Notes under the pieces: model-generated | Database searches by the model: none | What the model was told of the DNA's origin: nothing | The model's input: the letters and a program-made list of their open reading frames with translations, nothing else | Shown: in pieces, positions 1 to 64,000 of the stretch | Numbering within the stretch: position 1 is the stretch's first letter | How the letters are laid out: each line of letters starts with the position of its first letter | Virus record (IMG/VR): IMGVR_UViG_3300031965_000022 | Coordinates: 1-64,000 of that record | DNA from: a virus | Length of the DNA: 64,000 nucleotides | Reading direction: 5' to 3' (one strand) | Program-made: the position numbers and the translations under genes

Positions 1-17
1 CGCTTTTTGGTTTCCAT
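1..17 (-). CDS. 5' end of a gene running off the left edge (METKK...)
   Basis: ATG at 17-15 preceded by GAGGAGGA and by motif near-copy 37-62; only 5 codons visible. Confidence 0.3.
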
Positions 18-36
18 GTTTTCCTCCTCACCCTAA

Positions 37-62
37 GATGCAACCCCAGCTCTAGAGGTTGC
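37..62 (-). promoter_or_regulatory. near-copy of phage bipartite motif (CAACCT-N14-GCATC on minus strand)
   Basis: plus strand GATGC(37-41)-N14-AGGTTG(56-61); one mismatch to consensus; 19 nt upstream of ATG at 17. Confidence 0.4.
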
Positions 63-606
63 TTGTCTCCTCTGCCGCCTCGATCCCGATACAACAGGCG
101 CGTTGCAGCACCATATCGCCCGCCCCCTCCGGCATCGTCCTCGCCACCAGCGCCGCTGCCTCCCCCGCCCACTTTGCCTCCGTTATCCGCGCCGATGTCC
201 ACACCGCCCACAGCGTTGCCAAGGACGCTTCTTCTAGTGTCCGAACAGATCGGCACTGCGTTCGCACCTCTACAGACAACTCAGGTAGTTCTGCGATGAT
301 CTCTCGTACTGTCCGCAGTACAACAATCTGTGTCCACGCCTTCTGTCGTGTCTGCGACCACGCCTGAGAACCCCACAACGCCGCCAACAGCGGAAGCATT
401 TCCCTTGTGCGAATTCCATCATTTGAGAATCCATCATTCAAAAGGCGCACGTCAAACATGGTCACAGGCTGGCCACTCCATTCCCTTCCCTCCACCTGGG
501 AGACAAATTCCAGGGCACAGAACTCCCGACCCGGAGGATGGCTTCCCTTTCGTAACAACCCCTCGTCTAACTCCGCCAACTTCTCACGTAACATTTCAAT
601 TGTCAT
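52..606 (-). CDS. hypothetical protein
   Basis: ORF track 52..666; start moved to ATG 606 (MTIEMLREK) with AAGGAGG 5 nt upstream. Confidence 0.6.
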   Translation of the reverse strand: MTIEMLREKLAELDEGLLRKGSHPPGREFCALEFVSQVEGREWSGQPVTMFDVRLLNDGFSNDGIRTREMLPLLAALWGSQAWSQTRQKAWTQIVVLRTVREIIAELPELSVEVRTQCRSVRTLEEASLATLWAVWTSARITEAKWAGEAAALVARTMPEGAGDMVLQRACCIGIEAAEETSNL

Positions 607-625
607 TCGCGCCTCCTTTGTCAGA

Positions 626-748
626 TTAGGACACAAAAACCGCCCGCCCATGCTCCACAAGATCATCCAGAAACGACCTCACCTGATAATCCATGAAGGC
701 CCACCGCGCCAGCACCTCATCCTGGTCCCCCCGGATGCCCAACCTCAT
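626..748 (-). CDS. hypothetical small protein (40 aa)
   Basis: frame of ORF 626..832; ATG 748 overlaps stop of 745..951 (ATGA). Confidence 0.4.
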   Translation of the reverse strand: MRLGIRGDQDEVLARWAFMDYQVRSFLDDLVEHGRAVFVS

Positions 749-951
749 TTGGCCCCCAGTGCGGCCCTTGCCGCTGACAGCGCCGTGATTAAGCGGTTCA
801 TTTCCGGGGCGCGTTGTAGGTAAATCTCCCACCCCGGCTCCCCATGAAAGGTGCGGATGATGCCGATTGACTCTTCGGAGACTTTGAGCAAATCCGCAAG
901 GGCTTGGGCGAAGTACTCAGGGCTTCCGAGTTGAGGTGATCCTGCCGTCAT
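745..951 (-). CDS. hypothetical protein
   Basis: ORF track; ATGA overlap with stop of 948..1289; G9 run upstream acts as SD-like element. Confidence 0.55.
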   Translation of the reverse strand: MTAGSPQLGSPEYFAQALADLLKVSEESIGIIRTFHGEPGWEIYLQRAPEMNRLITALSAARAALGAK

Positions 952-1289
952 TGCTTTACTACCCCCCCCCTCAGTGCTGCATGGAGCGCCTTAAACTCCG
1001 GCGTGACCCGCAGCACGGTGTAAATCGCCTTGGCTTCGATGCGGTCGCAAAGCGCCTTTGCTAGAGTTTCCAACTGTTCGATTCGTTCCAGGTTGCCCAG
1101 ATAACCTGCCTCTGCGTTTTCATAATCCTGCTTTGTACACTCAACGCATACCGGGCAGAAAAGCTCGTATGCATCCGTGTGCAGGCACAGCTCTTGCCCG
1201 ATCGGGGCAATGCAATCGGGGCAAGCAACATGGCCTGCCCCTGCGGGTTGCGGTACTCTCCGTAATCCGTCACAGGTTCCGCACCTCAT
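948..1289 (-). CDS. Cys-rich zinc-ribbon-like protein
   Basis: CGTC...CPDC...CPVCVEC cysteine pairs in N-terminal half; ATGA coupling to upstream gene. Confidence 0.6.
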   Translation of the reverse strand: MRCGTCDGLRRVPQPAGAGHVACPDCIAPIGQELCLHTDAYELFCPVCVECTKQDYENAEAGYLGNLERIEQLETLAKALCDRIEAKAIYTVLRVTPEFKALHAALRGGVVKQ

Positions 1290-1618
1290 GCCTTTGCCTC
1301 CTTCTGCAAGCTCTTCAAGAGTGCGCAGCGTTCCTTCTCGGCCTTTTCCTCGTCAATCTCGAAGTATTCCGCCAAGAGGGTTGTAATAGGCCGATACACT
1401 GGTTGCCAGTGCGAGCCGGGACAAAAGCTCCCGCCGTCGCAAGGGCACTCTTTGATCTCTACATATTCCGCCAGGTGTATGCCCGCCGTTGGTAGCCACT
1501 CTAAAAACTCTCCAATTGCTTGCGACTCTTTGTGATGCGCCGCAATCTTGTCGAGTGTCGGTGTCCTGGGCGATTTAAGCTTTCCGGGAAGCATTGCCGT
1601 GTCGAATTTTCTTGTCAT
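1286..1618 (-). CDS. hypothetical protein
   Basis: ORF 1286..1741 trimmed to ATG 1618 (MTRKFD), which forms an ATGA overlap with stop of 1615..2445. Confidence 0.6.
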   Translation of the reverse strand: MTRKFDTAMLPGKLKSPRTPTLDKIAAHHKESQAIGEFLEWLPTAGIHLAEYVEIKECPCDGGSFCPGSHWQPVYRPITTLLAEYFEIDEEKAEKERCALLKSLQKEAKA

Positions 1619-2445
1619 GCCGCCACCTCCCGCAGTGCGGAGCCGTCCACGCACACAACCCCGGAGGATAGGCGAACCTCGTACATCCCGGACAACTGCC
1701 CCTCGCACACCTTGCCGATCGCGCCCTCGTAGCCGTTGCAAATAACACGGTCTCCGACGGCCCAGCGGCTTTTGCCGCTCTCTGCTAGCTCAATGGCGGC
1801 ACAGGCTGCGTCAATCTCAGGCCCATGCGTCCGGTTGTCGGTCGCCATGTCAAGCAACCCGCGAATCCCCGACAACAAACCGTCAAGGCGCGCTTGGTGC
1901 TTTCTGTGAATCTCGCCCCAGTTCACGCGGATATGTGCGGCAAGCCAGTGTTGTTTGCCGTCGTTAATATCGCCGGAGCATTCCGGGTTGCAAACCTGTT
2001 TCGGCTCATCCTCAATGGCGTACCTGTAGAGCACGTCGCAGGCTTCCTCAAATGCCTGCATGGATGCGAAGTACTGTCGGGAGGTAGTCGGCAGATCGTA
2101 CAGCCAAAAGTGACGGAATGGCCGTCCGTGCTCGACTGCCTTATTGACGGCTTCCTGGAGGATGCGGAACTTCCGTCCGTCCGCTTCCTTGCCCGTGGGG
2201 TTTACCTGGATAGCGTCTCCGGTCTCGAATTCATACCACTGATTCGAGTGAACCCGTAGCGTATAGGTTCCCTGGCCTGTCAAAAATAGCTTGCCGTCAG
2301 AGTCTTTTTCAAGGATTCTCCGGGCAAGTTCAACGTCCTCGATTGGCTCGGCTACAAAACCTCCATGAAGCGAGAATGAACGAACGTTTACCGCGCTCCG
2401 TAGGGCTGTTTTGGAGTGGCTTGAATTCTTTCGTATGCGTGTCAT
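1615..2445 (-). CDS. hypothetical protein
   Basis: ORF 1615..2613 trimmed to ATG 2445 (MTRIRKN); motif copy 2502-2527 lies 56 nt upstream. Confidence 0.65.
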   Translation of the reverse strand: MTRIRKNSSHSKTALRSAVNVRSFSLHGGFVAEPIEDVELARRILEKDSDGKLFLTGQGTYTLRVHSNQWYEFETGDAIQVNPTGKEADGRKFRILQEAVNKAVEHGRPFRHFWLYDLPTTSRQYFASMQAFEEACDVLYRYAIEDEPKQVCNPECSGDINDGKQHWLAAHIRVNWGEIHRKHQARLDGLLSGIRGLLDMATDNRTHGPEIDAACAAIELAESGKSRWAVGDRVICNGYEGAIGKVCEGQLSGMYEVRLSSGVVCVDGSALREVAA

Positions 2446-2497
2446 GCGTTCCCCCTTTCGAGCAGCAGGCGCTGGCGGATGATCTTGCACACTCAGG

Positions 2498-3061
2498 CTA
2501 GGATGCTTCCACCACCAACGGGGTTGTATCACCCAACCATGCAAGGGGAGGCATCTTTTGTTGTGATACTTCCCGGACGGGAAACCACACCTCCCCCTCC
2601 GGCCACGCCCCACCCCAACCCAGCCCCGGCTTTCCTTGCTGCATCCTTAAATTGCACACCCAACACACCGGCGTTACTTCCAAGGGCTTGAAATAATCCC
2701 GATGATCGTACACCTGAGCACGTTTTCCGCACCCCTGGGAACAAAACCCCCAAACAGTGTTGAGGTTCGGCAGCAGTCCCATTTTCACCGCCTTTGCCAC
2801 GCATTGATGCCCCCAATGCTGTAGCATTCCATAAGTCCACGGAAGCGTTCTCCAGGTGCTCGTCCCCGCTCCCTTACGAGGTACTAGCACTTTTACCTTT
2901 TTCTTGGCCCTCGACCCCCGTGAGGGTTCCATATACTTCACCCCACGCTGCGCGGCAGAAAGCATTTTGGGGGTTATGACAACCCCCTTAGCCTCCAAAC
3001 CCTGAAGCCACTTCATAGCAGCATACTCTCGCCCCCCACAGGGGAACCGAATTTGAATCAT
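2498..3061 (-). CDS. hypothetical protein, possible His-Me finger (HNH-like) nuclease
   Basis: C-x3-C ... DHRDY-x-KPL-x-V-x3-C-x2-CN resembles beta-beta-alpha-metal nucleases (recall only); GGAGG SD; sigma70-like promoter upstream. Confidence 0.45.
   Translation of the reverse strand: MIQIRFPCGGREYAAMKWLQGLEAKGVVITPKMLSAAQRGVKYMEPSRGSRAKKKVKVLVPRKGAGTSTWRTLPWTYGMLQHWGHQCVAKAVKMGLLPNLNTVWGFCSQGCGKRAQVYDHRDYFKPLEVTPVCWVCNLRMQQGKPGLGWGGAWPEGEVWFPVREVSQQKMPPLAWLGDTTPLVVEAS
2502..2527 (-). promoter_or_regulatory. phage bipartite motif CAACCC-N14-GCATC (candidate promoter)
   Basis: plus strand GATGC(2502-2506)-N14-GGGTTG(2521-2526); 56 nt upstream of ATG 2445. Confidence 0.6.
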
Positions 3062-3081
3062 AGATAGGAACCTCCAAAAAC

Positions 3082-3110
3082 AGCATACACCCCTATTTGT
3101 CTAAGATCAA
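3082..3110 (-). promoter_or_regulatory. sigma70-like promoter candidate
   Basis: minus strand TTGATC (3110-3105), 17-nt spacer, TATGCT (3087-3082), followed by GGAGG and ATG 3061. Confidence 0.35.
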
Positions 3111-3212
3111 TATAAGATATATATTGATAACAAAGAGAGTAGGGGTGTCTAAGTCTAAGCATAAACACACAATCAGTGTCAAAAAACTGACACCTGTGAC
3201 ACTTTTTGTCAC
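3106..3212. promoter_or_regulatory. cluster of inverted repeats in an AT-rich intergenic island (operator-like)
   Basis: ATCAATAT/ATATTGAT 3106-3128; GTGTCA-N6-TGACAC 3176-3193; GTGACA-N5-TGTCAC 3196-3212; direct GTCTAAG repeats around 3099-3160. Confidence 0.5.
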
Positions 3213-3304
3213 CCTTTCCGCCTCTGGTTGGGGCTTTGGTTGAAAATCGCTGAGGTTTGGGGGAGCCGAGCCGTTCCAAGGCTAGGCAGGGACGGTCTAA
3301 AAGT

Positions 3305-4120
3305 CTACCCCTCCTCATTCTGAGAGACACGCTCCCACCACGGCGGGCGGTCCCACCATTCCACCTCTTCTTCCCCGTCGGACCAAAAATCGACCGCCGG
3401 GTCACGTACAACAGGCAAAGATGCCCAATCCACTTTACACAAGCGCTCAATTACACATTCCAGATAATCTACCGCAAGGGTTTCCTGTGGCCTATGCTCG
3501 CAAGCATACCCTATACCCAGATTGCTACACTCTGGGATTATCTCGGTGTAGTTCGCAGAGTCAGTGAAGGTGCCGCTCCCCGGCTTATGGCCCAAGCCGA
3601 GAGCCTCTGCCAAGCCGAGGGCAAACTCCAAAGAACAACAAGGCCCATTCCACTGCTCGACAATAACATCCTCCGCCCCGCGACGGTCTAAGGAAAGGCA
3701 AATGTCAAACTTTTCGAGGATATGCGGATAGTGATAAGCCAAGTAATCACTTCCCTTCCCGCCGATTTCTTCTGCTCGGTGAAAAATGACCGAGACCGGA
3801 GCCTCCGCCTGGATCATCCGCAGCGCTGCATACACTCCTGCGCCGTCATCCGCTCCCAGGCAGTTAGACACCCTCTCCTTCGGGTGGAGAGACACAACCC
3901 CCTTGCGCTCCTGAATGCGCTGCATTCCCTCCGAGCGATGGACTGTATCAGTATGGACCGCAATCATTGTGCGGCTACCCTCACGAAGAAACAAACGGTT
4001 CCCATACTCATCCCGCTGGATGCCCGGCACCGAATCAATGAGGTGTCGGACGAACCGCTCCTCAGTTTTGCTGTATGCCGGACGGCGATAGGCAAGAATT
4101 TCAGCTAGTAATGGGTTCAC
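3305..4120 (-). CDS. clan MH (M20/M28/M42-like) zinc metallopeptidase
   Basis: metal-ligand style motifs HTDTV, GADDGAG, AEEIGGKG, later D and H; GTG start in GTGA overlap with upstream stop. Confidence 0.7.
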   Translation of the reverse strand: MNPLLAEILAYRRPAYSKTEERFVRHLIDSVPGIQRDEYGNRLFLREGSRTMIAVHTDTVHRSEGMQRIQERKGVVSLHPKERVSNCLGADDGAGVYAALRMIQAEAPVSVIFHRAEEIGGKGSDYLAYHYPHILEKFDICLSLDRRGAEDVIVEQWNGPCCSLEFALGLAEALGLGHKPGSGTFTDSANYTEIIPECSNLGIGYACEHRPQETLAVDYLECVIERLCKVDWASLPVVRDPAVDFWSDGEEEVEWWDRPPWWERVSQNEEG

Positions 4121-5247
4121 CCAGACACCTCCTCTTCCTCTACTTCCTCTTCCGGCTCACAGGTACAATCCTCTACCAGATTCTCACACTCTCCGCAGCG
4201 CTCACACTCGCAGTCATCCGCCAGCTTTCCGCATTCCCCGCAACGCGAGCATCGGCAAGCGGAGAAACGAGCATCCACAACCTGGTCGCATTCTGGACAA
4301 TACTCGCAGTCACAGATATCGTGGGTGCGGCAATTTTCGCAGTGCTCGCAAATCGTGCAAGCCTCACAGTAAGGGTAGTAGTTCTCCTCGCAGCACTCGC
4401 AAAAACTACACTGACAATCATCCTCATCGCGGTCGCAGCGCTCGCATTGTAGGAGGTCGGCGGTACTAGCTGTACCGTCCGTCCGATCCCCAACATAATC
4501 ACCACCCTCAGATTCCACTACCCAATAACCCCCCCTGAGGGAAACACTCATTCCCCCATTATCCAGGTACGGCAAGACTTCATCTCCGTGGCGCAAGGGC
4601 AGACGATTCAATCGGCTCCCGGTTAGCTCGCCAAAATGATATCCCTGCTCGCCCAAAAGAGTCCGCAGCATAGAACAGTACGCCTCTGCACCTCCGACCG
4701 CATAAAGGCGCACGTATCGACTATCCTTTGTCGATACCACGGACCTGGCAACAATGTTACCGTATTGCATCAGGTACGCGACCGCCACGTCCGGGGAATC
4801 TGCATACACATGGTATGGCCTATGCTCCCAGGACGTAAATTTTCCGTGCATACAGGACACAGTTGTAGAGTCACACGGACACATCGCGGTCTCAAAGATG
4901 CGGTCAATGGTTTCCCTATCACTCGCAAACCGCAGCACGTACTCGTCTGCAGTCTCAACATAAGCCACGGCTGCGCGGAGTGCTACCACCCTCCGTTGTG
5001 TCTCACAGTCGCTCAGAGCGGGGAAGTACCTCTTTAGATACCTCCCGAACTTCATCCTCGTTTGCCGATCCCGCTCGCCATGCGGAGCGGAGGCAGTGAA
5101 GGCGACCATTTCGGGCGCACCATCCGTAGTAGATAGGTGTAGGAAGTGCTCTGGCTCAATTTCCAAACCACCCACCGCCTCCGAGGGAATCGGTTTGTAT
5201 TCCCCTGAGATGAGGCGGGCTTGTTCACGTGCCTGCCAAGGTTCCAT
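4117..5247 (-). CDS. hypothetical protein with extremely Cys-rich acidic C-terminal tail
   Basis: ORF 4117..5283; ATG 5247 (MEPWQ) follows a G10 SD-like run, alternative ATG 5283; last 109 aa hold 26 Cys, mostly as CxxC. Confidence 0.7.
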   Translation of the reverse strand: MEPWQAREQARLISGEYKPIPSEAVGGLEIEPEHFLHLSTTDGAPEMVAFTASAPHGERDRQTRMKFGRYLKRYFPALSDCETQRRVVALRAAVAYVETADEYVLRFASDRETIDRIFETAMCPCDSTTVSCMHGKFTSWEHRPYHVYADSPDVAVAYLMQYGNIVARSVVSTKDSRYVRLYAVGGAEAYCSMLRTLLGEQGYHFGELTGSRLNRLPLRHGDEVLPYLDNGGMSVSLRGGYWVVESEGGDYVGDRTDGTASTADLLQCERCDRDEDDCQCSFCECCEENYYPYCEACTICEHCENCRTHDICDCEYCPECDQVVDARFSACRCSRCGECGKLADDCECERCGECENLVEDCTCEPEEEVEEEEVSG

Positions 5248-5297
5248 TATTCCCCCCCCCCTTCGGTATGACGCTCGTACCATTTAGCGTTGTTGGG

Positions 5298-5357
5298 TTA
5301 TTCACACGCTACTTGCATCAGGGACGCTAGTTCCTTGTAGAGCGGACGTGTCATCAT
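5298..5357 (-). CDS. micro-ORF (19 aa, MMTRPLYKELASLMQVACE)
   Basis: AGGAGGG SD; 37 nt downstream of motif copy 5395-5420; too short to judge. Confidence 0.2.
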   Translation of the reverse strand: MMTRPLYKELASLMQVACE

Positions 5358-5394
5358 TGTTGCCCTCCTACTTTGGCGATTCGGACACCCATAC

Positions 5395-5420
5395 GATGCG
5401 CGGGTGCGTCGTGGGGTTGC
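5395..5420 (-). promoter_or_regulatory. phage bipartite motif CAACCC-N14-GCATC (candidate promoter)
   Basis: GATGC(5395-5399)-N14-GGGTTG(5414-5419). Confidence 0.55.
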
Positions 5421-6001
5421 CCAGGCCGCAGCCGCAGCCCGCCGGCCTGGCTGCGACCGCACCCGCACCCATCTCGTGGCTGCTACTTCGTACCGAAGAA
5501 ACCCCTTACCCCCCAGGAACGCAAAGGTCTAACGTCAGACCTTAGCGGTAGCTGCGATCCCCGGGGCGGTGGCACTCCGGCCTGGTGCAGCCCCGTGGCT
5601 GCGGCCATGCCGAGGCTTCCACCCCAGCCCTTAGGTGTGTGTGTGATGGTACCGCCCCCAGCACCACATGCCATTTTGGGCGGGCAACCTGCTTCAACGG
5701 CCATCACTCCACCTCTCTGGTTGGGACCACAAGATGTTGTGGGTCGACAGAGGCGGTGGCACAACCCGTCCGGGGTCCCAGGGTGGGGGCCGCCCAGCGG
5801 GGGCAACTCCGGGTCCTTCGCGGGACCCCCCGAAGGGGTACCTAAATTGTTACGGGGTGTGTGAGTTGGGGTGGGTTGGTGGAGGTTGCCATCTTTGGGA
5901 GGGTGGTTGGGCAGATTTTGCACCGCCGCTGCACAACTCTGACTGTAAGTTGTTGATAATTGCGGGGGGCTGGAAAGTTGGTGGGGTACCCTGGGAGGTA
6001 C
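5421..6001 (-). ncRNA. candidate large structured non-coding RNA or long structured intergenic region
   Basis: ~580 nt between two complete genes; only Pro/Gly-rich SD-less ORFs open in five frames; at least 7 tight GC hairpins including a nested helix at 5709-5759. Confidence 0.3.
5486..5507 (-). repeat. copy of AAGGGGTTTC-N-GGTACGAAG element
   Basis: plus CTTCGTACCGAAGAAACCCCTT; same element occurs three times at 49861-50003. Confidence 0.6.
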
Positions 6002-6304
6002 CTATGTAGTGGTTGGGGGCGTGTTGGCGATTTCCAACAGAGAATCCCCATGACAAGCCCTAGGAGCACACCAGCATCCAAAGACCTCGTTGGGGCGCTT
6101 TACGATCTCCTCACGGACCTTTCGTCGGTCGTACCCACGAATTACGTCAGGCCCGAAAACACCTGTAATCCAGTGGCGGTGTTTCAGAACGACCTCTTTT
6201 CGGGTCCCATCAACGCCAATCCTAAAGGGATTACCAAAGAGGGTGGTGCGGTCTATCAACAGGTCGTAGGGTTCTCGCTTGCAGTGAACTACTTTGGCGG
6301 GCAT
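6002..6304 (-). CDS. DUF4326-like protein
   Basis: KVVHCKREPYD..GNPF..CWC.P..CHGD pattern recalled for DUF4326; TAATG coupling. Confidence 0.7.
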   Translation of the reverse strand: MPAKVVHCKREPYDLLIDRTTLFGNPFRIGVDGTRKEVVLKHRHWITGVFGPDVIRGYDRRKVREEIVKRPNEVFGCWCAPRACHGDSLLEIANTPPTTT

Positions 6305-6648
6305 TATACCAACCTCCTCGTCGCCTCGTCCGGCACCACTGACTCATCTTGGTGACGCTTGCGCCAATCCCGAGGTGAGACGAACCCGGCGGTCTTCATC
6401 GGACCTTGTTCGGTGAGGATGAATGCCATATCTGTCATGGCGCTCAGACTCGGACCCGACTCCTTACGGCTGTAGGCGCTGCACCGGACGATCTGATCTT
6501 TAATCGGCGCTGGATTATCCCAGGAGACGCCGTGGCACCAGATACGCTCCCCTTGGCTCTCGCCCTGCATAATGACCGCGTGGTTGCAAGAGTCGCAGAG
6601 ACGCTTGGAGGGGGTGGTGCCGGAGCGGACGTTGAAGTGGATGCTCAC
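6304..6648 (-). CDS. hypothetical protein
   Basis: ORF 6304..6705 trimmed to GTG 6648, which forms a GTGA overlap with stop of 6645..6812. Confidence 0.55.
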   Translation of the reverse strand: MSIHFNVRSGTTPSKRLCDSCNHAVIMQGESQGERIWCHGVSWDNPAPIKDQIVRCSAYSRKESGPSLSAMTDMAFILTEQGPMKTAGFVSPRDWRKRHQDESVVPDEATRRLV

Positions 6649-6812
6649 TGGATCGTCTCCTTTTTGGCTCCCGGCGTCATCTTGGTGCCGCAGAAGCAAC
6701 AACAAGTCAACATTGGCGCATCCTCAGCTTGGCACAAGATAAGGCGCGTGCAGTGTGGGCAGAGGGCCGCAGCGAGGTGGAGCAGTCCGATGGGGCGATC
6801 ATCGGTGCTCAC
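6645..6812 (-). CDS. small Cys-rich protein (CPHC...CCCFC)
   Basis: ORF 6645..6848 trimmed to GTG 6812 (GTGA overlap with phosphoesterase stop, GGAGGG SD). Confidence 0.4.
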   Translation of the reverse strand: MSTDDRPIGLLHLAAALCPHCTRLILCQAEDAPMLTCCCFCGTKMTPGAKKETIQ

Positions 6813-7924
6813 TCCGCCCTCCACGCTGTCCAACAAAACGCCCCCCACCGGGGATGACTCAAAAAGCTAACCTGTGCGGGCGCGGAGTGCCGTCCGACCC
6901 CATGATCGAACTCGCTGGTGCCACTTAGCGAGCCGTTCACCAAAATCCCCCCCTCAATGATGGCTGGCACATGAAAGTGCCCAAGGGTGAGGTAGTCAAA
7001 CGCAATCTCTGGGCGGCGCATCCGCTTGAACCCCTCCCGCAGAGTGTGACGTGACATCCCCATATAGGGGATTCCCTGCCACGACTTGATGGTGTCGCCG
7101 TGTTCTGCCAAATACTTCACGCCGTCCAGGTTGACGACGTGCCGGAGCCCAGCGGGGAACTCGATGTCCACATTCTTGAGGGCGCTGAGGCGGGCATTCG
7201 CCACGGTGTAGACAAGGAAGCTCATGTTATTGGCCGACTTCTGTTTGAACTGCGGCTTGGGCTGGAGCCTGCCGTGGTTGTCAGCCCCCACTTCTACCAC
7301 CTTCACGTGCTGGAAGTGCGGGGCTAACTTGATAACCGCCTCCGCGAAGAGGTGTCCTGCGTTTGCGGCTTGCACCGGAAGCGGAAACTCATTGGTCCTC
7401 AACAGTTCGCTGTGGATGTCCCCTGACACCCAATCCCCAAGGCCGAGAATGCACAGGCGGGGGATGTTAAAGCTGGCGCGAAACATCTCTACCTGCTCTA
7501 GGAACTTTGTGGTGATGCGGTCCACCCGCTGTTGGGCGATAGCCCAGTTGAAGGTGCCGAAACCTTCTGTCTCATCCGCCTCGATCACCTCCCCGATATG
7601 CCAATCGGATAGCATCAAGACGGCGGTGAGGGGGCTGTGCTCCGAGGCAGTGGGTGTGAAGTTCAGAGGTGGGGGGTCGGCTGCGGTAACAGCCGATGCG
7701 ATCTGGTCAGTCAACTCACGTAGGAAGCCCCGGCTTTTCCGAAGTCTGGTGTTGTCGGCGGTCAGGCGCTTGATCTCCGTGCGGAGGTGCGCCTCCCTCT
7801 CAGTTGGGGGTAGGGTGTCACTTGTGGCAGATCGTGCAGATGCACACTGCGGACACTTCAGTACGTCCTGACGGAACACCTTTTCTTTATTACAGCTTGG
7901 ACAAAGACGTTTAACAGCTTTCAT
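6809..7924 (-). CDS. calcineurin-like metallophosphoesterase with N-terminal zinc ribbon
   Basis: SDWHIG, GLGDW, GADNHG, GHFH motifs in canonical order; CPSC...CPQC at N-terminus; ATG 7924 in ATGA overlap, AAGGAG SD. Confidence 0.75.
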   Translation of the reverse strand: MKAVKRLCPSCNKEKVFRQDVLKCPQCASARSATSDTLPPTEREAHLRTEIKRLTADNTRLRKSRGFLRELTDQIASAVTAADPPPLNFTPTASEHSPLTAVLMLSDWHIGEVIEADETEGFGTFNWAIAQQRVDRITTKFLEQVEMFRASFNIPRLCILGLGDWVSGDIHSELLRTNEFPLPVQAANAGHLFAEAVIKLAPHFQHVKVVEVGADNHGRLQPKPQFKQKSANNMSFLVYTVANARLSALKNVDIEFPAGLRHVVNLDGVKYLAEHGDTIKSWQGIPYMGMSRHTLREGFKRMRRPEIAFDYLTLGHFHVPAIIEGGILVNGSLSGTSEFDHGVGRHSAPAQVSFLSHPRWGAFCWTAWRAE

Positions 7925-8079
7925 TGGCTCTCCTTTCGCCACGATCCATCCGATTGTACTACATAAACGGTGCCATTGGCGGCTACCACCTGAGCGCCGG
8001 GTGGGAAGCCAGTCCCCTTTAGGGGGTGCCGCTTGGACTTCTTCACGATTTGTGGGGGCTTTGGAATTTTAATGGGCAT
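7921..8079 (-). CDS. hypothetical small protein (52 aa)
   Basis: ATG 8079 (MPIKIPK) with AAGGAGG 6 nt upstream. Confidence 0.5.
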   Translation of the reverse strand: MPIKIPKPPQIVKKSKRHPLKGTGFPPGAQVVAANGTVYVVQSDGSWRKESQ

Positions 8080-8260
8080 TAGGGGCCTCCTTTGCGGCCT
8101 TCCGCCGCACCCTTTCAAGAATCTCTGCGCACGCTTGGCACACCCAGATGGGCTGCCGCATCACCCGGTCCTCTACCACCCCCCAGCATCTCTGGCGAGT
8201 ACCGCAGAGGGGGCAGCGGATGATGCCGAATCGTCGGCCTAGGTGGGCAAACAGGGTCAT
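8069..8260 (-). CDS. small zinc-ribbon protein
   Basis: CPLC...CQAC pairs; ORF track. Confidence 0.55.
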   Translation of the reverse strand: MTLFAHLGRRFGIIRCPLCGTRQRCWGVVEDRVMRQPIWVCQACAEILERVRRKAAKEAPNAH

Positions 8261-8535
8261 GCTTCCTCCTTGTAGACATCATGGCCCCACACCCGCACCG
8301 CCCCGTGGACCTCCACCCCCCTGATGATCTCGCGCCATGCAGCGGCATTTACATCTCCGGTGGGTGAGAGCGTTAGGGGCCGTAGGGTCGGTAGGTCCTC
8401 TTCATAGATGGTGATGCCCGTGGCTGCGAAGCGGGTGGGGAAACGGAGGTTTAGGGTCTCCAACATTTGGGCTGGGGACGCGGCCACCAGGGGGGTGCCT
8501 GCTGGTACTGGTGCGTGGTAGAGGGTGGTCTTCAC
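8257..8535 (-). CDS. hypothetical protein
   Basis: GTG 8535 in GTGA overlap with upstream stop; AAGGAGG 5 nt upstream. Confidence 0.55.
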   Translation of the reverse strand: MKTTLYHAPVPAGTPLVAASPAQMLETLNLRFPTRFAATGITIYEEDLPTLRPLTLSPTGDVNAAAWREIIRGVEVHGAVRVWGHDVYKEEA

Positions 8536-8720
8536 TTGGCCTCCTTTTCGGCATCCGCCGCATCCGCAATCAGCCGTACCAGCGCCGTCCACCCATCAGT
8601 GCGGTGGTGCCCCCTTACGGTCCCCCTCCAGATGGGTGTTTCATTGATCCACGCACCCACTTCGTAGTCGCTCACCTCAGCTAGGTTACTAAGGTTGCGG
8701 GCTGTGATGATAAGGGCCAT
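8532..8720 (-). CDS. hypothetical protein
   Basis: ATG 8720 (MALIITARN) 2 nt after the sigma gene stop. Confidence 0.5.
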   Translation of the reverse strand: MALIITARNLSNLAEVSDYEVGAWINETPIWRGTVRGHHRTDGWTALVRLIADAADAEKEAK

Positions 8721-8722
8721 TC

Positions 8723-9166
8723 TTAGAGACCTCTGCTCTTGATCGATACTGCATCCGCAATCCCCCACTCCTCAAGTGACAACAGCCGCCTACGAGCCCT
8801 GCCCCCTGCATGGGTCTTTGTGCTGTAGAATCTATTTAGGACTAATAGTTTCGTCTGTGTAATCAACACCGCATGTGGGGAACGACCCTCAAATCCTTCG
8901 TCTATGCGCCGCATCGTCTGCAAAAAGGTGTCCTGAGTGATGTCTTCCGCATCTGCCCAATTGTGCGTCATGCTCAGGGTGAAGTGGAGCACCCTAAGGT
9001 AAAGGGGCAGATACCGCACCTCAAACTCCTCACGTCGGCGCTTGTGCAGGCTTTGGGCCTCGGCCTTTCGTTCCAGGCGCTCCAGGTCAGAGGGCGGGGC
9101 GGGGGTAGCCCGACGGGGCTGGTGCTTGGACTTTCGGAGGCTGGCGAGGAAGTCGTTTTGGGTCAT
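8723..9166 (-). CDS. minimal sigma-70 family (ECF-like) sigma factor
   Basis: region 2 signature WADAEDITQDTFLQ followed by LITQTKLLVLNRF; short C-terminal LSLEEWGIADAVSIKSR resembles a truncated region 4 HTH; only 147 aa. Confidence 0.55.
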   Translation of the reverse strand: MTQNDFLASLRKSKHQPRRATPAPPSDLERLERKAEAQSLHKRRREEFEVRYLPLYLRVLHFTLSMTHNWADAEDITQDTFLQTMRRIDEGFEGRSPHAVLITQTKLLVLNRFYSTKTHAGGRARRRLLSLEEWGIADAVSIKSRGL

Positions 9167-9174
9167 CTTAAACC

Positions 9175-9345
9175 TTAGATGCTCCTCGGGGCCGTGGGGT
9201 TGTCTAGCCGAATGACCGAACCGTGACGCTCACACCGCCACCCAATCGGCTCATTGGCGGTGTTGTAGAGGCTGACAAAGCAGGGAGCGCCACAGTGGGG
9301 GCAGGGGCGGGCGTTGGGGTCGTGGACTTGGTGGATTTTATTCAT
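9175..9345 (-). CDS. small zinc-ribbon protein (56 aa, not in ORF track)
   Basis: MNKIHQVHDPNARPCPHCGAPC...WRCERH; TAATG coupling to 9345..9551; its 3' end contains motif copy 9178-9203. Confidence 0.45.
   Translation of the reverse strand: MNKIHQVHDPNARPCPHCGAPCFVSLYNTANEPIGWRCERHGSVIRLDNPTAPRSI
9178..9203 (-). promoter_or_regulatory. phage bipartite motif CAACCC-N14-GCATC directly upstream of the sigma gene
   Basis: GATGC(9178-9182)-N14-GGGTTG(9197-9202); 11 nt upstream of ATG 9166. Confidence 0.6.
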
Positions 9346-9551
9346 TATTCCTCAGGTGGGGCATCTTCCCCCCACTCACCAATGAGATTCCCGCACCAGT
9401 CTACAGAGTACCATATCTTGCGTTGGACTCCACGATGGCCATATGGCTCGGCAGGAGTTCCTGCAAGTGCGTTGACGTGCCACGGGTCATCCACTAACTC
9501 AAAGTGGTGATGGGAAGGACTGAGGCGCTTCATTTTATCCTTGGTGGTCAT
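9345..9551 (-). CDS. hypothetical protein
   Basis: ATG 9551 in ATGA overlap with upstream stop. Confidence 0.5.
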   Translation of the reverse strand: MTTKDKMKRLSPSHHHFELVDDPWHVNALAGTPAEPYGHRGVQRKIWYSVDWCGNLIGEWGEDAPPEE

Positions 9552-9775
9552 ATTGCGTGGCTCCACTCTCCACCTCCTTCGTAGCGCAGGCCGTGCCGGG
9601 TTGCAACCACAGCTAATCGGTCCTCCGCATCCTCCAAGTCGAAGGTCGGCTCACCGACCCAAAAGGTGGCTGCAAACTCCCCACCCACCTGCTCCTCTAT
9701 CAAGGGTTGGTAGCAAGGCGCTTGGCGCACTACTGACTCGTCAATGAAACCGTGGAGGCGACGTTCAGGTCTCAT
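9548..9775 (-). CDS. hypothetical protein
   Basis: ATG 9775 (GTG 9778 alternative) with AAGGAG upstream. Confidence 0.5.
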   Translation of the reverse strand: MRPERRLHGFIDESVVRQAPCYQPLIEEQVGGEFAATFWVGEPTFDLEDAEDRLAVVATRHGLRYEGGGEWSHAI

Positions 9776-9992
9776 CACTTTGCTCCTTGATTACAATAAC
9801 TCGTAGGTCTGGGCCGGGAGATGTAGTTTCTACCAAAAATGTCACCCCCTCCGGAGAACCTTCAACCCCAACCAGGACAGCATCCTCCGGGAATCCCTCC
9901 AACACCTCAGTCCTCTTCTTTGGAGGCCACTTAGCCCCTGTTTGAAACAACTGCCTCAGCAACTCGAACGAGAATCGAAATTTAACGTGCAT
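9765..9992 (-). CDS. hypothetical protein
   Basis: ATG 9992 (GTG 9995 alternative) with AAGGAGG upstream, coupled to ATPase stop. Confidence 0.5.
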   Translation of the reverse strand: MHVKFRFSFELLRQLFQTGAKWPPKKRTEVLEGFPEDAVLVGVEGSPEGVTFLVETTSPGPDLRVIVIKEQSDET

Positions 9993-11005
9993 CACCCCTC
10001 CTTCCGCATCCTCCCACCCCCAAGATCGGTCACCAACCCCAGCCTCACCAGCCGGGTCCGCATGTTGTACGCGCTGGCCCGCGACAGCTTATCATCCCCT
10101 TCTAGGTCAGCGACCGTGAACTCCCCCGGCGGCAACATCCGCCACAGTTCCGCCTGCCGGTCAGTCAGCATCGCCGTGAGATCATCTTCCTCCCGTAGCG
10201 GTGCGGGTTTGAAGCCCGCGAGCTTCGGTTTCCCCTCTTCGTCCGACCCCAGGATCACACTTTCCAGCATCATCGGCTCCATATCCTCACCGCGTCTCCA
10301 CCCGTTGAAAAAGAAGATACGATCCCCTGCATCCCCTTTGTACTCCAACCCCAACCGCACATCGCTGCGGCTCTGAATCTCCATCCCCCCGGATGCCTCC
10401 TCCAGCCAATCCCGAGGGTCCTTAATCAACGAAGGTTGCTGCGCGGCAATCCTAGACTTCTTTCTGGTGTTGAAGGTAAACACGAAGGTCAACCCTGGGT
10501 AGGTGCGGTGCAGCATCCGACACCACTTATACACCACCATAATGTGCATTCCCTTCTTAGTGTCCACCGGAAAGAACATATTGAAGGGGTCTACCATAAC
10601 TACCGCATCGGGTTTTGCCGCCACCTTCGACTCCAGCCACTTCATCCTTTCGTCCATTGACTTTGCCAGCACGTTTAGCAATTCAGCGGTGGAGACGTTC
10701 TCGTCACTACCGGCCTCCAGGAACATCTCCACCGTTGCGGGGTCATCTGGCGGAGTCAAGCTGTGGCGCTCCCCCATTGCAGCCCACCCACGCCAAAAGG
10801 CCCATGCCGGGGTTTCGTGTGCGAGCATCAACACCGGACGGCGCTGCACCCGCCGACCGCACCACCGCAACCCGGTGGTGAGGCAAAAGGCCCACTCCGC
10901 CAGCAACGGCGACTTCCCCGCCCCAAAGGTTCCTGAAATGGTGACAAGCTGGGCCTCTCGAAAGATACCCTCAATCAATTCGATGCGCGGTGGCGGAACG
11001 ATCAC
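9992..11005 (-). CDS. P-loop ATPase, RecA/DnaB-like (AAA_25-type), C-terminal wHTH-like segment
   Basis: Walker A GTFGAGKS in the context typical of RepA/AAA_25 ATPases; GTG start with AAGGAG 5 nt upstream. Confidence 0.7.
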   Translation of the reverse strand: MIVPPPRIELIEGIFREAQLVTISGTFGAGKSPLLAEWAFCLTTGLRWCGRRVQRRPVLMLAHETPAWAFWRGWAAMGERHSLTPPDDPATVEMFLEAGSDENVSTAELLNVLAKSMDERMKWLESKVAAKPDAVVMVDPFNMFFPVDTKKGMHIMVVYKWCRMLHRTYPGLTFVFTFNTRKKSRIAAQQPSLIKDPRDWLEEASGGMEIQSRSDVRLGLEYKGDAGDRIFFFNGWRRGEDMEPMMLESVILGSDEEGKPKLAGFKPAPLREEDDLTAMLTDRQAELWRMLPPGEFTVADLEGDDKLSRASAYNMRTRLVRLGLVTDLGGGRMRKEG

Positions 11006-11021
11006 TCAGACTCCTTAACCC

Positions 11022-11050
11022 TTGACATCTTTGCGGGGATGTGGTATGTT
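11022..11050 (+). promoter_or_regulatory. sigma70-like promoter candidate for the plus-strand block
   Basis: TTGACA (11022-11027), 17-nt spacer, TATGTT (11045-11050), in the gap between the divergent blocks. Confidence 0.4.
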
Positions 11051-11068
11051 TGGGGAAGGTATTTCCCT

Positions 11069-11530
11069 ATGAGCCAACCCCACCTCCCCAGCGAGTGGTG
11101 GCCCGAGACCATCCGCATAATCGTCGAAGAGGGCCTGACGCCCCTTCCCGGTGAAACCAACGGCCAATTTGTCATCCGAGCTAACACCCTTGCAGGCTAC
11201 AACACTCCCGAAGAGGATGTCAAGGCCGCGTCCCGCAGCCGCATGTGGCGTGAGCATCTCGACGCGGCGATGAAAAGCCATTATGTCCACCTCTACCAAA
11301 CCGTGGCGCAGGATAAGGCCATCGCCGTTGGCCGGATGACCGCTCTGTCGATGAAGCTGGAGCGCCAAGGTAAAACCAAGGACGCCCTTGATGGCCTCGC
11401 CAGCGTCATCAAAGCTGAGGGGGCCATCGACTCGGATTCACTGCTCGACGCTTTGTCGGGCACGGCCCTCCAGAAAGCCCTCACCGAGGTCAGGGAGCGG
11501 AAAGCCGTGAAGGTTGAGAAGGTCAACTAA
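11069..11530 (+). CDS. hypothetical protein (small terminase possible by position only)
   Basis: ORF 11039..11530 trimmed to ATG 11069 because 11039 lies inside the candidate promoter. Confidence 0.5.
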   Translation: MSQPHLPSEWWPETIRIIVEEGLTPLPGETNGQFVIRANTLAGYNTPEEDVKAASRSRMWREHLDAAMKSHYVHLYQTVAQDKAIAVGRMTALSMKLERQGKTKDALDGLASVIKAEGAIDSDSLLDALSGTALQKALTEVRERKAVKVEKVN

Positions 11531-11704
11531 TCCTCGCCATAAGTTGAGATGCTGTGTAGGATGTACCACCAGGTATACAGCCACCAATGGCGGCACCTAA
11601 CGCCTCCCAGTAATTGACGAGGGGAGGGCTGTTATATTGTGATGGGGTTGTAGCTGCAAAGACCTCTTTTATGTTTGCCGGGGACAGCCCTCCGGCCTTT
11701 GCAG

Positions 11705-11926
11705 CTAAAAAGGGCGGACGATGATCTCCACCCGGTTGAGCTTGTCGGCGTACTTCTCCGGCACCGCACGGGCCGCCCGCATCGCCACTTCTTCCTGTGA
11801 TTGGGATAGGGTTGCGGCAATAGGTACCACGATCTCCGACGGTGGGGTGGTATCGTTCCCTGCCGCATCTTTTAACTCCTTGTGGTGAAACAAAACTGCG
11901 TATTGAAACAACTTTGACTGTGCCAT
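11705..11926 (-). CDS. hypothetical protein (73 aa), lone antisense gene inside the plus-strand block
   Basis: ATG 11926 (MAQSKLFQYAVLFH...VRPF) with AAGGAGG 6 nt upstream; motif copy 12033-12058 upstream. Confidence 0.6.
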   Translation of the reverse strand: MAQSKLFQYAVLFHHKELKDAAGNDTTPPSEIVVPIAATLSQSQEEVAMRAARAVPEKYADKLNRVEIIVRPF

Positions 11927-12032
11927 TGGGCACCTCCTTAATTGATCTACAAATCCGGTTACACACTCGAACTCGTGAAAGTCAAGGGCCAGTGGCGTCT
12001 GGTGTTGAGGTCGCTGCCCCCAAAGTAACTTA

Positions 12033-12058
12033 GATGCCCCGTTCCCTTTGGGGGTTGC
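12033..12058 (-). promoter_or_regulatory. phage bipartite motif CAACCC-N14-GCATC (candidate promoter)
   Basis: GATGC(12033-12037)-N14-GGGTTG(12052-12057); 106 nt upstream of ATG 11926. Confidence 0.6.
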
Positions 12059-12086
12059 CTTAGACTGCATTTCTGGCGACGACGCC

Positions 12087-12116
12087 TTAGCATCTCAATG
12101 TTTCGTAAAATATACT
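12087..12116 (+). promoter_or_regulatory. sigma70-like promoter candidate
   Basis: TTAGCA (12087-12092), 18-nt spacer, TATACT (12111-12116); back-to-back with motif copy 12033-12058. Confidence 0.35.
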
Positions 12117-12140
12117 CTGGCGAAGAAAGGTATTCTCTCA

Positions 12141-12326
12141 TTGGATATCATACAGGACGGCTGCTCCATCCCCTGGGCCACGCCCTGTCTCCTCTGCCAG
12201 CAAGCTATCCAGCCGCAGGATGATTGGACCTACCTCATCTCCCGAATGCGCGGCATCTATCCCGTCCACGATGCTTGTGTGGGCAGCGACTACACCGATA
12301 AGGGAATCTCTTTAGACACCGCATAA
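12141..12326 (+). CDS. hypothetical small Cys/His protein
   Basis: frame of ORF 12048..12326; TTG 12141 lies downstream of the candidate promoter; weak SD. Confidence 0.3.
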   Translation: MDIIQDGCSIPWATPCLLCQQAIQPQDDWTYLISRMRGIYPVHDACVGSDYTDKGISLDTA

Positions 12327-12407
12327 TTACTCCCCAACAGCAAGAATTGTCCATGTGCTGGGTACAATACGGGAGCCCTCGTCGTTCACGGTTATCGGTA
12401 TTAGGGC

Positions 12408-13952
12408 ATGTTTTCAACCTCCGACTCCGACTTACTTTCGCAAATCACCTCAGGGGCTAAAGATGAGTCCGAAGAGGAAGCTCGACTTATTATAGCCGAG
12501 AGTTTACGCCGTGACAAGAAATTTGTTGCATACTGGGAACCTTGTGGGGATCAGGTTAAGTTCTGGGAGCAACTGAGGCCGGAGCAAAAGGTCTGGTTGG
12601 TTCTTGGGGGTAATCGGGCAGGCAAGTCCGATTTAGGATGCTTTCTTATTACGGCGTGGTTATTGGGGAAAGACTACTTCCGCGACGAGGTAAACTGGAG
12701 GTGGGTAGAGCCTTTACCCATCCCTGAAGGTCCTGTCAACGTCCGCTCTGTTGGACTCAACAGCGATCTTTTGAAGGACCCCCTGTGGGAGAAATTGACA
12801 GCATCCACCGATCATCCCCCATTCTTTCCTAAGAACGCCCTCAAATCTAAATCAGATCATCAAATCAGCGCCCGATTCAAACGCGGCAGCAAATATACAG
12901 GGAAGTCAGCAGATGTAGACCCCCGAACCCACGGTGGTCCCTCGTGTCATTTAGTCCACTTAGATGAGGAATGCACCAAGGCCATATACGACGAATCGTA
13001 CCAGCGTACTGTGTCTACAGGAGGTAAACTTTTGGTGACAGCTACCCCCCTGCTCGATGTTGCAACCACCCAACAACCCTGGCTCTACGATCTCGTTGAA
13101 GAGTGGAAGGTGGGCAATCCCGAAATTGGAGTGGTGCTGATGTCTGCGTTGAACAACCCCCACACCCCTGAGGCAGAAAAAAGGAAACTATTAACCAAGT
13201 GGAGGGGCCATCCAGAGGAACGAGCTAGACTCTATGGAGAGTTTTTCCAACGAAGTGGGAGGTACTATTCAGGGTGGAAGTCCGAACCCCCACTCTGGGT
13301 CCCCGCCCACGACATCCCTCCGGACCACATGCGGGTGGTAATGATCGACCCGGCTGTCACCGGCTACGTCGGGGCGCTATGGGCTGCCATCAGCCCCAAA
13401 GGAAAGATGAGTCTCTACCGTGCCTACAAGGAAAAGGGCCGCACAGTCTCCCAGCATGTGGAGGCTATTCTCACCGAGAACCGGGGCGACCCCATCCGCA
13501 TCTGGGCCTGTGACCCGTTCATGGGCCGCCAGCGGGTCCCCGACGCCCAGCTTAAGGAGGATTACAAAACAGTCCTCCAGGTGTGGCGGGAAGCGGGCTT
13601 GAGCCGCCTCATCTACCCCGATCTCGACTACACCCGCGCCCTTGCAGCCTCTCACGAGTACATGGATGCGGCCTTTGACCCCACACACCCACACCCGCCG
13701 GTTGAGGTTTTCGACCACCTCAGCGAGTGGGAGTGGGAAATCAGCCGCTACGTCATTGACGCTGTGGCCCAGGGGCCGAATCGGGGTGCTGTGCGGGACC
13801 GCCCCCGCAAGGGCCGTGACGGTTCCTCAACCCTCATGGAGTGTTATCAGTATCTCTGTGGGATGCGGTTGCGGGCTCCAGCAGAATCTCCCCGGCCAAG
13901 GCCGCAGCGCCCAATGGTCCGCACCAAACCGTGGGGGGATGAGACGTGGTGA
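12408..13952 (+). CDS. terL: terminase large subunit
   Basis: Walker A GGNRAGKS, Walker B-like HLVHLDEE, C-terminal nuclease-like half; 514 aa. Confidence 0.85.
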   Translation: MFSTSDSDLLSQITSGAKDESEEEARLIIAESLRRDKKFVAYWEPCGDQVKFWEQLRPEQKVWLVLGGNRAGKSDLGCFLITAWLLGKDYFRDEVNWRWVEPLPIPEGPVNVRSVGLNSDLLKDPLWEKLTASTDHPPFFPKNALKSKSDHQISARFKRGSKYTGKSADVDPRTHGGPSCHLVHLDEECTKAIYDESYQRTVSTGGKLLVTATPLLDVATTQQPWLYDLVEEWKVGNPEIGVVLMSALNNPHTPEAEKRKLLTKWRGHPEERARLYGEFFQRSGRYYSGWKSEPPLWVPAHDIPPDHMRVVMIDPAVTGYVGALWAAISPKGKMSLYRAYKEKGRTVSQHVEAILTENRGDPIRIWACDPFMGRQRVPDAQLKEDYKTVLQVWREAGLSRLIYPDLDYTRALAASHEYMDAAFDPTHPHPPVEVFDHLSEWEWEISRYVIDAVAQGPNRGAVRDRPRKGRDGSSTLMECYQYLCGMRLRAPAESPRPRPQRPMVRTKPWGDETW

Positions 13953-13982
13953 TGTCCGCATGGGCACAAAGCCATAACCATC

Positions 13983-14012
13983 TGTCAAGTATTCCTTGAC
14001 ACTTTCTGTCAA
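13983..14012. promoter_or_regulatory. overlapping palindromes TGTCAAG-N5-CTTGACA-N5-TGTCAA (operator-like)
   Basis: 13983-13989 / 13995-14001 / 14007-14012; half-site TGTCA/TGACA also seen at 3176-3212. Confidence 0.45.
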
Positions 14013-14055
14013 ACCCTCGACACCACAACATCTTGCGCCCTTTGGAACTATCCCC

Positions 14056-14084
14056 TTGACAACCCCCAAAATATGTGATACGCT
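14056..14084 (+). promoter_or_regulatory. sigma70-like promoter candidate (extended -10)
   Basis: TTGACA (14056-14061), 17-nt spacer ending TGA, TACGCT (14079-14084); GGAGG and GTG 14117 downstream. Confidence 0.35.
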
Positions 14085-14116
14085 TGGTACTGGGATTGTA
14101 ACAGGGTGGAGGCCCG

Positions 14117-14707
14117 GTGAGACAATTTTTGTCAGCGGTGGCGTTGATCCTAGTAGGCACAGCCCTATTCATTTACCAAGTGACCGCTGCGCCGTCCCCA
14201 ACACTCCGTCAATCCATCTTCATTGTCACAATCGATAATGAGTCCAGGTGTACAGCCTTTGCAGCCGGAGACCAGAAATTTGTCACAGCCTTCCACTGCT
14301 TGCGCAGCCTCAATTCGGTATTGCAGCTGTACGACGCCAGCGGTAACTGGTGGGAAGCCGCCCTGGACTCTGTGGACCCTGAAGTGGATACCGCAGTGTT
14401 CACTTCTGAGATGCCCGCAGAAGCCCTAAGGATAGACACGGCTCTGCCGTTGGACAAAGATTGGGTCTACACCCTCGCCAGCGTCCGAGGGTACACCGGC
14501 CTGTTCGCCCTGCACGGCTGGGTAGCCTATGCAGATGGAAGCACCATCATCGTCCAGATGCCCGGTTGGACCTTCGGCTCCAGCGGCAGTCCGATCATCT
14601 GCCAAAACGGTGCGGTCTGTGGCATGGCTACCCACTTCGACCCGGAACTTCACTTTATCGGTGTACGGCCCACGGTAACGTGGCAGCACCTTTTGACAGG
14701 AGACTAA
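14117..14707 (+). CDS. trypsin-like (S1/chymotrypsin-fold) serine protease with N-terminal signal/TM segment
   Basis: catalytic-triad contexts TAFHC, VDTAVF, GSSGSP; hydrophobic N-terminus SAVALILVGTALFIY. Confidence 0.75.
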   Translation: MRQFLSAVALILVGTALFIYQVTAAPSPTLRQSIFIVTIDNESRCTAFAAGDQKFVTAFHCLRSLNSVLQLYDASGNWWEAALDSVDPEVDTAVFTSEMPAEALRIDTALPLDKDWVYTLASVRGYTGLFALHGWVAYADGSTIIVQMPGWTFGSSGSPIICQNGAVCGMATHFDPELHFIGVRPTVTWQHLLTGD

Positions 14708-14708
14708 G

Positions 14709-14942
14709 ATGGCATTTCCTGGTAAGGTACCCGCAGAAGCCCTGAGTTACATCAAAGTCGGCACCCATGCGACCCGCGCCAAGGTTGCGGCTCAATTCCG
14801 GGACGCCCCCATAGGCACCATTTACATCTCGGCCCCAGCGGTTGGAGGCACAGCCCTCATCTACGTCAAGCTGACTGAAAGTGGAGGGGCGAGCGGTACC
14901 TCCACGGATTGGCAGAAAATCACCACAAGTGCCGCAGACTAA
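14709..14942 (+). CDS. hypothetical protein
   Basis: ORF track; ATG 2 nt after the protease stop. Confidence 0.55.
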   Translation: MAFPGKVPAEALSYIKVGTHATRAKVAAQFRDAPIGTIYISAPAVGGTALIYVKLTESGGASGTSTDWQKITTSAAD

Positions 14943-14958
14943 CACAAAGGGGTAGACA

Positions 14959-15276
14959 GTGGCTTTCACAGAAAGACATATACAGTTAGGAGTTGAAGGC
15001 GGAGGTCTGGACACCTGTGCTTGTGGTGCCTGTGCAACAGACTCACCGGCATCGGTAATGTTAGCAGAAGAACCTACACATACACTCCACAGCTTTAGTG
15101 TGTGTAGCACTATTCACTCCAAACGAATACCCCCAGAATGGGATAGCGGGCACGTTTTGCGATACCTTGAGAAGCATCGAGATGGAAAACAGATAGACCG
15201 TGAGGTGAGTACAGATTGGGGCAATCGTCAGCCTCCCATCAAGTTGCAACCGACAATAGAGAGTGCGTGGAAATAA
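14959..15276 (+). CDS. doubtful ORF
   Basis: GTG start, no clear SD, lower G+C; the region may be non-coding leader. Confidence 0.25.
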   Translation: MAFTERHIQLGVEGGGLDTCACGACATDSPASVMLAEEPTHTLHSFSVCSTIHSKRIPPEWDSGHVLRYLEKHRDGKQIDREVSTDWGNRQPPIKLQPTIESAWK

Positions 15277-15374
15277 CCTATTGTTGTTGCTTTTGTCCTA
15301 TTTGCTCAGAGTGGTAGTTAGTACGACCCGAGGGGTTTGACAGCACCCCGGCCAACACCAAAGGAGAAACCGAA

Positions 15375-16076
15375 ATGTCATTTGCATTCAAGGGTCATGA
15401 ACGTGTATTCAGGAAGGTCACACTGATCCCGGCGGCCAGTTCTGACACCGTGCTGGAGGTCCAGGATGGGGCCGGAAACATAGTATCTACTTATACGGGT
15501 GGTAGCGAGGTCAAGTCGGGCGCAAATCTTAACCTTGACCTAGAGACCCTCACAGACTCCAAGCCCGTTCGCATCAACTCCCGCAACTTCACGCAGACCA
15601 GTGGTGACACCATCGGGTTCCAGACAACCCCCAATCAAGCAGCGACGACCAGTGGTGAGGTATACGGCGCTCAGTTCAAGCCGCGAGTCGCCAACACTTT
15701 TGATGCCCTCGCTTGTACGGGAGTCGGTATTGACTCCGAATTGAAGGGTTCCGGGGCAGGCGCACTAACCGACGACCTGCGCGGCATCAATATGTACCTT
15801 GGAGCAACTGGCACTGGCACTATCGGAGGAAACGTTGTAGGCATCCGCGCTCGTGTCGAGTCAAACATCAATCCCACGGGCAACATTGTCCTACTTCTCC
15901 CGGTCCAGCACGAAGGCACCCAGGGGTGGGATGGACTCATCAAGTTTGACGCTGCGTTGGGTACCCACTCCATGACCACCAACGCCGACAAGACCGCTGA
16001 GGCCAAGTCGGGCACCATCAAGGTGCGGGGCAGCGACGGAACTCTCTATCACATTCAGTTATACGCCGATGCTTAG
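15375..16076 (+). CDS. probable abundant virion structural protein (role unknown)
   Basis: strong AAGGAG SD; Gly/Thr-rich beta-type sequence; short transcription unit that ends at hairpin 16405-16436. Confidence 0.65.
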   Translation: MSFAFKGHERVFRKVTLIPAASSDTVLEVQDGAGNIVSTYTGGSEVKSGANLNLDLETLTDSKPVRINSRNFTQTSGDTIGFQTTPNQAATTSGEVYGAQFKPRVANTFDALACTGVGIDSELKGSGAGALTDDLRGINMYLGATGTGTIGGNVVGIRARVESNINPTGNIVLLLPVQHEGTQGWDGLIKFDAALGTHSMTTNADKTAEAKSGTIKVRGSDGTLYHIQLYADA

Positions 16077-16084
16077 GAGTTTGA

Positions 16085-16315
16085 ATGACCCTAACCAAAG
16101 AACACCTCCAAAGCCGCCTCCAGGGCCTCCAAGAGCAATTCGCTACGGCACAAGCCAATCTTGAGGCCCTGAGTGGAGCGATTCAGATGTTGCGGGCGCT
16201 CCTCCACGACCTGGAGCAGCCCGAGCCTGCGAACGAGGCTCCCGGCCCAAAGCTGGTGAAGCCCACCACGAGCACCACCGAATTGCAGCCCGCCCTTGAA
16301 GGCGAGTCAGGCTAA
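16085..16315 (+). CDS. hypothetical coiled-coil protein
   Basis: AGGAG SD; heptad-like LQxL pattern. Confidence 0.5.
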   Translation: MTLTKEHLQSRLQGLQEQFATAQANLEALSGAIQMLRALLHDLEQPEPANEAPGPKLVKPTTSTTELQPALEGESG

Positions 16316-16404
16316 ACAAGTTCTTCCCGCGTTGAAGTGGCCCTTCAGCGTAATCCTGCCAACGCTGCCCAAAGGAGTGCACCTACCAAGGGTGAGCGGG
16401 AAGT

Positions 16405-16436
16405 GGGGCGGGCGCAATACCCGCCCCGACGTTTTC
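16405..16436 (+). terminator. terminator-like hairpin
   Basis: GGGGCGGG (16405-16412) / CCCGCCCC (16420-16427), then GACGTTTTC; second hairpin CTTTCAGC/GCTGAAAG at 16450-16469. Confidence 0.45.
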
Positions 16437-16495
16437 GCGGCAGGACGACCTTTCAGCACTTGCTGAAAGCATTCTAACTGGCAGGAGACAACACA

Positions 16496-17347
16496 ATGGC
16501 TGGAATTTTGCACGACAATTCGCATCACGCTTCTATCGTCCATGACTCTACACAGCGGTACGTCTACGAGACCTTTAAAGGTCACTTCCACAAGGCCGTC
16601 GGCACGGATGTAGGGGGCGACCCCACCGGCGCGGCGGGCGATGTCAACATCCTCCTCGGAGATCGCAACAGCTTCGAGTGGCATGTCATCGGCACCCAAA
16701 CCATCCTTGCTCCCGTGCGGACCAGCGCGGGTCTCAACTTGGTGTTGGATGCCGAAAACAACGACGGTATCGAACTGACCCTGGGGAATGAGTTCCCCGA
16801 GGGTACAATCATCTCGAACGTGGCAGGAGCCACGCGGGGTACCTTCGTGGTCGGTACGGACGCCCCCTTCTTCATCTCGTTCAAGTTTTCTCTCGCTGAC
16901 GTGTCGGGGGCGGACGAGGTGATGCTGGGGCTGAGGAAGGCCGAAGTCTACCAGGCGGTGATTGAGGATGACTACGATGAGATGGCGGCTCTAGACGTGG
17001 AGTCCGGTGACATCAAACTGCGGACCATCCTGAACGCTGGGACCACCGCAGTCACCGACACGACCGACAACTGGGCCGACACCGAAACGAAGACGCTGAT
17101 GGTAATCTGCGACTCCGACGGGTCGCTCTCCAAAGACGGCACTGTGGGTAAGTGCTATTTCTCCATCGACGGTGTGAAGCCGACGGCGGAGGCGACCTCC
17201 CGGTTCAAGTTCGACAGCGGCGAGATCGTCATCCCGTTCTTCGCCTATCGCCACGATTCTGATGTGTGCGATACCATCATCGCCAAAGAGTGGGAGTCGG
17301 GCCTCCTGATTGACGCCTCGGCCTCCTACGAACTTGGCGCGGCGTAG
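16496..17347 (+). CDS. virion-associated protein, possible ConA/LamG-like jelly-roll
   Basis: segment FFISFKFSLADVSGADEVMLGLRK resembles the LamG/ConA-like core pattern (recall only); AGGAG SD. Confidence 0.55.
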   Translation: MAGILHDNSHHASIVHDSTQRYVYETFKGHFHKAVGTDVGGDPTGAAGDVNILLGDRNSFEWHVIGTQTILAPVRTSAGLNLVLDAENNDGIELTLGNEFPEGTIISNVAGATRGTFVVGTDAPFFISFKFSLADVSGADEVMLGLRKAEVYQAVIEDDYDEMAALDVESGDIKLRTILNAGTTAVTDTTDNWADTETKTLMVICDSDGSLSKDGTVGKCYFSIDGVKPTAEATSRFKFDSGEIVIPFFAYRHDSDVCDTIIAKEWESGLLIDASASYELGAA

Positions 17348-17358
17348 TTTGACTTTGA

Positions 17359-17435
17359 GCCCCGCTAGCTCCAAATGATAGAGCGGGGGTTTTGTAAACC
17401 CTAGGTTCCTGGTTTGAATCCAGGGCGGGGCTCCA
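17359..17435 (+). tRNA. tRNA-Thr (anticodon UGU), CCA encoded
   Basis: hand-folded cloverleaf: acceptor GCCCCGC/GCGGGGC, D stem GCTC/GAGC, anticodon stem GGGGT/ACCCT, loop TTTGTAA, T stem CCTGG/CCAGG, discriminator T plus CCA; D loop lacks GG and T loop is TTTGAAT. Confidence 0.75.
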
Positions 17436-17628
17436 AAGGTTTCCAGGCGACACTCTATCGCTGGACGGCACGGGCCGCAGCCGGAAAAATGGCGGCCCAC
17501 CTTTCTTATGCTTCTCCTTTTCAACGTCAACACGGGCGGCGGTGGGGGAGGAGGCGACAGCCTCACAGCCTATCTCTCCATCCGTATAATCCCTCTATTT
17601 CGGTTCACCAAACTCAACAAAATCTAAC

Positions 17629-19278
17629 ATGGCCGATAACGTTTCCATCACCACCGGGGCTGACGCCTCCGTTGCCACAGATGATGTGGGGGGTGTCCAC
17701 TACCAGCGTGTAAAGTTGGTAGACGGCACCTTGGAATCCTCTACCGCGATTGCAGCGGGTGGAGGTGTCGAGGCGGGTGCGCTGCGTGTCACCATCGCCA
17801 GTGACTCCACGGGTGTCTTGAGTGTTGATGACAACGGCGGGGTCCTAACGGTCGATGGCAGCGGCACCGCAGGCACCGCCGCAACAGGAGTTGTCACCGT
17901 CCAAGGGATCGCGTCCATGACCCCCCTTCTGGTGGATGGCTCTGGCGCAACCCAGCCTATCAGCGGCACCGTGACGGCAAACGCGGGCACCAACCTCAAC
18001 ACCTCGGCCCTAGCGCTTGAAAGCGGCGGCAATCTCGCCTCCATCACCACCTCCGTTCAACTGCTTGATGATGCGGTGTTCGTCGATGACACTGCCACCC
18101 ACTCCACCGGCTCCACCAAGGGGTTGGGGGTCATGGCTACAGCCACCCCCACCGATGGTAGTGTTGATGCCAACGACATAGGCATGTTAGCTATGTCCAC
18201 GGATCGACGGTTGTTGGTCGATGCACAGATCGTCGGTCAAGACGCGGATATTACGATTGCCGACGGCGGGAATGCAATCACAGTCGATGGCACCGTAGCT
18301 GTAACGGCGACGCAGCTAGACGTAGACAACCTCAATGCAACAGATGACGCAGTAGCGATCCACGGAGCCGTTGGCGTCCTTACGCAACTCGACCTGACGA
18401 ACAGCGATCCCCTAACCGTGGCCGTTGTGGACGGCACCGGAGATCAAATCACATCTTTTGGCGGCGGCACTCAGTATACACTGGGGACGGATACATATGC
18501 CGAGGCCACAAGCATAGGGACTCTTGCCGCCGCAGTTAGACGGGACGCAGATACCTCAGCAGTCAACACAGATAATGAAGTTGCGCCGCTGTTGGTAGAC
18601 GCAAATGGGTATCTTAAGGTTGAGATTTTCGATGGTGGGGGCAGTCACACCGTTGATGGAACCGTCGCAGTTAGTTCGGTCGGAGGGACTGTCGCCGTCA
18701 CGCAGTCAGGAACCTGGGATGAAGTTGGTATCAACGATTCAGGCAATTCTATCACCGTTGATAACGGTGGAACGTTTGCCGTGCAGGCTACCGCCGTTGG
18801 CACCGTGGCTGACGACGGAATCACTCCCGGCGCTCCTGTGATGGTCGGAGGCTTCGCCATCAGCCCCGATGGCACCGACCCCGGAAACGTCAGCGCCGAA
18901 GGGGATGTAGCACGATTCCGCACCGACCTCAACCGCCGCTTGCTGGTCAGCGCCGTCAGCCCTCGCGTGTGGAGCTATCACGAAAACTCCTCTAGTGCCT
19001 TAACCGACGCTACTGTGGTGACAGGCGTAGCCAGCAACTCCGTCTTTGTCACAGACATTGTGGTCTCAACCGGCGCGGCGACGGCCATGAACGTCTTTTT
19101 TGAGGAGAGCACCACCACCGTACTTGGCCCTTACTACTTGGAGGCCACGGCGGGGCGCGGCTTCGCTCTGCACTTCAACACCCCCAAAAAGATCACCGCT
19201 GGCACCACCTTAACTGTTACCACCTCGGCGGCCATCGCCCACTCGATTGACGTAACCGGCTACATCGCCAGTGTCTAG
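17629..19278 (+). CDS. beta-rich repeat virion protein (fibre/spike-like)
   Basis: repeated ..TVDGTVAV.. / ..VDGSG.. segments, Gly/Thr/Val/Asp-rich; no SD before ATG. Confidence 0.6.
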   Translation: MADNVSITTGADASVATDDVGGVHYQRVKLVDGTLESSTAIAAGGGVEAGALRVTIASDSTGVLSVDDNGGVLTVDGSGTAGTAATGVVTVQGIASMTPLLVDGSGATQPISGTVTANAGTNLNTSALALESGGNLASITTSVQLLDDAVFVDDTATHSTGSTKGLGVMATATPTDGSVDANDIGMLAMSTDRRLLVDAQIVGQDADITIADGGNAITVDGTVAVTATQLDVDNLNATDDAVAIHGAVGVLTQLDLTNSDPLTVAVVDGTGDQITSFGGGTQYTLGTDTYAEATSIGTLAAAVRRDADTSAVNTDNEVAPLLVDANGYLKVEIFDGGGSHTVDGTVAVSSVGGTVAVTQSGTWDEVGINDSGNSITVDNGGTFAVQATAVGTVADDGITPGAPVMVGGFAISPDGTDPGNVSAEGDVARFRTDLNRRLLVSAVSPRVWSYHENSSSALTDATVVTGVASNSVFVTDIVVSTGAATAMNVFFEESTTTVLGPYYLEATAGRGFALHFNTPKKITAGTTLTVTTSAAIAHSIDVTGYIASV

Positions 19279-19286
19279 GACCCAAA

Positions 19287-19580
19287 ATGACCAAACTATT
19301 CTGCTCGTGCGGCAAAGAGATTAAAGGGGCGGCAGACAAATACCGCATCGACTTCCTGTCCCCTAAGGAACACCGGGGGTTTGACTTCTGTCAGGACTGT
19401 TTCACCACCCTTCAGGAAGCCGCAGCCGTCACCAAGGGGAATCCCGCTGTAGAGGAACTCCGTGCGGCAAATTCTAAACTGGCTCGCCGCTTGGCTGATG
19501 CCGAAGCTATCGTCAAGACTTGTTCAGAGGAGTTGGCGCAGTATCGAAGCGGCCTCCTCCACCGAGTCCTCGGCGTCTAG
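19287..19580 (+). CDS. zinc-ribbon plus coiled-coil protein
   Basis: CSCG...CQDC then heptad region. Confidence 0.55.
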   Translation: MTKLFCSCGKEIKGAADKYRIDFLSPKEHRGFDFCQDCFTTLQEAAAVTKGNPAVEELRAANSKLARRLADAEAIVKTCSEELAQYRSGLLHRVLGV

Positions 19581-19597
19581 GTGCGGCAGGAGCCGGG

Positions 19598-19813
19598 ATG
19601 TCTGTTGTTACATCAACGGAAGGCGTTGCAGGTTTTTGGAGGAGCACACCGTTCATGGCCGCCGCTGGGCTTGCGGCCTCCGCCGCCAATACGGCTCTTG
19701 GGACACTGCTGAGAGTAGCCCCGAGTACCAGCGGTACATTCAACCCTTCTGGACGCTCAATGGCCCCCGCTTCGGCATCACACGATGCAGTGAGTGGCCG
19801 CCACCGGGATTAA
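19598..19813 (+). CDS. small membrane-like protein
   Basis: internal ATG of ORF 19520..19813 with GGAG SD; hydrophobic FMAAAGLAASAANTALGTLL. Confidence 0.35.
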   Translation: MSVVTSTEGVAGFWRSTPFMAAAGLAASAANTALGTLLRVAPSTSGTFNPSGRSMAPASASHDAVSGRHRD

Positions 19814-19837
19814 AATGTGCCGCCTGTGGAGCAATAG

Positions 19838-20404
19838 ATGGCTAGTTTAGGAACCCTCGAATTAGGGACGTTCGCAAACGTATCCAACACTAACATTGTA
19901 GGCACTCAGCCGGTCCTTGAGGCGATTGCGTCCGCGAATGATCTTTCTTACGTCCATGATTCAAGCAACTCAACGCACACGGGGGTAGCTAGTTTTGCCT
20001 TAGCCGCCGTGCCCGCAGACTTCAGTCACGTTGACACCGTTTCGGTTCAGCTGCGTTATGCTTGGGAATCAGGGACTCAGACCAACTCATGGGACACCTT
20101 GACAGCACAAATCGTAGAGTCCGATGGCTCTACGGCCTTGACAGATGAGGTGACCGTCGAATCTGCGATCACCACAACCACGCCGACGGACTCCAGCGTC
20201 ATCCCCATGACGAATCCGAACACGTCGGCTGACAAAACAGTTTGGGATGAAGCCTTGGTGCTCATTAGGTTTGGTATAACCCGCTCCAAGAGTGGAGACG
20301 ATTTTCAGGAGCGTGTCTTCGCCGCCGAAGTAACCGGCACATACACGATTGCCGAACCCAGCACAGGAATCGGGTGGGGATACGCCGTAGGAGGATGGTG
20401 GTAA
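19838..20404 (+). CDS. hypothetical virion-module protein
   Basis: ORF track. Confidence 0.6.
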   Translation: MASLGTLELGTFANVSNTNIVGTQPVLEAIASANDLSYVHDSSNSTHTGVASFALAAVPADFSHVDTVSVQLRYAWESGTQTNSWDTLTAQIVESDGSTALTDEVTVESAITTTTPTDSSVIPMTNPNTSADKTVWDEALVLIRFGITRSKSGDDFQERVFAAEVTGTYTIAEPSTGIGWGYAVGGWW

Positions 20405-20407
20405 CCC

Positions 20408-20506
20408 TTGAACTGCCCCAACTGCAATTCGCGCCTCCAGGACCGCCGCTGCAAATTAGTGTGTCCCCGCTGTGCCTACTTCCAAAGCTGCTCGGAGTTT
20501 CACTAA
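20408..20506 (+). CDS. micro zinc-ribbon ORF (32 aa, CPNC...CPRC)
   Basis: TTG start, weak SD; TAATG coupling to the next gene. Confidence 0.3.
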   Translation: MNCPNCNSRLQDRRCKLVCPRCAYFQSCSEFH

Positions 20507-20838
20507 TGCATGTGAAAATGGCCCCGACGATCTCTCCCGCCTACGAGCGGGTGATGAAGAACGCCACCCACTACCCCGATGGCCGAGTCGAATACCGATG
20601 CAGCATCCACGGCCCCATGTGGGGCGATGCCGTCCGAACCCCCCAACATCCCTGTGAAGAATGCTGGGTGATGTTTGCGAAAAAGCTGGAGGCTTGCACG
20701 CCCCCGGAGGAACGCCAAGAACTTTTTGAGCGCCTCCAGGCCGTGGTTATGGAGGCCAACCGCCTTACCGAGCGCGGCAACTGGGATGTCCAGTGGACGC
20801 CTCCCCAGCATGACCCCATTGCTTTGACCGACGACTAA
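20506..20838 (+). CDS. hypothetical protein
   Basis: ORF 20374..20838 trimmed to ATG 20506 (MHVKMAPT). Confidence 0.5.
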   Translation: MHVKMAPTISPAYERVMKNATHYPDGRVEYRCSIHGPMWGDAVRTPQHPCEECWVMFAKKLEACTPPEERQELFERLQAVVMEANRLTERGNWDVQWTPPQHDPIALTDD

Positions 20839-20849
20839 GGAGACCTGCT

Positions 20850-21140
20850 ATGCAGCCTGACAGAATTTTGAAGTTTAGCAAACTTTTGAGCAACGAAACT
20901 ATAACGGCGGCAGCTGCAGGCACAGATGTCGCTTTGACCCCCCGGAAGGTGATCGCCATCTCCGTAGACGCCAAATGCTTCATCACCTTCAACGACTCTG
21001 GGACAGATGCAGCAGCCACGGACTTCTTGCTTCCCGCCGCAGGCATCTACACCTTCGACACGGGAAACTGGACAACTCTCAGCATCTTTGCGCACTCTGG
21101 CGGCAATGTGATTAGTGCGGTACTGGAGATGGGAAATTGA
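20850..21140 (+). CDS. hypothetical small beta-rich protein
   Basis: TAAGGAG SD. Confidence 0.55.
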   Translation: MQPDRILKFSKLLSNETITAAAAGTDVALTPRKVIAISVDAKCFITFNDSGTDAAATDFLLPAAGIYTFDTGNWTTLSIFAHSGGNVISAVLEMGN

Positions 21141-21325
21141 TTCGCCGCTGGCTCATTGCGCTGGCCCACCGCATCTTGGACCACTATGATGCTTGGCCCC
21201 CGCCTCCACCCCAGATAGTGCGGATCATCAAGCAGTATGTGAAAATACCGCCGCCGTCCCCGCGCCCCAGTCCTCCCGTTCCAAGCAAAGGCGTAATGAA
21301 TGCCATGTCCCGAACAGGCTTATGA
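21137..21325 (+). CDS. hypothetical Pro-rich protein
   Basis: TTG start overlapping the upstream stop. Confidence 0.35.
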   Translation: MIRRWLIALAHRILDHYDAWPPPPPQIVRIIKQYVKIPPPSPRPSPPVPSKGVMNAMSRTGL

Positions 21326-21465
21326 TATGGCTCCTGCAACATCTGGTCGTGTGGCCCTTAATGTTCTGCGCTGCCCTTTTATGTGGCTCTGGGATGCTGC
21401 TCGCTTTCTTGGCAGATGGGCTAAACGACAGAATCGACCCCTTGATGAAGCCCAACGCCAAATAG
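21322..21465 (+). CDS. small TM peptide (47 aa); mutually exclusive with 21327..21551
   Basis: ATGA overlap with stop of 21137..21325; hydrophobic MIWLLQHLVVWPLMFCAALLCGSGMLLAFL. Confidence 0.3.
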   Translation: MIWLLQHLVVWPLMFCAALLCGSGMLLAFLADGLNDRIDPLMKPNAK

Positions 21466-21551
21466 GGTTGGCGTGGATTGAAACCATGCGGGAAGCCACC
21501 GAAGAGGTTCCTGTGCGGCTTGAAGTGACAGTGCGGATATTGCGAGACTAA
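21327..21551 (+). CDS. hypothetical protein; mutually exclusive with 21322..21465
   Basis: ends immediately before the portal ATG. Confidence 0.3.
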   Translation: MAPATSGRVALNVLRCPFMWLWDAARFLGRWAKRQNRPLDEAQRQIGLAWIETMREATEEVPVRLEVTVRILRD

Positions 21552-23585
21552 ATGCCCAAGACACAATTCAGTCATATTGAATCAACCCGATGGCTGAATG
21601 ACATCAACGCCGTGCTGGAGCGGATGTACTCGTTTCGGAGGCCGTTAGAGCCCCGGTGGGCGGAACTTCACCGCCACTTGGATATGTACTCCGCTCCGAA
21701 GACCTACCCCGATGGCTCCCCCCGCTCCAACATTTTCATGCCCTATGGGTTTGCAAATGTGCGTCACGTCACTGCAGGGCTGACGGAATCCCTGTTTGGC
21801 ATTGACCCCCCGTTCGTCACCCTCCCCGCTGGGAAGGCCGACGAGGAAGCGGCGCGGCACATGCAGCCCGTCCTAGAGTTAATGGTCCTGCGGAAGGGAA
21901 GGCTGCGCGGCGCTATTACAGACTTTGTGATAATGCTCGCCACTTACGGGTGGGCGGCCTTTGATGTCGGGTGGGATTGGGACTTCGACCTCGTGTACGA
22001 GTGGCAGGTGAAGCCAATGCAGCCGGGGCCGGACACCCCACCCGCACTCATTGGGCAGAATCCCCAAAACGGTCAACCGTTGGTGCTCCACCCCTTGACG
22101 GGGCAGCCCGCAATGGAGCGCGTCAAGGCGTTGGTGCCGGTGCCCCGGAACCGCCCCCGCTACACGGCCTTGGATGTCTATGACGTGCTAGTGGACCCAG
22201 ATGGCCGCCACGTCGCTCGGTTGTTCGACAAGACTGTGCCCCAGATGCTCCGAGAGAATTTGGTGGCCAAACAGGCCGGATACGACCTCTACAGCCAAGA
22301 TGCGTTGGAGACTCTGAAAGCTAAAGTGATGGAGTCCGGGGATGCGGCTGAGGACCAAAATGCACTGGTGCGCGTAGCTGAGGTGTGGGACACCGTGAAT
22401 GGCACCTTCACCCTGAGCGTCCACGAGCAGGACCAAAACACCCTCAACTACAAAGATCAGCGATATGTCAACCGCGCCAGTCAGTACACACAGTACCGGC
22501 GGCGGATGGCTCAAGTGGACAAAGCGCTGTTGGCGACCGGCCACAACCCCTATGCTCACTGCCGTACTCCCATCCTTTACACATCCTATACCAAACTCCC
22601 CGGAGAGATGTTTGGGATGGGCGTGATTGAGCCCGCCTTTGGACTCAATGAGGCGCTTAACTCCAACCTCAGCCGCCTCAGCGATAAGATGGACCTAGGG
22701 ATCAACCAACGGTTCATTTATGATGCAGCCCGGAATGTGGACCTGGGGGACCTCCAAGACGTAAACGTACCCGGTGCGCTCATCGCATCCTATGGGGATG
22801 CCACAAACTTCCTCCACCCAATCCCGGTGGATGTTCCGACGCCTGGAGACTACGGCCTCCTACCCATCTACCAAAGCGCGATTGAGGTAGCGGCCAGTGT
22901 CAGTGACGCCTTTCAGCGGGGGATTGGCAGCACCTCCGGTAACAAGACTGCCACAGGCATTCAGTCGGTGATCCAGGAGTCCAACCGGGGAATGGGCTTG
23001 GTAGCCCGTCAGATCAGCGAAGACATCTTGGAGCCCACACTCCAAATGACCGCTGCAAACATCCAGCAATTTATCACTGATGATATTGAGATCAAAATCA
23101 CCGACGAGCAGCCGTTTATTCCCAAGGTGCAGTCTGAGTTCTTGACCATTACACCGTCACAGATTGCCGGAAACTACGACTTCCGAATCCCCGGTGCAGC
23201 CTATATGGAGAACAGGTTTGTCCTCCAAAACAACGCCCGGATGATGATGGAGATGGCTGCCAAGATTGCGCCCGAATACCTGAAGCCGGGTGTGGCTGTC
23301 GAAGAGATGTTTACACTCCACCGCATCCCCTACCCGCACCGCTTCATCAAGACCGAGGAAGAGGTGGTGGCCGAACGGCAGCAGCAGTTCCAACAGCAGG
23401 TTCTACTCGCAGCCGTCTCGGGTCAAGCCGATGTGGAGAAGGAAAAAGTGAAGCAACAGGCCAAGGGGGATGGGTCTACGCCGAAGCGCCCCGAGAAAAC
23501 GGTGGATGATGTCTCCGGCCAAGCCCGTCAGTTCGCTCAGCGGATGGGCTCAAATGCCCTCGGCACCGGAGGGTTGACGCAATGA
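21552..23585 (+). CDS. portal protein
   Basis: 677 aa; sits upstream of the scaffold-like and capsid genes; assigned by size and synteny, no motif check possible. Confidence 0.7.
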   Translation: MPKTQFSHIESTRWLNDINAVLERMYSFRRPLEPRWAELHRHLDMYSAPKTYPDGSPRSNIFMPYGFANVRHVTAGLTESLFGIDPPFVTLPAGKADEEAARHMQPVLELMVLRKGRLRGAITDFVIMLATYGWAAFDVGWDWDFDLVYEWQVKPMQPGPDTPPALIGQNPQNGQPLVLHPLTGQPAMERVKALVPVPRNRPRYTALDVYDVLVDPDGRHVARLFDKTVPQMLRENLVAKQAGYDLYSQDALETLKAKVMESGDAAEDQNALVRVAEVWDTVNGTFTLSVHEQDQNTLNYKDQRYVNRASQYTQYRRRMAQVDKALLATGHNPYAHCRTPILYTSYTKLPGEMFGMGVIEPAFGLNEALNSNLSRLSDKMDLGINQRFIYDAARNVDLGDLQDVNVPGALIASYGDATNFLHPIPVDVPTPGDYGLLPIYQSAIEVAASVSDAFQRGIGSTSGNKTATGIQSVIQESNRGMGLVARQISEDILEPTLQMTAANIQQFITDDIEIKITDEQPFIPKVQSEFLTITPSQIAGNYDFRIPGAAYMENRFVLQNNARMMMEMAAKIAPEYLKPGVAVEEMFTLHRIPYPHRFIKTEEEVVAERQQQFQQQVLLAAVSGQADVEKEKVKQQAKGDGSTPKRPEKTVDDVSGQARQFAQRMGSNALGTGGLTQ

Positions 23586-23962
23586 CCTTTTGGCAACGCC
23601 TCCACTTCCTCATCTCTGGTGTGTGGCCGAAGTCCCGCCACGTCACCATCCCCGGCGACGACCTGCACCCTGCCCAGGCCCAGAAAGTCCGCGTTGAGTG
23701 GCTCCGCGCCCTGGCCCAGCACCCCGGCTTCATTTGGCTGATGAGCGACCTCGAAGAGAAGAAGGCGATCCACGAGGAGAGGATGCGACCAAGCGGGGTG
23801 GCCGCTCTGGTCAACCAATACGGCCTTGACGGCCTCCTCCAGTACAGCATCGCTACTGCAAAGGCTGAAGAAGCCTCCTACTGGCTCGGCTACATCCAAC
23901 ATCTGGTACGCCGCGCCAACGCCATGCCTGAGCTTCGCTCACGGCCCAATCAAGTTCAGTAA
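23582..23962 (+). CDS. hypothetical head-module protein
   Basis: ATGA overlap with the portal stop. Confidence 0.55.
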   Translation: MTFWQRLHFLISGVWPKSRHVTIPGDDLHPAQAQKVRVEWLRALAQHPGFIWLMSDLEEKKAIHEERMRPSGVAALVNQYGLDGLLQYSIATAKAEEASYWLGYIQHLVRRANAMPELRSRPNQVQ

Positions 23963-24053
23963 CCAAGTTTGCCGACAACGGCATTAGCAGCGTAGCTGCA
24001 GCGGTCACAAGCCGCAACCCCGATCCAGCGCCACAAGCGCCAAGGAGATGACC

Positions 24054-24899
24054 ATGAGTACCCAACCGATGAACCCCAACACCCCCCAGCCTGCCGCCCC
24101 ACAAAGCGACGACTGGTTTGAACAACAGGAGCAGCCGACGCCACAAGCGCCCCCGCAACCTCCCGCCCCCGATTACTTCCTGAAAGCCGACACGGGAACG
24201 GTCTACAAGACCGCCGAAGACGCCGCTAGGGGAGTCGCCGAGAAGGACCGAATGATCGCCACGCAGAAGCAACAGCTTGAGCATCTGCAACGCATCGCAC
24301 AGGCCGCGCTCGGCGGGCAGACGCCTCAGCAGACCGCACAGCAACAGCAAGCGGCCCTCTACAATGCTCTTGAAACCTCCGTACAAAGGGGGGACATGAC
24401 ATTTGACCAAGCCGTCACCGCTCTTGCTGAACGGACTTCGCAGCAGCAGTATCAACTACAGATGCAGCCGTTGCAACCGCTGATTCGTCATGCCAACCGG
24501 ACACAAGCGTTGGAGATCGCTTCCCAGCAGTTCGACCCGAACATCCGCTCCTTCCACGGAACGGAACGGTACAACAAGGTGTTGGAGACCAACTCGGTGC
24601 TGCGCGACGGCATCAACCAAGCCGAGGCAGACCCCCGTTATGCGGGTGCCCTGCCGGAGCTTTACAAGATGGCCTTTCAGCTTGCGTCCCTCCAGCCTGC
24701 ACCGGCTGGGGCGCAGCCTCCGCAGCAAACCGCCCCGCACTCGTCCAACGCACCCCAGACCCTCACGGCCAACGCTCCGCAGCCCGCCCCCGCTTGGGAC
24801 GACAACCCCTTCGGGCCGGGTGTTCGCAACGCCTTCCAGGAGGCGTGGGCGAATGTGCCGGACATCCGGCTGGACCAAGTGGACTGGTCGCGGCGGTAG
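24054..24899 (+). CDS. scaffolding-like protein (Gln/Pro/Ala-rich)
   Basis: between portal and capsid; low-complexity helical Q-rich; AAGGAG 6 nt before ATG 24054 (24048 alternative). Confidence 0.55.
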   Translation: MSTQPMNPNTPQPAAPQSDDWFEQQEQPTPQAPPQPPAPDYFLKADTGTVYKTAEDAARGVAEKDRMIATQKQQLEHLQRIAQAALGGQTPQQTAQQQQAALYNALETSVQRGDMTFDQAVTALAERTSQQQYQLQMQPLQPLIRHANRTQALEIASQQFDPNIRSFHGTERYNKVLETNSVLRDGINQAEADPRYAGALPELYKMAFQLASLQPAPAGAQPPQQTAPHSSNAPQTLTANAPQPAPAWDDNPFGPGVRNAFQEAWANVPDIRLDQVDWSRR

Positions 24900-24958
24900 C
24901 CTTTCCTGGTGCCAGCATCTTTGGTGCTGAACACTCCTTGATAGAAAGAGGCCCTTAA

Positions 24959-25921
24959 ATGCCTAGCATGAACGTAACGACCGGGACAGCGGGCCAAGCT
25001 GGATCAACTGCAGCCGAGCTAATCAACGTCCTCAAGACCCCAATGCTGCGTGTCGCTGAGTTCGACGCTTCTCTCGAAACGTACTTGTTCGAGTCGGAGC
25101 CCTTGAGCGGCGGCAAGACCATCCAGTGGAACCGCATGGAACGCCTTGGTGTTGCGACCTCCCCAGCGCAACTCACCGAGGGTGTGGCCCCCAAGCCCGT
25201 CCCACTCACCATCAACTCCGTTACCGCAACGGTGGAGGAATACGGCAATGCCGTGTACATCTCCAGCTTTGCGACCTTGACGGCCCGCAACAACCTCGTA
25301 CAGAACGCCGTCCGCATCCTTGGGTACAACAACAAGGAAGTACGCGACCGGCTGCTGTACGCCATCGCTGACGCCGCCACGAACGTCTTCCGGGTCAATG
25401 ACCGCGCTAACGACAACGCTATCGAGGTCAACGATACCATCTCGTTCGAGGAGATTTCCCAGGTGAAGGCGCAACTTCGCGGGGCTGGCGCTCCGACCAA
25501 GCCCGACGGACGCTACCACCTCGTTCTCCACTCCGAGCAGTATTCCAGCTTGGAGACCGATGCCAACTGGCTCGCCGCATCGCAGTTTGCGTATGCGTCC
25601 GAGATTCGGCGCGGCATGGTCAACGAGATTTTGGGGGTGGTGGTCCACGAGACCAACTCCAATTCCTTCGTCAAAACGGCTTCGACGACCTCGGGGAACT
25701 CCGACTCCATCCGGTCGGCGTTCATCTGCGGCGGTGAGGCGGCCAAGGTCACAGACCTCAAGGCCACGGAGATGCATGTGCAGGGTCCCGGTCAGGGTTC
25801 TGACTGGACCAAGCGGCGTACCCAACTCGGCTGGACCGTCACCTTCAAAGGGGTGATTGTCAACGAGGGGTTCCTCCGAAGGATTCGGGCGTCCAGTGCG
25901 GATGCCGCCGCCGTTGCTTAG
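24959..25921 (+). CDS. major capsid protein (HK97-fold type expected)
   Basis: 320 aa in portal-scaffold-capsid order; followed by a strong terminator hairpin. Confidence 0.7.
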   Translation: MPSMNVTTGTAGQAGSTAAELINVLKTPMLRVAEFDASLETYLFESEPLSGGKTIQWNRMERLGVATSPAQLTEGVAPKPVPLTINSVTATVEEYGNAVYISSFATLTARNNLVQNAVRILGYNNKEVRDRLLYAIADAATNVFRVNDRANDNAIEVNDTISFEEISQVKAQLRGAGAPTKPDGRYHLVLHSEQYSSLETDANWLAASQFAYASEIRRGMVNEILGVVVHETNSNSFVKTASTTSGNSDSIRSAFICGGEAAKVTDLKATEMHVQGPGQGSDWTKRRTQLGWTVTFKGVIVNEGFLRRIRASSADAAAVA

Positions 25922-25963
25922 TCTGTAGGGGCTGAGGTCACAAGCCTCGGCTCCCGAATTTCC

Positions 25964-26002
25964 GGTGGGGTGGTCACAACCCACCCCACCCACCTTTGTT
26001 TT
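25964..26002 (+). terminator. Rho-independent terminator
   Basis: GGTGGGGTGG (25964-25973) / CCACCCCACC (25981-25990), then CACCTTTGTTTT. Confidence 0.6.
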
Positions 26003-26014
26003 GAGGAGTTCATT

Positions 26015-26404
26015 ATGGCTACGACAGCAATTCCGATTCCGAACGCCAAGTACGAGATTCGGCCCCCGAAACCGTCCACCAAGCGTAGTCCCACTGCGAC
26101 CTACCTGCTGAACAACACCCCCGATAAGGATAAGGTGTCAGTAACGGTCCCCACAGTCACTCGGGCCTACAACATCGCCCACGAGGCCATCCACATCAAC
26201 AAGAGGAAGTACGAGCCCGGCAAGACTTACCGCCTCCACCCGGACCTTGCAACGGAACTGAAGAAGTCCATCGAGAATTTCGAGGAGAAGATAGTGTTGC
26301 AAGTCACAAAGGGTCAGGGGTCGAAAGCTCAGGTACCGATGCTGGAACTGACCCCTGAGGGGGACTTCCCCGCAAATCACGTCATTGACCACCTTAGCGA
26401 CTAG
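26015..26404 (+). CDS. hypothetical head-associated protein
   Basis: ATG 26015 (MATTAIP) with GAGGAG SD. Confidence 0.55.
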   Translation: MATTAIPIPNAKYEIRPPKPSTKRSPTATYLLNNTPDKDKVSVTVPTVTRAYNIAHEAIHINKRKYEPGKTYRLHPDLATELKKSIENFEEKIVLQVTKGQGSKAQVPMLELTPEGDFPANHVIDHLSD

Positions 26405-26413
26405 GAGGGGCTG

Positions 26414-26749
26414 ATGCGCCTCAAACGTGGCGTGGAATCCCACGACATCTCATGGCAGGTGTGGTACGGCATCGGTGTAGCTGATGCAGTAAGTAGGCAG
26501 GAGGGATGTGGGGAGGTCATCGTTACCTCCCTACGCGACGGCTCCCATCTTCACACCTCCCGGCATTACACCGGGGAGGCATTTGACATGCGGACCCGCC
26601 ATATGCCGCCGGAGGCCGCCAAGGCCGTTTACCACCGCCTTCGGGCCACCCTAGACCCCCAAGGCTTTGACACCGTGTTGGAATCTGACCACATCCATTG
26701 TGAGTGGGACCCCAAGCTAGGGGAGACACTCGGGGAGGAGGTTTTATGA
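26414..26749 (+). CDS. peptidase M15 (VanY/L-Ala-D-Glu peptidase-like) endolysin
   Basis: SRHYTGEAFD (S-x-H-x2-G-x-A-x-D) and DHIHCE zinc-ligand motifs; 111 aa, no binding domain. Confidence 0.75.
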   Translation: MRLKRGVESHDISWQVWYGIGVADAVSRQEGCGEVIVTSLRDGSHLHTSRHYTGEAFDMRTRHMPPEAAKAVYHRLRATLDPQGFDTVLESDHIHCEWDPKLGETLGEEVL

Positions 26750-27045
26750 CCTGGATTGCTGGTCTGTGGACCGCCGCAGTCTTCGCATGGAAGGGCCGCA
26801 GAATATTTTGGGCGCTAAAGGACCTGCCGGGGCTGCTGCAAGAAGCAGAGGGAATGTTTGGCCCCGGCTCGGGGACGGAGAAGAAGCGGCATGTCCTTGG
26901 GACCTTCAACAGGTCGCTGTTGCTGGTTGAGACCGCTTATGGGCGGGATGTCGTCGATGAAGTCAGAGCCTATAAGGCTGCGTCGTGGCTGATCGACGGT
27001 ACAGTCGAAATGTTCAACGCCTTCGGGCTATGGGAGGAGAAGTAA
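26746..27045 (+). CDS. holin-like protein (LL-H family-like)
   Basis: N-terminal TM WIAGLWTAAVFAW, GSGTEKKRHV segment recalled from LL-H holins; ATGA overlap with endolysin. Confidence 0.55.
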   Translation: MTWIAGLWTAAVFAWKGRRIFWALKDLPGLLQEAEGMFGPGSGTEKKRHVLGTFNRSLLLVETAYGRDVVDEVRAYKAASWLIDGTVEMFNAFGLWEEK

Positions 27046-27278
27046 TGACCCTAGATGAAAAAGTTGACATCATTTTGAAGATTTTGCGGAAGCAATTTCC
27101 AGTGGCGGAAGAGGAGAGATTGGATGATCCGATTTCGATTACCCAGGCGGTTACAATTGCGGAGAATCCCGCCGTCACATTCCAACTGGACCCGGTGGCC
27201 CGCGTATTCCATTTCTGGCGGAGCATTGCCGGGATGGGGCTGTCGAAGATGCCGGATCGTCCTTGGGACGGGACTTAG
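27045..27278 (+). CDS. hypothetical protein
   Basis: TAATG coupling. Confidence 0.5.
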   Translation: MTLDEKVDIILKILRKQFPVAEEERLDDPISITQAVTIAENPAVTFQLDPVARVFHFWRSIAGMGLSKMPDRPWDGT

Positions 27279-27287
27279 GAGGCGATT

Positions 27288-27458
27288 ATGGTTTTGGGGG
27301 AATTAGCAATTATCGCCATTGCCAAGGCTGTGGAGGCTGGATTTAACTTCGGCAGCAAGATTTCGGACGGTCAACCACAGGAATACAAGGACCAAGTGTG
27401 GAAGTGGATTGTGGAGGACCAGAAGAAGTTCCGAAGGGTGCTAGGGTTGGAGGAGTAG
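27288..27458 (+). CDS. small protein (56 aa, not in ORF track)
   Basis: AGGAGG SD; MVLGELAIIAIAKAVEAGF amphipathic/hydrophobic N-terminus. Confidence 0.4.
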   Translation: MVLGELAIIAIAKAVEAGFNFGSKISDGQPQEYKDQVWKWIVEDQKKFRRVLGLEE

Positions 27459-27538
27459 TGGACCCCTTCGGCCAATTCTTGTTGGCGGTTATTATCGTCA
27501 ACCTGACCTTGGCGTTAGTGGTGTGGGCACTCTTATGA
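27458..27538 (+). CDS. micro TM peptide (26 aa)
   Basis: GTG overlapping TAG; VDPFGQFLLAVIIVNLTLALVVWALL; ATGA overlap with the next gene. Confidence 0.35.
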   Translation: MDPFGQFLLAVIIVNLTLALVVWALL

Positions 27539-27966
27539 CCGTTGAACAAACAATACGCGCCCGAAAGAACCTGGAGGCGGTCTTCGCCCACTATGGGCTG
27601 CCGCCGCTGCAAATCGCCGCCCGCTTCGACGACAGATGCTTTTGGTACCTGACGGACCCGTGGCTGGCGCGGCTGCGCGACCTGACGCTCACGGGAAAGT
27701 TCCGTAGCTGGGATGCGTTCAGCAATCACGGTGTCATGGCGACAGCCAGTTTCCGGGAGAACGTGCCGCGATATTCAATGCAAATTGTAATTCATGGTCA
27801 GCCGGGAGAGGAAATGGACCGCCTTGTAGAGGCCGACATTGACCGCTGGAACCCGGACTACGGGGCGGGGGTTGCACTTGTTCATTTCTTCGCGGATGTT
27901 TTGGGACCTACTTCCGATCCCTTCAACACCACCAAGGCGCTGCAGAAGCGGGGGATCGAAGTTTAG
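27535..27966 (+). CDS. hypothetical protein
   Basis: ORF 27523..27966 trimmed to ATG 27535. Confidence 0.55.
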   Translation: MTVEQTIRARKNLEAVFAHYGLPPLQIAARFDDRCFWYLTDPWLARLRDLTLTGKFRSWDAFSNHGVMATASFRENVPRYSMQIVIHGQPGEEMDRLVEADIDRWNPDYGAGVALVHFFADVLGPTSDPFNTTKALQKRGIEV

Positions 27967-27974
27967 GAGGCCGT

Positions 27975-28382
27975 GTGCAAATCACCGTCGCCAAGGATGC
28001 GTTGCGGAACTTTCGACGACGGGCTACCCGAAGATACCCCAAGGAGTGTATTGAGACCCTATGGGGGCTCAAGAACGGTCACTGGCGCATCACCGAATTT
28101 CGCCCCATCCCGCATGACGGCAGCCGACGAGCCGTGTATTTCAATGATGACGACGCGAAGTTTGGTGCGCGAGATGGAAAACTGACCCGCGTCGGCACCA
28201 TCCACACTCACACAATTTTGGGCTCCGACTGCTCTCCCAGTGAACATGACTGGGATGATTGTGCAAACCTGAACGAACTTATCACTGGCATCTGCACCGT
28301 CGAAAAGTCCAAGACAGGCCGCCTCCACACCCGCGTCCGCTTCTTTCTTGCCCGAGCCACTTGTGAGGTGACGCTTAAGTAA
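27975..28382 (+). CDS. JAB/MPN (JAMM) domain metalloprotease-like protein
   Basis: upstream Glu (KECIETLWG) and GTIHTHT-x-SPSEHD (H-x-H...S-x-x-D); AGGAGG SD; TAATG coupling to the tail fibre gene. Confidence 0.6.
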   Translation: MQITVAKDALRNFRRRATRRYPKECIETLWGLKNGHWRITEFRPIPHDGSRRAVYFNDDDAKFGARDGKLTRVGTIHTHTILGSDCSPSEHDWDDCANLNELITGICTVEKSKTGRLHTRVRFFLARATCEVTLK

Positions 28383-31369
28383 TGCCTCCGACACGCCTAA
28401 CCCGTTCCGGGACTCCCATCTCGGACCTTCGCCTCAACCACTTCTTCAATGAAGATGGTTCGGTGGACCCAAGAAAGTCAAAGGCGTTTGTGTCTCTTCT
28501 CAACAACTGGGCTGAAGAGGTGGTGAACGGCATCTCCTTTGCGGCTGCCCGTGGCGTCACCGCCGCTCACACCCTGCGAAACAACTTGACGGTAGAAGAG
28601 ATCGCCAGTGGCTTCACCGCAGGTAGCATCATCTTTGCGTCGGCAGGCGGCGCACTGGACCAGGACAATGATGGCCTCTTTTTTGACGCCACGAATGTCC
28701 GTATGGGGATTGGAGAGAATGTCCCGGCTGTGCGGCTGTCACTAGCGGGAACCGGAGCCTCCAACGGTATCAGTTTTGGGGATGATGCAGCCGACCCGGC
28801 CAACCTCTACAGGTCTGCCGCAAATGAGTTGACCACTGACGATGCGTTGATCTCAGGGACCAGTGTGCAAGCGCCCTTCTTTCGGTCGGCGGCTGCGGAT
28901 GTTGCAGACACCGGGGCTGTGCGGCTGGGAAATGGCGCGTCTCAGGGGATATTCTTTGAGAAATCTCCAACGGGAACTGACTTCGGCGTCTGGTCCAACC
29001 TCACCACGTTAGTCTTTGGTGAAACTGGGAGAACAGACCTAGTATTCAATGCTGACATCAACGATGACCTGACGCTTCGTTTTGGGCAGCAGGTTAGCGG
29101 CGCAGAAGACCCACTAGGCTTCTTTGATTTCTTGGTGCATGATGATGTGTCCGTCTCCACGTCGAATGCAGAACCCAATTCATCTAGGCATCAATTTGCC
29201 TTTCGCGGGACTAAAATTGTTGAAGACACAGACACCGGTATATATGGGGGCATCCACGGGGTTGGGTGTCGTGGAACTGATGGGGCAGTGTCTGGGAACA
29301 ATGTTGATTTATTTGGGGTACAAGGAGAAATTGAATGGGATTCCTCCTCCACTGGAACCGGCAACGAAGCAATTGCTTTTGGTTCTATATTAAATGTGGG
29401 GGCTAGCGGCGGCCCCGCCCCTGGAGTTTTGGATAAAATGGTCGCCTTCTCCCACAATGAGGCTTTTGTATTCTCATACACTGTACAAGACCTCATAGCT
29501 TTTTGGGGCCGCGCCATGACGACAAATTCTGCTGTAGATAGCATCTACGGCGTGAAGATTGAGGATGTAAGTGGAGCCGCAACCAATAATTACGCCATCA
29601 AAACAGGCACCGGCCTCGTTGACTTTGGTGATGACGTAAATGTCACCGGCACCCTGGATGCCACAACCTTGACGGAGAGCGGCAACGCCGTCCCAAATGC
29701 GACAGATCACCTGGGCTTTTTTGCCGCAACCACCTCGGCGCAACTTGCAGGAGTCTTATCTGACGAAACCGGGTCTGGTTTAGCAGTATTTAACAATACT
29801 CCAACTTTATTGACTCCGACCATTGCAGATTTCACCAACGCTCAACACGATCATTCAAACGCCGCTGGCGGTGGAAGCATAGCGGCCAGTGGAATATCGG
29901 GCCAAGTATCACCCGCTCAAGGGGGCACAGGAGATGATACCAGTGCCACAACGGGCGTTCCTAGAATCACTGCCGGAAATTGGACATATGATGCCGGAAT
30001 CTCTCATCTAGCGGCTTCTACCTCCGCAGAGCTTGCGGGTGTTATCTCTGATGAGACGGGTAGCAGCGGGGGAGTCCTTGTTTTCAACAATGCTCCATCC
30101 ATCACATCTCCTACAATTGGCACAAGTGCTACGTTCTCCTTTTTAACTGAGGGGTCTGTTCCCTTTGCGGGAACTGGGGGACTGCTTAGTCAGGACAACA
30201 CGAACCTGTTCTGGGATGCCGGAGACGTGCAATTGTTCGTGGGAGGGGCAACAGACATCAGTGGGAGACTTCAGGCAAAAAACGACTCCGCTTCTGTTAT
30301 AGTTGCCGAGCGATCTAGTTCTGCTGCTTCGCCCGCGACGGGGTTTGTTGGCTCTTTTGTTGGTTACAATCCTGACACCACCGATGGAAATGGCTTATCT
30401 TACAACTTCGCCTCTGATACAACGGGGGCCGGAGCGGCTACCGGAACTACCTTCGGGCAAATTGGCTTCCAGTTCACTACCCACGATCATGCCACACGCA
30501 CGGGGGCATTCTACTTTCGAGCCGCAAATTCAGCCGCCTTTCCGTCCAATCTGATTCTCAGCAGTACGGCGATTTTTGGGACAGCGGTGGATGTCCTCTC
30601 TACAGGGGTACGCCTGACGGGGAGCAACGGCACCCTGACGTTCCTTGGCTTGGGAGATGGAGCGGATGAGGACTTAACACTCGATCTGAACACCACAGCG
30701 AACACAGGTATCTTCACTTCTTCTACATCCCTGAACAAACTGACCTTCACCGGGATTACACTGAATACCTCATCGGGATTTGAGGTTGGTGGGGCAGCCC
30801 TAAACTTCTCCCACTTGGCGGGAACAGCTACAGCGGCGCAGTTGCCAATCATCGTAGACACCGCCGACCAAGGATACTTCCTGGGCGTCCAAGTGTTTCC
30901 TGCATCATCCTCGGCTACGACTGCCAGTGTGACAGCGATTGACCAGACCCGCGTGTATCAGTTTGTCCTGCCGTTTCGCGTGACCGTAGGGAACATCGTG
31001 TCGAGGGTGACGACCGGCGGCGGTGCCGGGAAGCTGTACGGCATTGGGCTCTACAACGCGGCGGGGTCACTAGTTCTAGAAACCGGGGCGCTCGACGCCA
31101 ATACGGTAGCTATCAGTAAGACCGCGATTACGCCGGTCACACTTGACCCCGGACCTTACTTTTTTGCGTGGACATCTGATTCGACTTCGACAGCTTTGTC
31201 TGCGTTCTCTGTGACTGTTGGGGGTGCAGCCGACGCAATTCTCAATGCCGGTGCCGTCGAGAAGGTGGGCACTGCGGCTGCGAGTTCTGCGGGGGTATTA
31301 CCCGCGTCGATGGGAACCGTTACGGCACTCAGCATCACCGCGATCCCACTGGTAAGTTTTGAGCGATAA
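28382..31369 (+). CDS. tail fibre / tail spike-like protein
   Basis: 995 aa, Gly/Thr/Ser/Ala-rich; internal repeat TSAQLAGVLSDETGSG..VFNN.P.L..PTI occurs twice. Confidence 0.75.
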   Translation: MPPTRLTRSGTPISDLRLNHFFNEDGSVDPRKSKAFVSLLNNWAEEVVNGISFAAARGVTAAHTLRNNLTVEEIASGFTAGSIIFASAGGALDQDNDGLFFDATNVRMGIGENVPAVRLSLAGTGASNGISFGDDAADPANLYRSAANELTTDDALISGTSVQAPFFRSAAADVADTGAVRLGNGASQGIFFEKSPTGTDFGVWSNLTTLVFGETGRTDLVFNADINDDLTLRFGQQVSGAEDPLGFFDFLVHDDVSVSTSNAEPNSSRHQFAFRGTKIVEDTDTGIYGGIHGVGCRGTDGAVSGNNVDLFGVQGEIEWDSSSTGTGNEAIAFGSILNVGASGGPAPGVLDKMVAFSHNEAFVFSYTVQDLIAFWGRAMTTNSAVDSIYGVKIEDVSGAATNNYAIKTGTGLVDFGDDVNVTGTLDATTLTESGNAVPNATDHLGFFAATTSAQLAGVLSDETGSGLAVFNNTPTLLTPTIADFTNAQHDHSNAAGGGSIAASGISGQVSPAQGGTGDDTSATTGVPRITAGNWTYDAGISHLAASTSAELAGVISDETGSSGGVLVFNNAPSITSPTIGTSATFSFLTEGSVPFAGTGGLLSQDNTNLFWDAGDVQLFVGGATDISGRLQAKNDSASVIVAERSSSAASPATGFVGSFVGYNPDTTDGNGLSYNFASDTTGAGAATGTTFGQIGFQFTTHDHATRTGAFYFRAANSAAFPSNLILSSTAIFGTAVDVLSTGVRLTGSNGTLTFLGLGDGADEDLTLDLNTTANTGIFTSSTSLNKLTFTGITLNTSSGFEVGGAALNFSHLAGTATAAQLPIIVDTADQGYFLGVQVFPASSSATTASVTAIDQTRVYQFVLPFRVTVGNIVSRVTTGGGAGKLYGIGLYNAAGSLVLETGALDANTVAISKTAITPVTLDPGPYFFAWTSDSTSTALSAFSVTVGGAADAILNAGAVEKVGTAAASSAGVLPASMGTVTALSITAIPLVSFER

Positions 31370-31380
31370 GTGGAGTCCAC

Positions 31381-32553
31381 ATGGCGACAGCAACCTTAAC
31401 CGTACAAAACATCCTCGATCTGGTCCAAATCGACCAAGACGATCTGTTGATCTCGGGCGGGGCCGCGAGTGTCACCACCCCGGACCTGCTAATCAACTAC
31501 GTCGATAGGGTCCAGCAGATGATCCTTGGGCACCGCCCCGAGGCATGGGATTGGATGCTATCCACGCCAAAGAAGTTCCTTACCGAACGGGGGCAGACGG
31601 ATTACTGGATTGGGACCACAGCGGGGAACGCCGCAGGCGAAGTGGACACTGCCCTAAACCTCACCGACCTCCGAAGGGTCAAGGCAGGGAGTGTTATCGG
31701 TAGGAGCAACTTCTCCCGACCCTTCAACGTCACTGAGGCCCCATTGGGCTTGTCGTGGCAAAACGAGGATGGTTCCTACAATGAAGGGCCGCCCCAGTGG
31801 TACCGCAACGATGAGCAAAGCCCCAATGTCCTCAGCATCTACCCGGCCCCGGACCAGGGCAGCACCTACGAGATTGTGCCGCCTGCGCCGAACCTCATCA
31901 GTTCCACCTCTGGGGCGCTGTCAGCACGAGTCTACTACGTCCGCACCACCTTCCTAGATGTGCAAGGGAATGAGGGACTACCCTCCACGACCGCCAAGAC
32001 CTACGTGGTTGCCAATAAGGTGCTGGTGGTGGATGCACCACAGCCCAAAATCAGCGGGGCCGCCAGTGGCATCACCTACACTCACTTTAATGTTTATGCG
32101 TCGGAGACAGAGGGGTCTGAGACCCTTCAGAGCGTATCACCCCAAGCCATTGCCACGGATTGGACGGAGCCCGACACCGGCCTTACTACCTCGGGAGCCT
32201 CGGTACCTACTTCCTCAGACATCGAGCCACTGAACGGATACTTGATGGAGTTCCGGTACTTCAAGCAGCATACCACCCTCACTGGCGTCTCTAGCACCCT
32301 TCTGATCCCGAATGACTTCAAAGATGTGGTTGTGGCGGGTGTCAATTGGCTGGCTGCCCGATACCTCAAAAAGGGCGACATGACAGTGTGGGAGCAGGAC
32401 TTCAGGGCTGGAGTGATTCGGATGCAGCAAGCTCAGAACCGCTGGGGTGGGGCGAAGTATCTGCGGCCCGATCGCGCTGCCCAATTCAACCGTTATCCGG
32501 GCGACAGCTATGGGAACTTCTGGAGTGGGGGATGGAACCCGGACCCTTCCTAG
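31381..32553 (+). CDS. virion structural protein
   Basis: ORF track; location in the tail module. Confidence 0.65.
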   Translation: MATATLTVQNILDLVQIDQDDLLISGGAASVTTPDLLINYVDRVQQMILGHRPEAWDWMLSTPKKFLTERGQTDYWIGTTAGNAAGEVDTALNLTDLRRVKAGSVIGRSNFSRPFNVTEAPLGLSWQNEDGSYNEGPPQWYRNDEQSPNVLSIYPAPDQGSTYEIVPPAPNLISSTSGALSARVYYVRTTFLDVQGNEGLPSTTAKTYVVANKVLVVDAPQPKISGAASGITYTHFNVYASETEGSETLQSVSPQAIATDWTEPDTGLTTSGASVPTSSDIEPLNGYLMEFRYFKQHTTLTGVSSTLLIPNDFKDVVVAGVNWLAARYLKKGDMTVWEQDFRAGVIRMQQAQNRWGGAKYLRPDRAAQFNRYPGDSYGNFWSGGWNPDPS

Positions 32554-32657
32554 CCGCACCGCCTGAGTTGTGGTTAGCTATTGCTGCCGTAGGCGCAGTG
32601 GGTCTGCTCATCCTCACCACTCAAGCTGTGGTTGAGAATTGGAAACGGAGACGATAG
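32532..32657 (+). CDS. small TM protein (41 aa)
   Basis: internal ATG of ORF 32346..32657 with GGAG SD; LWLAIAAVGAVGLLILTT. Confidence 0.35.
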   Translation: MEPGPFLAAPPELWLAIAAVGAVGLLILTTQAVVENWKRRR

Positions 32658-32682
32658 TCTACAAAGTCAAAGGAGACACCTA

Positions 32683-33060
32683 ATGGCATCCCCAATACTC
32701 GGAATGATAGAACGGTTGCGAAGCGCCAAGGGGGGTGCAATGGCCGCGCCCCCACCGATGCCGCCGCCACCCGACCCGGCGGGATTTGGCAACATCCCCG
32801 ATATGGCTGCAGCCGTGGGCGGGCCGCCGGAAAGCGGTGTCCGCTACATGATGGCCTCCCCCTTTGGAGACATGCCACTGCCTCCAGACTTGCAGCAATT
32901 GTTTGATGAGGCACGAGAAAAGGAGCGGGGCAGCAAAGACCAGCAGCTTACCAATCCATTGTTGCTGACGCCGACAGCCCCGGAGGAACCCCTGGGAGAG
33001 CCGCAGCCACTACCGATGGATGCAATGGACCCCTCGAAGATGCGGATGCAGGAGTTCTGA
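32683..33060 (+). CDS. Pro/Met-rich hypothetical protein
   Basis: ATG 32683 with AAGGAG 7 nt upstream. Confidence 0.5.
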   Translation: MASPILGMIERLRSAKGGAMAAPPPMPPPPDPAGFGNIPDMAAAVGGPPESGVRYMMASPFGDMPLPPDLQQLFDEAREKERGSKDQQLTNPLLLTPTAPEEPLGEPQPLPMDAMDPSKMRMQEF

Positions 33061-33185
33061 TGAAGCGGTCGCCCAAGAAGCCGAAGGTGGTTGCGCGGCC
33101 CGCTGCGATCTGTGGCGTTTGTGGCGGGGCGTTGACGCCGATACGACCCGCGCCGAGGTGGTTCTGCCCCCGATGCGGGCGCTAG
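33060..33185 (+). CDS. micro zinc-ribbon protein (41 aa, CGVCG...CPRCG)
   Basis: ATG overlaps the upstream TGA; not in ORF track. Confidence 0.4.
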   Translation: MKRSPKKPKVVARPAAICGVCGGALTPIRPAPRWFCPRCGR

Positions 33186-33329
33186 TTACTCAGGACCAGG
33201 ATTCACCTCTTATAATCCCTACAGATATGTTGTGCCATGTAGCCTCCTCATCCCAGCATATCATGGAGGTGTGCCATTAGTCTAACAGTTCAGAATGTTG
33301 CAGATGATATCAGCTTCGAGATTCGCAAA

Positions 33330-33953
33330 ATGATTGATGGTACCAGTGGCTCGGGCGCTGACTTCAACCTGCTTGTGCGGTGGATCGACCAGACCCACAA
33401 AGATTTGCTCCACACAGGCATCTACCGTCATGTGTTGAGGCAGAAGACCGCCATTACCTCCGTAGCGGCGACCCGCAGTTACGTTCTCACCCCTACCGAC
33501 GTGCGGCGGGTAGAGGTAGTCTACAACCAAAAGTTGGAGATGCTCCTCTCACCCATCACCGAAGCGTTTGGGCCGTCATCGCTGGCCGACCCCGCCGACA
33601 TTGATGGGGGAGCAAGGCCGGATCGGTTGGTAGCAACGCACCGGGTCTCAACACACTACCCTCAATTCTACTGGCTTGATACGACTGTCACTGGCGGGAC
33701 ACCCGCCCACACCTTGTATCTGTTTCCACCGCCCGCCACAGCGCAGTTCGCCGGGACCGTGGATGTATATTACATCCAACAGGCCGCTACGGTTTCAGCG
33801 GCGGGCGACACCTTGGCCGCAGGCGAGGACTCACGGGATGCAATGATTGCGGGGGTGTTGTCGAGGGCCTACCGCTACCTTGGATGGATTGAGATGGCCA
33901 CCTACTGGGGTGGGGTGTATGAAGCTATGAAGGTCGGTGAAACCAACCTCTAG
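33330..33953 (+). CDS. tail tubular protein A-like (by size and order only)
   Basis: 207 aa followed by 94-aa and 781-aa genes, as in T7-type gp11/gp12 order; frame stays open upstream to an ATT at 33276 behind GGAGG. Confidence 0.5.
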   Translation: MIDGTSGSGADFNLLVRWIDQTHKDLLHTGIYRHVLRQKTAITSVAATRSYVLTPTDVRRVEVVYNQKLEMLLSPITEAFGPSSLADPADIDGGARPDRLVATHRVSTHYPQFYWLDTTVTGGTPAHTLYLFPPPATAQFAGTVDVYYIQQAATVSAAGDTLAAGEDSRDAMIAGVLSRAYRYLGWIEMATYWGGVYEAMKVGETNL

Positions 33954-33962
33954 GAGCGTGTT

Positions 33963-34247
33963 ATGCCCATTAACTATCGACCACAGGTGAATCCGCTGTT
34001 GACGCGCCTCGGCATCGACCCCGCTGCGAACGCCGATGCAACCAGTTTGGCCTCTCCCCTCGGGATGGCCACCGCAGGGCCTGCGGCCCTCAAAACCTTC
34101 TTAGGGCCGAGAGAAGCGAAGGTGTTTACGACCGCCGAAGAAATACCGCAGATGAACGTGATTCTGGAGTGGATGAAGCGGTTGCCGCTGAGTCGGTGGG
34201 CCGACGATGATGTGCTGAAGGCGACTCGGCAGTGGCGGGGACAGTAG
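33963..34247 (+). CDS. hypothetical protein
   Basis: ORF track. Confidence 0.5.
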   Translation: MPINYRPQVNPLLTRLGIDPAANADATSLASPLGMATAGPAALKTFLGPREAKVFTTAEEIPQMNVILEWMKRLPLSRWADDDVLKATRQWRGQ

Positions 34248-36593
34248 ATGCCCGAGACCAAAATCCAACCCGGCTCCCTCAACCCTCGTGCTTTGGAGTT
34301 GGTGCGTCAGAGTTTCTGGGATGCGTCCGTTGACAACTTTACTAAGCCTCCGGCCCAGAACCCTGACGCCTTTGAGACCCTCAAGGATGTGGAGCCGGTG
34401 GTGGATAATCGCCTCAACCGCCGACGCGGCTACACGCTGTTGTCGAACCCCGTCACCGCCGCCCGTCGGATGTTTGAGACCCACTTCAGTACCACCGGCG
34501 GGACCCGCAACCGCATCATCCTTACAGCGGCGGATGGCTCCGGCGCTGACACCAAGGACAATAACATCACAGTCATCAACGAGAATGGAGACTTGCTCAC
34601 TGACCTATTCAATCCTTCGTCCTCAGCCACAGCCCACCCGTACATAGCTCTGAGTAGGGAATTTGCCTACATCTTAGATGGGGCCTCAGCAGACCAGAAG
34701 AAGTGGGACGGAGATGAGGCATTAACGGCTGGGTCCCTAACCAATTGGGGTGCGAGCGCCAGCGGAGCGGTCTTTGCCGCCGCTACGGGGGCGGGGGACA
34801 TCACTGGAGTTGAGGTGGGACGGCGGTACAAAGTTGCCTTCCTTTACACCCCCACAGGTCATGCGTGGTTGTACGACATTACCTCTGGTGGGACGAATGA
34901 GGAGCACACCACTGATTCGGTGGACTCAGGACCCCTTGACTCTAATGACGTGGACCTCTCCAGCATCCCCACCTTTACAGTTGGGACCACCGGACTCGTC
35001 TCGGCGTCCATCCACCGGGTCATCCTTGCCGCATCGGATGGCGGCCCACTGGATACCCTTTATGAGGTGGGGAGGATCACCGACAACACCACCACGACCT
35101 TCCGAGACAACGTAACGGAGAACGCCCTTCTCGCCTCGCCGGTGTGGTCGGAGCTTGGGGACGACGGACGGGAATACGGCATCTATGACAACACCCCACC
35201 GTCAACAACGATTCCTACCGCAACAATTGTGGTGCCGCACCGCGACCGCCTCGTCGCACTAACCGAGCAGTTTCTGTTCTGGTCCAAAAGCCTCAATGAT
35301 CTAACCACCTCCACAGGCCAAATCACGGGACGTTACGAGGAATGCTGGCCCTCTGCGAACCAGATGCCGGTAGCAATTTACTCAGAGTTCGGGCGCGGAA
35401 TACTCAGCGACGGCGTGCGTCTGTACATCGCTACTGATCGGGGTATCCGCTACGTCACTGACCCCGCAAGCGGACTTCCCGCTAAGACCATCCACCAAGA
35501 AGTGGGATTGATGCGCCAAGATACATGGAAACTGGTATTCCATGGGGGTGAGCAGGTGGGGAGTATCTGGCTGACGCCTGACCGCCGCGTCATCGCCAAT
35601 GACTTCAACACCTATGGAGACATTGGGAGACCCATACAAACCACCCTCGATGCTATCAATGTGGCGCGGGCTCGGCGGATCGCCACAGCGACCTTCGTCA
35701 CCGATGGGCAGTATGAGTTGTATATGCTGGCAGTCCCCGCACCGGGGATTGCGACTGTGACGGCCAACTCCGGCACCTCCACCGCTGGGACCGCCACAAC
35801 CCTGACCCTCGCGGCGGGCGCGTCGGCTATTGACGATGCCTACAACTCTTACACCCTTAACATTACCTCTGGGGCGGCAAGCGGCCTCAGCAGCACCATC
35901 ACAGACTATAACGGCACCACCAAGGTCGCCACGGTATCACCCGCCTTTGCCACGACCCCGAGTGACACCCCAACCTATACGGTGAAGATTCCCGAAAACG
36001 ACACCCTGCTAGTCTATGATGTGGTAAAGCATCGGTGGTTCACTTGGTACCCCGCCGACACCTTAAGCGCCAACACCGGCTACGGTGTCTTCTCCCAGGC
36101 ATACCTCCAGGACATTGTGAACAACCGCTCACTGTGGCTGTTTGCCACCAACAATGGAGGCACCTTAGAGGGCCGTGTCTACCGCTGGCATACGGGCACA
36201 GACTTGGCAACGGCCACGAACTTCCGGGATCGCAACTCAACAGGCGAGACGCCCGTCACCTACGACGTTGATATTATTACCACATGGCTTGACTGGGGCA
36301 CCCCAACTGTGGTAAAATTTCTTAATGACCTCGAAGTCATCACAGGTGACTCCGGGTTGACGGTCGCCGTAGACGGTGCGAATACGGCAGCGCAATTTGC
36401 CTCACCCACCGCAGTCCTTGCGGCGACCGCCGTTACCGCATCACCCTTTGGGAATTACCGCGTGGCACTGGCGGCTGCGACGGCACAGAAGTTCCGGTTT
36501 TACCGCTTCACCTTCAACTCTCCAGCGGGAACCACCCGCGACCTATTAGACTTCCTAAGGGTTGAGGCCGTTCCCCTTACATCGTTAATTTGA
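34248..36593 (+). CDS. tail tubular protein B-like / nozzle-like structural protein (by size and order)
   Basis: 781 aa beta-rich. Confidence 0.6.
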   Translation: MPETKIQPGSLNPRALELVRQSFWDASVDNFTKPPAQNPDAFETLKDVEPVVDNRLNRRRGYTLLSNPVTAARRMFETHFSTTGGTRNRIILTAADGSGADTKDNNITVINENGDLLTDLFNPSSSATAHPYIALSREFAYILDGASADQKKWDGDEALTAGSLTNWGASASGAVFAAATGAGDITGVEVGRRYKVAFLYTPTGHAWLYDITSGGTNEEHTTDSVDSGPLDSNDVDLSSIPTFTVGTTGLVSASIHRVILAASDGGPLDTLYEVGRITDNTTTTFRDNVTENALLASPVWSELGDDGREYGIYDNTPPSTTIPTATIVVPHRDRLVALTEQFLFWSKSLNDLTTSTGQITGRYEECWPSANQMPVAIYSEFGRGILSDGVRLYIATDRGIRYVTDPASGLPAKTIHQEVGLMRQDTWKLVFHGGEQVGSIWLTPDRRVIANDFNTYGDIGRPIQTTLDAINVARARRIATATFVTDGQYELYMLAVPAPGIATVTANSGTSTAGTATTLTLAAGASAIDDAYNSYTLNITSGAASGLSSTITDYNGTTKVATVSPAFATTPSDTPTYTVKIPENDTLLVYDVVKHRWFTWYPADTLSANTGYGVFSQAYLQDIVNNRSLWLFATNNGGTLEGRVYRWHTGTDLATATNFRDRNSTGETPVTYDVDIITTWLDWGTPTVVKFLNDLEVITGDSGLTVAVDGANTAAQFASPTAVLAATAVTASPFGNYRVALAAATAQKFRFYRFTFNSPAGTTRDLLDFLRVEAVPLTSLI

Positions 36594-36599
36594 GGTCCT

Positions 36600-38258
36600 A
36601 TGCCCCGCACCAACATTCCTAACCCGACCGACGACGCTCAGTGGAAGAGGGGGGTTACTGAGACGCTGCGGAAGCTCGCCCGACGGCACATGCAGGTAGC
36701 GGTCGTGGGAGGTGGTGGGGGTTCAGGGCTTGGGGAGAGCGATGTTACCAACCTGATTGACACCAACTCCTATGTAACAATTCAGGATGAAGGGACGCCG
36801 CTCACTCAACGGAACGTCATCAACTTCATCGGGGCGACCGTCACCGCCGCAGATGATGCCGGGAACACGCGGACCAATGTCACAGTCACATCATCTGGCT
36901 CAGGCTATGACACGATTCAGGAGGAGGGTGCGGGTCTTACACAGCGTAGTACCTTTAACTTCATCGGGTCTGCAGTCACAGCCTCCGACAACGCCGCCAG
37001 TACCCGTACAGATGTTAGGGTGACATCCATGCCAGGGCCGGAGTTGAAGGGGGAGGGAGGCATCTTCGGGAGTATCATCAACGCCAAACTAGGGGCTACT
37101 CCATTTCCGCCGTTTATCTCTAGCACCGCTGCAACCCCCGCACCCACCAATCAGGATTACATCTGCCCTGCTACGGGTTGGGTCTATAATCCAGCGGTGC
37201 GGCATGGGGATGAGACCAGCGCCAATGGTGTCACCTACCGGCTGGGATTGCAGGTCAACGGCACTAACTATTGGGGCGGGGTGATTCAGCCACAGGCCGC
37301 CGCTGGAGCCTCAACTATCGACGATGTGGTGGTCACACGCATCCTTCGGGGGGACAACCTCAAAGTGCAATTCAATTCCACTGGAGCCAGTGAGAATACC
37401 TCCTTTGGCCCGTGGTCAGCAGAGTTCTTGGGGGATGGTAGCGAGATTATCTTGGGCGGCCCGATTGTTGGCGCTGCTGGGGCCTCTATCTTCAACCCCA
37501 TTTTCGGGCACGCCGCCAACCCGACAGAGGCTAATGCCCGAACACCTATGATCGCCGGAACGATGAAGTGGCTGTACCTGAAACTCAATGTTGGCTTGTC
37601 AGGAGATGCTGGAGAGAGCGCTACATTTACTATCTACAAGAACGGCAGTCCTACATCTTTGGCTGTAACCGTGCCTGTAGATGGCCTCGCACCCTTTGAT
37701 GGGGGTCTCGACAACACCGTCTGGGCAGACTTGACTAACACTGTAGTCTTTGCAGAGGGAGATACTATCAGTGCCGAAACCACAACCTCACACGCATCTG
37801 TTGGATCACTCGATGCGTTGTGCAGCTTCGCTTTTGTTCCTGACGACGCTACAGAGATTGCTCTATTCGGGACGTACCAAGACAATCTCCAGGTTGGCGC
37901 GACAATAAAATATCTTACGCCCTTCGTAAGAGGCAATGGTACTTGGGCAAATACTGAAGCCAACACCATGCTGGTAATGCCCCGAGCCGGGACCGTCCCT
38001 GCAGATGGTCTACAAGCCTATTTCTATACCGCAACGACTGGTTCTAACGTCCATATCTTTACAGTCAGAAAAAACGGTGTTGACTCCGGCGTCGTCTTAA
38101 CATTCAATGCGGCCTCTGGTACTGGCGTCGTTACGAGTTCCGGGACTCCGGTGGACTTTGAACAGGGGGACGTTCTTTCCATCTCAGCGGATGGCAGTGG
38201 GTACGTCAGTGGGGTGCAAGGTGCTTTAGGAGCTTGGTGCCTCAAAATCACCACATAA
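36600..38258 (+). CDS. tail fibre-like protein
   Basis: 552 aa; repeated ..NFIGATVTA.D.A.NTRT.V.VTS.. segments near the N-terminus. Confidence 0.6.
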   Translation: MPRTNIPNPTDDAQWKRGVTETLRKLARRHMQVAVVGGGGGSGLGESDVTNLIDTNSYVTIQDEGTPLTQRNVINFIGATVTAADDAGNTRTNVTVTSSGSGYDTIQEEGAGLTQRSTFNFIGSAVTASDNAASTRTDVRVTSMPGPELKGEGGIFGSIINAKLGATPFPPFISSTAATPAPTNQDYICPATGWVYNPAVRHGDETSANGVTYRLGLQVNGTNYWGGVIQPQAAAGASTIDDVVVTRILRGDNLKVQFNSTGASENTSFGPWSAEFLGDGSEIILGGPIVGAAGASIFNPIFGHAANPTEANARTPMIAGTMKWLYLKLNVGLSGDAGESATFTIYKNGSPTSLAVTVPVDGLAPFDGGLDNTVWADLTNTVVFAEGDTISAETTTSHASVGSLDALCSFAFVPDDATEIALFGTYQDNLQVGATIKYLTPFVRGNGTWANTEANTMLVMPRAGTVPADGLQAYFYTATTGSNVHIFTVRKNGVDSGVVLTFNAASGTGVVTSSGTPVDFEQGDVLSISADGSGYVSGVQGALGAWCLKITT

Positions 38259-38277
38259 AAATCACACGGGGGCTGCA

Positions 38278-38514
38278 ATGGCAGATGAGCGTCGTACTGG
38301 GCACCTACAACTCGTAGCGGACGTGGCGGTCCTGAAGGACCGAGTAGAGAAGTTGCACGATGCCCTGCTTGGAAACGGCCAGCCAGGGCTCTTACAACAG
38401 CTTGACACACGAGTTTCATCCCTTGAGCACTTTAAGGTGTGGGTGCAGGGTGTTGGGGCGGCTATAGGCGGCGTTTTTGCCATTGCAATGACGGCCTTGG
38501 GGATGAGAAAGTAG
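38278..38514 (+). CDS. coiled-coil protein with C-terminal TM
   Basis: VGAAIGGVFAIAMTALGM at the C-terminus. Confidence 0.5.
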   Translation: MADERRTGHLQLVADVAVLKDRVEKLHDALLGNGQPGLLQQLDTRVSSLEHFKVWVQGVGAAIGGVFAIAMTALGMRK

Positions 38515-38523
38515 GAGGCTAAT

Positions 38524-39888
38524 ATGGGTTGGTTTGATGCAGTTACAGGCGGTCTCAACGCTGCGGGAAACTTCTCCCAGAATCCCCTCGGCGGCTTCAT
38601 CTTCGGCGGGGCGGGTGGATACTTAGGTGGCGAATCTGAACGTGCGCGTGGACGTAACACCTCCAGTGGCTCTGGAACCTCCAACACCAGTTCCACCTCC
38701 ACCAATATCTTCGACCCGAGCGGCTTGGAAACCTACCGGGGGTTGCAGCCTCAAGGCGCAGCGGCGGTCTCAGACTACCTCCGCGACCCCTTTACCGCTG
38801 GGTACTTCAGCCGCCAGCAGCAACGCCTCAACGAGAACATCGCACAGCAGGGGAGGACGGCCCGCCAAGGGCTTCTGTCGCAGGTGGGACAGATGGGGCC
38901 GGGGGGCGTCAGCGGCCTATCGCCCTTTCTAGCCTCCGAATTTGGCCGGATCAACCGCTCCACCCAACGGTCCCAAGCCTCCGGGCTAACCGACCTCCTG
39001 GGGCAGGCAGAGCAGTTGCGAAGGGGCGCGGCAGAAACCGCCCTTAACTATCGCCCGTTGCAGACCGGTACATCCTCCACTGCCGAGGGTCGCACCTCCT
39101 TTGAACAGGAAACCGAACGGGGGTCGCCGCCCGCGTGGCAGAATATTCTAACCGGGGGCCTAGGCTCCATAGGGACTGGTGGGGGTCCTCAACAGACCAT
39201 CAACACCGCCCTCAACAATCCGTTGGTGAATAGCATCCTCGGTGGAGGTGGGGCTGCCGGTGGTGGCCTACCCGCTGTCCCCTCGGGGTTGAATGCCGTG
39301 GCCCCCACACTGGGCATTGGGATGACGGCTGCACCTGCCGCTTTTGGTCTGGCTGGGGCGGCACCCATCGCCGCACAGGTGGGGGGTGTGGCCGCAGGAA
39401 CCGGAGCCCTTACCGGCACTGGCGTAGCCTCGGGGCTTGCGGCTCCGGGGGCTGCGGGGGGCGCAGGAGGCTTAGGGGGTCTCCTAGGCGGTCTCGCGTC
39501 CAACCCCCTTACATGGGCTGGGGCAGCAGGTCTGGGGGGAGCCCTCTTAGCCAAGAAGTATGTCGGGCGCGGACGCCGCACTGCTGATGCTATCGTCCCC
39601 ACGCAGGAGAATGTGGACGCACAACTCCGCGACCTCACCGACAACTTCTGGCAGCAACACGCTGGGGGTAATAATCCCAACTTCGGCGCTCAAGATGTCC
39701 AACAATATCTTAACCAACTTGAAGAGATTCGCAATAACTTCGGCAACTTCCTCGGGAGCGGAAACCTCGGCCCTAACGACCCCCGAGCCATCAATCAGGC
39801 TACCAACGACATCGGCGGCCTTATCTCGCAGTTGCAGAACAACACCCGCAACAACTTCTTACCGTACTACCCAGAGCTTGGAGGGTAA
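38524..39888 (+). CDS. Gly/Ala-rich internal virion (ejection-like) protein
   Basis: long G/A-rich hydrophobic central region; AGGAGG SD. Confidence 0.6.
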   Translation: MGWFDAVTGGLNAAGNFSQNPLGGFIFGGAGGYLGGESERARGRNTSSGSGTSNTSSTSTNIFDPSGLETYRGLQPQGAAAVSDYLRDPFTAGYFSRQQQRLNENIAQQGRTARQGLLSQVGQMGPGGVSGLSPFLASEFGRINRSTQRSQASGLTDLLGQAEQLRRGAAETALNYRPLQTGTSSTAEGRTSFEQETERGSPPAWQNILTGGLGSIGTGGGPQQTINTALNNPLVNSILGGGGAAGGGLPAVPSGLNAVAPTLGIGMTAAPAAFGLAGAAPIAAQVGGVAAGTGALTGTGVASGLAAPGAAGGAGGLGGLLGGLASNPLTWAGAAGLGGALLAKKYVGRGRRTADAIVPTQENVDAQLRDLTDNFWQQHAGGNNPNFGAQDVQQYLNQLEEIRNNFGNFLGSGNLGPNDPRAINQATNDIGGLISQLQNNTRNNFLPYYPELGG

Positions 39889-39890
39889 GC

Positions 39891-41333
39891 ATGACGCCTT
39901 ATCAAACACTCGCAGAGCTATTGAGGCAGGTGCCGAACACGGAACTGCTGCGTCAAGGACTCCCGGACCCCGAGGGTGGGGCGCGGTACGCTACCACCGC
40001 GACCGCTGCGGCTCCCACTGCCCCAACTCCCCAACCCGTTCCCCAACCCCAACCGGCAGCCCCCACCACCCAGCCCGCCAGCCTTGAGGAGTGGATCGCC
40101 CGCCTCCGCCGCATGGGGGCGGAGATGACGCCCCCGTCAGTGTCTACGGACTTCTACGACCCCCAGAGTCAGTTTGGGCAACGTCACCCCACGCTGCGGG
40201 GCGTTTTGGAGCCATTCGTCCAGGGATATCTGGCGACCGCCCCCTCCTCACCCCTCCAGGGTGTGTACCAGCGGCGCATCGCTGGGCGGCAGGCTGAGGC
40301 CACCCGACCCCTTACGGGGATGAAGACTGCCGCTGAGATGTTGCAGACAGCACAGCAGATGCAATCGGCTGAAGCACAAAACCTCGCCCGCCAAACAACG
40401 GCGCAAAGACCCATCACCGCAGGTCCCGGCACTGCATTGTTCCGCCCGAACGAAAGTAAACCTTTTTACACCGTCCCTACAACCTCTTCAACCGAAAGAG
40501 CACCAACTCGCATTGAGTTGTTGTACAAAATGGCAACTCTAGAGCAGATTCCCGAGGCTCAACGCACACCCGAGGCCCAAAGGGAGTATCAGGTCCTTCA
40601 AGACGTATACAACAAATTACAGACACCTGCCACTCCTGCCCAACCCCCCAACCTGCAAAGAGAGGAGGTGCTTGTGCAGCGTCCTGGAGCCACAAAGGCC
40701 ACCCCCGAATTAGCCCTCATTGATCCTTCACCCTCCCCCACAGGGCCTCGTGTCCGTTCACTAACTGGAGAGGATATCACCGCTTTTGTTCAAGGACCCG
40801 CCCAGAACACTTCAAATCTAAGGTATATTGCTGGGTATGGGTTTGTGGACCCCAAGACCGCTGACTTGGTACGAGAACTGGCGGTACCGACCTCTACCAC
40901 TAGAACGATGCAGGAAGCCGCACCCAAGGTGATGAACCTGGCTGATACAGTTCTAAGACAGACACAAGAACAAACGGCACGTCTAGGCCCCCTACGTTCC
41001 CGATGGAATGAGTTCATAGCTGGACAGGTAGGAGCCCCCAACCCCGAGTTTACTCAGCTGCGTACAAACGTTGCCCTCCTCACAACTCTTCTATTGAGGA
41101 TGCACGTAGGGGCTCGTGGAGGGGAGCAAATGATGCAGCACTTCAAGGACTTGATGGATGTATCGATCCAATCCCCGGAGAACCTGGAAGCAGCCGTCCG
41201 TGAGGTGCGTGCATATGCAGAGTCGGTGGGAAAAAGCTCTATTACCGATTCTGGTGTAGCGGGAACCAGCGAAGGAAGTATGAGTCCAGCGGTCCAAGCC
41301 ATCATCGAGGGACTCCGCAACGCCGCACAATAA
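39891..41333 (+). CDS. internal virion protein-like
   Basis: 480 aa, Pro/Gln/Ala/Thr-rich N-terminal half. Confidence 0.6.
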   Translation: MTPYQTLAELLRQVPNTELLRQGLPDPEGGARYATTATAAAPTAPTPQPVPQPQPAAPTTQPASLEEWIARLRRMGAEMTPPSVSTDFYDPQSQFGQRHPTLRGVLEPFVQGYLATAPSSPLQGVYQRRIAGRQAEATRPLTGMKTAAEMLQTAQQMQSAEAQNLARQTTAQRPITAGPGTALFRPNESKPFYTVPTTSSTERAPTRIELLYKMATLEQIPEAQRTPEAQREYQVLQDVYNKLQTPATPAQPPNLQREEVLVQRPGATKATPELALIDPSPSPTGPRVRSLTGEDITAFVQGPAQNTSNLRYIAGYGFVDPKTADLVRELAVPTSTTRTMQEAAPKVMNLADTVLRQTQEQTARLGPLRSRWNEFIAGQVGAPNPEFTQLRTNVALLTTLLLRMHVGARGGEQMMQHFKDLMDVSIQSPENLEAAVREVRAYAESVGKSSITDSGVAGTSEGSMSPAVQAIIEGLRNAAQ

Positions 41334-41342
41334 GGAGAACCT

Positions 41343-43565
41343 ATGGGCCTCAGTCAAATTCTGCCGCTTATCCAAAACCTGCCCAATCCCCAGGACCGGG
41401 AGAATCTGCGTACAGCCCTCAACACCCTTCTACAACAGAATCCTAGCGGCAAGGAGGTGGCGATCTATGCACAGGCACTCCAAGCCCTTGCAGCGGATCA
41501 ACCTGCAGAGCGCCTAGAGGTCACTGCTCCTTTTCAAATGGAGAACCCCCTTGCGCCTGTGATTCGACCAGAACAAATTTATTCCGGTGCCTCCGAAGAG
41601 TTCCGAACCCCAATGGAGGGGGAGAGCCGTCTTGAGGCCGGAGTGCGTCAGTTTGGTCACGGAGTCGCTAGAGATGCCGCCCGCATCGGGTCTATGGCAA
41701 CCTCTGCCGCCCCATACGCGGCAGCAGCAGGAATAGCTGGTGCTCCCGCTGTGGCCGCCGCAGGATTTCCGGGAACTGCCGCTCTCCTCACCCATGCACC
41801 CTTTGTGTATGGCGCGGTAGAGGGGGGCAAGGAGTTGTGGCGTCCGGCAGAACCAGGAGAATCAATTCCCACACAGCTTCAGAATAAGTTGAATGCAGCC
41901 GCCGCCATCACACCCGCTGCCATAACTGCTAGGGCGGGGGTTCAGAGCCTTGGGCGAGGGCTAGAAGCTGTTGGAAGCCCCACAAAGTTTGCGGGACGCA
42001 TCACCCAAGAGGCGATGAACCGGGGGAATGCCTTTGCGCAGTTGCAGGAGTATTTGAATGACCGAGCAATTCTGACGCGGACGCACTTGAATGAAGTAGC
42101 GAGCCGCTACAAAACCTCTGCGGGTGAGGCTATACGGAAGGTCGGCACCCAAGTAGATAAACGGCTTCCAGGGGGGATCACCCCCCGAGCGGAGGTAGCA
42201 GCTAAGGCCCAAAAAACCCTTGCAGACATCATCAAGGTGCCGGAGAACCTGCCCTCCAGTGTACGAGCGTTGCTGCGTGGCGTAGATGAGGGAGCAGGAG
42301 GACTCACTGCTGCTGACCGGGAGTTGATGGCCCGCGCCCCCGCAGCCAAGGCAGCAATTGAAGAACAACTGGGAGCGGGGCAAAACCCCAACTACTCTTT
42401 TGTGGAGTTGCAACAACTCCGCAGCGATCTTGGGAGCCAACTAAACAGTGCCTCTGGGCCGACTCGCGCTGCTATGAGCGCCCTTTATAAGGACTTGTCC
42501 AGACGGCTCGACCGGGGCGCACGGCAGACTAACGTTCGGGGGTGGGGCAGGGCTGAGGCCCGCTGGAAAACCTACATCCAGGATTTTGAGTCGGGTCCGG
42601 TCGCTAAAATGAGAAACGGCGAAAACGCCCAAGAAATTTTAGGACCTCTTAGCGGCAGCACATACCAACAGGTTCGAGATACTCTAGGGAAGTACCAAAA
42701 AGGTTACGGCCTCGACGACAAGCTGGTCTGGAGCACTGGGAAGGAGTTCGATCTGGGTCCTAAATTTGCTAACATGGCCGAACCGACCCGGTGGGAGATC
42801 ATTCTTGCGCCCCTGACAAAAGGATTCAGCTTCGCTAAGGTGGTGCCGGGCAGGATTCTACAGGACCCCAAGAAATTGGCCGCTGTGGCGGAGGCGGGTC
42901 CCAAGGAGTTAGCACGCACCCGCGCTCGGGCACCTGTCACCCCCGAAGCACCAACACTCAGAGATGTGCGTGGACGAAGAGATGCTGAGGCCCGACTCCG
43001 CCGCTATGTCCGAGGCCCCCTGCGCCAGCGGGAGTTAGAAGCAGGAGAGAGAATGGCTCCCGAAGCCACAGCAGAGTCCCAATTGGCGGGGGCCGCTGAT
43101 CGATCACGCAGATCAGTGTTGGAGACTCCTGCAACACTTTTGGAGAAGCCCCCCACTCCAGCCCCCCGCACGATCCTGATACCTGAAGAACCTAGCTACG
43201 CGGGGTTGCAAGAGTTGTTGGAGCCCCAAGGGCGGCGAGTTCCCACTGTTGTAGACCGCAGAGGTATAACTCCCCAACGAGGGGACATCTCCATTCCTGG
43301 GGAGGAAGTACCATCTTCATTGTTGCGGAATCTGTTGCTGGGCGAGAGACCACTGAGATTGGTGCGTCCAGAGGAGGTGACCATGCGTCCTCCTCCACCC
43401 GCACCCTCTGCGCTACCCCCCAGCCCTGGGTTCGTTCGGGGGTTCGAGCAGGCAGCAGAAGTACCCGCCCAGCAGTTTACCCCAACTGTACAGCCTGCAA
43501 CTGCTACACCCTTGAGCCTACAACAAATTTTGGAGAGATGGAATCGGCTCCGTCGCCTTCCCTAA
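41343..43565 (+). CDS. large internal virion protein-like
   Basis: 740 aa; TAAGGAG SD; last gene of the plus-strand block. Confidence 0.6.
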   Translation: MGLSQILPLIQNLPNPQDRENLRTALNTLLQQNPSGKEVAIYAQALQALAADQPAERLEVTAPFQMENPLAPVIRPEQIYSGASEEFRTPMEGESRLEAGVRQFGHGVARDAARIGSMATSAAPYAAAAGIAGAPAVAAAGFPGTAALLTHAPFVYGAVEGGKELWRPAEPGESIPTQLQNKLNAAAAITPAAITARAGVQSLGRGLEAVGSPTKFAGRITQEAMNRGNAFAQLQEYLNDRAILTRTHLNEVASRYKTSAGEAIRKVGTQVDKRLPGGITPRAEVAAKAQKTLADIIKVPENLPSSVRALLRGVDEGAGGLTAADRELMARAPAAKAAIEEQLGAGQNPNYSFVELQQLRSDLGSQLNSASGPTRAAMSALYKDLSRRLDRGARQTNVRGWGRAEARWKTYIQDFESGPVAKMRNGENAQEILGPLSGSTYQQVRDTLGKYQKGYGLDDKLVWSTGKEFDLGPKFANMAEPTRWEIILAPLTKGFSFAKVVPGRILQDPKKLAAVAEAGPKELARTRARAPVTPEAPTLRDVRGRRDAEARLRRYVRGPLRQRELEAGERMAPEATAESQLAGAADRSRRSVLETPATLLEKPPTPAPRTILIPEEPSYAGLQELLEPQGRRVPTVVDRRGITPQRGDISIPGEEVPSSLLRNLLLGERPLRLVRPEEVTMRPPPPAPSALPPSPGFVRGFEQAAEVPAQQFTPTVQPATATPLSLQQILERWNRLRRLP

Positions 43566-43635
43566 AAAGCGTGACGGAGTATGTCTCTTATCAACCACTT
43601 CAACAACAAGCCGCCCACAAAAGCTGTAATCACGC

Positions 43636-44418
43636 CTAAGGTTCCCCCTCCCACACTCTCGGCATCTTCTTGACGCTCTCACCGTCCATTGCAGGTAGCG
43701 CCCACACCACGTCTGCGGAGGCCCGCAGCACCGGGTCGGGACGGATGCCTCGGCGCTGCTTGGCGCACCGGCCCGCCTTGATGATCTCCCAGAACTTGGC
43801 ACCGCCGGACCACGCCGCCCAAGCACGGCGTCCATTCCTCGCTGACAAGCCCATCCACCGCTTTAGCGCCGGGCCGCTCAAGGGCGACGCCTGGGACACC
43901 ACCTCTGCAAGATGGTAGAGGTCGTCACGCATCGGCGCAACCGCAAAAAGGTCGTCCCGCGTCGCCGTTTGCACCCGCCGCAAGTTCCACCCCCAGATAA
44001 AACCGAGTAGGAAGACCAGCCGTTGGTGCGGGAGAGTCATGCGCCGCCCGACGGCTAGGCCGCGTTCCTCCCACTCCAAGGTGTGGTCAGCGGCGCGGTG
44101 ACGAAGCCCAAGGGTGTAGCCGCAGCGCCGTATCTCTGGGATATAAAGAGCCATGCCGAAGCGGATGTTGGACCATTCCAGGAAGGCGCGAAGGTGCTTG
44201 GAGGCTTGGAATTTGGCTGAGGCGGTGGGGTGGCTATCGAGCCAGATGTCGGTGTGGGCCGGGGCGATCTCGTCCATCCACCCAGAGAAGAGGGATTCGG
44301 AGAAGCGGCGGATGGTCGCCCGACGCATCATCTGCATGTAAGGGCTGAGGGGCTTCTGACGACACCACGCGAGGTGCTGGTTGGCAGCGCGGGTGGTGGA
44401 GATGCGGGGGAGAGTCAA
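43636..44418 (-). CDS. hypothetical protein
   Basis: TTG start with GGAGGA SD; integrase-like features judged insufficient. Confidence 0.55.
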   Translation of the reverse strand: MTLPRISTTRAANQHLAWCRQKPLSPYMQMMRRATIRRFSESLFSGWMDEIAPAHTDIWLDSHPTASAKFQASKHLRAFLEWSNIRFGMALYIPEIRRCGYTLGLRHRAADHTLEWEERGLAVGRRMTLPHQRLVFLLGFIWGWNLRRVQTATRDDLFAVAPMRDDLYHLAEVVSQASPLSGPALKRWMGLSARNGRRAWAAWSGGAKFWEIIKAGRCAKQRRGIRPDPVLRASADVVWALPAMDGESVKKMPRVWEGEP

Positions 44419-44471
44419 CGGTGATCCTCCGGGGGATGGTAGATGAACCAGTTCTCTACACTATACTTCAT
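44415..44471 (-). CDS. micro-ORF (18 aa)
   Basis: AAAGGAG SD; TTGA overlap with the next start. Confidence 0.25.
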   Translation of the reverse strand: MKYSVENWFIYHPPEDHR

Positions 44472-44504
44472 TTGTTTTCTCCTTTGGGTTGGGGGATTCG
44501 TCGC

Positions 44505-44732
44505 TCATTTCGGCTCCCAGACTTCCGGCCTTCGGTCGCGCTGTGGGTCATAAACCACGATGGGCCGGATATTCTCCATCTCGTGCATCGTGGCCGCCAG
44601 GAGTGCCGCCGCCCTTATATCGGACGGCGTAATATTGCGCCCGCCAGCCGAATACAACAAGGCTCGGAACTGGTCTGTGAGTGCGTGGAATATCGGGTCT
44701 GTTTGATATCGGGCATAAGCGCTTGGGCTCAC
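44505..44732 (-). CDS. hypothetical protein
   Basis: GTG 44732 in GTGA overlap; AAGGAG 6 nt upstream. Confidence 0.55.
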   Translation of the reverse strand: MSPSAYARYQTDPIFHALTDQFRALLYSAGGRNITPSDIRAAALLAATMHEMENIRPIVVYDPQRDRRPEVWEPK

Positions 44733-45199
44733 GGCTTGCTCCTTTTCAGTGCGGCCTCTGCCTGGAACCACGCGGCATCCCTGGCATCCTTCAATGACTC
44801 GGGGTTATCCTCGTCCTCTGGGTGCCAGCCATCCTCATAGACCAAGCAGAGCCTTTCCAGTGCGGCTATCAAGAACGGGGCGCGCTGGCGGGTTATTTCG
44901 GCTTCGGCCTCGCGTAGCTTAATGGACACCCGGCCCGCAATCTGATTCCAGCGTTCACGCTCCTCTTTGGCGTCAGTAATGGCCTCAACCATGATCTGGT
45001 ACTGGCACGCGGAAGCGTCCACCACCGCTTCGCTATCCTTCGGTATCGTGCTAGAGATCAGCAGTGCTCGGCACCCGCACGTGGGGCTTGCACCCTGTAC
45101 GGCCCGCTTCTCCGCCGCCAGTTGCCTCTCGGCCATCTCCTCGGTTACCTTGTCCTGCCGAAACTGTGCCGGTTCCGTGTCGGGGAATTCGTCACGCAT
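44729..45199 (-). CDS. hypothetical coiled-coil protein
   Basis: ATG 45199 (GTG 45202 alternative) behind AGGAGG. Confidence 0.55.
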   Translation of the reverse strand: MRDEFPDTEPAQFRQDKVTEEMAERQLAAEKRAVQGASPTCGCRALLISSTIPKDSEAVVDASACQYQIMVEAITDAKEERERWNQIAGRVSIKLREAEAEITRQRAPFLIAALERLCLVYEDGWHPEDEDNPESLKDARDAAWFQAEAALKRSKP

Positions 45200-45392
45200 C
45201 ACGCCTGCCTCCTACCTCCCGGAATTTTCTCAGCCCCCGCCTGATGCCATCACGGAAAGCGTAATTGTACCCGTCCCATTGCCCGTGCGGTTCAGCCGTA
45301 ATTTCGTCGAACGCCTCCCGCGACTTCACATCGTTGCGGCGGTCTGGCTTGCTCGGCTCTCGACGATCTCCGCGCATTCGCCTATCGCTCAT
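45192..45392 (-). CDS. basic small protein
   Basis: ATG 45392 in ATGA overlap, GGAGGA SD. Confidence 0.5.
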   Translation of the reverse strand: MSDRRMRGDRREPSKPDRRNDVKSREAFDEITAEPHGQWDGYNYAFRDGIRRGLRKFREVGGRRDA

Positions 45393-45595
45393 TTTTCCTC
45401 CCCGCAGTCGCAATCCTCGATGATTGTATGCCCGCAAATCCTCTCGGTCAGGAAAGGGAAGAGTGCGGCATCCAGACTATTCAGTTGCCACTCGCTCGGA
45501 CGATACCCAGAGCGGAATTGCCCCAACACCTTTTCGGCAGCTTCAACCAGCCTAGAGGTACACCTTGCGACATCGACAGTATTGTTGTCATTCAT
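45389..45595 (-). CDS. hypothetical protein
   Basis: ATG 45595 (MNDNNT) behind GGAGGAGGAGG. Confidence 0.5.
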   Translation of the reverse strand: MNDNNTVDVARCTSRLVEAAEKVLGQFRSGYRPSEWQLNSLDAALFPFLTERICGHTIIEDCDCGEEK

Positions 45596-45731
45596 AACCC
45601 CTCCTCCTCCGCAATCCTCCGGGACACTTCGGACCATCTGGCCAGAGCCGATCTTCCAAGTAGGCGCGGGCCGTCTCTTGGTCCGGGAACAAGTCAAACA
45701 GTTCAAAGGTGCTGATTGTGCTTTTGCTCAT
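45588..45731 (-). pseudogene. fragment resembling the N-terminal zinc-ribbon domain of IS1595-type transposases
   Basis: MSKSTISTFELFDLFPDQETARAYLEDRLWPDGPKCPGG... matches the F..FP.d..a..yLe..RWP.G..CP.CG pattern but stops after the first Cys-Pro. Confidence 0.35.
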
Positions 45732-45736
45732 TTCGC

Positions 45737-45952
45737 TTACCGGTCTCTCCTTACTGGAGCCACGCCACGAATCGCGACAAACCCGCCGCGAAATCCCATT
45801 CGGATCGCAAGGTCCTTTATCGAACCACCACCAATTTTATTTGATGGATAATTGATAACGGAACGCCATAGAAGCTCCCAGTCTTCCTCCGTAAACTTGA
45901 GAGGTCCCGGTTTGCGTCTAGTGGACTTGGCACTGATTGTGGATTTACTCAT
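45737..45952 (-). CDS. hypothetical protein
   Basis: ATG 45952; shares the N-terminus MSKSTIS with the 45588..45731 fragment. Confidence 0.5.
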   Translation of the reverse strand: MSKSTISAKSTRRKPGPLKFTEEDWELLWRSVINYPSNKIGGGSIKDLAIRMGFRGGFVAIRGVAPVRRDR

Positions 45953-46307
45953 GCCCACTTCCCCTCACGAACGGGACGGGGGATAGGAGAGCACGGGCTT
46001 TGGACAAAACAGAATGCGGGACATGCTCATAGTCCGTGGCACTCAACCGTTCATATGACACGGCAGAATCACACACAAGCCGGAGAGCACGTACGGCATC
46101 GTCGTAGGCGGCTTGGAGAACTCGCAACTGGATCGCCAACGCATCGGAAACTCCTTTCCAGTGATCTCGTTGTTCGCGGCACGCGACAATCTGAGTCTGG
46201 AAAATCGCCTCGTTTAATTCATGTGACGGGTCGAATGCTGGGCATTTGTCATCTGGAAAACTGCATTTCAGTCCGCCTTGATGTGTGTGCGTATATTCTT
46301 CGTTCAT
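45945..46307 (-). CDS. hypothetical protein
   Basis: ATG 46307 with AGGAGG 6 nt upstream. Confidence 0.55.
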   Translation of the reverse strand: MNEEYTHTHQGGLKCSFPDDKCPAFDPSHELNEAIFQTQIVACREQRDHWKGVSDALAIQLRVLQAAYDDAVRALRLVCDSAVSYERLSATDYEHVPHSVLSKARALLSPVPFVRGSGHE

Positions 46308-46329
46308 TTGTGGCCTCCTGTTTCGCCGC

Positions 46330-46620
46330 TCATCGCTCACGCTCCTTCCACTCGCTCAGTTTGGCGTCCATCGCCTTATCGTAAGCCGCCTCGTCCTCGT
46401 CTCGGGCGTGGGCGTTGATTTCGTCTGCGACCTGCTCCGGCGTCATGGCATCACTACACTCTTCACAGGGGCAGTAGGACGGGCCGCACAACCCTACATG
46501 CCACGGATGGTCGCACTCGGCGCAAAGTTCCGGGTGCCCATGCGCGTCAAGGTAGGCACAAGCAGGACACCGCTCAATGTGTCGCTGCAACCCCTCGCCG
46601 GTATAGGCTTCGTAACTCAT
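46330..46620 (-). CDS. Cys/His-rich hypothetical protein
   Basis: ATG 46620 (MSYEAYT), GGGAGGA SD; CPAC...CAEC...CPCEEC. Confidence 0.55.
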   Translation of the reverse strand: MSYEAYTGEGLQRHIERCPACAYLDAHGHPELCAECDHPWHVGLCGPSYCPCEECSDAMTPEQVADEINAHARDEDEAAYDKAMDAKLSEWKERER

Positions 46621-46817
46621 CAGTCCTCCCCCAGTATCACATGCCGCCAACCTTCAGCACCAATAAAAAGGTCATCGAGGCCATAGGCATCGAGGGCTAT
46701 TTCTAACTCATCCAAATGCCGAAACACTTTTAATATTTCGGTTGGTGTTGCGGCCCCTACCATTACTTTACCGCGTATAATATTTAAGTCCTTACTTGAC
46801 AAGAATCCGTGTTTCAT
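46620..46817 (-). CDS. hypothetical protein
   Basis: ATG 46817 overlapping the upstream TGA. Confidence 0.5.
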   Translation of the reverse strand: MKHGFLSSKDLNIIRGKVMVGAATPTEILKVFRHLDELEIALDAYGLDDLFIGAEGWRHVILGED

Positions 46818-47212
46818 CACCGCCCCCCGCGCTGCTTGTGAATCTTGAGGATGATCGCATACACCGCAAGGTCCATTAGGTTGTCGGCCTCAGACTCGAA
46901 GTTGTTGGACGCACCATAATGGAGGTTGACGATCCGTTGGAGCTTGTCGGTCATCCGCGTCAGGATGCCGTCAGCGGTGGTCAACCGCCCATGACTGAGG
47001 TGCTCGATGAGACGGAAGTTTGCCAGTGCGTCATCGTCATTAGCGTAGCTGGAGTTCTTACCGTCGGTCAACGCCGCCAGCGCAGTTACCTCATCACGGA
47101 ACAGCTTGGTGTAGTCGGCGCGGGGGATTGTTTGGGACTCTCGCTGGCGCTCCCGGACGGACGCTACCGCCTCACCGTCGGTTAACTTTTCTGCTAGGTT
47201 TCGGTCGGTCAT
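46817..47212 (-). CDS. all-alpha MazG-like / DUF1599-like protein
   Basis: KNSSYANDDDALANF ... DKLQRI ... ESEADNLMDLAVYA pattern recalled for DUF1599/MazG-type NTP-PPase folds. Confidence 0.5.
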   Translation of the reverse strand: MTDRNLAEKLTDGEAVASVRERQRESQTIPRADYTKLFRDEVTALAALTDGKNSSYANDDDALANFRLIEHLSHGRLTTADGILTRMTDKLQRIVNLHYGASNNFESEADNLMDLAVYAIILKIHKQRGGR

Positions 47213-47739
47213 CGAGCCTCCTCCAAAGAAGTAAAGATTAAGTCAGAGGGAAGATTCATCCCCCAGGTGAACCAACAGGAACCCATGTTAGGTGAAGATG
47301 CCCTAGATACCCCTCCACCCGCGAATCTCAAAAACTGAATGCGCTTGTCTGGGACAATAAGTTGAACCCCGTGGACCCTAAAAAGGGCTGTCCTGTGCTT
47401 ATTGACCAGATCACAAGGAAGGAGCAATGCAAACGGACGCCCCAAGGCGTAGCACCGAGCTAAAAATTCCGTCTTTTGTGTATAGGGTGGGTTAGTAACA
47501 ATAGCATCAACCTCTTGCCACTCAAGAGGAAGCGATGACAGAGCATCTAACCCCGTTGAAATATCGGACGCTACAACTTCCCACCCGCCACGCAACAGCA
47601 CAGCAGAAATGGCCCCAAAGCCGCAGCAAGGTTCCCAAATCTTTTTGAACGGCTTTAGATAAGGAAGCAACAGGTTTGTGGCTTCAGGTGGTGTCCCATA
47701 CAAGTCTGTGCTGTTCTTTGCCTTGGCGTTAAAAACCAT
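47209..47739 (-). CDS. DNA methyltransferase (NPPY type, N6-A or N4-C)
   Basis: motif I EPCCGFGAIS, motif IV TNPPY; start 47739 or 47760; low-G+C island. Confidence 0.7.
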   Translation of the reverse strand: MVFNAKAKNSTDLYGTPPEATNLLLPYLKPFKKIWEPCCGFGAISAVLLRGGWEVVASDISTGLDALSSLPLEWQEVDAIVTNPPYTQKTEFLARCYALGRPFALLLPCDLVNKHRTALFRVHGVQLIVPDKRIQFLRFAGGGVSRASSPNMGSCWFTWGMNLPSDLIFTSLEEAR

Positions 47740-47746
47740 AACTCCC

Positions 47747-47998
47747 TCAATAAGCCACATCCACCAAAAATCTCAGCGCCATCGCCGCCACTTGGACGGC
47801 CTCCGCCCGGAGTTTAACCGGGTCGCGCTTGGCGGGGTTCTTCCACACCTCCGCCTTAAGTTCGTCCATCTCCTCAAGAAGGATCGCATAGCCCTCGTGG
47901 GCGGAGCGGAAGGGCGGGAACTTGGACACTGCCGCCTCCAACTCCGCTTCGATGTCCAACAGCCCCCGCTCAACGCGGGCGTTCATGGTATCCTGCAT
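47747..47998 (-). CDS. MazG-like nucleotide pyrophosphohydrolase (small)
   Basis: HEGYAILLEEMDELKAEV motif; ATG 47998 behind GGAGGA and 24 nt below motif copy 48023-48048. Confidence 0.6.
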   Translation of the reverse strand: MQDTMNARVERGLLDIEAELEAAVSKFPPFRSAHEGYAILLEEMDELKAEVWKNPAKRDPVKLRAEAVQVAAMALRFLVDVAY

Positions 47999-48022
47999 AA
48001 TCCAATCCTCCATTGCAAGTAA

Positions 48023-48048
48023 GATGCCCCGGCGCTCAGTGGGGTTGT
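48023..48048 (-). promoter_or_regulatory. phage bipartite motif CAACCC-N14-GCATC (candidate promoter)
   Basis: GATGC(48023-48027)-N14-GGGTTG(48042-48047). Confidence 0.6.
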
Positions 48049-48084
48049 ATCGGTAGCGCTCCTCCCAGAGACGGGAGAGGCGGG

Positions 48085-48792
48085 CTAACTCGACTTTAGC
48101 GCGGGTGCCCATTGGAAGAGGCGCTCCGTTCGATACACAAGAGGTTTGCCCGCACCTCGATTCATATCCAGCTTTGTGGGTATTTCCAAAACGCACACGA
48201 AGTCCTCAGGGGCCGCATACTCTGAAATTATAACGGTGTTGTTCTGTGATAGATACCTTGCGTGCTCCCAAAAATCCACCCAGTTAAACTTGGTCGTGGC
48301 ATCGTATCCCGTTGTTGCGGCGTAAGGGGGGTCACAGTATATTAAGGCATTGGACGCAGTAAAGGCGCGATAGTCACAATGATAAAGTTGTACACCCTCT
48401 AAACGAGGCTTGAGCTTCCTAAACCCATTAACGGCGTTCAGGGCATAATTCCGATAGTGTGTTTTAGCCCTCGCGTAGCCACCAAACCACTTTCCCGCAA
48501 ACGAACACGCAAACCCTACGAAGCCTCGTAGAGCAGAGGGAGGAGCGTTTTTCATCTCGCAGTACTCCTCCTCAGTAACGGTCTCAGGGGGCATCCATCC
48601 CCCTTGTAATGCCTGATACAACAAAATCAAATCCTCACAAAGATCAGACGCTTGTCTAGGGTTCTCCATCAGGACCAGCACACTTGCACCACCTACAAAG
48701 GGCTCTATATATAACTGCCCCGGCTTCCGCACCGACCGGAGGTAAGCGGCGATCTTTTTAGCTATTCGTGACTTTCCACCAAGATACTGCAC
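48085..48792 (-). CDS. dam: DNA adenine methyltransferase (Dam, D12 class)
   Basis: N-terminal YLGGKSRIAKKI, FVGGASV, DPPY motif; GTG start; low-G+C island. Confidence 0.85.
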   Translation of the reverse strand: MQYLGGKSRIAKKIAAYLRSVRKPGQLYIEPFVGGASVLVLMENPRQASDLCEDLILLYQALQGGWMPPETVTEEEYCEMKNAPPSALRGFVGFACSFAGKWFGGYARAKTHYRNYALNAVNGFRKLKPRLEGVQLYHCDYRAFTASNALIYCDPPYAATTGYDATTKFNWVDFWEHARYLSQNNTVIISEYAAPEDFVCVLEIPTKLDMNRGAGKPLVYRTERLFQWAPALKSS

Positions 48793-49226
48793 TACTCACC
48801 CCCACCAACAAGTACCAACTCCACTCCCGCCTCCGCAAACATCAAGGATGCGAGGGCAAAATCCTCCTGCCACCTAGGGTTGTCCGAGGCCGGGGCGACG
48901 CATCTCACGATCCCCACTTGAATGACCATCGCAGCACACGGAGCACAGGACATGAAGGGCCAAGTGTATAGGGTACACCCCCTCAGCAGCTCCCTTGCAT
49001 ACAACATGGCGTTGCGCTCGCAGTGGACCATCATGGCGTACTTTGTCTTTCGGTCCTCAAGGCGTTCAGGGGTGTCAGCCACACCAGCAGCAAAACCGTT
49101 GTACCCCAATGACACCACTTGGCGGCCTTTGGTGATGACGGCCCCAGTCTTTGTGCTGGGGTCCTTAGACCAAAGAGAGACGTAGCGAGCTAGGTCTAGG
49201 AATCGCTGATCCCACTTAGACACCAT
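48792..49226 (-). CDS. dCMP (deoxycytidylate) deaminase
   Basis: zinc motifs VHCERNA and SCAPCAAMV; ATG 49226 behind AAGAGG. Confidence 0.8.
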   Translation of the reverse strand: MVSKWDQRFLDLARYVSLWSKDPSTKTGAVITKGRQVVSLGYNGFAAGVADTPERLEDRKTKYAMMVHCERNAMLYARELLRGCTLYTWPFMSCAPCAAMVIQVGIVRCVAPASDNPRWQEDFALASLMFAEAGVELVLVGGGE

Positions 49227-49314
49227 GATCGACCTCTTTCTTCTGCTTTGGCCCCCCAACCTTCAACCGCGCCATCAGGGCTGAGGCCCGCAATGCAAAG
49301 ATCGCCTGACAGCC

Positions 49315-49340
49315 GGTGCAGGAAGCTCGGGGCGGGTTGG
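49315..49340 (-). promoter_or_regulatory. weak near-copy of the bipartite motif (CAACCC-N14-GCACC)
   Basis: GGTGC(49315-49319)-N14-GGGTTG(49334-49339); 88 nt upstream of ATG 49226. Confidence 0.25.
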
Positions 49341-49382
49341 TGCCGTTGTATCGAGGGTGCTTTTGGCACGAGACTTTGAGAC

Positions 49383-49811
49383 TCATTTGATCTCCACAAG
49401 TGGACAGATTTTACTGTGGCGGGCGGCGCGGTAGTCGCGTATGACTCGGAGAGGTTCTTGAAACCTTGAGAAACCCTCCTCTAGCCCCCACCACAACCCC
49501 AACCCACCCCCAAAAGTCACTGCTACGGTTCCAACTATTAACCCCAACTTCCACCAAAAGGCCCACCCATCTACCCAAGCCGCTTCTACGAAAAGGGCTA
49601 AAAGGATACCTCCCAGTGCTGCACCCAGAAACCCGATATACGGGGGGATGGACCAGCTATTCTTCCCACAAAAGAACCACCGCAGCGGTGCCCACACCAC
49701 TAGCACCCGGACAAAGTGGCATAAGTTCATCTGTGGGGGCCGGACACCTCCACGAGCCTCCCACCCCCCGTACCAGCAGCCCAACAGACCATCTTTGTTT
49801 ATTATCAGCAT
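49383..49811 (-). CDS. integral membrane protein
   Basis: ATG 49811 behind AAGGAGGA; several hydrophobic Trp-rich segments. Confidence 0.6.
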   Translation of the reverse strand: MLIINKDGLLGCWYGGWEARGGVRPPQMNLCHFVRVLVVWAPLRWFFCGKNSWSIPPYIGFLGAALGGILLALFVEAAWVDGWAFWWKLGLIVGTVAVTFGGGLGLWWGLEEGFSRFQEPLRVIRDYRAARHSKICPLVEIK

Positions 49812-49860
49812 CACCGTCCTCCTTCGCCTTTTGTTCGCCCCCACTCTCCGCGTCGCGGGA

Positions 49861-50003
49861 AAGGGGTTTTTGCGGTACGAAGGGAGTAACCGGCTTGTAA
49901 GCGCCCTTCGTACCCCAGGTCGTGAAACCCCTTAAGAAACACGTTGCCTGGCTTTGAGTGACGCTGCATCCGGCTTCCCCTCTTCGTACCACAGAAACCC
50001 CTT
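49861..50003. repeat. three copies (one inverted) of AAGGGGTTTC-N-GGTACGAAG(G)G able to form alternative long hairpins
   Basis: 49861-49884 forward; 49904-49933 and 49977-50003 reverse complement; nested 9-bp plus 11-bp pairing between the first two. Confidence 0.65.
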
Positions 50004-50028
50004 CCTTCAGCGGACCCCATCGACCCCG

Positions 50029-50370
50029 TCACAGATTCTTTTCGATAAGGTCGGCGATTTCCTCGAAGCTGCGCGGAAGTTCATCGCCTATCCCATCGTT
50101 GTACTTTGTTGCCGAACCGCTTGGGCTGATGAGTGGGTCACGGTTTTTGAGCCCCGCCCATACAACCACCTCGGAAGATAACGTGCCGTGTGTGTGGATG
50201 TAGTCCTGGATCACCTTCGACCGCTTCGCCAACTCCATCAGCACTCCGAGGCAACAAAAGGTATCGCCTTGCCGCAGAACCCCACGGCACTGTTTGAACT
50301 TGCCGCTGCGGAGCGCCCGCAACCAACGGGCCTTAACCTTGGGATTCATCGGTGTCAGTTTGGTCTCCAT
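50029..50370 (-). CDS. hypothetical protein (LRSG..Q....L......CCLGVL family)
   Basis: ORF track; similar core (GGCALGAI) in 56775..57320. Confidence 0.6.
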   Translation of the reverse strand: METKLTPMNPKVKARWLRALRSGKFKQCRGVLRQGDTFCCLGVLMELAKRSKVIQDYIHTHGTLSSEVVVWAGLKNRDPLISPSGSATKYNDGIGDELPRSFEEIADLIEKNL

Positions 50371-50394
50371 TTCGTCATCTCCCTTCCTTCAAGA

Positions 50395-50481
50395 TCAGAA
50401 GCCGCAACCCCCAAAACCCCACCACAACCCCACCGCAACTTCAAGGAGCCATGTGGCGATGATGAGCGGGGTGTCGTGCAT
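50395..50481 (-). CDS. micro TM peptide (28 aa)
   Basis: MHDTPLIIATWLLEVAVGLWWGFGGCGF; not in ORF track. Confidence 0.25.
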   Translation of the reverse strand: MHDTPLIIATWLLEVAVGLWWGFGGCGF

Positions 50482-50682
50482 CGCTTATTCCACCTTTGCG
50501 GCCTTGAGCCGCTTGAGTGTCTCGCCGGTTTGGAAGCCAGCAAGATATTGGGTGTCCGAAGTAAATCCCAGCCATTCCTGAACATCCTGTAGAGGTTGGA
50601 AGAGGTTCCTCTCAAGAACGTGAGGAAAAAGAAATTGGCGTGCCTCATAGCTGCCGCGCAACTGCGCGACTTTGGCTGCCGG

Positions 50683-50787
50683 TCAGAGCAAAATCCTTCG
50701 CCCCTCTTTAACCGCCCAACGAAACCTAGCCCTTGTGTCGGTCAGTGTCGCCCGCTTGGCTGCTCGTTTCTCAGCTTTGGTCAGCAT
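50683..50787 (-). CDS. basic micro-protein (34 aa)
   Basis: GGAGGA SD; 20 nt below motif copy 50808-50833. Confidence 0.35.
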   Translation of the reverse strand: MLTKAEKRAAKRATLTDTRARFRWAVKEGRRILL

Positions 50788-50807
50788 GATTTCCTCCTAT
50801 CCCTTCA

Positions 50808-50833
50808 GATGCCCCGGAGGCCGTCGGGGTTGC
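50808..50833 (-). promoter_or_regulatory. phage bipartite motif CAACCC-N14-GCATC (candidate promoter)
   Basis: GATGC(50808-50812)-N14-GGGTTG(50827-50832). Confidence 0.6.
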
Positions 50834-50939
50834 CTCCGCACCCCGCTGTAACTGCTGCACATCTTGTTCCAACATCTCTCGCAAGAGCGCAAACAGTAAC
50901 CCCACCTCCTCCTCAGTCGTAGCCCCCAATTCCTCCAGA

Positions 50940-51005
50940 CTACCACTCCCAAGGTAACTTCTCCTGTTGAGAAGCAGCAGCAAGCATTTCATCTAAACTA
51001 CTCAT
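50940..51005 (-). CDS. micro-ORF (21 aa); alternative is ORF 50771..50992
   Basis: AAGGAGGA 6 nt upstream of ATG 51005; 21 nt below motif copy 51027-51052. Confidence 0.25.
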   Translation of the reverse strand: MSSLDEMLAAASQQEKLPWEW

Positions 51006-51023
51006 GTGTTATCCTCCTTCACA

Positions 51024-53669
51024 TCAGATGCCCCGAAGACCATCCGGGTTGTCCGGCGACCACTCCGCCAAGTTCCGTCCCACCTTGCCCTCCGCGCCGA
51101 TGCTGAGGCCGCCCAGTTGAGGCCACGCTTGGGTGAAGCCTTGTTGCAGGACCGCCACGGCGTCCGGCACCTGTGCGTCCGGCACCTCCGCCGCAATCTC
51201 GTCGTGGATGATGAGCCGCAGCAAAGCCACCAACCAGGGGTGATGCTCTGCGACCCACAGCAGCACCTCTGTCTGGATGCCCGAGGCTGTGCCCTGGGGC
51301 TTGAAGGCGATGCACCGCTTGGCATCGTCGCCTAGCCGCCACTTCCCATACTTCTTGTCATAGGTGAAGACGTTGTAAAACTCATGCCAATAACCCACAG
51401 GAGTCTTTAACACATGCTCCTTATGCGCAAGTGTCAGCGTGGCATTCTGCCAACGTACTACGTCCTTGCCGGGGTCGGTGTTGAAGTACAAGTCCTGAAG
51501 GTCCTTCGCTTCCTTTTCGTTGCGGAAGTGCTCAGGATATTCCTCAAATATGCGCCCCGGCGTACCCTTGTAGTTTGAAAGGTGGACGACACGTTTTATC
51601 ATCTCCCTCTCAACCGGAAATGCCTTCTTGATGGCCTTGCACCGGGCGCGGAGTTCCTCATCCGGCAGATCAAGGGGAATTGGTTGCCCCACCTTCACAG
51701 AAGTAACCCAGTCATGGACGCCCATCTTGGCGAGACGGATGTACCGCGCCGATCCCGCAAAGTAACCCACCAGGACGGCCTCAATGGCTGAGGAGTCAAA
51801 GGCTACAAATTGGTGTCCTGGGGCAGCAACGATCATCCGCCGGAACTGTTGGGCCAAATCTGACCGCTTCGGAATGTTCTGCGAGTTGACCTGATAACTA
51901 TTCTTACGCCATGTACTGGGGTTGAAGCCGTAGTGGGTCCAGATGCGGATGCAGGTCTTGGGGCCATCGGGGGACTCATGGGCCTCCTCGGGGCCGCCCC
52001 AAATGTAGGTGGTCAACATCTTGTTCGACTCTCGACAGTCGAGGAGGGTGCGGAACGCCGGGTGTTTGTGCACCAACTTCTTCAGATGCTTGGCCTCGGT
52101 GGTCGCTTTTTGCTCCCGATGGTTCATGGGCACTGGCAACCTCAGCGCCTTGATAAGCGCCACTACCTGCTGCGACGAGTGGGGGTTAAAGGGCTTCAGC
52201 CACCCCATGTGCCCATCTTGCTCTACAAGGTGGACATGGCTCAACAGGGTATCACGGATTACCGGGGGTAACTCCTTGGCCTTGGAGCCCAAGACACCAA
52301 GCGGAGGCACTGCCCCAGCCTTGGGCGGCTTCTTGTATCCATTCTTGGGGTGGAGGTTGCGAGCCTGAGCAGGCACCATGCTCTGAAGGGCATCCACATC
52401 GGCCACATACCGCGCCTCCACCTTCTCCCGGAACCGATCCTGTTCAGCCTTGTCGATAAGAAATCCAGGCCGCGTCATCTGCACCAAAATCTCATCCGTC
52501 TCTACACAATGCCGCCAGAAGGCTTCCCACCTGCCCTCGGCCCGCAAGCGCTCCTCGGTGTAGCGGCGGATGGCGTTTTGGATAACGTGATCCATTCCGT
52601 TGTAGTAGGCTGGGGACTCCGATGAAAGCTGTTTCCACGGTGGCCCGTTGTGGACCAGTGGCGCAACGAAGCCCAGCGCCTTTGGCAGGTCGCTCTTGTA
52701 GAAGTGCCACATCCACATCCCAGAGGCCCATCGTCGTGCCTTGAGCCCCGCCTTGGTCAGCCGCACAGAGTCGAAGTGGCGGTTGGTCCATTCCCAGCAG
52801 GTCGTGGCCCGACCCATCACCTCTGCAAGGATGTCGATGTACGGCCACTCATAGGGGAAACTGACCGCTACCCCCGGCTCCAGCGCAAACCCAGCGCGGA
52901 TGATGTTAAAGCTGCTGTCGCGGGTCTCCCCCGGAAGCTCATCCTCTTCGGCCTCCACATCTAGGTCGATGTCATCCTCATCCAGGTCAGCAGACTCCGG
53001 GGTCTCAATGTCGATGTCCACATCCCCAAGGTCAACGGGGAAGAGGTCAAGGTAGGTTCTGAGGTCGCTCGGTGTGGGGTCAAGGATCAACTGGTACTGT
53101 GACGGCTCATAGGTGCCGTTGGCGATCCGCTGCGCCCGCTTGAGGGCCACAAGGATCATTGGGGAGAGCTTCTGCTTCCCCTGCAACACATAGCTGGGGT
53201 GGAAGGTGGGGACAGCCGGGATGCCCCACACCGACTCATGGACGTATCCTTGAGCCTTCTCGATGCCGCTGATGCCACAGGCTCGGCCCAGAGCCACATT
53301 ACCCATTGGGACGATCACCCGAGGTTTGCGCTCCTCCACAAGTTGGTCGAGGTAGGGGCGGCAGTGCTGAAGGGAGGCATAGGCGTCGGGGGTGCGGTTG
53401 GCGTTGTCGGTCCACCCTAACTTTGGGGGCTTACACCACATGGAGTTAGCGGTGGTGACAGCCCGACGGTCAAGGCCCAGCCACTTCAGCCACTTTCCTT
53501 CATAGAGGTGGCCCGCCGCGCCGCTGAAGTTACGGTTTGCGGCCATCTCATCCCGCCAAGGGCTGTCGCCCAGGAAGAGGATGCCGCTGGAGCCATCCCC
53601 GTCAGCTTGGATGAACCGCTCACCGTGGGGTTGGTTGGGGCAGCCGCCGCAGATGGGGCCGGTTGGCAT
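51024..53669 (-). CDS. family A DNA polymerase fused to N-terminal UDG-like domain and 3'-5' exonuclease domain
   Basis: pol motifs A (FDSSAIEAVL), B (KRVVHLSNYKG), C (IIHDEIA); exo motifs DIET and WTNRHFD; N-terminal family-4-UDG-like GILFLGDSPW ... FHPSYVL. Confidence 0.9.
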   Translation of the reverse strand: MPTGPICGGCPNQPHGERFIQADGDGSSGILFLGDSPWRDEMAANRNFSGAAGHLYEGKWLKWLGLDRRAVTTANSMWCKPPKLGWTDNANRTPDAYASLQHCRPYLDQLVEERKPRVIVPMGNVALGRACGISGIEKAQGYVHESVWGIPAVPTFHPSYVLQGKQKLSPMILVALKRAQRIANGTYEPSQYQLILDPTPSDLRTYLDLFPVDLGDVDIDIETPESADLDEDDIDLDVEAEEDELPGETRDSSFNIIRAGFALEPGVAVSFPYEWPYIDILAEVMGRATTCWEWTNRHFDSVRLTKAGLKARRWASGMWMWHFYKSDLPKALGFVAPLVHNGPPWKQLSSESPAYYNGMDHVIQNAIRRYTEERLRAEGRWEAFWRHCVETDEILVQMTRPGFLIDKAEQDRFREKVEARYVADVDALQSMVPAQARNLHPKNGYKKPPKAGAVPPLGVLGSKAKELPPVIRDTLLSHVHLVEQDGHMGWLKPFNPHSSQQVVALIKALRLPVPMNHREQKATTEAKHLKKLVHKHPAFRTLLDCRESNKMLTTYIWGGPEEAHESPDGPKTCIRIWTHYGFNPSTWRKNSYQVNSQNIPKRSDLAQQFRRMIVAAPGHQFVAFDSSAIEAVLVGYFAGSARYIRLAKMGVHDWVTSVKVGQPIPLDLPDEELRARCKAIKKAFPVEREMIKRVVHLSNYKGTPGRIFEEYPEHFRNEKEAKDLQDLYFNTDPGKDVVRWQNATLTLAHKEHVLKTPVGYWHEFYNVFTYDKKYGKWRLGDDAKRCIAFKPQGTASGIQTEVLLWVAEHHPWLVALLRLIIHDEIAAEVPDAQVPDAVAVLQQGFTQAWPQLGGLSIGAEGKVGRNLAEWSPDNPDGLRGI
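51027..51052 (-). promoter_or_regulatory. phage bipartite motif CAACCC-N14-GCATC (candidate promoter) inside the last codons of the polymerase gene
   Basis: GATGC(51027-51031)-N14-GGGTTG(51046-51051). Confidence 0.6.
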
Positions 53670-53992
53670 CAATACACCTCATACCAAAAACGTATAATTG
53701 GAGGCTCCATATAGACTGCCACAACAGAGCACGGGGCCTCAACCCGCCGGGAAGCCTTTCTTAGTGTCGCCCCAGTCATCACCGCTGTATCTACAACTAG
53801 GACAGGGTGGAGCTTCGCACTCCGCACGCTGCGGCAAGGAACCCACGGTATCTTGAGGAAGTGGGAGGCGTACACTGAGGCTACCGCGCCGCTTCGACCA
53901 GGACCCGTAACGCACTTGAATCGTCCCCGGAGAGGCTGCAAAACCTCATAAAGAGCCTTACGGAACTCCGGCTCGGAGATGATGAGGGACAT
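53669..53992 (-). CDS. mini phosphoribosyltransferase-like protein (107 aa)
   Basis: PRPP-loop-like VLVVDTAVMTGATL and GPGRSGAVAS; translationally coupled to the polymerase gene. Confidence 0.5.
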   Translation of the reverse strand: MSLIISEPEFRKALYEVLQPLRGRFKCVTGPGRSGAVASVYASHFLKIPWVPCRSVRSAKLHPVLVVDTAVMTGATLRKASRRVEAPCSVVAVYMEPPIIRFWYEVY

Positions 53993-54312
53993 CAGTCGCT
54001 ATACCCCCCGCAGTTGATGCACACCTTGGTCGCGGTCAGTTCATGGTTGGGTGCCTCCCGCACAATCCGCTGGGAATCCACAAAGACGTGGGCACATGCT
54101 TGGAACCAACGGCTGAAGGTGGCGGGCTGCAACCGCCGATGACAAGGCTCACACAGAGGACGGAGGTTATGAATTTTGTCGGAGCCGTTCAACCGCTGAG
54201 GCTGGATGTGGTCAATGGTCAGGGGGGCGGAGGCACCACAAAAGGCGCAGCGTTGGTTCCATAGACGCTTGACGATGTGGCGGCGCTTTTTGTTGACTTG
54301 GTGACTAGGCAT
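53992..54312 (-). CDS. HNH endonuclease
   Basis: CAFCG...DHIQP...N...LCEPCHRR. Confidence 0.85.
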   Translation of the reverse strand: MPSHQVNKKRRHIVKRLWNQRCAFCGASAPLTIDHIQPQRLNGSDKIHNLRPLCEPCHRRLQPATFSRWFQACAHVFVDSQRIVREAPNHELTATKVCINCGGYSD

Positions 54313-54473
54313 TATTTCTCAAACACCTGCTCAATGGACGAGTCAATCAGCGTCCCGTGATTGACGGCTTCAGATATCAGAACCTCCTCAAAAACAGGTT
54401 CCTTTATGACCGTAAACAACTCCAGAGTCAGGCGGATGATGTAAGCACCGGGCTTAAACGGCTCTGCTTTCAT
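54312..54473 (-). CDS. hypothetical small protein (53 aa, not in ORF track)
   Basis: ATGA overlap upstream, TAATG overlap downstream. Confidence 0.45.
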   Translation of the reverse strand: MKAEPFKPGAYIIRLTLELFTVIKEPVFEEVLISEAVNHGTLIDSSIEQVFEK

Positions 54474-55393
54474 TCTTTGACCTCCAGCACCTCAGATGCT
54501 AATCGTTCTTTGTACCACTCCGGCAAACCTGCCACAGTCCCCCGCCGTATCTTCGGCCACGCATATCTCCAGAGCGCATCCTTGATGGCATCTACACACT
54601 CTTTCTCGATATCCTTTGGCACCTCAGTCATCAACTTACCGATATCTCGTGGTGACCCCTCTAAGGTCCCCGCATCTCTTAGATGCTGTACGGCTTTCTC
54701 CCACCGAGCGGGGGTTTTGTAGTGAAGTACAATATCGGTAATTATGTCCTTACTTGAAGGGTTCGCAGCCTTCCATTCCCTGCCATGAATCTCTTTGAAG
54801 GCTTCACTAACATATTTGGCGACAATGGCCTTCTTATCCGGGCCGAATAGGTTCATACCAACCGGCTTCAACACCACCCCTTCAATTTTGACGCCCCCAA
54901 GAAGACTGTCACGGTTGAGCCACTCCTTCAGTTGATCGAGGCCCCCATCCACACGGCCTTGGAATATAAGAGGAACACACTCCAACCCGAGGCTATCAGC
55001 AATTTGCTGTCGCACGAAAGGTGGAGCATAGGTTTCGAGTCCGGTATTAACATCGAATAAGATGAGGTGTTGTTTAGGGACTCTCCCATAGCAAAGGGTG
55101 TTGTGCTTTGGCTTTTGAAGATACTCAGCCCGATAAGTCCACCCAGGCTGGAGATGGGGGGCAAGAGCTTTAGCCGTCTCTACAGCCTTGGTGAACATTT
55201 TTTCGGGAGCCTCTGGAAATATCTGAGCCCCCTTGGAGCGGCACATCAATTCACCACCCGAATTGAGCCCGAAAGAGAATTGACTGCCATCTACCTTCTC
55301 TTCTACGGTGACCGCGTGTTGAAGGATATCAACGGTCATTCGGTGCCCCAGCGCATAAACATCTGGGTAAGACGTAAGACCCTTATCACTCAT
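54470..55393 (-). CDS. ATP-dependent RNA/DNA ligase (Rnl2-like nucleotidyltransferase)
   Basis: motif I EEKVDGSQ (KxDG), EGVVLK, AIVAKYV; ORF trimmed to ATG 55393; low-G+C island. Confidence 0.65.
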   Translation of the reverse strand: MSDKGLTSYPDVYALGHRMTVDILQHAVTVEEKVDGSQFSFGLNSGGELMCRSKGAQIFPEAPEKMFTKAVETAKALAPHLQPGWTYRAEYLQKPKHNTLCYGRVPKQHLILFDVNTGLETYAPPFVRQQIADSLGLECVPLIFQGRVDGGLDQLKEWLNRDSLLGGVKIEGVVLKPVGMNLFGPDKKAIVAKYVSEAFKEIHGREWKAANPSSKDIITDIVLHYKTPARWEKAVQHLRDAGTLEGSPRDIGKLMTEVPKDIEKECVDAIKDALWRYAWPKIRRGTVAGLPEWYKERLASEVLEVKE

Positions 55394-55412
55394 CTTTGAC
55401 CCCCGTCCATGC

Positions 55413-55601
55413 CTAATCCCCCTCCCACTCCCTAAACTTCGTCTCCTGTGCGGCACGCACCTGCTCGGCCTCCCACTCCTCAAAGTGGTGCTGCTGCAAC
55501 CTCTCCACATCCTCTTGGTTGAGGCCGGAGTAGTCCTCCTCCAACTCCTGGCAGAAGGCACAAAGCTCAATGTGGGCGGCGAGGTCTTCAGTGGGGTTCA
55601 T
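55413..55601 (-). CDS. acidic small protein
   Basis: ATGA overlap with upstream stop. Confidence 0.55.
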   Translation of the reverse strand: MNPTEDLAAHIELCAFCQELEEDYSGLNQEDVERLQQHHFEEWEAEQVRAAQETKFREWEGD

Positions 55602-56017
55602 ACGGGTTTCCTCCGATGGTATTCACACCAATTACCTATATAAGTGTAGGGTGGAGGACCCATTGGCCTGTGGGTAATCCTGGTGCAACTATCGTGACCA
55701 TGCCATACTTCTTCACCCGCAGACATAGGTCTCCTGGGGAGGTCTAAGGTTTCGCAAGCACAGGCCGACCGTTGCTGCTTGAAACATTCCTCCGTCCGGT
55801 GCCGCTCCCAGTCCACCGGCCCGACACTGTAGCGGATGATGATGTCCTCGACCCCAGGCTGGATCGGCCAATCGCCGCACGCACACCGCAACGGCTCAGG
55901 AGCCGGAGCCACGGGCATCGGCAACTCCGGGTGGCGCTCCGCCAAACCTTGGAGCCACGGCACCGTGAAGGGGAGAGGCAGGGTTGCGAGGGCGGTGAGG
56001 AATTTACGGCGCTTCAT
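55598..56017 (-). CDS. putative exported protein with twin-arginine-like signal
   Basis: MKRRKFLTALATLPLPFTVPWLQGLA; Cys/His-rich mature part. Confidence 0.6.
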   Translation of the reverse strand: MKRRKFLTALATLPLPFTVPWLQGLAERHPELPMPVAPAPEPLRCACGDWPIQPGVEDIIIRYSVGPVDWERHRTEECFKQQRSACACETLDLPRRPMSAGEEVWHGHDSCTRITHRPMGPPPYTYIGNWCEYHRRKPV

Positions 56018-56261
56018 TTATGGTCCCCCCAACCGCCACCACTCCGAGTCCTGCCTCCCCCGTCTCTACACGACGCGGCCTCACCTCAACGGCCCGCCCA
56101 TTCGGCTTGGCAGCCGAGACTCGCCGGAAGTACCGCAACGTAATCCCCTTGCGTCGGGCGAGGCGCTGAATCTCATCCAGCAGCATGTCTGTGGCGGTCT
56201 GGCTGGTCAGACTCTCGAAGTAGTCGAGAAAGTCTCCAGTGACGTTTCGTTTACGGCTCAT
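56004..56261 (-). CDS. hypothetical protein
   Basis: ORF track. Confidence 0.5.
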   Translation of the reverse strand: MSRKRNVTGDFLDYFESLTSQTATDMLLDEIQRLARRKGITLRYFRRVSAAKPNGRAVEVRPRRVETGEAGLGVVAVGGTINEAP

Positions 56262-56550
56262 TGGGGACCTCCTTGAAGTAGAGGGTTAGGGTCGTCGGCT
56301 TGGCGACCGCATGGTTATCAAACTGAGTGATGAACCTTTTAGCCTTCGTAGGTAGGCGCGCTGCAAAGGTCCGCTTACCTCTTGTGAACGTGGCCCTACT
56401 ATGCTCCACCTCGGGGGTATCTCCCACCGTGCGCCTCAACGCCCTAGCAATGGGGCACCACCTGCTGCGGTCCCGCTTGAGAAAGTTCGTCGTCTCCGCC
56501 CTCCGAATATCATCCTCAGTGACCTCAACAGTTATCTTTTCACCGTTCAT
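56251..56550 (-). CDS. hypothetical protein
   Basis: ORF 56251..56859 trimmed to ATG 56550 (AAGGAG 5 nt upstream); longer forms from 56718 or 56760 are possible. Confidence 0.5.
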   Translation of the reverse strand: MNGEKITVEVTEDDIRRAETTNFLKRDRSRWCPIARALRRTVGDTPEVEHSRATFTRGKRTFAARLPTKAKRFITQFDNHAVAKPTTLTLYFKEVPNEP

Positions 56551-56774
56551 TGTGGCTCCTTTCAAGAAAGTGGATGTACCAGTTTTGGTTCCAGGCTTGC
56601 TGGTGTGCCGTGTGGCCCAGGTCCGCTGGGCACGCCCTACAACCGCCTCGCGGGTTGCTGCGTTTGGGTCAAAAGTCCTCGCCGCTGCGGCGAAGGGGGC
56701 TGCCAGCCTGTGTTTCATGGGGGTGCGTATGGCCCGTCTGCACCTCTCGTGCAGCACCATGCAGGCTGGCAAAG

Positions 56775-57320
56775 TCAAACTTGTTGGTGGACCGGCTCCG
56801 TCACCGCCTCCGGTGCGACCTCCTGGGTGCGCGGCGTCGGGTCCACGCTCTCGATCCAATCCGCAAGCTCCTCAATGGTCATGGTCGGCGGGTCGGCCAT
56901 GACGTGCTGGTTGAATAGGGATGCGATTGCTGTCACCCCTGACACCCTAGAACCTTCGGGACCATAACTGGTAGTCCTCGGCAGTCGCACAGGCTCTCGG
57001 AGCCAAGGGTAATACCTTTCTACGGAGCAGACACCGTCAAGGTATTTCTCCAGGTTCACCCCATGCGCCGCCTGAATAGCTCCAAGCGCACACCCCCCGC
57101 CCCTACCGTCATAGCGGACGCCCGCCACCGGCTTCAACCCACCGATAAACCCCAACCTCATCGCTTCAGCAGCCCTCATACTTCCCTCCTTAACAAAGTT
57201 TGATTCTCGTGGCCGGTTTGCACCACAGGCGACGCAGCGCCAAACACACCCCTGACCTGGGACGTGAACCGTAGGGGTGTGGCAACAACCACACCCCAGA
57301 CGAATCACCGAAGAGGTCAC
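56775..57320 (-). CDS. hypothetical protein (N-terminal Cys cluster; GGCALGAI core)
   Basis: GTG in GTGA overlap. Confidence 0.55.
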   Translation of the reverse strand: MTSSVIRLGCGCCHTPTVHVPGQGCVWRCVACGANRPRESNFVKEGSMRAAEAMRLGFIGGLKPVAGVRYDGRGGGCALGAIQAAHGVNLEKYLDGVCSVERYYPWLREPVRLPRTTSYGPEGSRVSGVTAIASLFNQHVMADPPTMTIEELADWIESVDPTPRTQEVAPEAVTEPVHQQV

Positions 57321-58018
57321 TTCGCACCCTTCGCTTTTATTGCATACACCCGTCCAATCTTCTCTTGCGCCGTTTTGGTATCTCCATCAGCAAAGGTGAC
57401 AGAGATGGGCAGTTGATTATTTTCGTCACGGGGCGGCCAAGGATTCTGCGGGTTCCTCCCCTTCCTCGGGCTTGTGCTGAACACTTGGGGGCCGGTCTCG
57501 AACTTCTTGTACGACTCCCAAATAAGCGACCCCTTGGCGAAGTGCGTGCCACTCCCGGCCTCCAGAACCCGACGCAACATCTCCTTGAAGTCAGCAGGTC
57601 CCTGCTCAGCCAGAAGGCTTTTCCCTTCCTTACGGTGCAAGCCGGCGTGCAACGCAATCAGATCGTAGGGCTTACTCTTAAACTCCTTCGTTTGCGGATC
57701 ACGTTCCGGTGGACGGACCCAAATGCGGTTGTAGGTAATGGGAACCTCAGACTGTCCAGTGTCACGGCGAAGTCGCCCAGGCCCAAGGTCCGCGACCTGC
57801 ACATGAGCCGTGTAAGTGATTTGGTGTGCAGTTTCGCCTTCTTGCGGCTCTTTGTGATCGGTCACTTCAAAGCGGAAGTAAACGGTGCCGGGGAGGATGC
57901 GGGGCTCAAATTCTCCCCCGCTTTGTACATCAGCCTCGGTAAAGATATAATCGGCTCCGAGGTCATCTTGCAAATCTTTCGGGATTTCTTCTGTTACGGT
58001 CGAAAAGATGTCAGTCAT
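57317..58018 (-). CDS. hypothetical protein
   Basis: AAAGGAG SD; 33 nt below motif copy 58052-58077; no diagnostic motif. Confidence 0.6.
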   Translation of the reverse strand: MTDIFSTVTEEIPKDLQDDLGADYIFTEADVQSGGEFEPRILPGTVYFRFEVTDHKEPQEGETAHQITYTAHVQVADLGPGRLRRDTGQSEVPITYNRIWVRPPERDPQTKEFKSKPYDLIALHAGLHRKEGKSLLAEQGPADFKEMLRRVLEAGSGTHFAKGSLIWESYKKFETGPQVFSTSPRKGRNPQNPWPPRDENNQLPISVTFADGDTKTAQEKIGRVYAIKAKGAK

Positions 58019-58263
58019 CGTTGTCTCCTTTGAGTTCGGTCATTTTGGTTTGATGCCCCCACCGCTGCGGGGGTTGCCTTTCTCTCTCTCCAGATTGCAG
58101 CCACCACTAAACCCGATTTAACAGCCCAACACACTGTACGGTACGGCATCGAATACAAAAACCCAAAGTGCATTGGTTTTTGCCCCCACATAACAAACTG
58201 ATTGTGATCTAACCATCGTTGTAGGTGGGCAAGGTCGTCAAATTTAGCCGCACGGGTATACAT
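58015..58263 (-). CDS. hypothetical protein
   Basis: ATGA overlap downstream; its 3' end contains motif copy 58052-58077. Confidence 0.5.
   Translation of the reverse strand: MYTRAAKFDDLAHLQRWLDHNQFVMWGQKPMHFGFLYSMPYRTVCWAVKSGLVVAAIWRERKATPAAVGASNQNDRTQRRQR
58052..58077 (-). promoter_or_regulatory. phage bipartite motif CAACCC-N14-GCATC (candidate promoter)
   Basis: GATGC(58052-58056)-N14-GGGTTG(58071-58076). Confidence 0.6.
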
Positions 58264-58265
58264 GA

Positions 58266-58901
58266 CTACACATCCATTAAAGCCTCTGAGGATCGCGCCC
58301 CCGGTACAAGGTCCTTCTCAGTCTCATCTATCATACCGCTTGCGGTCATAGACATGGTAAGGCGGCGGATCGCCTTAGTCATCGTCTTGTCAATGGCACG
58401 GGCGAGGCCATCCGCTTGACCCACCCCCCCAATAAAGGTGGAGGCACAGTTGATCTCCTCCCGCCCCGTTTCCAACTCCCGCCCCCGTACCCAAATGGTA
58501 AGCATGTCAGCCGTCCGCTCTACACGGATGGGTTCTCCGGGACCAAAATCAATCATCCCAATACCTCGGCGGGGACCGGGAGGGAGCCTAAGCTGATCGC
58601 CCGCTCCTCGATTCGCATATAGGACCGTGCGCTTCTTTCCTGAGCGGTCAGTAGTCTCGATCACATCGAATGGCTTTGATAAGGGGTCCAACCCCATCAT
58701 CTTGCACCGCCACAAATAATATGCAGTGCGTACCTTTGGCGAGAGTACCGCCAAGTTTCCACCCGTCAGAAGTTCGGCGGCGGAGTCGTCGGGGAGGTCA
58801 TCAACCGCCAACTCTAATTGAGTAGCTAACCGCTCTCGCATAGAAAGGGACTCCCTTTTAACCAGTGTTCCCCCGTGAACAACCTCAGCAATTTGAGCCA
58901 C
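58266..58901 (-). CDS. possible single-strand annealing protein (RecT/Sak-like)
   Basis: YYLWRCKMMGLDPLSKPF and TKAIRRLT segments resemble annealing proteins (weak recall); GTG start behind GAGGAGGA. Confidence 0.45.
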   Translation of the reverse strand: MAQIAEVVHGGTLVKRESLSMRERLATQLELAVDDLPDDSAAELLTGGNLAVLSPKVRTAYYLWRCKMMGLDPLSKPFDVIETTDRSGKKRTVLYANRGAGDQLRLPPGPRRGIGMIDFGPGEPIRVERTADMLTIWVRGRELETGREEINCASTFIGGVGQADGLARAIDKTMTKAIRRLTMSMTASGMIDETEKDLVPGARSSEALMDV

Positions 58902-58923
58902 TTTAATTCCTCCTCATTGATTG

Positions 58924-58949
58924 GATGCCCCCAACGCTGCGGGGGTTGC
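58924..58949 (-). promoter_or_regulatory. phage bipartite motif CAACCC-N14-GCATC (candidate promoter)
   Basis: GATGC(58924-58928)-N14-GGGTTG(58943-58948); 22 nt upstream of GTG 58901. Confidence 0.6.
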
Positions 58950-59216
58950 CTAACGCTGTTTCCCAAACGCCTCAATCGCTGCGATATTAACATAAAGATG
59001 CTTCATAGGCAACCGTTGAGCATCCTTATAAGTGGGTGCCGACCACTCTCCTGTCTCATACACAAGGCTCGGGTTCTCCAACTGAACACAGGTTTCATTG
59101 ACCCCTGTGAGAAGCCCGATGTAAATATAGTTGAGGCACAACAAAATGACTTTTTCGTTCAACAATGCCATCAAACCCTCACCTTCAACTTCCTGGATAC
59201 TAACAACCTTTCTCAT
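58950..59216 (-). CDS. hypothetical protein
   Basis: AAGGAG SD; low-G+C island. Confidence 0.55.
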   Translation of the reverse strand: MRKVVSIQEVEGEGLMALLNEKVILLCLNYIYIGLLTGVNETCVQLENPSLVYETGEWSAPTYKDAQRLPMKHLYVNIAAIEAFGKQR

Positions 59217-59240
59217 CTTTGTTCTCCTTTGAAGCTACGA

Positions 59241-59408
59241 TTACCCCGACCGCGACCGCGACCCCGACCCCGGCCCCGACCACGACCACGACCGCGACCG
59301 CGACCGCGACCACGACCCCGACCCCGACCACGACCGCGACCACGACCGCGACCACGACCACGACCCCGACCGCGACCACGACCACTTCTGCCTCTTTCCT
59401 CTACGCAT
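59241..59408 (-). CDS. 55-aa basic leader plus (Ser-Xaa)23 repeat peptide, Xaa = Trp/Arg/Gly
   Basis: ATG 59408 six nt after AGGGGG and 10 nt after the upstream TAA; MRRGKRQK then WSWSRSGSWSWSRSWSRSWSGSGSWSRSRSRSWSWSGPGSGSRSRSG; followed by the SD of the next gene. Confidence 0.45.
   Translation of the reverse strand: MRRGKRQKWSWSRSGSWSWSRSWSRSWSGSGSWSRSRSRSWSWSGPGSGSRSRSG
59244..59384. repeat. hexanucleotide tandem repeat (plus CCNCGA; minus TCG-NGG), ~23.5 units
   Basis: read directly; only one position of the hexamer varies (N = T/C/G on the minus strand), plus one T-to-C change. Confidence 0.95.
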
Positions 59409-59418
59409 CGCTACCCCC

Positions 59419-59778
59419 TTAACGCAACCCCTCATCTGTGGAGGGAGGTGTAGGCTCTGGCATCTTAAGGGCGCGGATTTTCCCAGCAAGTAACAACCGA
59501 TAAGAGTTCCCTTGGGGATTATCGGTATCACCAACGAACTTCGCCGCCGCCTCAATCGCGGCCTCCCAGGTCTCACGGCGGGCTTGAGCTTCGCGTACAA
59601 CCCAACCACTGTCAAAGGCATTCGTGACCTTCGCCTTCCAAGTTTCGTCACGTTCTTCGATGAGTTGCTGCCGCTTGTCGAGCAGTGAACGTAGCCATAC
59701 GCGGCAGCGGTTGGACACTGTGCAATCATTGTCCAGAGCCGCCTCGATCTTCCGCACCATCTCTTCAGTGACTTTCAT
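59419..59778 (-). CDS. hypothetical protein
   Basis: ATGA overlap with upstream stop. Confidence 0.6.
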   Translation of the reverse strand: MKVTEEMVRKIEAALDNDCTVSNRCRVWLRSLLDKRQQLIEERDETWKAKVTNAFDSGWVVREAQARRETWEAAIEAAAKFVGDTDNPQGNSYRLLLAGKIRALKMPEPTPPSTDEGLR

Positions 59779-59915
59779 TTCCGCTCCCTCGCATCCGTCA
59801 ATTGAAACTTGCCAATGAGAACGATGTTGGTAGTGAACTGATCCTCCGAGATGATCTGCAAGTATTCCTGCTTGCCGTCAGAAGTCTTGCTTAAGGTGAT
59901 CCTATACTGATTCAT
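59775..59915 (-). CDS. hypothetical small protein (46 aa)
   Basis: ATG 59915 in ATGA overlap; GGAGGAG SD. Confidence 0.45.
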   Translation of the reverse strand: MNQYRITLSKTSDGKQEYLQIISEDQFTTNIVLIGKFQLTDARERK

Positions 59916-60784
59916 GATTTCCGACTCCTCCCCACTGGCGCGACGCCCCGCTTTCGCCTTCGTCTCCATGCGCCCAGGGCGGCGAGGGCGAATTGCAGAC
60001 CCTCTCTATATGCCAACATTCGAGGCGTAGCCGTCTCATCTGTTAGCACATCATGCCACTGATCCAATTCCTCTCGAATCTTCCGCACGGCCTCGTCGTG
60101 GGCGGCTTCTGCCTTCTCTGCGCGATCAGCAAGCGTGAACACCTCCGCATCGGGCGCACCTGGATTTTGCCCGTGCCACTCACAAATCACCTTATCCGGC
60201 AGGTGGCAAGAGCACAGGGTTTCTTCTGCAATGTAGTACCACATTTGAAATTTATCCCGCTCGGCTTTCAGCGCTTGGCTATAGTTCGTGATCGCATCGG
60301 CCATGTCGGTAGAATCGTCCCGCCAGTCAGGAATCAGCGAGGAGAAATAGTGCCCTATCTTCTCAAGTTGCCCACAGTAGCGGTCCCGCTCGGCTTTCAG
60401 TGTCTCATCCTCGACTTGCACCGTAGCCAGCGCCTCATCGCGTTGTTTTAGCCATTCCTCCACTTGCAGCAAGTTGGCTTTCAGGGCATCCCGCTCCCGC
60501 TGGTAGCGGCAGGCGGAAGGATCGGGTTCCTCTGGCGGGAGCAGGGCCTCGACGGCTTCCTTCGCGGGCCAGCCGTGGTTAATTGGTCTCCCAATCACAG
60601 CCGCAATATCAGCCTCCCACTGCTCATGCTCTGCAATCATTTGGCAAACTGCCTTCCGCAGGGCGCGGAGTTCGGAGACAGCCTCCTTGCACTGTGACAT
60701 CTTTACAGCCCAGTATTCTCCATCTTCGAGTGCTTGGCAAATCTGATTCAGTTCTCGCTCGCTCAACGGTTGCGGTTCACTCAT
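59912..60784 (-). CDS. coiled-coil protein
   Basis: ORF 59912..60955 trimmed to ATG 60784 (AAAGGAG SD). Confidence 0.6.
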   Translation of the reverse strand: MSEPQPLSERELNQICQALEDGEYWAVKMSQCKEAVSELRALRKAVCQMIAEHEQWEADIAAVIGRPINHGWPAKEAVEALLPPEEPDPSACRYQRERDALKANLLQVEEWLKQRDEALATVQVEDETLKAERDRYCGQLEKIGHYFSSLIPDWRDDSTDMADAITNYSQALKAERDKFQMWYYIAEETLCSCHLPDKVICEWHGQNPGAPDAEVFTLADRAEKAEAAHDEAVRKIREELDQWHDVLTDETATPRMLAYREGLQFALAALGAWRRRRKRGVAPVGRSRKS

Positions 60785-60938
60785 TTCGCTCCTTTCAATC
60801 AGCCGCCGACCGGCGCATAGTGGCACTAGCCTTTCGGCCCCACAAGTTCTGCTAACCGGATCGGCGGCGTCACATCGCTGGCCCCTGGATGCCGGGGAAC
60901 GCGAAAGCCGCAGCGATGATCCCGATGATCTTTGCCCC

Positions 60939-61124
60939 TCACCGCAACCTCTCATCCAACCAATCCCGCACAGACCGCAGGCTCTCTAATGACATCTCCA
61001 CACCCAACCGCAAGTCCACCACCGTCTCTTCATCCAAGGGGTGCATCAACGCCTTTTGGTGCATCTGACACGCCTCTATCACCTCCCGCATAGTCCCCCT
61101 AATCGCAGCTTGGTCATCCGGCAT
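60939..61124 (-). CDS. hypothetical small protein
   Basis: ORF track. Confidence 0.5.
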   Translation of the reverse strand: MPDDQAAIRGTMREVIEACQMHQKALMHPLDEETVVDLRLGVEMSLESLRSVRDWLDERLR

Positions 61125-61163
61125 CCCGCACCTCCTGTTCCCTCAACTCATCCAGCAACCTAG

Positions 61164-61712
61164 TCATTGTACCCCCATTGCTAAGACTCGGCACACCAGC
61201 CCGCCGTACACCAGCCCACTGTCAAGTTCCACCCACAGGGAGGGCAGCAGCGTTGGGTTGTACGGATGCCCCTCGACCGGGTAGTGCCAATCCAACCACT
61301 GCTTTGCAAAAATAAAATGCGGATCGTCTGGGCCTCCGTGCCCAACAGCGGCGCTCTCCGCTAACGAGTTCCACCTATAGAGCATGTGACCGAGTTCGTG
61401 AAACACCACTCCCCGGCTCTCCTCCAATGATCCCACGTAACGCAAGGTCATAACGCCCAAGAAGTTTGAGAAGTTTCCGGCGCAGAGATAACCACCGCCA
61501 CACGGGAACGGCTCCTGCTCCTCAATTACTTTCAGCAGCCTTCCCAGACCAACAGTCTCTTCCAGCGTCTTTGGATCATTCGGCAGGCCGCGATAGAATC
61601 GTTCAACCGCCCGTGAATGCTCAACCTTCACAACCTGCGCTTGAAGATGCTCATAGACGGCGCACGGCTCAGGCGCGACAATCAAGAGGAAAAGTGGGAG
61701 GATGCAGTTCAT
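61164..61712 (-). CDS. putative secreted zinc metalloprotease (HExxH)
   Basis: VVFHELGHMLY motif; hydrophobic N-terminus MNCILPLFLLIVA. Confidence 0.6.
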   Translation of the reverse strand: MNCILPLFLLIVAPEPCAVYEHLQAQVVKVEHSRAVERFYRGLPNDPKTLEETVGLGRLLKVIEEQEPFPCGGGYLCAGNFSNFLGVMTLRYVGSLEESRGVVFHELGHMLYRWNSLAESAAVGHGGPDDPHFIFAKQWLDWHYPVEGHPYNPTLLPSLWVELDSGLVYGGLVCRVLAMGVQ

Positions 61713-61714
61713 AG

Positions 61715-62065
61715 TTACTCCGTAAACCGCCTCATCTCCAATTCCCGGTCAAACAGACGACTAAAAGCCTCACTGGCCTTGACGAAGTGATCTCTAAAGT
61801 GAAAGGAACCCCGGCGCAAAAGCACGTCCCGCTGCGTTATTTCCGAGTCTAACAAGTTCGCCTCTCGTATGCAAAGCATCTCATATCGGGTAAAACCGAT
61901 CTCATGCCTCAACCGCGCCGTGCTCAGCAACTTCAAATCTTCCGTCCCACCGTCTGGGCCGCGCAGCGCCGAAAGAATGTGCCATAAGTCCTGACAGTTA
62001 GCGGCATTGAGCCGCTGCACAACAAGATCAAGTACCTCTCTGTCAGTCATTTCAGCGCCGCTCAT
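61715..62065 (-). CDS. hypothetical protein
   Basis: ATG 62065 behind AAGAGG (62050 alternative). Confidence 0.55.
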   Translation of the reverse strand: MSGAEMTDREVLDLVVQRLNAANCQDLWHILSALRGPDGGTEDLKLLSTARLRHEIGFTRYEMLCIREANLLDSEITQRDVLLRRGSFHFRDHFVKASEAFSRLFDRELEMRRFTE

Positions 62066-62249
62066 CAATCACCGCCTCTTTCGCATCCCGCAGCGGCGCT
62101 TCCCGCAACCACCGCTGCCTCTCCTCTACCGCCAACTTCCGGGCGTGTTCGGCAGAGACGCAACTTATGACGCGGCTTATCAATGCGTGGGCGTAAAACG
62201 GCACTGCTACAGCACTCTGGACGACCCGGCCCCGGAAGGGCACAACCAA
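62052..62249 (-). CDS. doubtful ORF
   Basis: TTG start only, no SD. Confidence 0.3.
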   Translation of the reverse strand: MVVPFRGRVVQSAVAVPFYAHALISRVISCVSAEHARKLAVEERQRWLREAPLRDAKEAVIDERR

Positions 62250-62321
62250 GTCAAGATACTCCCCATCCTCTAGAATTTCTCCATCCTTGAGGCGAATGGC
62301 ACAACGCCAAACGGTACAGTT

Positions 62322-62495
62322 TTAGGTGTCCTTTAGTGCATCTACCTCATGCTCCTCTACCCTAGCGCCGTTGGCCCAATACTCCTCGGCCCGCTTTGCC
62401 TTTTCGATGTATTCTTGCGCTAGAGCCTCGGAGGAGAATACACCGTGGTATCTGAAGTCAGAATACTCTCCCGAACTGATGATGTAGACCTTCAT
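62322..62495 (-). CDS. hypothetical small protein
   Basis: ATG 62495 (MKVYIISS) in ATGA overlap with the nuclease stop. Confidence 0.5.
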   Translation of the reverse strand: MKVYIISSGEYSDFRYHGVFSSEALAQEYIEKAKRAEEYWANGARVEEHEVDALKDT

Positions 62496-63754
62496 TTCAA
62501 GCCCTCCTTCGGATGGTTCGCCACCCTTACCGGCCACCCGCTCGGGTCGGCCCCCGCGTGACAAATCGAAAAGGCGGGGCACCTACCGCCATACATCTTA
62601 ACACAATTCCCGTGGGCCGTGTGCTTCGGCCACTGAGACCTAAGATGCCGCTCTAGGGCCTCCGGGTTGCCCGCCCGCCGCAGCTTCTCCGCATCGATTG
62701 CAGCCCCGTCAAGGGCCGCAGCACGAGGTAGCCACATATCCACCCACTCTTCCATGAGGTAGTCACTGGGTCGCGCCATCGGCCCAAGGATTACATGATA
62801 ATCCTTGAGCAACTCCGGCTCCTCGGCACGGATGCGCTCAAAGTGGGCCGCTTGACCCCCCGGTTGATCCCGCACCGGCACCCGCTCAAAGTCATTGGGG
62901 AGCTTGTGCCACTTATCCCCCGTACACAGGTCTGGCTTCTTCTTGTGGGTGTTCTCGTGGGAAGCGTGACAGTGCCAGGACCGTTGTAGGAAGCTCTGGC
63001 CCGTCGCGGGGTTGCGAAAGTTCCACACCAACGGATGATCCTCCTTAACAAGAATCTGGTACACCACCCCCATGAATTGCTCCCCTAGGCGCTTCTCAGC
63101 GCCTAAAAGTTCGGTGAAGGTCTGGGCGTCGGTGTGCAGCGCTCGCTGACGGCACCCCCGGCACCACCCACATTTCCCACCTCCACACGCAGGGCCGCAG
63201 GACCGCCACGTCTTGAGGTTCCAGTTGTAGAGACCTGGGGCCACGGCCAAACCGTTGAGTGCCCGCCCCACAGGATCATGCACCGGGTCTGGGGCACGGG
63301 CGATCAGGTCGGAGCGGCTTTGGAAGCGGACCATTTCGTGATCGGCCTCAGTATGCTTATAACCCAATCCAGTGTGGAAGTCAAACACCTCTTCCCTCTC
63401 CACATCCTCCACCTTCCAGCCCCGTAGCACCGGCAGCCCCTCGGCCCACCACGTCCGCACCAACGCCGTCACGAGGTCGCGGTCGTCCTGGGACTCCAAG
63501 GTCGCGTACTCCGGGGAGGCAGCGGCAGCAGTTAACCCAAGAGCCAACAGGGAGTCCTGGTCAGGACCGAACTCCTGTTGGGCACGAAGTATCTGCTCCA
63601 CCGCTCCGTGGACCGCCGACCCAATGTTCAACGCCGTGGCGCTCATATCAAGGTCCAGCCCACCCTCCAGGACATACTCCAAGTAATACTTCCTGGGACA
63701 CGCCTGCCAAGACTCTAACTGCGACCGCGAGGTGTAGATCATATGGTGACTCAT
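62492..63754 (-). CDS. PD-(D/E)XK nuclease, Cas4/RecB-like with Cys cluster
   Basis: N-terminal SRSQLESWQACPRKYYLEY and C-terminal C-x8-C-x5-C resemble Fe-S Cas4/AddB-type nucleases; ATG 63754 behind AAGGAGGAG. Confidence 0.6.
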   Translation of the reverse strand: MSHHMIYTSRSQLESWQACPRKYYLEYVLEGGLDLDMSATALNIGSAVHGAVEQILRAQQEFGPDQDSLLALGLTAAAASPEYATLESQDDRDLVTALVRTWWAEGLPVLRGWKVEDVEREEVFDFHTGLGYKHTEADHEMVRFQSRSDLIARAPDPVHDPVGRALNGLAVAPGLYNWNLKTWRSCGPACGGGKCGWCRGCRQRALHTDAQTFTELLGAEKRLGEQFMGVVYQILVKEDHPLVWNFRNPATGQSFLQRSWHCHASHENTHKKKPDLCTGDKWHKLPNDFERVPVRDQPGGQAAHFERIRAEEPELLKDYHVILGPMARPSDYLMEEWVDMWLPRAAALDGAAIDAEKLRRAGNPEALERHLRSQWPKHTAHGNCVKMYGGRCPAFSICHAGADPSGWPVRVANHPKEGLK

Positions 63755-63987
63755 TGGTTCTCCTCCTTCAGAATACCCTCCAACCAATGCCGCATAAAAG
63801 CATAAAGGCGGTCACGGCCCAGGTTGCTTTTGGTGTTCAACCTACGGGCGAAGCTTGGATTCCGCTGCACCACATGATCTGCTCGTTGCACGAGCAAGGC
63901 GGCAAGGCGGTCCTGTACATCCGTGGGCCGTTCCCGTGTTCTCTCATCCCGCCCCACAACACAAGTAGCTACTACATGCGGGAGCAA
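63751..63987 (-). CDS. hypothetical protein (start uncertain, near the window edge)
   Basis: ORF track, TTG start; ATGA overlap downstream. Confidence 0.45.
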   Translation of the reverse strand: MLPHVVATCVVGRDERTRERPTDVQDRLAALLVQRADHVVQRNPSFARRLNTKSNLGRDRLYAFMRHWLEGILKEENQ

Positions 63988-64000
63988 CCCTGTGGAGGCC

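Follow-up and report, generated by a model that had tools for sequence, protein, structure and literature searches.

The late sigma factor of phage T4, gp55, has only a region-2-like domain and works with gp33 and the sliding clamp; it is a minimal sigma, a module that reads the -10 element and binds the clamp helix, with separate proteins needed for full activity, and T4 late promoters consist of a single -10 element (TATAAATA) with no -35-like block. Two other phage sigmas with promoters of their own, phiEco32 gp36 and 7-11 gp47, are precedents for the arrangement described here (PMC8948821, PMC12276001). In Salmonella phage 7-11 the sigma gp47 serves late promoters of the form GTAAtg-N16-aCTA, eight in number (PMC8948821), and in phiEco32 the sigma gp36, a middle-gene product that redirects the host RNA polymerase, serves single-element promoters (tAATGTAtA) with the aid of gp79, a small cofactor that stabilises the complex (PMC8948821, PMC12276001). 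In a typical ECF promoter the -35 element contains AAC and the -10 element contains CGT, and the sigma typically regulates its own gene (PMC5758882).

The DNA analysed here, referred to as the window, is a stretch of 64,000 nt from the genome of an uncultivated phage, which is circular and 65,948 bp long, so that 1,948 bp lie outside the window. A first-pass annotation had listed nine exact copies of CAACCC-N14-GCATC (GATGC-N14-GGGTTG when read on the plus strand), all on the minus strand and too many for chance; all nine are present where they were placed, compared with 0.09 on average and never more than 1 in 100 dinucleotide-preserving shuffles, and the plus strand has none. The common core, CAACC-N15-GCATCnnA, bears out the strand bias (10 minus-strand vs. 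0 plus-strand copies in the window), and one more N15 copy lies in the 1,948-bp remainder, bringing the total to about 12 (11 N15 copies, ten of them in the window, and one N16 variant). On balance, we favour the reading that these are about 12 phage-specific promoters, recognised by host core RNA polymerase once it carries a phage-encoded 147-aa sigma; the sigma would regulate its own gene, and the promoters would drive the replication module. The copies in the window are:

12033..12057, minus strand: motif copy (CAACCCCCAAAGGGAACGGGGCATC, then taA), 106 nt upstream of a 73-aa ORF (start 11926), and the first copy of the leftward gene block; 33.2 bits.
9178..9202, minus strand: motif copy, located 11 nt before the ATG of the sigma-like gene and overlapping the final codons, stop included, of an upstream 56-aa zinc-ribbon ORF; 29.6 bits.
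5395..5419, minus strand: motif copy within a 235-nt intergenic region, with a 19-aa micro-ORF with a strong Shine-Dalgarno (start 5357) and then a 376-aa gene (start 5247) downstream; 23.0 bits.
2502..2526, minus strand: motif copy, 56 nt upstream of a 276-aa gene (start 2445), overlapping the end of the upstream 187-aa gene; 31.8 bits.
37..61, minus strand: motif copy with CAACCT for CAACCC; 19 nt downstream is the ATG, preceded by GAGGAGG as its Shine-Dalgarno, of a 160-aa gene lying mostly beyond the window; 26.5 bits.
62644..62669, minus strand: variant CAACC-N16-GCATC, its spacer longer by one base, within the 3' part of a PD-(D/E)XK nuclease gene.
58924..58948, minus strand: motif copy, 22 nt upstream of a 211-aa gene (GTG start, 58901); 34.5 bits.
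58052..58076, minus strand: motif copy, 33 nt upstream of a 233-aa gene (start 58018); 34.1 bits.
51027..51051, minus strand: motif copy within the final codons of the gene for the UDG-PolA DNA polymerase, whose stop codon TGA directly follows GCATC, with a 21-aa micro-ORF 21 nt downstream (start 51005); 29.0 bits.
50808..50832, minus strand: motif copy, followed after 20 nt by a 34-aa ORF (start 50787) with an AGGAGG Shine-Dalgarno; 33.0 bits.
48023..48047, minus strand: motif copy, 24 nt upstream of an 83-aa gene (start 47998); 31.9 bits.

The spacing is essentially fixed; when CAACC-Nx-GCATC was tallied on the minus strand for x from 5 to 30, ten matches fell at x = 15 and one at x = 16, and every other x within 5 to 23 gave none. 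Taken singly, the pentamers CAACC and GCATC show neither strand bias nor depletion. A weight-matrix scan was cleanly bimodal, with ten sites at 23-34.5 bits and the next best at 16.4 bits. Both one-mismatch copies that had been reported exist, and the scan separates them: the CAACCT copy (37-61) ranks among the strong sites and the other (49315-49339) falls below the top of the scan; the latter is probably not functional, and nor is a site at 62990-63014 (only 13.9 bits). The longer-spacer copy (62644-62669) is present as described and is possibly a weaker promoter; L091, the closest relative found, likewise carries a copy within its homologous nuclease gene, again in the 3' part. All core copies are on the strand that encodes the replication-gene block, and the structural block has none. 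The window copies stand 11-106 nt 5' of start codons with Shine-Dalgarno sequences, whose GGAGG core begins 10-12 nt past GCATC in five copies. A start codon does follow each copy, as the first-pass annotation had it, but three of the supposed genes, those starting at 5357, 50787 and 51005, are only micro-ORFs (19, 34 and 21 aa, respectively). None of the motif copies is in the list of terminator-like sites.

The motif recurs in L091 (DNA polymerase 69% identical), whose gene strand carries four N15 copies and one N16 copy, 8-31 nt upstream of start codons, with none on the opposite strand, and in which a de novo dyad search ranks the motif top. The A three bases past GCATC is present in each of the five copies, whose spacers are unrelated, and because the relative keeps its copies with unrelated spacers, a two-part DNA signal is favoured over an RNA hairpin. 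The contig ERZ27247783:k141_223057 retains the motif, and relatives with a polymerase identity of 61% or less lack it.

The proposed reader of this signal is encoded within the same block:

8723..9166, minus strand: ECF-type sigma region-2 protein of 147 aa (Pfam, NCBIfam, PHROGs, fold search with an AlphaFold2 (AF2) model).

Its match to Pfam Sigma70_r2 scores 27.0 bits (curated cut-off 24), ECF-type NCBIfam models cover residues about 45-120, which is region 2 only, and its PHROG match is ‘RNA polymerase sigma factor’. The AF2 model (pLDDT 83.5 overall, above 95 across residues 21-110) has ECF sigma chains as its top-listed PDB matches, at E-values of 5.8e-3 upward with none ≤0.001, and aligns with the isolated SigR region-2 fragment at a target-normalised TM-score of 0.78 (rmsd 2.4 Å). 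Beyond region 2 lies a basic tail of 27 aa (residues 121-147), predicted by AF2 to be disordered. The protein has no region 4, all of its Pfam and NCBIfam matches ending near residue 120; no Sigma70_r4 or HTH match was found in the remaining ORFs (about 110 ORFs), and a custom sigma4 profile run across this genome gave a best E-value of 11. Homologues of the protein are short (106-131 aa), have the same architecture and adjoin replication genes in other phage contigs. When checked for ECF-type autoregulation, the motif 11 nt before the sigma ATG has the AAC and a compatible spacing, with CATC instead of CGTC, and this copy (9178..9202) is a candidate autoregulatory promoter. We propose the 147-aa protein as the specificity factor for the motif; this truncated sigma-like protein probably reads the two-part signal. 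Since the sigma has no region 4, the usual -35 reader, it leaves the conserved CAACC at the -35-like position unexplained, and CAACC may instead be read by a separate partner protein or by the basic tail. The first-pass annotation had suggested a promoter set specific to the phage, with the geometry of an alternative sigma, and had put forward the product of 8723-9166 as the factor to test. This gains support from the sigma region-2 matches, the AF2 fold and the motif 11 nt upstream of the gene, and from the recurrence of motif and spacing in L091 despite different spacers; no phage RNA polymerase gene was found.

Compared with phage 7-11, this phage would likewise use an ECF-like sigma of its own on host core RNA polymerase, with a small set of bipartite sites that precede phage genes on the coding strand, keep a constant spacer (about 16 bp) and have a consensus confined to close relatives; its portal and adaptor match the Pfam SU10 families of the same phiEco32-like phage group. 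However, region 4 of gp47 explains the -35 element there, whereas the protein here lacks region 4; late genes are driven there, whereas here the copies would serve the replication block and the sigma gene, with none in the structural block; and the consensus sequences differ. With phiEco32 gp36 the protein shares weak or no region 4 sequence similarity, and gp79 as a cofactor provides a precedent for an unrecognised partner here; on the contrary, the C-terminal domain of gp36 is structurally sigma4-like, whereas only 27 residues predicted to be disordered follow region 2 here, and phiEco32 has one conserved promoter element rather than two. The 147-aa model matches the gp36 fold (9m7y_F) weakly (rank 34, probability 0.33) and the GAP52 ECF sigma at rank 23 in the viral fold library (probability 0.47); tblastn against 50,697 phage records (GenBank phages) gave no match, and no homology of the sigma to gp36 or gp47 was seen. 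Cellular group IV (ECF) sigmas share the region-2 sequence and fold. Their promoters resemble the motif in the upstream AAC, in a spacer (about 16-17 bp) leading to a downstream block like C(A/G)TC, and in a homopolymer run by the -35 (C here, T in Bacillus); a copy also stands before the sigma's own gene, here as a candidate for autoregulation. Unlike them, the factor here lacks region 4 and a recognised anti-sigma partner, is phage-encoded, would serve phage replication genes and would read GCATCnnA instead of CGT(C/A). The minimal region-2-only form recalls T4 gp55, a likeness of architecture with no homology seen, whereas the upstream CAACC block sets the motif apart from T4 late promoters.

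In the course of events proposed here, a leftward start by host RNA polymerase would come first, for which the sequence offers a candidate:

12489..12517, minus strand: sigma-70-type match TTGTCA-17-TATAAT (11/12), the best in the region by consensus match only.

This candidate host-RNAP early promoter points into the leftward block, upstream of the sigma gene and every motif copy. Host RNA polymerase with its primary sigma would begin leftward transcription, possibly here (12517-12489), and early genes including ORF 8723-9166 would be transcribed from such a start. The 147-aa region-2-only protein would then bind host core RNA polymerase and direct initiation a few bases 3' of GCATCnnA, acting as a -10-like element with CAACC, 15 bp upstream, as the -35-like element (AAC-N17-CATC in ECF terms), so that transcription start sites would lie near GCATC. 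Expression of the sigma gene would be boosted through the copy 11 nt before its ATG, the minus-strand replication and nucleotide-metabolism module would be switched on by the sigma, leaders would be very short, with two genes near-leaderless, and the plus-strand structural genes would make no use of the signal. Against this reading, the -10-like element has CAT vs. the usual ECF CGT, and phage sigmas usually drive middle or late genes, whereas the structural module here is without a copy.

The best-surviving alternative, to which we give a minor but real chance, is that the copies are promoters read by another factor, either a host alternative (ECF-type) sigma or a host sigma redirected by a phage activator as in T4 MotA/AsiA, with another role for the 147-aa protein, for example inhibiting the binding of host sigma or serving as a decoy. 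The phage protein indeed has no region 4 for CAACC, and cellular ECF promoters in general have the AAC...C(A/G)TC geometry. Moreover, the motif-sharing relative has no sigma homologue within the 22.5 kb examined of its 60.8-kb contig, which also speaks against the phage sigma; nevertheless, this concerns 22.5 of 60.8 kb, and the examined locus reaches 10 kb upstream, while in the window genome about 21.6 kb separate the polymerase gene from the sigma gene upstream of it. Against another factor, the motif stands directly before the sigma-like gene, an arrangement typical of ECF autoregulation, and its absence at polymerase identities of ≤61% fits a fast-evolving phage-encoded factor, whereas a host-shared factor predicts wider conservation.

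Less probable is a motif acting at the RNA level, as a processing site or 5'-stabilising hairpin in long leftward transcripts that would leave mRNA ends just before each Shine-Dalgarno. In its favour, the motif is strand-specific and near ribosome-binding sites, CCCC/GGGG or CAACC/GGTTG pairing is possible in most window copies, and spacers fold better than shuffled ones (mean z about -1, below -2 in 4 of 16 sites); however, the C and G runs beside the blocks give pairing potential by themselves and confound this shuffle test. The pairing register changes between sites, roughly a third of which lack a hairpin beating shuffled controls (e.g. window 9202, window 2526 and L091 8273), and the invariant CAACC, GCATC, A and 15-nt distance are not mutually complementary. 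L091 retains both blocks at the same distance and lacks the C and G runs, and an Rfam search matched only a tRNA, with nothing at the motif copies. The spacer complementarity (CCCC...GGGG) noted in the first pass holds for most window copies but is missing at 2502, 5395 and 9178, and the hairpin alternative offered there is weakened; some role for spacer self-complementarity may still exist.

Quite improbable is a promoter of the N4 or T7 kind (hairpin-type or for a single-subunit RNA polymerase), which a phage polymerase that escaped recognition would read. Hairpins could form at several copies and many ORFs have no detectable family, but an RNA polymerase domain was found in none of the about 110 ORFs, and no minus-strand protein is larger than the DNA polymerase. 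In N4 hairpins the loops are short and the stems fixed, whereas the 15-nt spacer here is free with loops of 4-10 nt; T7-type promoters are contiguous and conserved over about 20 bp, whereas the spacer here is not conserved. Least probable of all is a non-transcription DNA signal (replication, recombination, packaging or a phage DNA methyltransferase target). The phage does encode adenine methyltransferase-like proteins and GCATC is a known type IIS restriction site, but neither pentamer is depleted or strand-biased singly, and such signals do not predict a composite bound to 8-106 nt before starts on the coding strand of one gene block.

Returning to the phage sigma as the reader, we tentatively suggest, as a minority possibility, that the region-2-only sigmas of 106-147 aa form an uncharacterised phage family acting as one half of a split sigma, with a separate small phage protein docking on the RNA polymerase flap and reading CAACC, and that bipartite orthogonal promoters would run the replication module with near-leaderless transcripts. 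Here the phage protein would give -10 recognition, and the zinc-ribbon ORFs on either side of the sigma gene are partner candidates. While a phage sigma switch is itself already known, the combination of a region-2-only sigma with a two-part promoter, for whose upstream half no reader was found, would be new; overall, the locus would be an unusually minimal version of a gene switch that phages are known to use.

A pattern search of the window returned nine exact matches to GATGC-N14-GGGTTG, all on the plus strand, so that it is the minus strand that reads CAACCC-N14-GCATC. Dinucleotide-preserving shuffles of the window gave a mean of 0.09 matches and a maximum of 1, and the claim of the first-pass annotation that nine same-strand exact copies exceed chance therefore stands; the one-mismatch copies (37-61 and 49315-49339) and the longer-spacer copy (62644-62669) that it listed are also present. 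Alignment of the copies gave the consensus rGrCAACCCC-N10-GGGGCATCtnA, in which the A three bases 3' of GCATC is invariant. The core CAACC-N15-GCATCnnA has ten minus-strand and no plus-strand occurrences in the window, in agreement with the earlier report of no plus-orientation copy in the regions then checked. Spacing is strict: on the minus strand, CAACC-Nx-GCATC occurs ten times at x = 15, once at x = 16 and at no other x from 5 to 23, and neither CAACC alone nor GCATC alone showed rarity or strand bias. A weight-matrix scan was cleanly bimodal, with ten sites, 37-61 among them, at 23-34.5 bits and the next best at 16.4 bits; 62990-63014 scored 13.9 bits, and 49315 is not among the top matches listed (lowest 7.5 bits). 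The 16.4-bit match (31554-31578, minus strand, GGAAC...AGCATCCAA), reported as antisense inside a 995-aa plus-strand gene (28382-31369), is probably due to chance.

The phage genome, circular or circularly permuted, is 65,948 bp long, and the window covers the greater part of it. A Logan contig joins window position 64000 to position 1 via 1,948 bp, and the resulting length agrees with that of a 66,089-bp ENA contig minus its 141-bp assembly overlap. This 1,948-bp gap holds one further exact copy, CAACCCCGGCGGGTAGGGTTGCATC, 23 nt 5' of an 89-aa gene, which brings the whole genome to 11 N15 copies and one N16 variant (spacers counted between CAACC and GCATC). The gap copy and the N16 variant both recur in a near-identical strain (L177, sample SRR33174183, compared with L176), in whose gene calls the 63-aa ORF that follows the DUF7336 gene is missing. 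The main features of the window are as follows.

1-12,400 and 43,600-64,000, minus strand: minus-strand genes fill both stretches
Minus-strand gene set: UDG-PolA DNA polymerase, PD-(D/E)XK nuclease, RNA-ligase-like protein, AAA_25 helicase-like protein
Further minus-strand genes: exonuclease, methyltransferases, deaminase, HNH endonuclease
12,408-43,565, plus strand: structural block, with large terminase, SU10-type portal and adaptor, capsid, protease

No motif copy lies in the plus-strand structural block, and no RNA polymerase domain was found among the ~110 ORFs scanned. The structural module also carries a tRNA-Thr (anticodon TGT; 17359-17435) just 5' of the portal gene, and a strong intrinsic-terminator-like hairpin (25964-25990; 10-bp stem, 8 GC pairs) directly after a 320-aa gene ending at 25921. 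Within the minus-strand ORF 59241-59729, the C-terminus becomes a WS/RS/GS dipeptide repeat at an (ACCNCG)n tandem array (59243-59385; period 6 and 24, ~24 copies).

A start codon follows every copy, at a distance of 11-106 nt in the window and of 8-31 nt in L091, the 22.5-kb locus available from the closest relative (contig ERZ27247783:k141_223057), and in five window copies the Shine-Dalgarno GGAGG core starts 10-12 nt 3' of GCATC. The exact copies had been described as lying upstream of minus-strand genes; the start codons were borne out, while three of the 'genes' are instead micro-ORFs of 19, 34 and 21 aa (5298-5357, 50683-50787 and 50940-51005, minus strand). These micro-ORFs sit directly 3' of motif copies, all have strong AGGAGG-type ribosome-binding sites, and could encode small proteins or leader peptides. 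Several copies do overlap the last codons of the preceding gene, as had been noted.

Homologues of the window polymerase sit on 54-70-kb metagenomic contigs. In L091, whose DNA polymerase is 69% identical, we found four copies of CAACC-N15-GCATCnnA and one N16 variant; the gene strand carries all five and the opposite strand none, each copy lies upstream of an ORF start, and blind dyad enumeration of this locus returned the motif as its top-scoring dyad. The L091 spacers lack the C and G runs of the window, and the PD-(D/E)XK homologue carries one motif copy in its 3' part, as is the case for the N16 variant of the window. Conservation of the motif and its spacing in a related phage, to which the first-pass annotation had looked, is thus seen in the closest relative. 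Within the 15-23 kb available, relatives at 61%, 57% and ~44% polymerase identity had neither a motif copy nor another dyad in its place, and no other promoter motif emerged from de novo dyad and k-mer searches of L093, L095, L178-L180 and L181 (polymerase identity ~44-61%); an apparent dyad in L178 was rejected, as it consisted of coding repeats on the strand opposite a tail gene. Among GenBank phages, no close relative was found by near-identity DNA search or by tblastn. IMG/VR likewise yielded no relatives when scanned with the sigma-like protein encoded at 8723-9166, the polymerase, a sigma alignment or the DNA motif, the 80 motif matches listed of 89 all being single chance matches.

We considered whether the motif might act as a conserved RNA structure. 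Some of the 16 sites folded do form stable hairpins, 4 of them with z below -2 relative to spacer shuffles; however, the hairpin registers vary (CCCC/GGGG, CAACC/GGTTG or GATGCGC/GCGCATC), in about one third of the sites folding does not exceed that of shuffled controls, and the mean z is ~ -1. Even this weak folding signal is confounded, because the C and G runs beside both blocks themselves give pairing potential. The invariant features, namely two non-complementary blocks, one A and a fixed distance, suit a two-part reader that recognizes duplex DNA, and conservation of an RNA structure would leave them unexplained. Terminator-like sites included no motif copy, and an Rfam search returned tRNA only. 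Nor are upstream stop codons the sole cause of the invariant A: they overlap the nnA after GCATC in only 5/16 sites, and the frame varies among these, which makes the A part of the motif itself.

A candidate for the protein reading such duplex DNA is the product of ORF 8723-9166 (minus strand, 147 aa), whose ATG lies 11 nt after the end of the motif copy at 9178-9202. It matches Pfam Sigma70_r2 at 27.0 bits (curated cut-off 24), many ECF-type NCBIfam models, all over residues ~45-120, a PHROG with the annotation 'RNA polymerase sigma factor', and PDB chains of ECF sigmas. In an AlphaFold2 model (pLDDT 83.5), residues 27-115 contain four confidently predicted helices and the tail is disordered; the model's top-listed structural matches in PDB are ECF sigma chains (e.g. 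SigH, SigL, SigR and sigmaE), and most top matches in a viral library are phage ECF-type sigmas. The protein has no region 4, no region 4-like ORF was found elsewhere in the genome, and a custom sigma4 profile gave no candidate partner. An exhaustive HMMER search recovered short homologues (106-131 aa) that match it in architecture and have a basic C-terminal motif in common; one of these homologues (131 aa, region 2 only; L181 3143-3538) lies just 5' of a PolA gene on a 59,242-bp JGI contig (sample 3300045391). The truncation to region 2 is therefore a family trait rather than an assembly error. That contig is from an unrelated phage and carries, in addition, genes for an integrase and for another Sigma70_r2 protein (197 aa). 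A profile search of all ORFs of the polymerase-centred loci found no sigma homologue. When JGI metagenomes were scanned with the sigma alignment, nearly all matches were cellular ECF sigmas of full length, and the motif was not enriched. Two minus-strand small ORFs are zinc-ribbon-like (CxxC...C/H pairs), one immediately upstream of the sigma gene (9175-9345) and one three genes downstream (8069-8260); as sigma partners they are speculative candidates.

The alternative-sigma promoter set proposed from the first reading of the sequence is supported in silico. The only near-consensus sigma-70-type site, TTGTCA-17-TATAAT at 12517-12489, lies upstream of the whole leftward block and, by its consensus match, is the best candidate start from which host RNA polymerase would begin leftward transcription. 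The sigma-like protein would then be made and would bind core polymerase, with GCATCnnA read as a -10-like element and CAACC at the -35 position, and may thereby boost its own transcription together with that of the replication module. Starts 7-9 nt after GCATC would leave leaders of 0-3 nt for the window sigma gene and one L091 gene. Elsewhere, TTGACA/TGTCAA repeats recur in the intergenic region after the terminase gene (13953-14120), together with TGATACGCT, which resembles an extended -10 element, and CTCACA-17-TATAAT (17562-17590) precedes the portal gene; the structural genes have no motif copy, and these sites are candidates for promoters of host type that would serve them.

The proposed promoters parallel ECF promoters in their AAC-N17-CATC geometry, in a homopolymer run beside the upstream block and in a candidate promoter before the sigma gene (PMC5758882). 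Phage sigmas with private promoter sets are established (PMC8948821; PMC12276001): gp47 of phage 7-11 reads GTAAtg-N16-aCTA (PMC8948821), and gp36 of phiEco32 reads the single element tAATGTAtA with help from gp79 (PMC8948821; PMC12276001). The SU10-type portal and adaptor tie the window phage loosely to this group; however, its sigma-like protein shows no sequence similarity to gp36 or gp47 that could be detected and consists of region 2 only, yet the promoter proposed for it is bipartite, and its predicted targets are replication genes together with its own gene rather than late genes.

From sequence alone, we thus describe a candidate regulon of ~12 promoters, a probable specificity factor and a putative autoregulatory loop, in a phage lineage without a cultured or GenBank relative. 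If confirmed, the combination of a region-2-only sigma with a strictly spaced two-element promoter would raise the question of what reads the -35-like element, and would offer synthetic biology a very small orthogonal sigma/promoter pair. In temporal control, the signal would serve replication rather than late genes, a departure from the textbook phage-sigma cascade.

Follow-up and report, generated by a model that had tools for sequence, protein, structure and literature searches.

A gene-free gap of about 580 nt in a phage genome, tentatively read as the boundary of two co-directional transcription units

Genomic setting and coding content of the gap

The window analysed here, a viral DNA stretch of 64,000 nt, was a rotated copy of the ~66-kb circularly assembled phage contig ena:ERZ27256875:k141_3595624, and locus L001 was identical to it. 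Gene direction changed by block, with leftward (minus-strand) genes at 1-12000 and 43600-64000 and rightward genes at 12400-43500. In the first leftward block, a gene-free gap (5422-6001) lay between the stop codon of a DUF4326 gene (6002) and a promoter-like motif at 5395-5421 (Table 1). On a crude gene map, this was the longest gene-free stretch of a compact genome, and its GC content was 63-70% compared to 57% for the genome. The leftward genes ahead of the gap encoded a Sigma70_r2 protein (8723-9166), an exonuclease (6809-7942), a 133-aa ORF, and the DUF4326 protein (6002-6304), the latter being the final gene of a leftward run that starts after a promoter-like site at 9204→9178. A family A DNA polymerase was also encoded by the phage.

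The downstream unit contained the genes of a 376-aa Cys-rich protein and of a peptidase-like protein, a pairing that was kept in loci L003-L005. The 376-aa protein had 89 homologues with identities of up to 54% (≤54%), and the nearest homologue of the DUF4326 protein was 56% identical. In the comparison with isolates, the large terminase shared ≤27% identity with known terminases, and a single match, at 29.5%, was obtained for the 376-aa protein. The phage is thus novel and remote from every isolate.

Table 1. Features in and around the gene-free gap, with positions in the window.
Feature	Position	Strand	Remarks
Peptidase-like gene	3305-4120	-	partner of the 376-aa gene, always paired
376-aa Cys-rich protein gene	4117-5247	-	first large gene of the downstream unit
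19-codon ORF (MMTRPLYKELASLMQVACE)	5298-5357	-	SD AGGAGGG 5-7 nt upstream
Promoter-like element GGCAACCCC-N13-GCATC	5395-5421	-	leftward; family RCAACCCC-N13-GCATC
Long imperfect GC-rich inverted repeat	5398-5468	.	-53.4 kcal/mol; z=-4.16; 0/200 shuffles
CTTCG/CGAAG hairpin	5486-5498		inside the 21-bp motif copy
Motif CTTCGTACC-N2-AR-AAACCCCTT, 21-22 bp, candidate regulator-binding site	5486-5507	+	pattern matches
AAGGTCT-N6-AGACCTT, 7-bp perfect hairpin	5524-5543		hairpin scan
GCAGCC/GGCTGC hairpin	5587-5602		sequence reading
CCACAA/TTGTGG (5727-5742) nested in CCACC..CUCUG/CAGAG..GGUGG	5709-5759	-	-21.9 kcal/mol; z=-2.08; 5/200 shuffles equal
GGGTCC/GGACCC helix	5811-5816/5823-5828		sequence reading
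CCCC-CGAA-GGGG hairpin	5827-5838		UUCG loop on the minus strand
Adjacent GC hairpins CCCC-UUCG-GGGG (5838-5827) and GGGUCC-CGCGAA-GGACCC (5828-5811)	5811-5838	-	candidate RNA polymerase pause site
Core rut-like segment	5843-5920	-	36 C and 5 G in 78 nt; C/G = 7.2
C-rich, G-poor tract, candidate Rho loading zone	5805-6053	-	78-nt windows with C/G≥2
GGTACC/GGTACC helix	5985-5990/5997-6002		sequence reading
DUF4326 gene	6002-6304	-	Pfam PF14216, E=1.2e-17; 100-aa gene call on the source contig
Cluster of three further 21-bp motif copies	49857-50003	.	two in the same orientation (one with a 10-nt spacer), one inverted

The conclusion that the stretch 5422-6001 is non-coding is well supported. One or more overlooked protein-coding genes within the gap could be suspected from its ORFs of 146 aa (minus strand), 163 aa and 113 aa (both plus strand), and from the pieces of 91 and 73 aa that the gene caller had assigned on the source contig. 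However, the period-3 SNR of the gap was 0.38 vs. a genome median of 3.95, which places it among the lowest 1% of windows genome-wide, and its ORFs had negative codon scores (-0.08 to -0.17) and flat GC1/2/3 values, resembling shadow ORFs. No Shine-Dalgarno (SD) sequence was present at the starts of the ORFs listed in the gap, and Pfam and PHROG searches of the gap ORFs gave no match. The 146-aa ORF matched nothing in large protein collections, and the 113-aa ORF retrieved only itself among 1.84 billion representatives; for the two gap ORFs searched over 5.8 billion clusters or 1.84 billion representatives, no homologue other than the ORF itself was found. A hidden gene is hence extremely unlikely. 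The initial annotation had described the region as having no convincing gene and only ORFs without an SD, a description upheld by the periodicity, the codon scores, the SD check, and the homology searches.

Comparison with known RNA families and related loci

In its main claim, the initial annotation had proposed that the gap encodes a large structured RNA recalling the ROOL and GOLLD classes. The likeness to these families lies in a similar size (~580 nt), the phage context, and the many hairpins (PMC5737381, PMC12286853). A cmscan of the whole window against Rfam 15 at the gathering threshold returned only a tRNA-Thr at 17359 and nothing in the gap. At E≤10 over positions 5100-6300, one spurious match was obtained, to the enterovirus 5' cloverleaf, with 18.8 bits vs. 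a gathering score of 46. Membership of ROOL, GOLLD, or any other Rfam 15 family was rejected, as no covariance-model match came near the gathering score. ARAGORN detected the same tRNA-Thr (17359-17435) as the only one within the window and was negative for a tRNA, tmRNA, or attP-like remnant in the gap. Unlike ROOL and GOLLD RNAs, the gap lacked a covariance-model match, conserved homologues, and a significant global fold, and its setting differed as well, with a single tRNA gene in the window about 11 kb away. Going by the family names alone, ROOL and GOLLD point to rumen, lake, and Lactobacillales sources (PMC5737381, PMC12286853); the gap is GC-rich.

The search for homologous regions in phages and metagenomes recovered only copies that were 100% identical (loci L002 and L047), flanking genes included, so that the region is represented by three samples in all. 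No match to the gap was found by blastn among 50,697 phage records, nor by blastn, nhmmer, or tblastx in 12 related loci, and nothing resembling it was present in the loci carrying homologues of the 376-aa protein (seven) or of the exonuclease (eight). The loci reached via the exonuclease gene were not syntenic with the window. Scans of IMG/VR and JGI metagenomes with degenerate patterns derived from the translation of the 163-aa ORF found nothing, and a terminase search of IMG/VR for closer relatives of the phage retrieved none. With no Rfam match at E≤10 other than the spurious one, no diverged relatives, and a whole-region folding z-score of -1.33, the proposal of a large ROOL/GOLLD-like RNA was not sustained.

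Composition, folding, and recurrent motifs

The minus-sense RNA of the gap opened with a C-rich, G-poor tract (39-45% C, 13-20% G), which began in the last DUF4326 codons and ran on into untranslated RNA to ~5805. Its two overlapping parts, 6053-5927 and 5947-5805, were both among the ten longest tracts of this kind in the window. The segment 5920→5843 was the most extreme C-rich/G-poor 78-nt segment on the minus strand of the window (fraction 2e-5) and contained a chain of seven C residues at 11-13 nt spacing. The frequency of YC dimers over 6001-5845 was 0.25 compared to 0.138±0.041, within the top 1%. The 150 nt at 5855-6004 were weakly structured, with -29.2 kcal/mol vs. -65 to -74 kcal/mol in the neighbouring windows. 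The C-rich and G-poor character that the initial annotation had ascribed to the 5' part of the minus-sense RNA is therefore real and extreme.

The consensus used by RhoTermPredict consists of a 78-nt window with C/G>1 and C residues every 11-13 nt, followed within 150 nt (≤150 nt) downstream of the rut site by a GC-rich hairpin with a loop of 4-8 nt (PMC6407284). Both steps were recognised in 5920→5843 and its downstream hairpins, under criteria that are permissive, with 23,930 predictions in Escherichia coli (PMC6407284). The pair of GC hairpins started 5 nt downstream of the rut-like segment and had loops of 4-6 nt, and further hairpins followed at 5759-5709, 5602-5587, and 5543-5524. As an isolated 38-mer, the pair was no more stable than its shuffles (z=+0.28). 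The RNA of the tract also had the untranslated and weakly structured nature of rut RNA, as it followed the DUF4326 stop codon, carried no coding signal, and had the low folding energy given above. A scan of 4900-6500 for intrinsic terminators revealed no hairpin with a U-run within 5395-6001, which spans the gap and the promoter-like motif; an intrinsic (Rho-independent) terminator was rejected because, although stable GC hairpins followed the gene, none of them had a U-run. No canonical sigma-70 promoter was found in the gap, and a scan covering the two thirds of the genome with leftward genes showed no enrichment of either intrinsic terminators or canonical sigma-70 promoters. The alternative reading offered by the initial annotation, a Rho-dependent terminator after the DUF4326 gene, is well supported by the sequence in the form of the rut-like segment and the hairpins, and this candidate terminator is better supported than the large structured RNA of its main claim.

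Rho-dependent terminators occur at operon boundaries of phages, as exemplified by lambda tR1 with rutA and rutB. The features shared with such terminators are a ribosome-free, C-rich, G-poor, and weakly folded tract of at least 78 nt after a stop codon, a regular spacing of C residues, GC pause hairpins within 150 nt, and a position between co-directional units. In contrast to lambda-type terminators, the gap lacked both sequence homology and any known antiterminator (nut/N-like) element, and its putative termination zone was unusually long and GC-rich, ending in a hairpin of -53 kcal/mol that overlaps the next promoter-like motif.

Every helix listed in the initial annotation was found on reading the sequence (Table 1), whereas its description of the region as packed with tight helices was not confirmed beyond chance. 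The gap contained four perfect hairpins of at least 6 bp, only marginally more than the 1.44±1.24 of 1000 dinucleotide shuffles (6.7% of which reached four; p≈0.07), and four were also reached in ~4% of equally long windows across the genome. The minimum free energy of 5422-6001 did not differ significantly from that of dinucleotide shuffles (z=-1.33 on each strand, 100 shuffles), and the ensemble diversity was not below that of shuffles. For 5422-5850, z-scores were -1.84 on the minus and -2.95 on the plus strand. Among 150-nt windows, values of -2 to -3.5 were confined to 5351-5600, with values near 0 across 5600-6000; in the genome background, 5% of the 150-nt windows had z≤-2.

The most stable element was the inverted repeat at 5398-5468, and the 150-nt windows spanning it had z-scores between -2.2 and -3.5 on either strand. 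The first element and the spacer of the promoter-like motif fall within the promoter-proximal arm of the repeat. The hairpin is not followed by a U-run, the next letters being GCAUCGUAUGGG. As an RNA structure, it can arise only in transcripts that read through from upstream; the alternative is an action on the level of the DNA.

The promoter-like motif recognised in the initial annotation at 5395-5420 proved to be a member of a convincing family. Its pattern had 13 matches with up to two mismatches in comparison to 0.97 expected, and a PWM search yielded 11 strong copies, all of which (11/11) pointed leftward. An SD-like sequence or a start codon followed within ~45 nt in 8 of the 11. Among the other copies, one preceded the sigma gene (9204) and one opened the leftward block (12059), with more at 58078, 58950, 50834, 51053, 48049, and 63. 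The family was thus recurrent and bipartite, with fixed spacing and a single orientation, and was placed closely before gene starts. Both strands of 5422-6001 were free of copies (best PWM score 0.4 bits, compared to ≥26 bits in real ones), and the gap hence lacks an internal promoter of this class. Downstream of the motif, a strong SD and a 19-codon ORF followed after 37 nt, a placement that mirrors that of other family members, and this ORF is likely the first cistron after the promoter-like site.

Promoters of ECF-type and phage sigma factors are bipartite, with 'AAC' in the -35 element, a 'CGTC-like' -10 element, and a spacer of 16-17 nt. The RCAACCCC-N13-GCATC family resembles them in its bipartite form, in its GCAAC-to-GCATC spacing of 16 nt, and in its location just before SD sequences or start codons, and the phage resembles ECF/phage sigma systems in encoding a Sigma70_r2 protein. 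To our knowledge, the consensus matches no characterised sigma regulon. As a further point of difference, the sigma gene is itself preceded by the motif.

A second recurrent motif was located 65 bp upstream of the promoter-like one. The sequence TTCGTACCNNAGAAACCCCTT matched at 5487-5507(+), 49861-49881(-), and 49983-50003(+), three matches against 0.01 expected, and a variant with a longer (10-nt) spacer was present at 49906-49933. The motif occurred in mixed orientation and was confined to two intergenic regions, the second of which (49857-50003) lies directly upstream of a gene for a Trp/Gly-rich membrane protein with an ATG near 49811. The initial annotation had treated this shared element as including the CTTCG/CGAAG helix; the repetition of the sequence is real, but the other copies do not preserve the helix. 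Conservation therefore concerns the sequence rather than the helix, which fits a candidate protein-binding site. A scan of IMG/VR for the 21-bp motif gave 0 matches; single matches in metagenomes (10) and matches in GTDB genomes (18) had no phage-related content and were thus dismissed as chance matches.

Two further identities of the gap were considered and rejected: a replication origin, because iterons, tandem repeats, an AT-rich tract, and a global inflection of the skew were all lacking, and a transposon or MITE, because there were no terminal inverted repeats.

An operon boundary and its alternatives

We tentatively favour the reading that the stretch is the boundary of two co-directional leftward transcription units rather than the template of a large folded RNA. 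The sequence demonstrates the non-coding nature of the region, its extreme composition, the positions of the hairpins, and the two recurrent motifs with their placement relative to genes, whereas we infer the Rho dependence, the promoter-reading factor, and the regulator-site function. In this model, the sigma-exonuclease-DUF4326 transcript would pass the stop codon into ~160-250 nt of ribosome-free, weakly structured, extremely C-rich, and G-poor RNA. Host Rho, if the host has one, would load on this tract, and the GC hairpins over the next ~300 nt would pause RNA polymerase, so that Rho could release the transcript in a termination zone. The very stable hairpin at 5398-5468 would close this zone and could also protect the 3' end. 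The last ~110 bp would serve the DNA-level control of the next unit, with the putative 21-bp regulator site (5487-5507) followed by the RCAACCCC-N13-GCATC promoter, which the sigma-70-family protein of the phage may read. This promoter would drive the 19-codon ORF, the 376-aa gene, and the peptidase gene.

The organisation of related loci is in agreement with the boundary model. In relatives, the 376-aa gene often comes first in an operon or close to first, preceded by a long control region; L005 has a 665-nt gap full of short repeats between the 376-aa gene and a divergent HTH gene, and L014 and L016 have divergent junctions one to three genes upstream of the 376-aa gene. Several observations argue against the model. 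The same promoter class is found both upstream and downstream of the gap, and elsewhere it overlaps gene ends without any spacer (2528→2502 and 51053→51027), which leaves unexplained why insulation would be needed at this one junction. About 300 nt (5510-5810) are given no role beyond that of a termination zone. The GC content of the gap is high for non-coding DNA and would also fit selection for structure, the plus strand of 5422-5850 folds with z=-2.95, and the criteria by which the Rho terminator was recognised are permissive (PMC6407284).

Alternatively, the gap could encode a structured non-coding RNA of ~400-580 nt that is specific to this lineage and has its own function, either within the DUF4326 transcript as its 3' UTR or as an antisense transcript from the plus strand. 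Such an RNA would fit the raised GC content, the length of the gap in a compact genome (as judged on the crude gene map), the mildly raised hairpin count, the single C(UUCG)G tetraloop on the minus strand, and the z-scores of 5422-5850 on both strands. The 100% identity of the region across three samples, which could be read in the same sense, is uninformative since the flanking genes are identical too. The lack of an Rfam match at E≤10, the whole-region z-score with an ensemble diversity no better than that of shuffles, the z-score near 0 for the 400 nt at 5600-6000, the absence of a promoter of the recurrent phage class on either strand, and the failure to find anything similar among the 12 related loci and in collections of viral, metagenome, and protein sequences make this alternative improbable. 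A narrower version, to which we give a slightly smaller chance still, would limit the new lineage-restricted RNA to the GC-rich core (~5422-5850), in the 3' UTR of an early/middle operon or antisense to it. This RNA would be hidden from comparative methods only through the lack of sequenced relatives of the phage lineage, and the C-rich tract would be its single-stranded platform rather than a loading site for Rho.

The missing relatives would also be accounted for by a neutral spacer, left over from recombination at a module junction or from a decayed gene, in which only the promoter-proximal ~110 bp are under selection. The 376-aa and peptidase genes indeed form a mobile module that occurs in many different contexts, and the neighbours of the exonuclease gene are not syntenic in its relatives, while the stretch itself has no relatives anywhere searched. 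On the other hand, 0.5 kb of junk is rarely kept in phage genomes, and a decayed gene should retain a period-3 signal or protein similarity, neither of which is present. The ~100-aa extra domain found at either end of many homologues of the 376-aa protein, a candidate source of such a remnant, left no trace in the window by tblastn. Moreover, the extreme composition located at the DUF4326 stop codon looks selected, and we regard a neutral spacer as unlikely, albeit conceivable. The gap could further represent a collapsed direct terminal repeat or a concatemer junction, i.e., the physical ends of a genome packaged with defined ends. Regions of this type, such as those of T7, lack genes, show a G/C skew, and carry many small hairpins, and Pseudomonas podoviruses including Bruynoghevirus have short terminal repeats. 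The contig closes into a circle only in terms of the assembly graph, with an inferred k-mer overlap of 141 nt; a family A DNA polymerase is present in the phage, and its large terminase is ~25% identical to those of Pseudomonas podoviruses including Bruynoghevirus. This terminase similarity is, however, too remote for inferring the packaging mode, no arrays of short direct repeats are present, and the divergent junction at 11966-12408, beside the terminase gene, is a more natural site for the ends, which renders this possibility very unlikely.

A discrete stable RNA at this locus would raise its importance, but such an RNA is unlikely on present evidence. If the boundary of two transcription units is the true reading, the stretch would represent ordinary but clean phage gene regulation and would open no new question. 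It would combine a textbook-grade rut signature with a newly defined promoter family in a lineage without cultured relatives, and would thereby help genome annotation and the training of predictors of factor-dependent terminators beyond model organisms.

Promoter-like family and the sigma gene

The promoter-like family has the consensus RCAACCCC-N13-GCATCYWA and counts 11 copies in the window, all of them leftward and confined to the early and replication gene blocks read in that direction; the rightward structural block contains none. A CCCC/GGGG hairpin in the spacer can also form in many of the copies. The phage encodes a Sigma70_r2 protein, and one copy precedes the sigma gene itself.

Features of the window, with strand where assigned
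Feature	Position	Strand	Remark
376-aa protein gene	4117-5247	-	Uncharacterised family, 89 hits (proteins P0002-P0089)
C10 homopolymer	5252-5261	+	
19-codon ORF	5298-5357	-	
Sigma70_r2 protein gene	8723-9166		
Trp/Gly-rich membrane-protein gene	49383-49811		
21-bp motif cluster	49857-50003		Shares motif with 5487-5507
882-aa protein	51024-53672	-	Two domains combined
Hexamer array	59222-59407		
Promoter-like copies	37-63, 2502-2528, 5395-5421, 9178-9204, 12033-12059, 48023-48049	leftward	
Promoter-like copies, continued	50808-50834, 51027-51053, 58052-58078, 58924-58950, 62990-63016	leftward	

Short ORF, motif cluster and other loci

Between the promoter-like motif, which lies directly before it, and the 376-aa gene there is a 19-codon ORF (peptide MMTRPLYKELASLMQVACE) with a strong Shine-Dalgarno sequence, AGGAGGG. 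It is absent from the gene-caller output for the source contig and may represent a leader peptide or micro-protein.

The cluster at 49857-50003 holds three copies of the 21-bp motif and looks like an operator cluster. Arranged as AAGGGGTTT..GTACGAAGG-N23-CCTTCGTAC..AAACCCCTT, two of the three make up a long interrupted palindrome shortly upstream of the Trp/Gly-rich membrane-protein gene. Elsewhere, the 882-aa protein joins a uracil-DNA-glycosylase-superfamily domain (residues 25-171) to a family A DNA polymerase domain (489-867). The tandem array is built of CCGACC, GCGACC and ACGACC hexamers, with a spacing of 12 nt according to the repeat finder; its leftward strand would code, within an ORF, for an Arg/Gly-type low-complexity repeat.

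The 376-aa protein family and its closest relative

The homopolymer, G10 on the coding strand, makes up the 376-aa gene's ribosome-binding region, 4 nt ahead of the ATG. This run is a possible slipped-strand (phase-variable) site; its length was equal in both copies that cover it (L001 and L047). No Pfam domain was found in the protein family, which has an invariant core and an array of CxxC/CxC motifs at the C-terminal end. Many members carry an extra domain of ~100 aa, N-terminal in the homologues P0003-P0008 and C-terminal in P0022, P0024 and P0066; the protein of this phage has none. In every locus checked, the family gene was followed by a peptidase-like gene.

Locus L005 carries the gene's closest relative (54% identity); there, a 665-nt gap (1931-2595) upstream of the homologue contains many copies of short motifs, CCTAGTACTRC and GGCGTAC. 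By eye, a tRNA-like sequence could be discerned on the opposite strand near 1950-2040. The gap adjoins a divergent HTH_3 gene, and together the two resemble a phage immunity region in their layout.

What the first reader, a model, noticed from the sequence alone, without database searches (positions are those of the whole stretch)
8723..9203. Minimal ECF-like sigma factor whose own start lies 11 nt below a motif copy, suggesting autoregulation
The 147-aa product carries a clear sigma-70 region 2 signature, ADAEDITQDTFLQ...LITQTKLLVLNRF. Its region 4 is only a stub (LSLEEWGIADAVSIKSR), which makes it smaller than typical ECF sigmas. A perfect CAACCC-N14-GCATC copy at 9178-9203 sits immediately upstream of its ATG at 9166. 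It lies inside the 3' end of a 56-aa zinc-ribbon ORF at 9175..9345. Positive autoregulation is the classic arrangement for ECF sigmas. No phage RNA polymerase gene is visible in this window. The simplest model is that this sigma redirects host core RNAP to the motif-bearing genes for replication, nucleotide metabolism and accessory functions. With only 11 nt between motif and ATG, the sigma mRNA would be nearly leaderless.
Basis: partly seen in the sequence, partly recalled or inferred. Interest (0 to 1): 0.65.

Follow-up and report, generated by a model that had tools for sequence, protein, structure and literature searches.

The report
Phage sigma-like protein lacking region 4
A soil phage encodes a 147-residue protein that is only the RNA-polymerase-binding half (σ2) of an ECF-type sigma factor. 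Its gene sits 11 nt behind one of ten copies of a promoter-like DNA motif. It belongs to a rare, undescribed family of minimal sigma-like proteins, but whether it reads that motif is unproven.

Summary
ORF 8723..9166(-) encodes a 147-aa protein with a genuine sigma-70 region 2 (Pfam 27 bits against a cut-off of 24; own σ2 HMM E=1e-20; AF2 pLDDT ≥95 over residues 21-115; best folds are ECF σ2 domains). Region 4 is absent. The C-terminal 'stub' matches no σ4 model, and no σ4, RNAP or HTH partner was found in any frame of the window.

The protein belongs to a family of only eight sequences (106-147 aa, all σ2-only, all complete genes in syntenic phage contigs). This family is cleanly separated from canonical two-domain ECF sigmas.

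The motif is real and larger than described: CAACC(C/T)-N14-GCATCnnA, with 9 exact copies and 1 near copy. All ten lie on the minus strand in the non-structural modules, 11-106 nt upstream of start codons. It is not a hairpin, not explained by coding constraint and not σ70-like. Its geometry is ECF-like (AAC-N17-CAT).

The link between protein and motif is inference only. A σ2-only protein cannot read a -35-like half by any known route. The family has lost hallmark region 2.3/2.4 residues. Relatives show neither the motif nor a promoter in front of their sigma gene.

Verdict: a new σ4-less variant of phage ECF-like sigmas. The autoregulation model is plausible but untested.

The parts
8723..9166 (-). 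Gene for a 147-aa σ2-only, ECF-derived sigma-like protein. Residues 1-26 are a basic N-terminal extension, 27-117 are the four-helix σ2 domain, and 118-147 are a linker-like tail.
9178..9202 (-). Motif copy CAACCCCACGGCCCCGAGGAGCATC, 11 nt upstream of the sigma ATG. The invariant A follows at 9175 (within the TAA stop).
9175..9345 (-). 56-aa zinc-ribbon ORF (CPHC...CERH) whose last nine codons carry the motif. A small ORF occupies this position in all relatives, and it is a zinc ribbon in 5 of 7.
12033..12057 (-). Motif copy in non-coding DNA at the head of the minus-strand block, 106 nt before the 73-aa gene 11705..11926.
5395..5419 (-). Motif copy, 37 nt before AGGAGG + ATG.
2502..2526 (-). 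Motif copy overlapping the 3' end of ORF 2498..3061, 56 nt before the 276-aa gene 1615..2445.
37..61 (-). Tenth copy with one mismatch (CAACCT), followed by ttA, GAGGAGG and an ATG 20 nt downstream, beyond the window's left edge.
48023..48047 (-). Motif copy in intergenic DNA, 24 nt before an ATG.
50808..50832 (-). Motif copy, 20 nt before an ATG. dCMP deaminase and Dam methylase genes lie downstream.
51027..51051 (-). Motif copy in the last eight codons of the UDG-PolA gene, 21 nt before the next ATG.
58052..58076 (-). Motif copy, 33 nt before an ATG. It heads the run of genes leading to RNA ligase, HNH and PolA.
58924..58948 (-). Motif copy in intergenic DNA, 22 nt before a GTG start.
12489..12517 (-). 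σ70-type promoter-like site TTGTCA-17-TATAAT (11 of 12) pointing into the minus-strand block. It is a candidate host-dependent promoter that could supply the first sigma transcripts.
   Evidence: This is a consensus match only.
9992..11005 (-). AAA_25 helicase/primase-like gene. It is the conserved synteny anchor upstream of the sigma gene in relatives L006, L008 and L010.

Best explanation
ORF 8723..9166(-) encodes a minimal sigma-like subunit descended from an ECF sigma by loss of everything after the start of the σ2-σ4 linker. It keeps the region 2.1/2.2 surface that docks on the β' clamp helices of host core RNA polymerase. The phage has no polymerase of its own. The most likely role is to act as the specificity factor, or an essential part of it, for the ten-copy promoter-like motif CAACC(C/T)-N14-GCATCnnA. 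That motif heads the phage's replication, recombination and nucleotide-metabolism genes and the sigma gene itself. In this model σ2 reads the downstream half (gGGGCATCnnA) as a -10-like element. The upstream AAC-containing half, which σ4 normally reads, would be read by an unidentified partner or contact. This follows the logic of T4 gp55 plus co-activators, or of MotA-type sigma appropriation. First transcripts of the gene would come by read-through from a host-type promoter upstream, with translation coupled to the zinc-ribbon ORF. After that, the copy 11 nt before the ATG would give positive feedback from a nearly leaderless mRNA.

Shown: the σ2 domain, the absence of σ4, the family and its synteny, and the motif's reality, orientation and placement. 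Inferred: core binding, motif recognition, the partner, the start sites and autoregulation.
For: σ2 identity: Pfam Sigma70_r2 scores above its gathering cut-off. More than 25 NCBIfam ECF models match region 2 only. PHROG 1740, 'RNA polymerase sigma factor', matches. PDB ECF sigmas match. My own σ2 HMM gives E=1.2e-20 and hits nothing else in the window. The AF2 model has pLDDT >=95 over residues 21-115. The top Foldseek hits are σ2 domains of M. tuberculosis SigH/SigL in RNAP complexes, SigR and SigC, and phage ECF sigmas in BFVD.

The truncation is natural and conserved. Eight family members of 106-147 aa score >=119 bits, against <=56 bits for canonical 165-257 aa ECFs. They are complete genes followed directly by the next gene.

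The core-binding helix is as conserved as in canonical ECFs (0.71 against 0.71; D72, A73, E74, D75, Q78, L82 and R86 are kept).

Motif: there are 9 exact copies against 0.05 expected, plus a tenth copy. All are co-directional with the genes, and none lies in the 31-kb structural block. The distance to the start codon is 11-106 nt, with a median of about 22 nt. The motif occurs in three reading frames and in non-coding DNA. It forms no consistent hairpin and matches no Rfam family.

The motif is unlike the σ70-type sites that the same phage carries elsewhere. Its geometry, AAC-N17-CAT, resembles ECF promoters (AAC at -35, CGT at -10; PMC8103513). It also resembles the conserved GGAACC-N17-CAT element upstream of the closest cellular ECF genes. 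There is no phage RNAP and no second sigma.
Against: There is no σ4 anywhere, yet the motif has a fixed-spacing upstream half. Near-invariant canonical residues of regions 2.3/2.4 are lost in the family: W100 (61 of 65 canonical, 1 of 8 family), N107 (59 of 65, 1 of 8), I104, R114 and F91. The DNA-melting and -10-reading surface is therefore either re-tooled or defunct. No relative carries this motif, any recurrent bipartite motif, or a promoter-like gap before its sigma gene. No partner was identified. No transcript data are available. A terminator-like hairpin at 11733-11712 lies between the candidate host-type promoter and the sigma gene.
Confidence: 0.4

Rival explanations
1. The protein is an RNAP-core-binding modulator and not a promoter-specificity factor. 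In this reading the σ2-only protein occupies the β' clamp-helix site to displace or block host sigma factors (host shut-off or tuning). The motif would be read by something else.
For: Conservation is concentrated in helix 1 and the region 2.2 core-binding helix. The hallmark residues of regions 2.3/2.4 are lost and that helix is variable (0.43 against 0.59 in canonical ECFs). σ4 is missing. Relatives have the protein but no shared motif.
Against: It leaves a ten-copy non-σ70 promoter-like motif without a reader in a phage with no RNAP and no other sigma. A variable region 2.4 is equally what diverging promoter specificity would produce. T4 gp55 is also highly divergent yet works as a sigma (PMC3152322).
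Confidence: 0.22
2. The motif is a host ECF-type promoter read by a full-length host ECF sigma (σ4 on CAACC, σ2 on GCATC). The phage σ2 fragment would help indirectly, for example as a decoy that titrates the host anti-sigma factor and frees that ECF sigma.
For: The bipartite, fixed-spacing AAC-N17-CAT geometry is what a two-domain ECF sigma reads (PMC8103513). The closest cellular ECF group has a conserved GGAACC-N17-CAT element about 66 nt upstream of its own gene. This reading resolves the missing-σ4 paradox.
Against: The host is unknown, and no host genome with the motif was found. The cellular upstream element comes from four closely related contigs, so its conservation is weak evidence. 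Anti-sigma domains normally clamp σ2 and σ4 together (my own knowledge), and no phage precedent is known to me.
Confidence: 0.15
3. The motif is not a promoter. It could be an operator for a phage DNA-binding regulator, or an RNA-level element beside the ribosome-binding site. Its position before the sigma gene would then be incidental.
For: Several copies sit right at gene junctions, with the Shine-Dalgarno sequence starting 7-12 nt after GCATC. Six copies have CCCC/GGGG complementarity.
Against: Folding gives no consistent structure (z from +1.0 to -1.5). Three copies lack the complementarity. The halves are asymmetric with a non-conserved spacer of fixed length, and strict co-orientation with genes is typical of promoters. 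No Rfam family matches.
Confidence: 0.13
4. The ORF is a decaying remnant of a once full-length ECF sigma gene and has no function.
For: It is truncated relative to every canonical relative, and some hallmark residues are lost.
Against: Eight proteins sharing only 27-35% identity end at the same point and keep nine invariant residues and a shared tail motif R-R-R-F-V-P-L-D/E. Gene position is conserved across diverged phages. The open frames are intact.
Confidence: 0.05

Closest known systems
Canonical ECF (group 4) sigma factors
   Same: Homologous σ2 domain with the DAEDxxQ core-binding helix. The associated motif has ECF-like AAC ... N17 ... C(A/G)T geometry. A motif copy lies in front of the protein's own gene, as in autoregulated ECFs (PMC8103513).
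   Different: No σ4 at all, whereas ECFs are defined by σ2 plus σ4. No anti-sigma gene alongside. Hallmark residues W, N and R of regions 2.3/2.4 are lost. It is 106-147 aa against 165 aa or more.
T4 gp55 late sigma (with gp33 and the gp45 clamp)
   Same: A phage-encoded, region-2-only sigma-like subunit for host core RNAP that needs other proteins in place of σ4 (PMC3152322). This is the best functional analogy.
   Different: No detectable sequence relationship to gp55. T4 late promoters are a single 8-bp -10-type element, whereas this motif is bipartite. In T4 the targets are late structural genes, whereas here the motif marks replication and nucleotide-metabolism genes and is absent from the structural block. 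No gp33- or clamp-like partner was found.
SigO-RsoA two-subunit sigma of Bacillus subtilis
   Same: σ2 and σ4 functions sit on separate small proteins, and the σ2-bearing subunit is very small (PMC8103513, PMC7826278).
   Different: That system has a co-transcribed σ4-bearing partner. No σ4-like ORF exists in any frame of this window.
Other phage ECF-like sigmas (BFVD hits such as Pseudoalteromonas phage RIO-1 and Agrobacterium phage Atu_ph04; phage sigmas with only a σ2 Pfam hit noted in PMC7826278)
   Same: Divergent phage-borne ECF-type σ2 domains. Some are annotated from σ2 alone.
   Different: Those proteins are 143-295 aa, long enough for a cryptic σ4. This family ends about 15-30 residues after region 2.4.

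Membership tests
ECF (group 4) sigma factor | σ2 domain (regions 2.1-2.4) | tested here: met
   Pfam PF04542 scores 27 bits against a cut-off of 24. Own σ2 HMM gives E 1.2e-20. AF2 and Foldseek match ECF σ2 structures.
ECF (group 4) sigma factor | σ4 domain (regions 4.1-4.2, the -35 reader) | tested here: not met
   There is no Sigma70_r4 or r4_2 hit even at E<=10. All NCBIfam ECF models align to their N-terminal halves only and score far below their cut-offs. The σ4 HMM does not hit the ORF. Only 30 low-confidence residues follow σ2.
ECF (group 4) sigma factor | No σ3 domain, and a σ2-σ4 linker under 50 residues | tested here: inconclusive
   No σ3 was found. The tail aligns with the start of the canonical linker (RRRxP/VxLxD) but leads nowhere.
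ECF (group 4) sigma factor | Target promoters with AAC at -35 and CGT at -10 | tested here: inconclusive
   The candidate motif has AAC, then 17 nt, then CAT. The geometry is similar but the -10 triplet differs, and recognition is untested (PMC8103513).
ECF (group 4) sigma factor | Co-transcribed anti-sigma factor | tested here: not met
   The neighbours are small ORFs with no anti-sigma domain hits in Pfam or PHROGs.
ECF (group 4) sigma factor | Positive autoregulation | not testable with these tools
   A motif copy lies 11 nt upstream of the ATG. No expression data exist. The arrangement is absent in relatives.
T4 gp55-type late sigma | Sequence or profile homology to gp55 | tested here: not met
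   The only PHROG hit is phrog_1740, and Pfam, NCBIfam and PDB hits are all ECF-type. No gp55 family or structure appears among them.
T4 gp55-type late sigma | Single -10-type promoter element upstream of late (structural) genes | tested here: not met
   The motif is bipartite and absent from the structural block. Neither half-site occurs alone before plus-strand genes.
T4 gp55-type late sigma | Co-activator (gp33-like) and sliding-clamp dependence | not tested
   No clamp or gp33 homologue was seen in the Pfam and PHROGs scans. Functional dependence cannot be tested here.
Split sigma (SigO-RsoA type) | Small σ2-bearing subunit | tested here: met
   The family is 106-147 aa and σ2-only.
Split sigma (SigO-RsoA type) | Co-encoded σ4-bearing partner | tested here: not met
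   The σ4 HMM run on all six frames of the window plus 1.3 kb beyond it gives no credible hit. No HTH family appears in the Pfam scans.

The most novel reading that the evidence does not exclude
This would be the smallest natural sigma: a 106-147-aa σ2-plus-linker module that forms a working holoenzyme on a bipartite promoter without any σ4. The -35-like half would be read by a non-homologous small partner. Candidates are the zinc-ribbon protein encoded immediately upstream (a zinc ribbon holds that position in 5 of 7 relatives, and one is fused to the C-terminus of the sigma in two family members) or the protein's own basic N-terminal extension. That would make it a naturally split, re-engineered ECF sigma.
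Probability: 0.15. Interest if true: 0.8.

Novelty: new variant of a known kind. Interest (0 to 1): 0.55.

Why it matters
Sigma factors are defined by two DNA-reading domains. Only a handful of natural systems (T4 gp55, SigO-RsoA) do without one of them or split them. A conserved phage family that keeps only σ2 and the first residues of the linker, paired here with a ten-copy ECF-like bipartite motif, poses a directly testable question: what reads the -35 half? If the protein is a sigma, it sets a new lower size limit and points to a new kind of σ4 substitute. That would be of interest for transcription mechanism and for compact orthogonal expression parts. If it is a core-binding decoy or an anti-sigma decoy, it is a new phage takeover device. 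Either way, annotation pipelines that call it 'ECF sigma factor' are over-reading a single-domain hit.

Tried and rejected
1. RNA hairpin or terminator reading of the motif: rejected. The nine folds have z-scores from +1.0 to -1.5 and different structures, and there is no Rfam family.
2. Coding constraint as the cause of motif conservation: rejected. The copies lie in three frames and in non-coding DNA.
3. The region-4 'stub': rejected.
4. A split-off σ4, second sigma or phage RNAP elsewhere: none found.
5. The same or an analogous motif in the seven relatives' contigs: none found. Those contigs are short, 0.6-11 kb.
6. IMG/VR scans with the family profile and the AAA_25 profile: no relatives.
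7. IMG/VR scan with the exonuclease profile: 57 loci that share only that gene, with no family member and no motif.
8. Motif scans of viral contigs and bacterial genomes: only single chance hits in unrelated DNA. The host remains unknown.
9. Metagenome-contig scan with the family profile: it returned only canonical cellular ECFs because the peptide pattern was generic.
10. RNA runs: none available.
11. Strain variation from other soil and sediment runs: the contigs are identical low-coverage pieces, so there is no information on constraint.
12. Cultured-phage relatives: only about 25% identity to capsids of Bacillus and Microbacterium phages.
13. σ70-type promoter scan: counts are not above shuffles overall, although TTGAC(A/T) is enriched in intergenic DNA.

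Full report
CONTEXT. The window is almost all of a phage genome of about 66 kb and 57% G+C. It recurs in many soil and sediment metagenomes. Plus-strand genes at 12.4-43.6 kb are structural: terminase, portal or adaptor, major head protein and tail fibre. Minus-strand genes at 1-12.1 kb and 43.6-64 kb encode non-structural functions. These include an AAA_25 helicase/primase-like protein, an exonuclease, DUF4326, a UDG-PolA fusion, RNA ligase, HNH, dCMP deaminase, Dam-type methylases and a PD-(D/E)XK nuclease. No RNA polymerase was found by Pfam or PHROGs in any large ORF. The phage therefore depends on host RNAP. The host is unknown, and the nearest cultured phages are only about 25% identical in the capsid protein.

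THE OBSERVATION. The one correction is that the motif copy is at 9178-9202. The motif is highly non-random, with 9 exact copies against 0.05 expected, all on the minus strand. The consensus is (a/g)gCAACC(C/T)C ... gGGGCATCnnA, with an invariant A three bases after GCATC. A tenth copy with one mismatch lies at 37-61 and is followed by GAGGAGG and an ATG. Every copy points the same way as the genes and lies 11-106 nt (median about 22 nt) upstream of a start codon. In four copies the Shine-Dalgarno sequence begins 10-12 nt after GCATC. None occurs in the 31-kb structural block, and neither half-site occurs alone upstream of structural genes.

WHAT THE MOTIF IS NOT. It is not a conserved hairpin. 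The nine copies fold differently, with z-scores from +1.0 to -1.5. It matches no Rfam family. Coding constraint does not explain it. It overlaps the ends of upstream ORFs in three different frames and also lies in non-coding DNA at 12057, 48047 and 58948. It is not σ70-like. The phage does carry σ70-type sites elsewhere: TTGTCA-17-TATAAT at 12517-12489(-), TTGACA-17-TATGTT at 11022-11050(+), and by eye TTGACA-N17-TACGCT near 14056(+). TTGAC(A/T) is also enriched in intergenic DNA, with 13 of 62 occurrences in 6.2% of the sequence. A bipartite, asymmetric, fixed-spacing and gene-co-oriented element is best read as a promoter for an alternative holoenzyme. Its geometry is AAC-N17-CAT, which resembles the ECF hallmark of AAC at -35 and CGT at -10 (PMC8103513). 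The closest cellular ECF genes carry a conserved GGAACC-N17-CAT element about 66 nt upstream of their own start. That is a weak hint, because those four contigs are closely related to each other.

WHAT THE PROTEIN IS. Sigma70_r2 passes Pfam's curated threshold and is the only Pfam family found even at E<=10. NCBIfam ECF models all match through their N-terminal halves and fall far below their full-length cut-offs. PHROG 1740 and PDB ECF sigmas also match residues 27-120. With a 73-sequence alignment, AlphaFold2 gives pLDDT >=95 for residues 21-115, forming four helices (27-51, 53-67, 70-89, 97-117). The tail 118-147 scores only 56-65. The top structural matches are σ2 domains of M. tuberculosis SigH and SigL in transcription-initiation complexes, the SigR N-terminal fragment (TM 0.76, rmsd 1.7 A) and SigC, plus phage ECF sigmas in BFVD. 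Region 4 is absent. An HMM built from the σ4 domains of 65 canonical relatives hits nothing credible in any of the six frames of the window, or in the 1.3 kb beyond its left edge. The σ2 HMM hits only this ORF.

A SMALL, RARE FAMILY. An exhaustive HMMER search of 1.8 billion representatives and two profile searches of 5.8 billion proteins found only seven relatives: P0003, P0004, P0005, P0006, P0023, P0025 and P0026 (106-131 aa). They score >=119 bits against the family profile. The next hits score <=56 bits and are canonical 165-257-aa ECFs with both domains. The contigs carrying these relatives show complete genes followed at once by the next gene, so the short length is natural. Synteny is conserved: divergent terminase, AAA_25 gene, small ORFs, an ORF of 39-68 aa, the sigma gene, and in L010 the same exonuclease afterwards. 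The family ends about 15-30 residues after region 2.4. Its shared tail, R-R-R-F-V-P-L-D/E, aligns with the start of the canonical σ2-σ4 linker. This points to descent from a two-domain ECF by loss of σ4. The ORF just upstream is a zinc ribbon in 5 of 7 relatives, though with no detectable sequence similarity among them. In P0006 and P0025 a CxxC...CxxC ribbon is fused to the sigma's C-terminus.

WHICH SURFACES ARE KEPT. The region 2.2 helix that canonical sigmas use to bind the β' clamp helices is as conserved in the family as in canonical ECFs (mean top-residue frequency 0.71 in both). D72, A73, E74, D75, Q78, L82 and R86 are retained. Helix 1 is more conserved in the family than in canonical sequences (0.65 against 0.46), with H41, R44, F48 and L55 invariant. 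Near-invariant canonical residues in regions 2.3/2.4 are mostly lost. These are W100 (61 of 65 canonical, 1 of 8 family), N107 (59 of 65, 1 of 8, mostly Asp in the family), I104, R114 and F91. That helix is variable in the family (0.43 against 0.59). Core binding is therefore well supported by inference. Promoter melting and -10 reading are either re-tooled and lineage-specific, or lost.

LINKING PROTEIN AND MOTIF. For the link: the phage has no RNAP and exactly one sigma-like gene. It has a ten-copy non-σ70 motif with ECF-like geometry in front of its middle-type genes and of the sigma gene itself. Against the link: a σ2-only protein has no known way to read the upstream half. The melting residues are not canonical. 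No relative shows this motif, any recurrent bipartite motif, or even a gap before its sigma gene, which overlaps or abuts the upstream ORF. Wider searches for co-occurrence also failed. The family, the AAA_25 gene and the motif all draw blanks or chance hits in IMG/VR and in bacterial genomes. There are no RNA data and no strain variation to exploit. I therefore rate the sigma-for-this-motif model as the single most likely explanation, at about 0.4. Three live alternatives follow: a core-binding modulator, a helper of a host ECF sigma (for example an anti-sigma decoy), or a motif unrelated to the protein.

AUTOREGULATION AND LEADERLESS mRNA. If transcription starts 7-9 nt after GCATC, as in ECF promoters (my own knowledge of solved ECF initiation complexes), the sigma mRNA from its own copy would have a leader of 2-4 nt. 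The weak AAGG upstream of the ATG would then be present only on read-through transcripts from the zinc-ribbon ORF. Bootstrapping needs another promoter. The 11-of-12 σ70-type site at 12517-12489(-) is a candidate, but a terminator-like hairpin at 11733-11712 intervenes. All of this is inference.

COMPARISON AND NOVELTY. The protein works most like T4 gp55 (region 2 only, needing helpers; PMC3152322) or the σ2 subunit of the split SigO-RsoA sigma (PMC8103513). By descent it is an ECF derivative. It fails ECF membership on σ4 and on the anti-sigma partner. It fails gp55 membership on homology and promoter type. It fails the split-sigma pattern on the missing σ4 partner. Reviews note that phage ECF-like sigmas were excluded from ECF classifications, and that some phage sigmas show only a σ2 Pfam hit (PMC7826278). 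I found no description of a conserved family of 106-147 aa that ends just after region 2.4. I class it as a new variant of a known kind, with interest 0.55.

Noticed in passing
window 50808-50832 and 51027-51051 (-): The spacers of these two motif copies differ at four positions, all spaced three bases apart. In one frame both read N-P-D-G-L-R-G-I-stop. That frame is real for the PolA C-terminus (51027 copy), but at the other copy it is only a 35-codon open stretch. This may reflect a duplicated promoter, or it may be unexplained coding constraint.
   Followed up: partly
window 59243-59385, inside ORF 59241..59729 (-): A tandem repeat (6-nt unit ACCACG, 24-nt super-unit, about 24 copies) encodes a W/S/R/G-rich low-complexity stretch (SWSWSRSGSWSW...). 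It attracts large numbers of unrelated metagenomic contigs.
   Followed up: partly
window 4117-5283 (-): This 388-aa protein has an extremely Cys-rich C-terminal third (dozens of CxxC/CxC motifs, e.g. CERCDRDEDDCQCSFCECCEENYYPYCEACTICEHCENC...). It has no Pfam or PHROG match and lies just downstream of the motif copy at 5395.
   Followed up: no
window 51024-53672 (-): A family-A DNA polymerase is fused to an N-terminal uracil-DNA-glycosylase-superfamily domain (882 aa).
   Followed up: no
window 11069-11530 (+), with 11022-11050 (+): A lone plus-strand gene (153 aa, no family match) is embedded in the minus-strand block. It has its own σ70-type site, TTGACA-17-TATGTT with an upstream TG, and converges on a terminator-like hairpin at 11712-11733. 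It may be a regulator.
   Followed up: partly
window 13983-14085 (+): Between the terminase gene and the next gene lies an inverted repeat TGTCAAGTATTCCTTGACA, followed by TTGACA-N17-TACGCT. The -35 hexamer overlaps CAACCCCCAAA, which is identical to the first 11 bases of the motif copy at 12057.
   Followed up: no
window 17359-17435 (+): A tRNA-Thr (TGT) gene lies in the structural block. It is the only Rfam or ARAGORN hit in the window.
   Followed up: yes
59-kb JGI contig carrying P0023 (no DNA available); L006/L011: The P0023 phage has a second Sigma70_r2-only gene (197 aa) 4 kb upstream, also preceded by a 56-aa ORF, plus an integrase. P0006 and P0025 carry a C-terminal CxxC...CxxC zinc ribbon fused to σ2.
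   Followed up: partly
L018, L020, L022, L023 (about 66 nt upstream of the ECF gene start): The closest canonical cellular ECF sigmas (45% identity over σ2) share an upstream GGAACC-N17-CAT element, similar in geometry to the phage motif.
   Followed up: partly
L010 3900-4640: A non-coding stretch in this relative's contig contains repeated ACTGCG...GCGCAC and ACCTA...GTAG units. It may be an origin or a regulatory array.
   Followed up: no
window 43636-44418 (-): A 260-aa ORF at the end of the minus-strand block looks by eye like a tyrosine recombinase or integrase. It has no Pfam or PHROG hit at the thresholds used.
   Followed up: no
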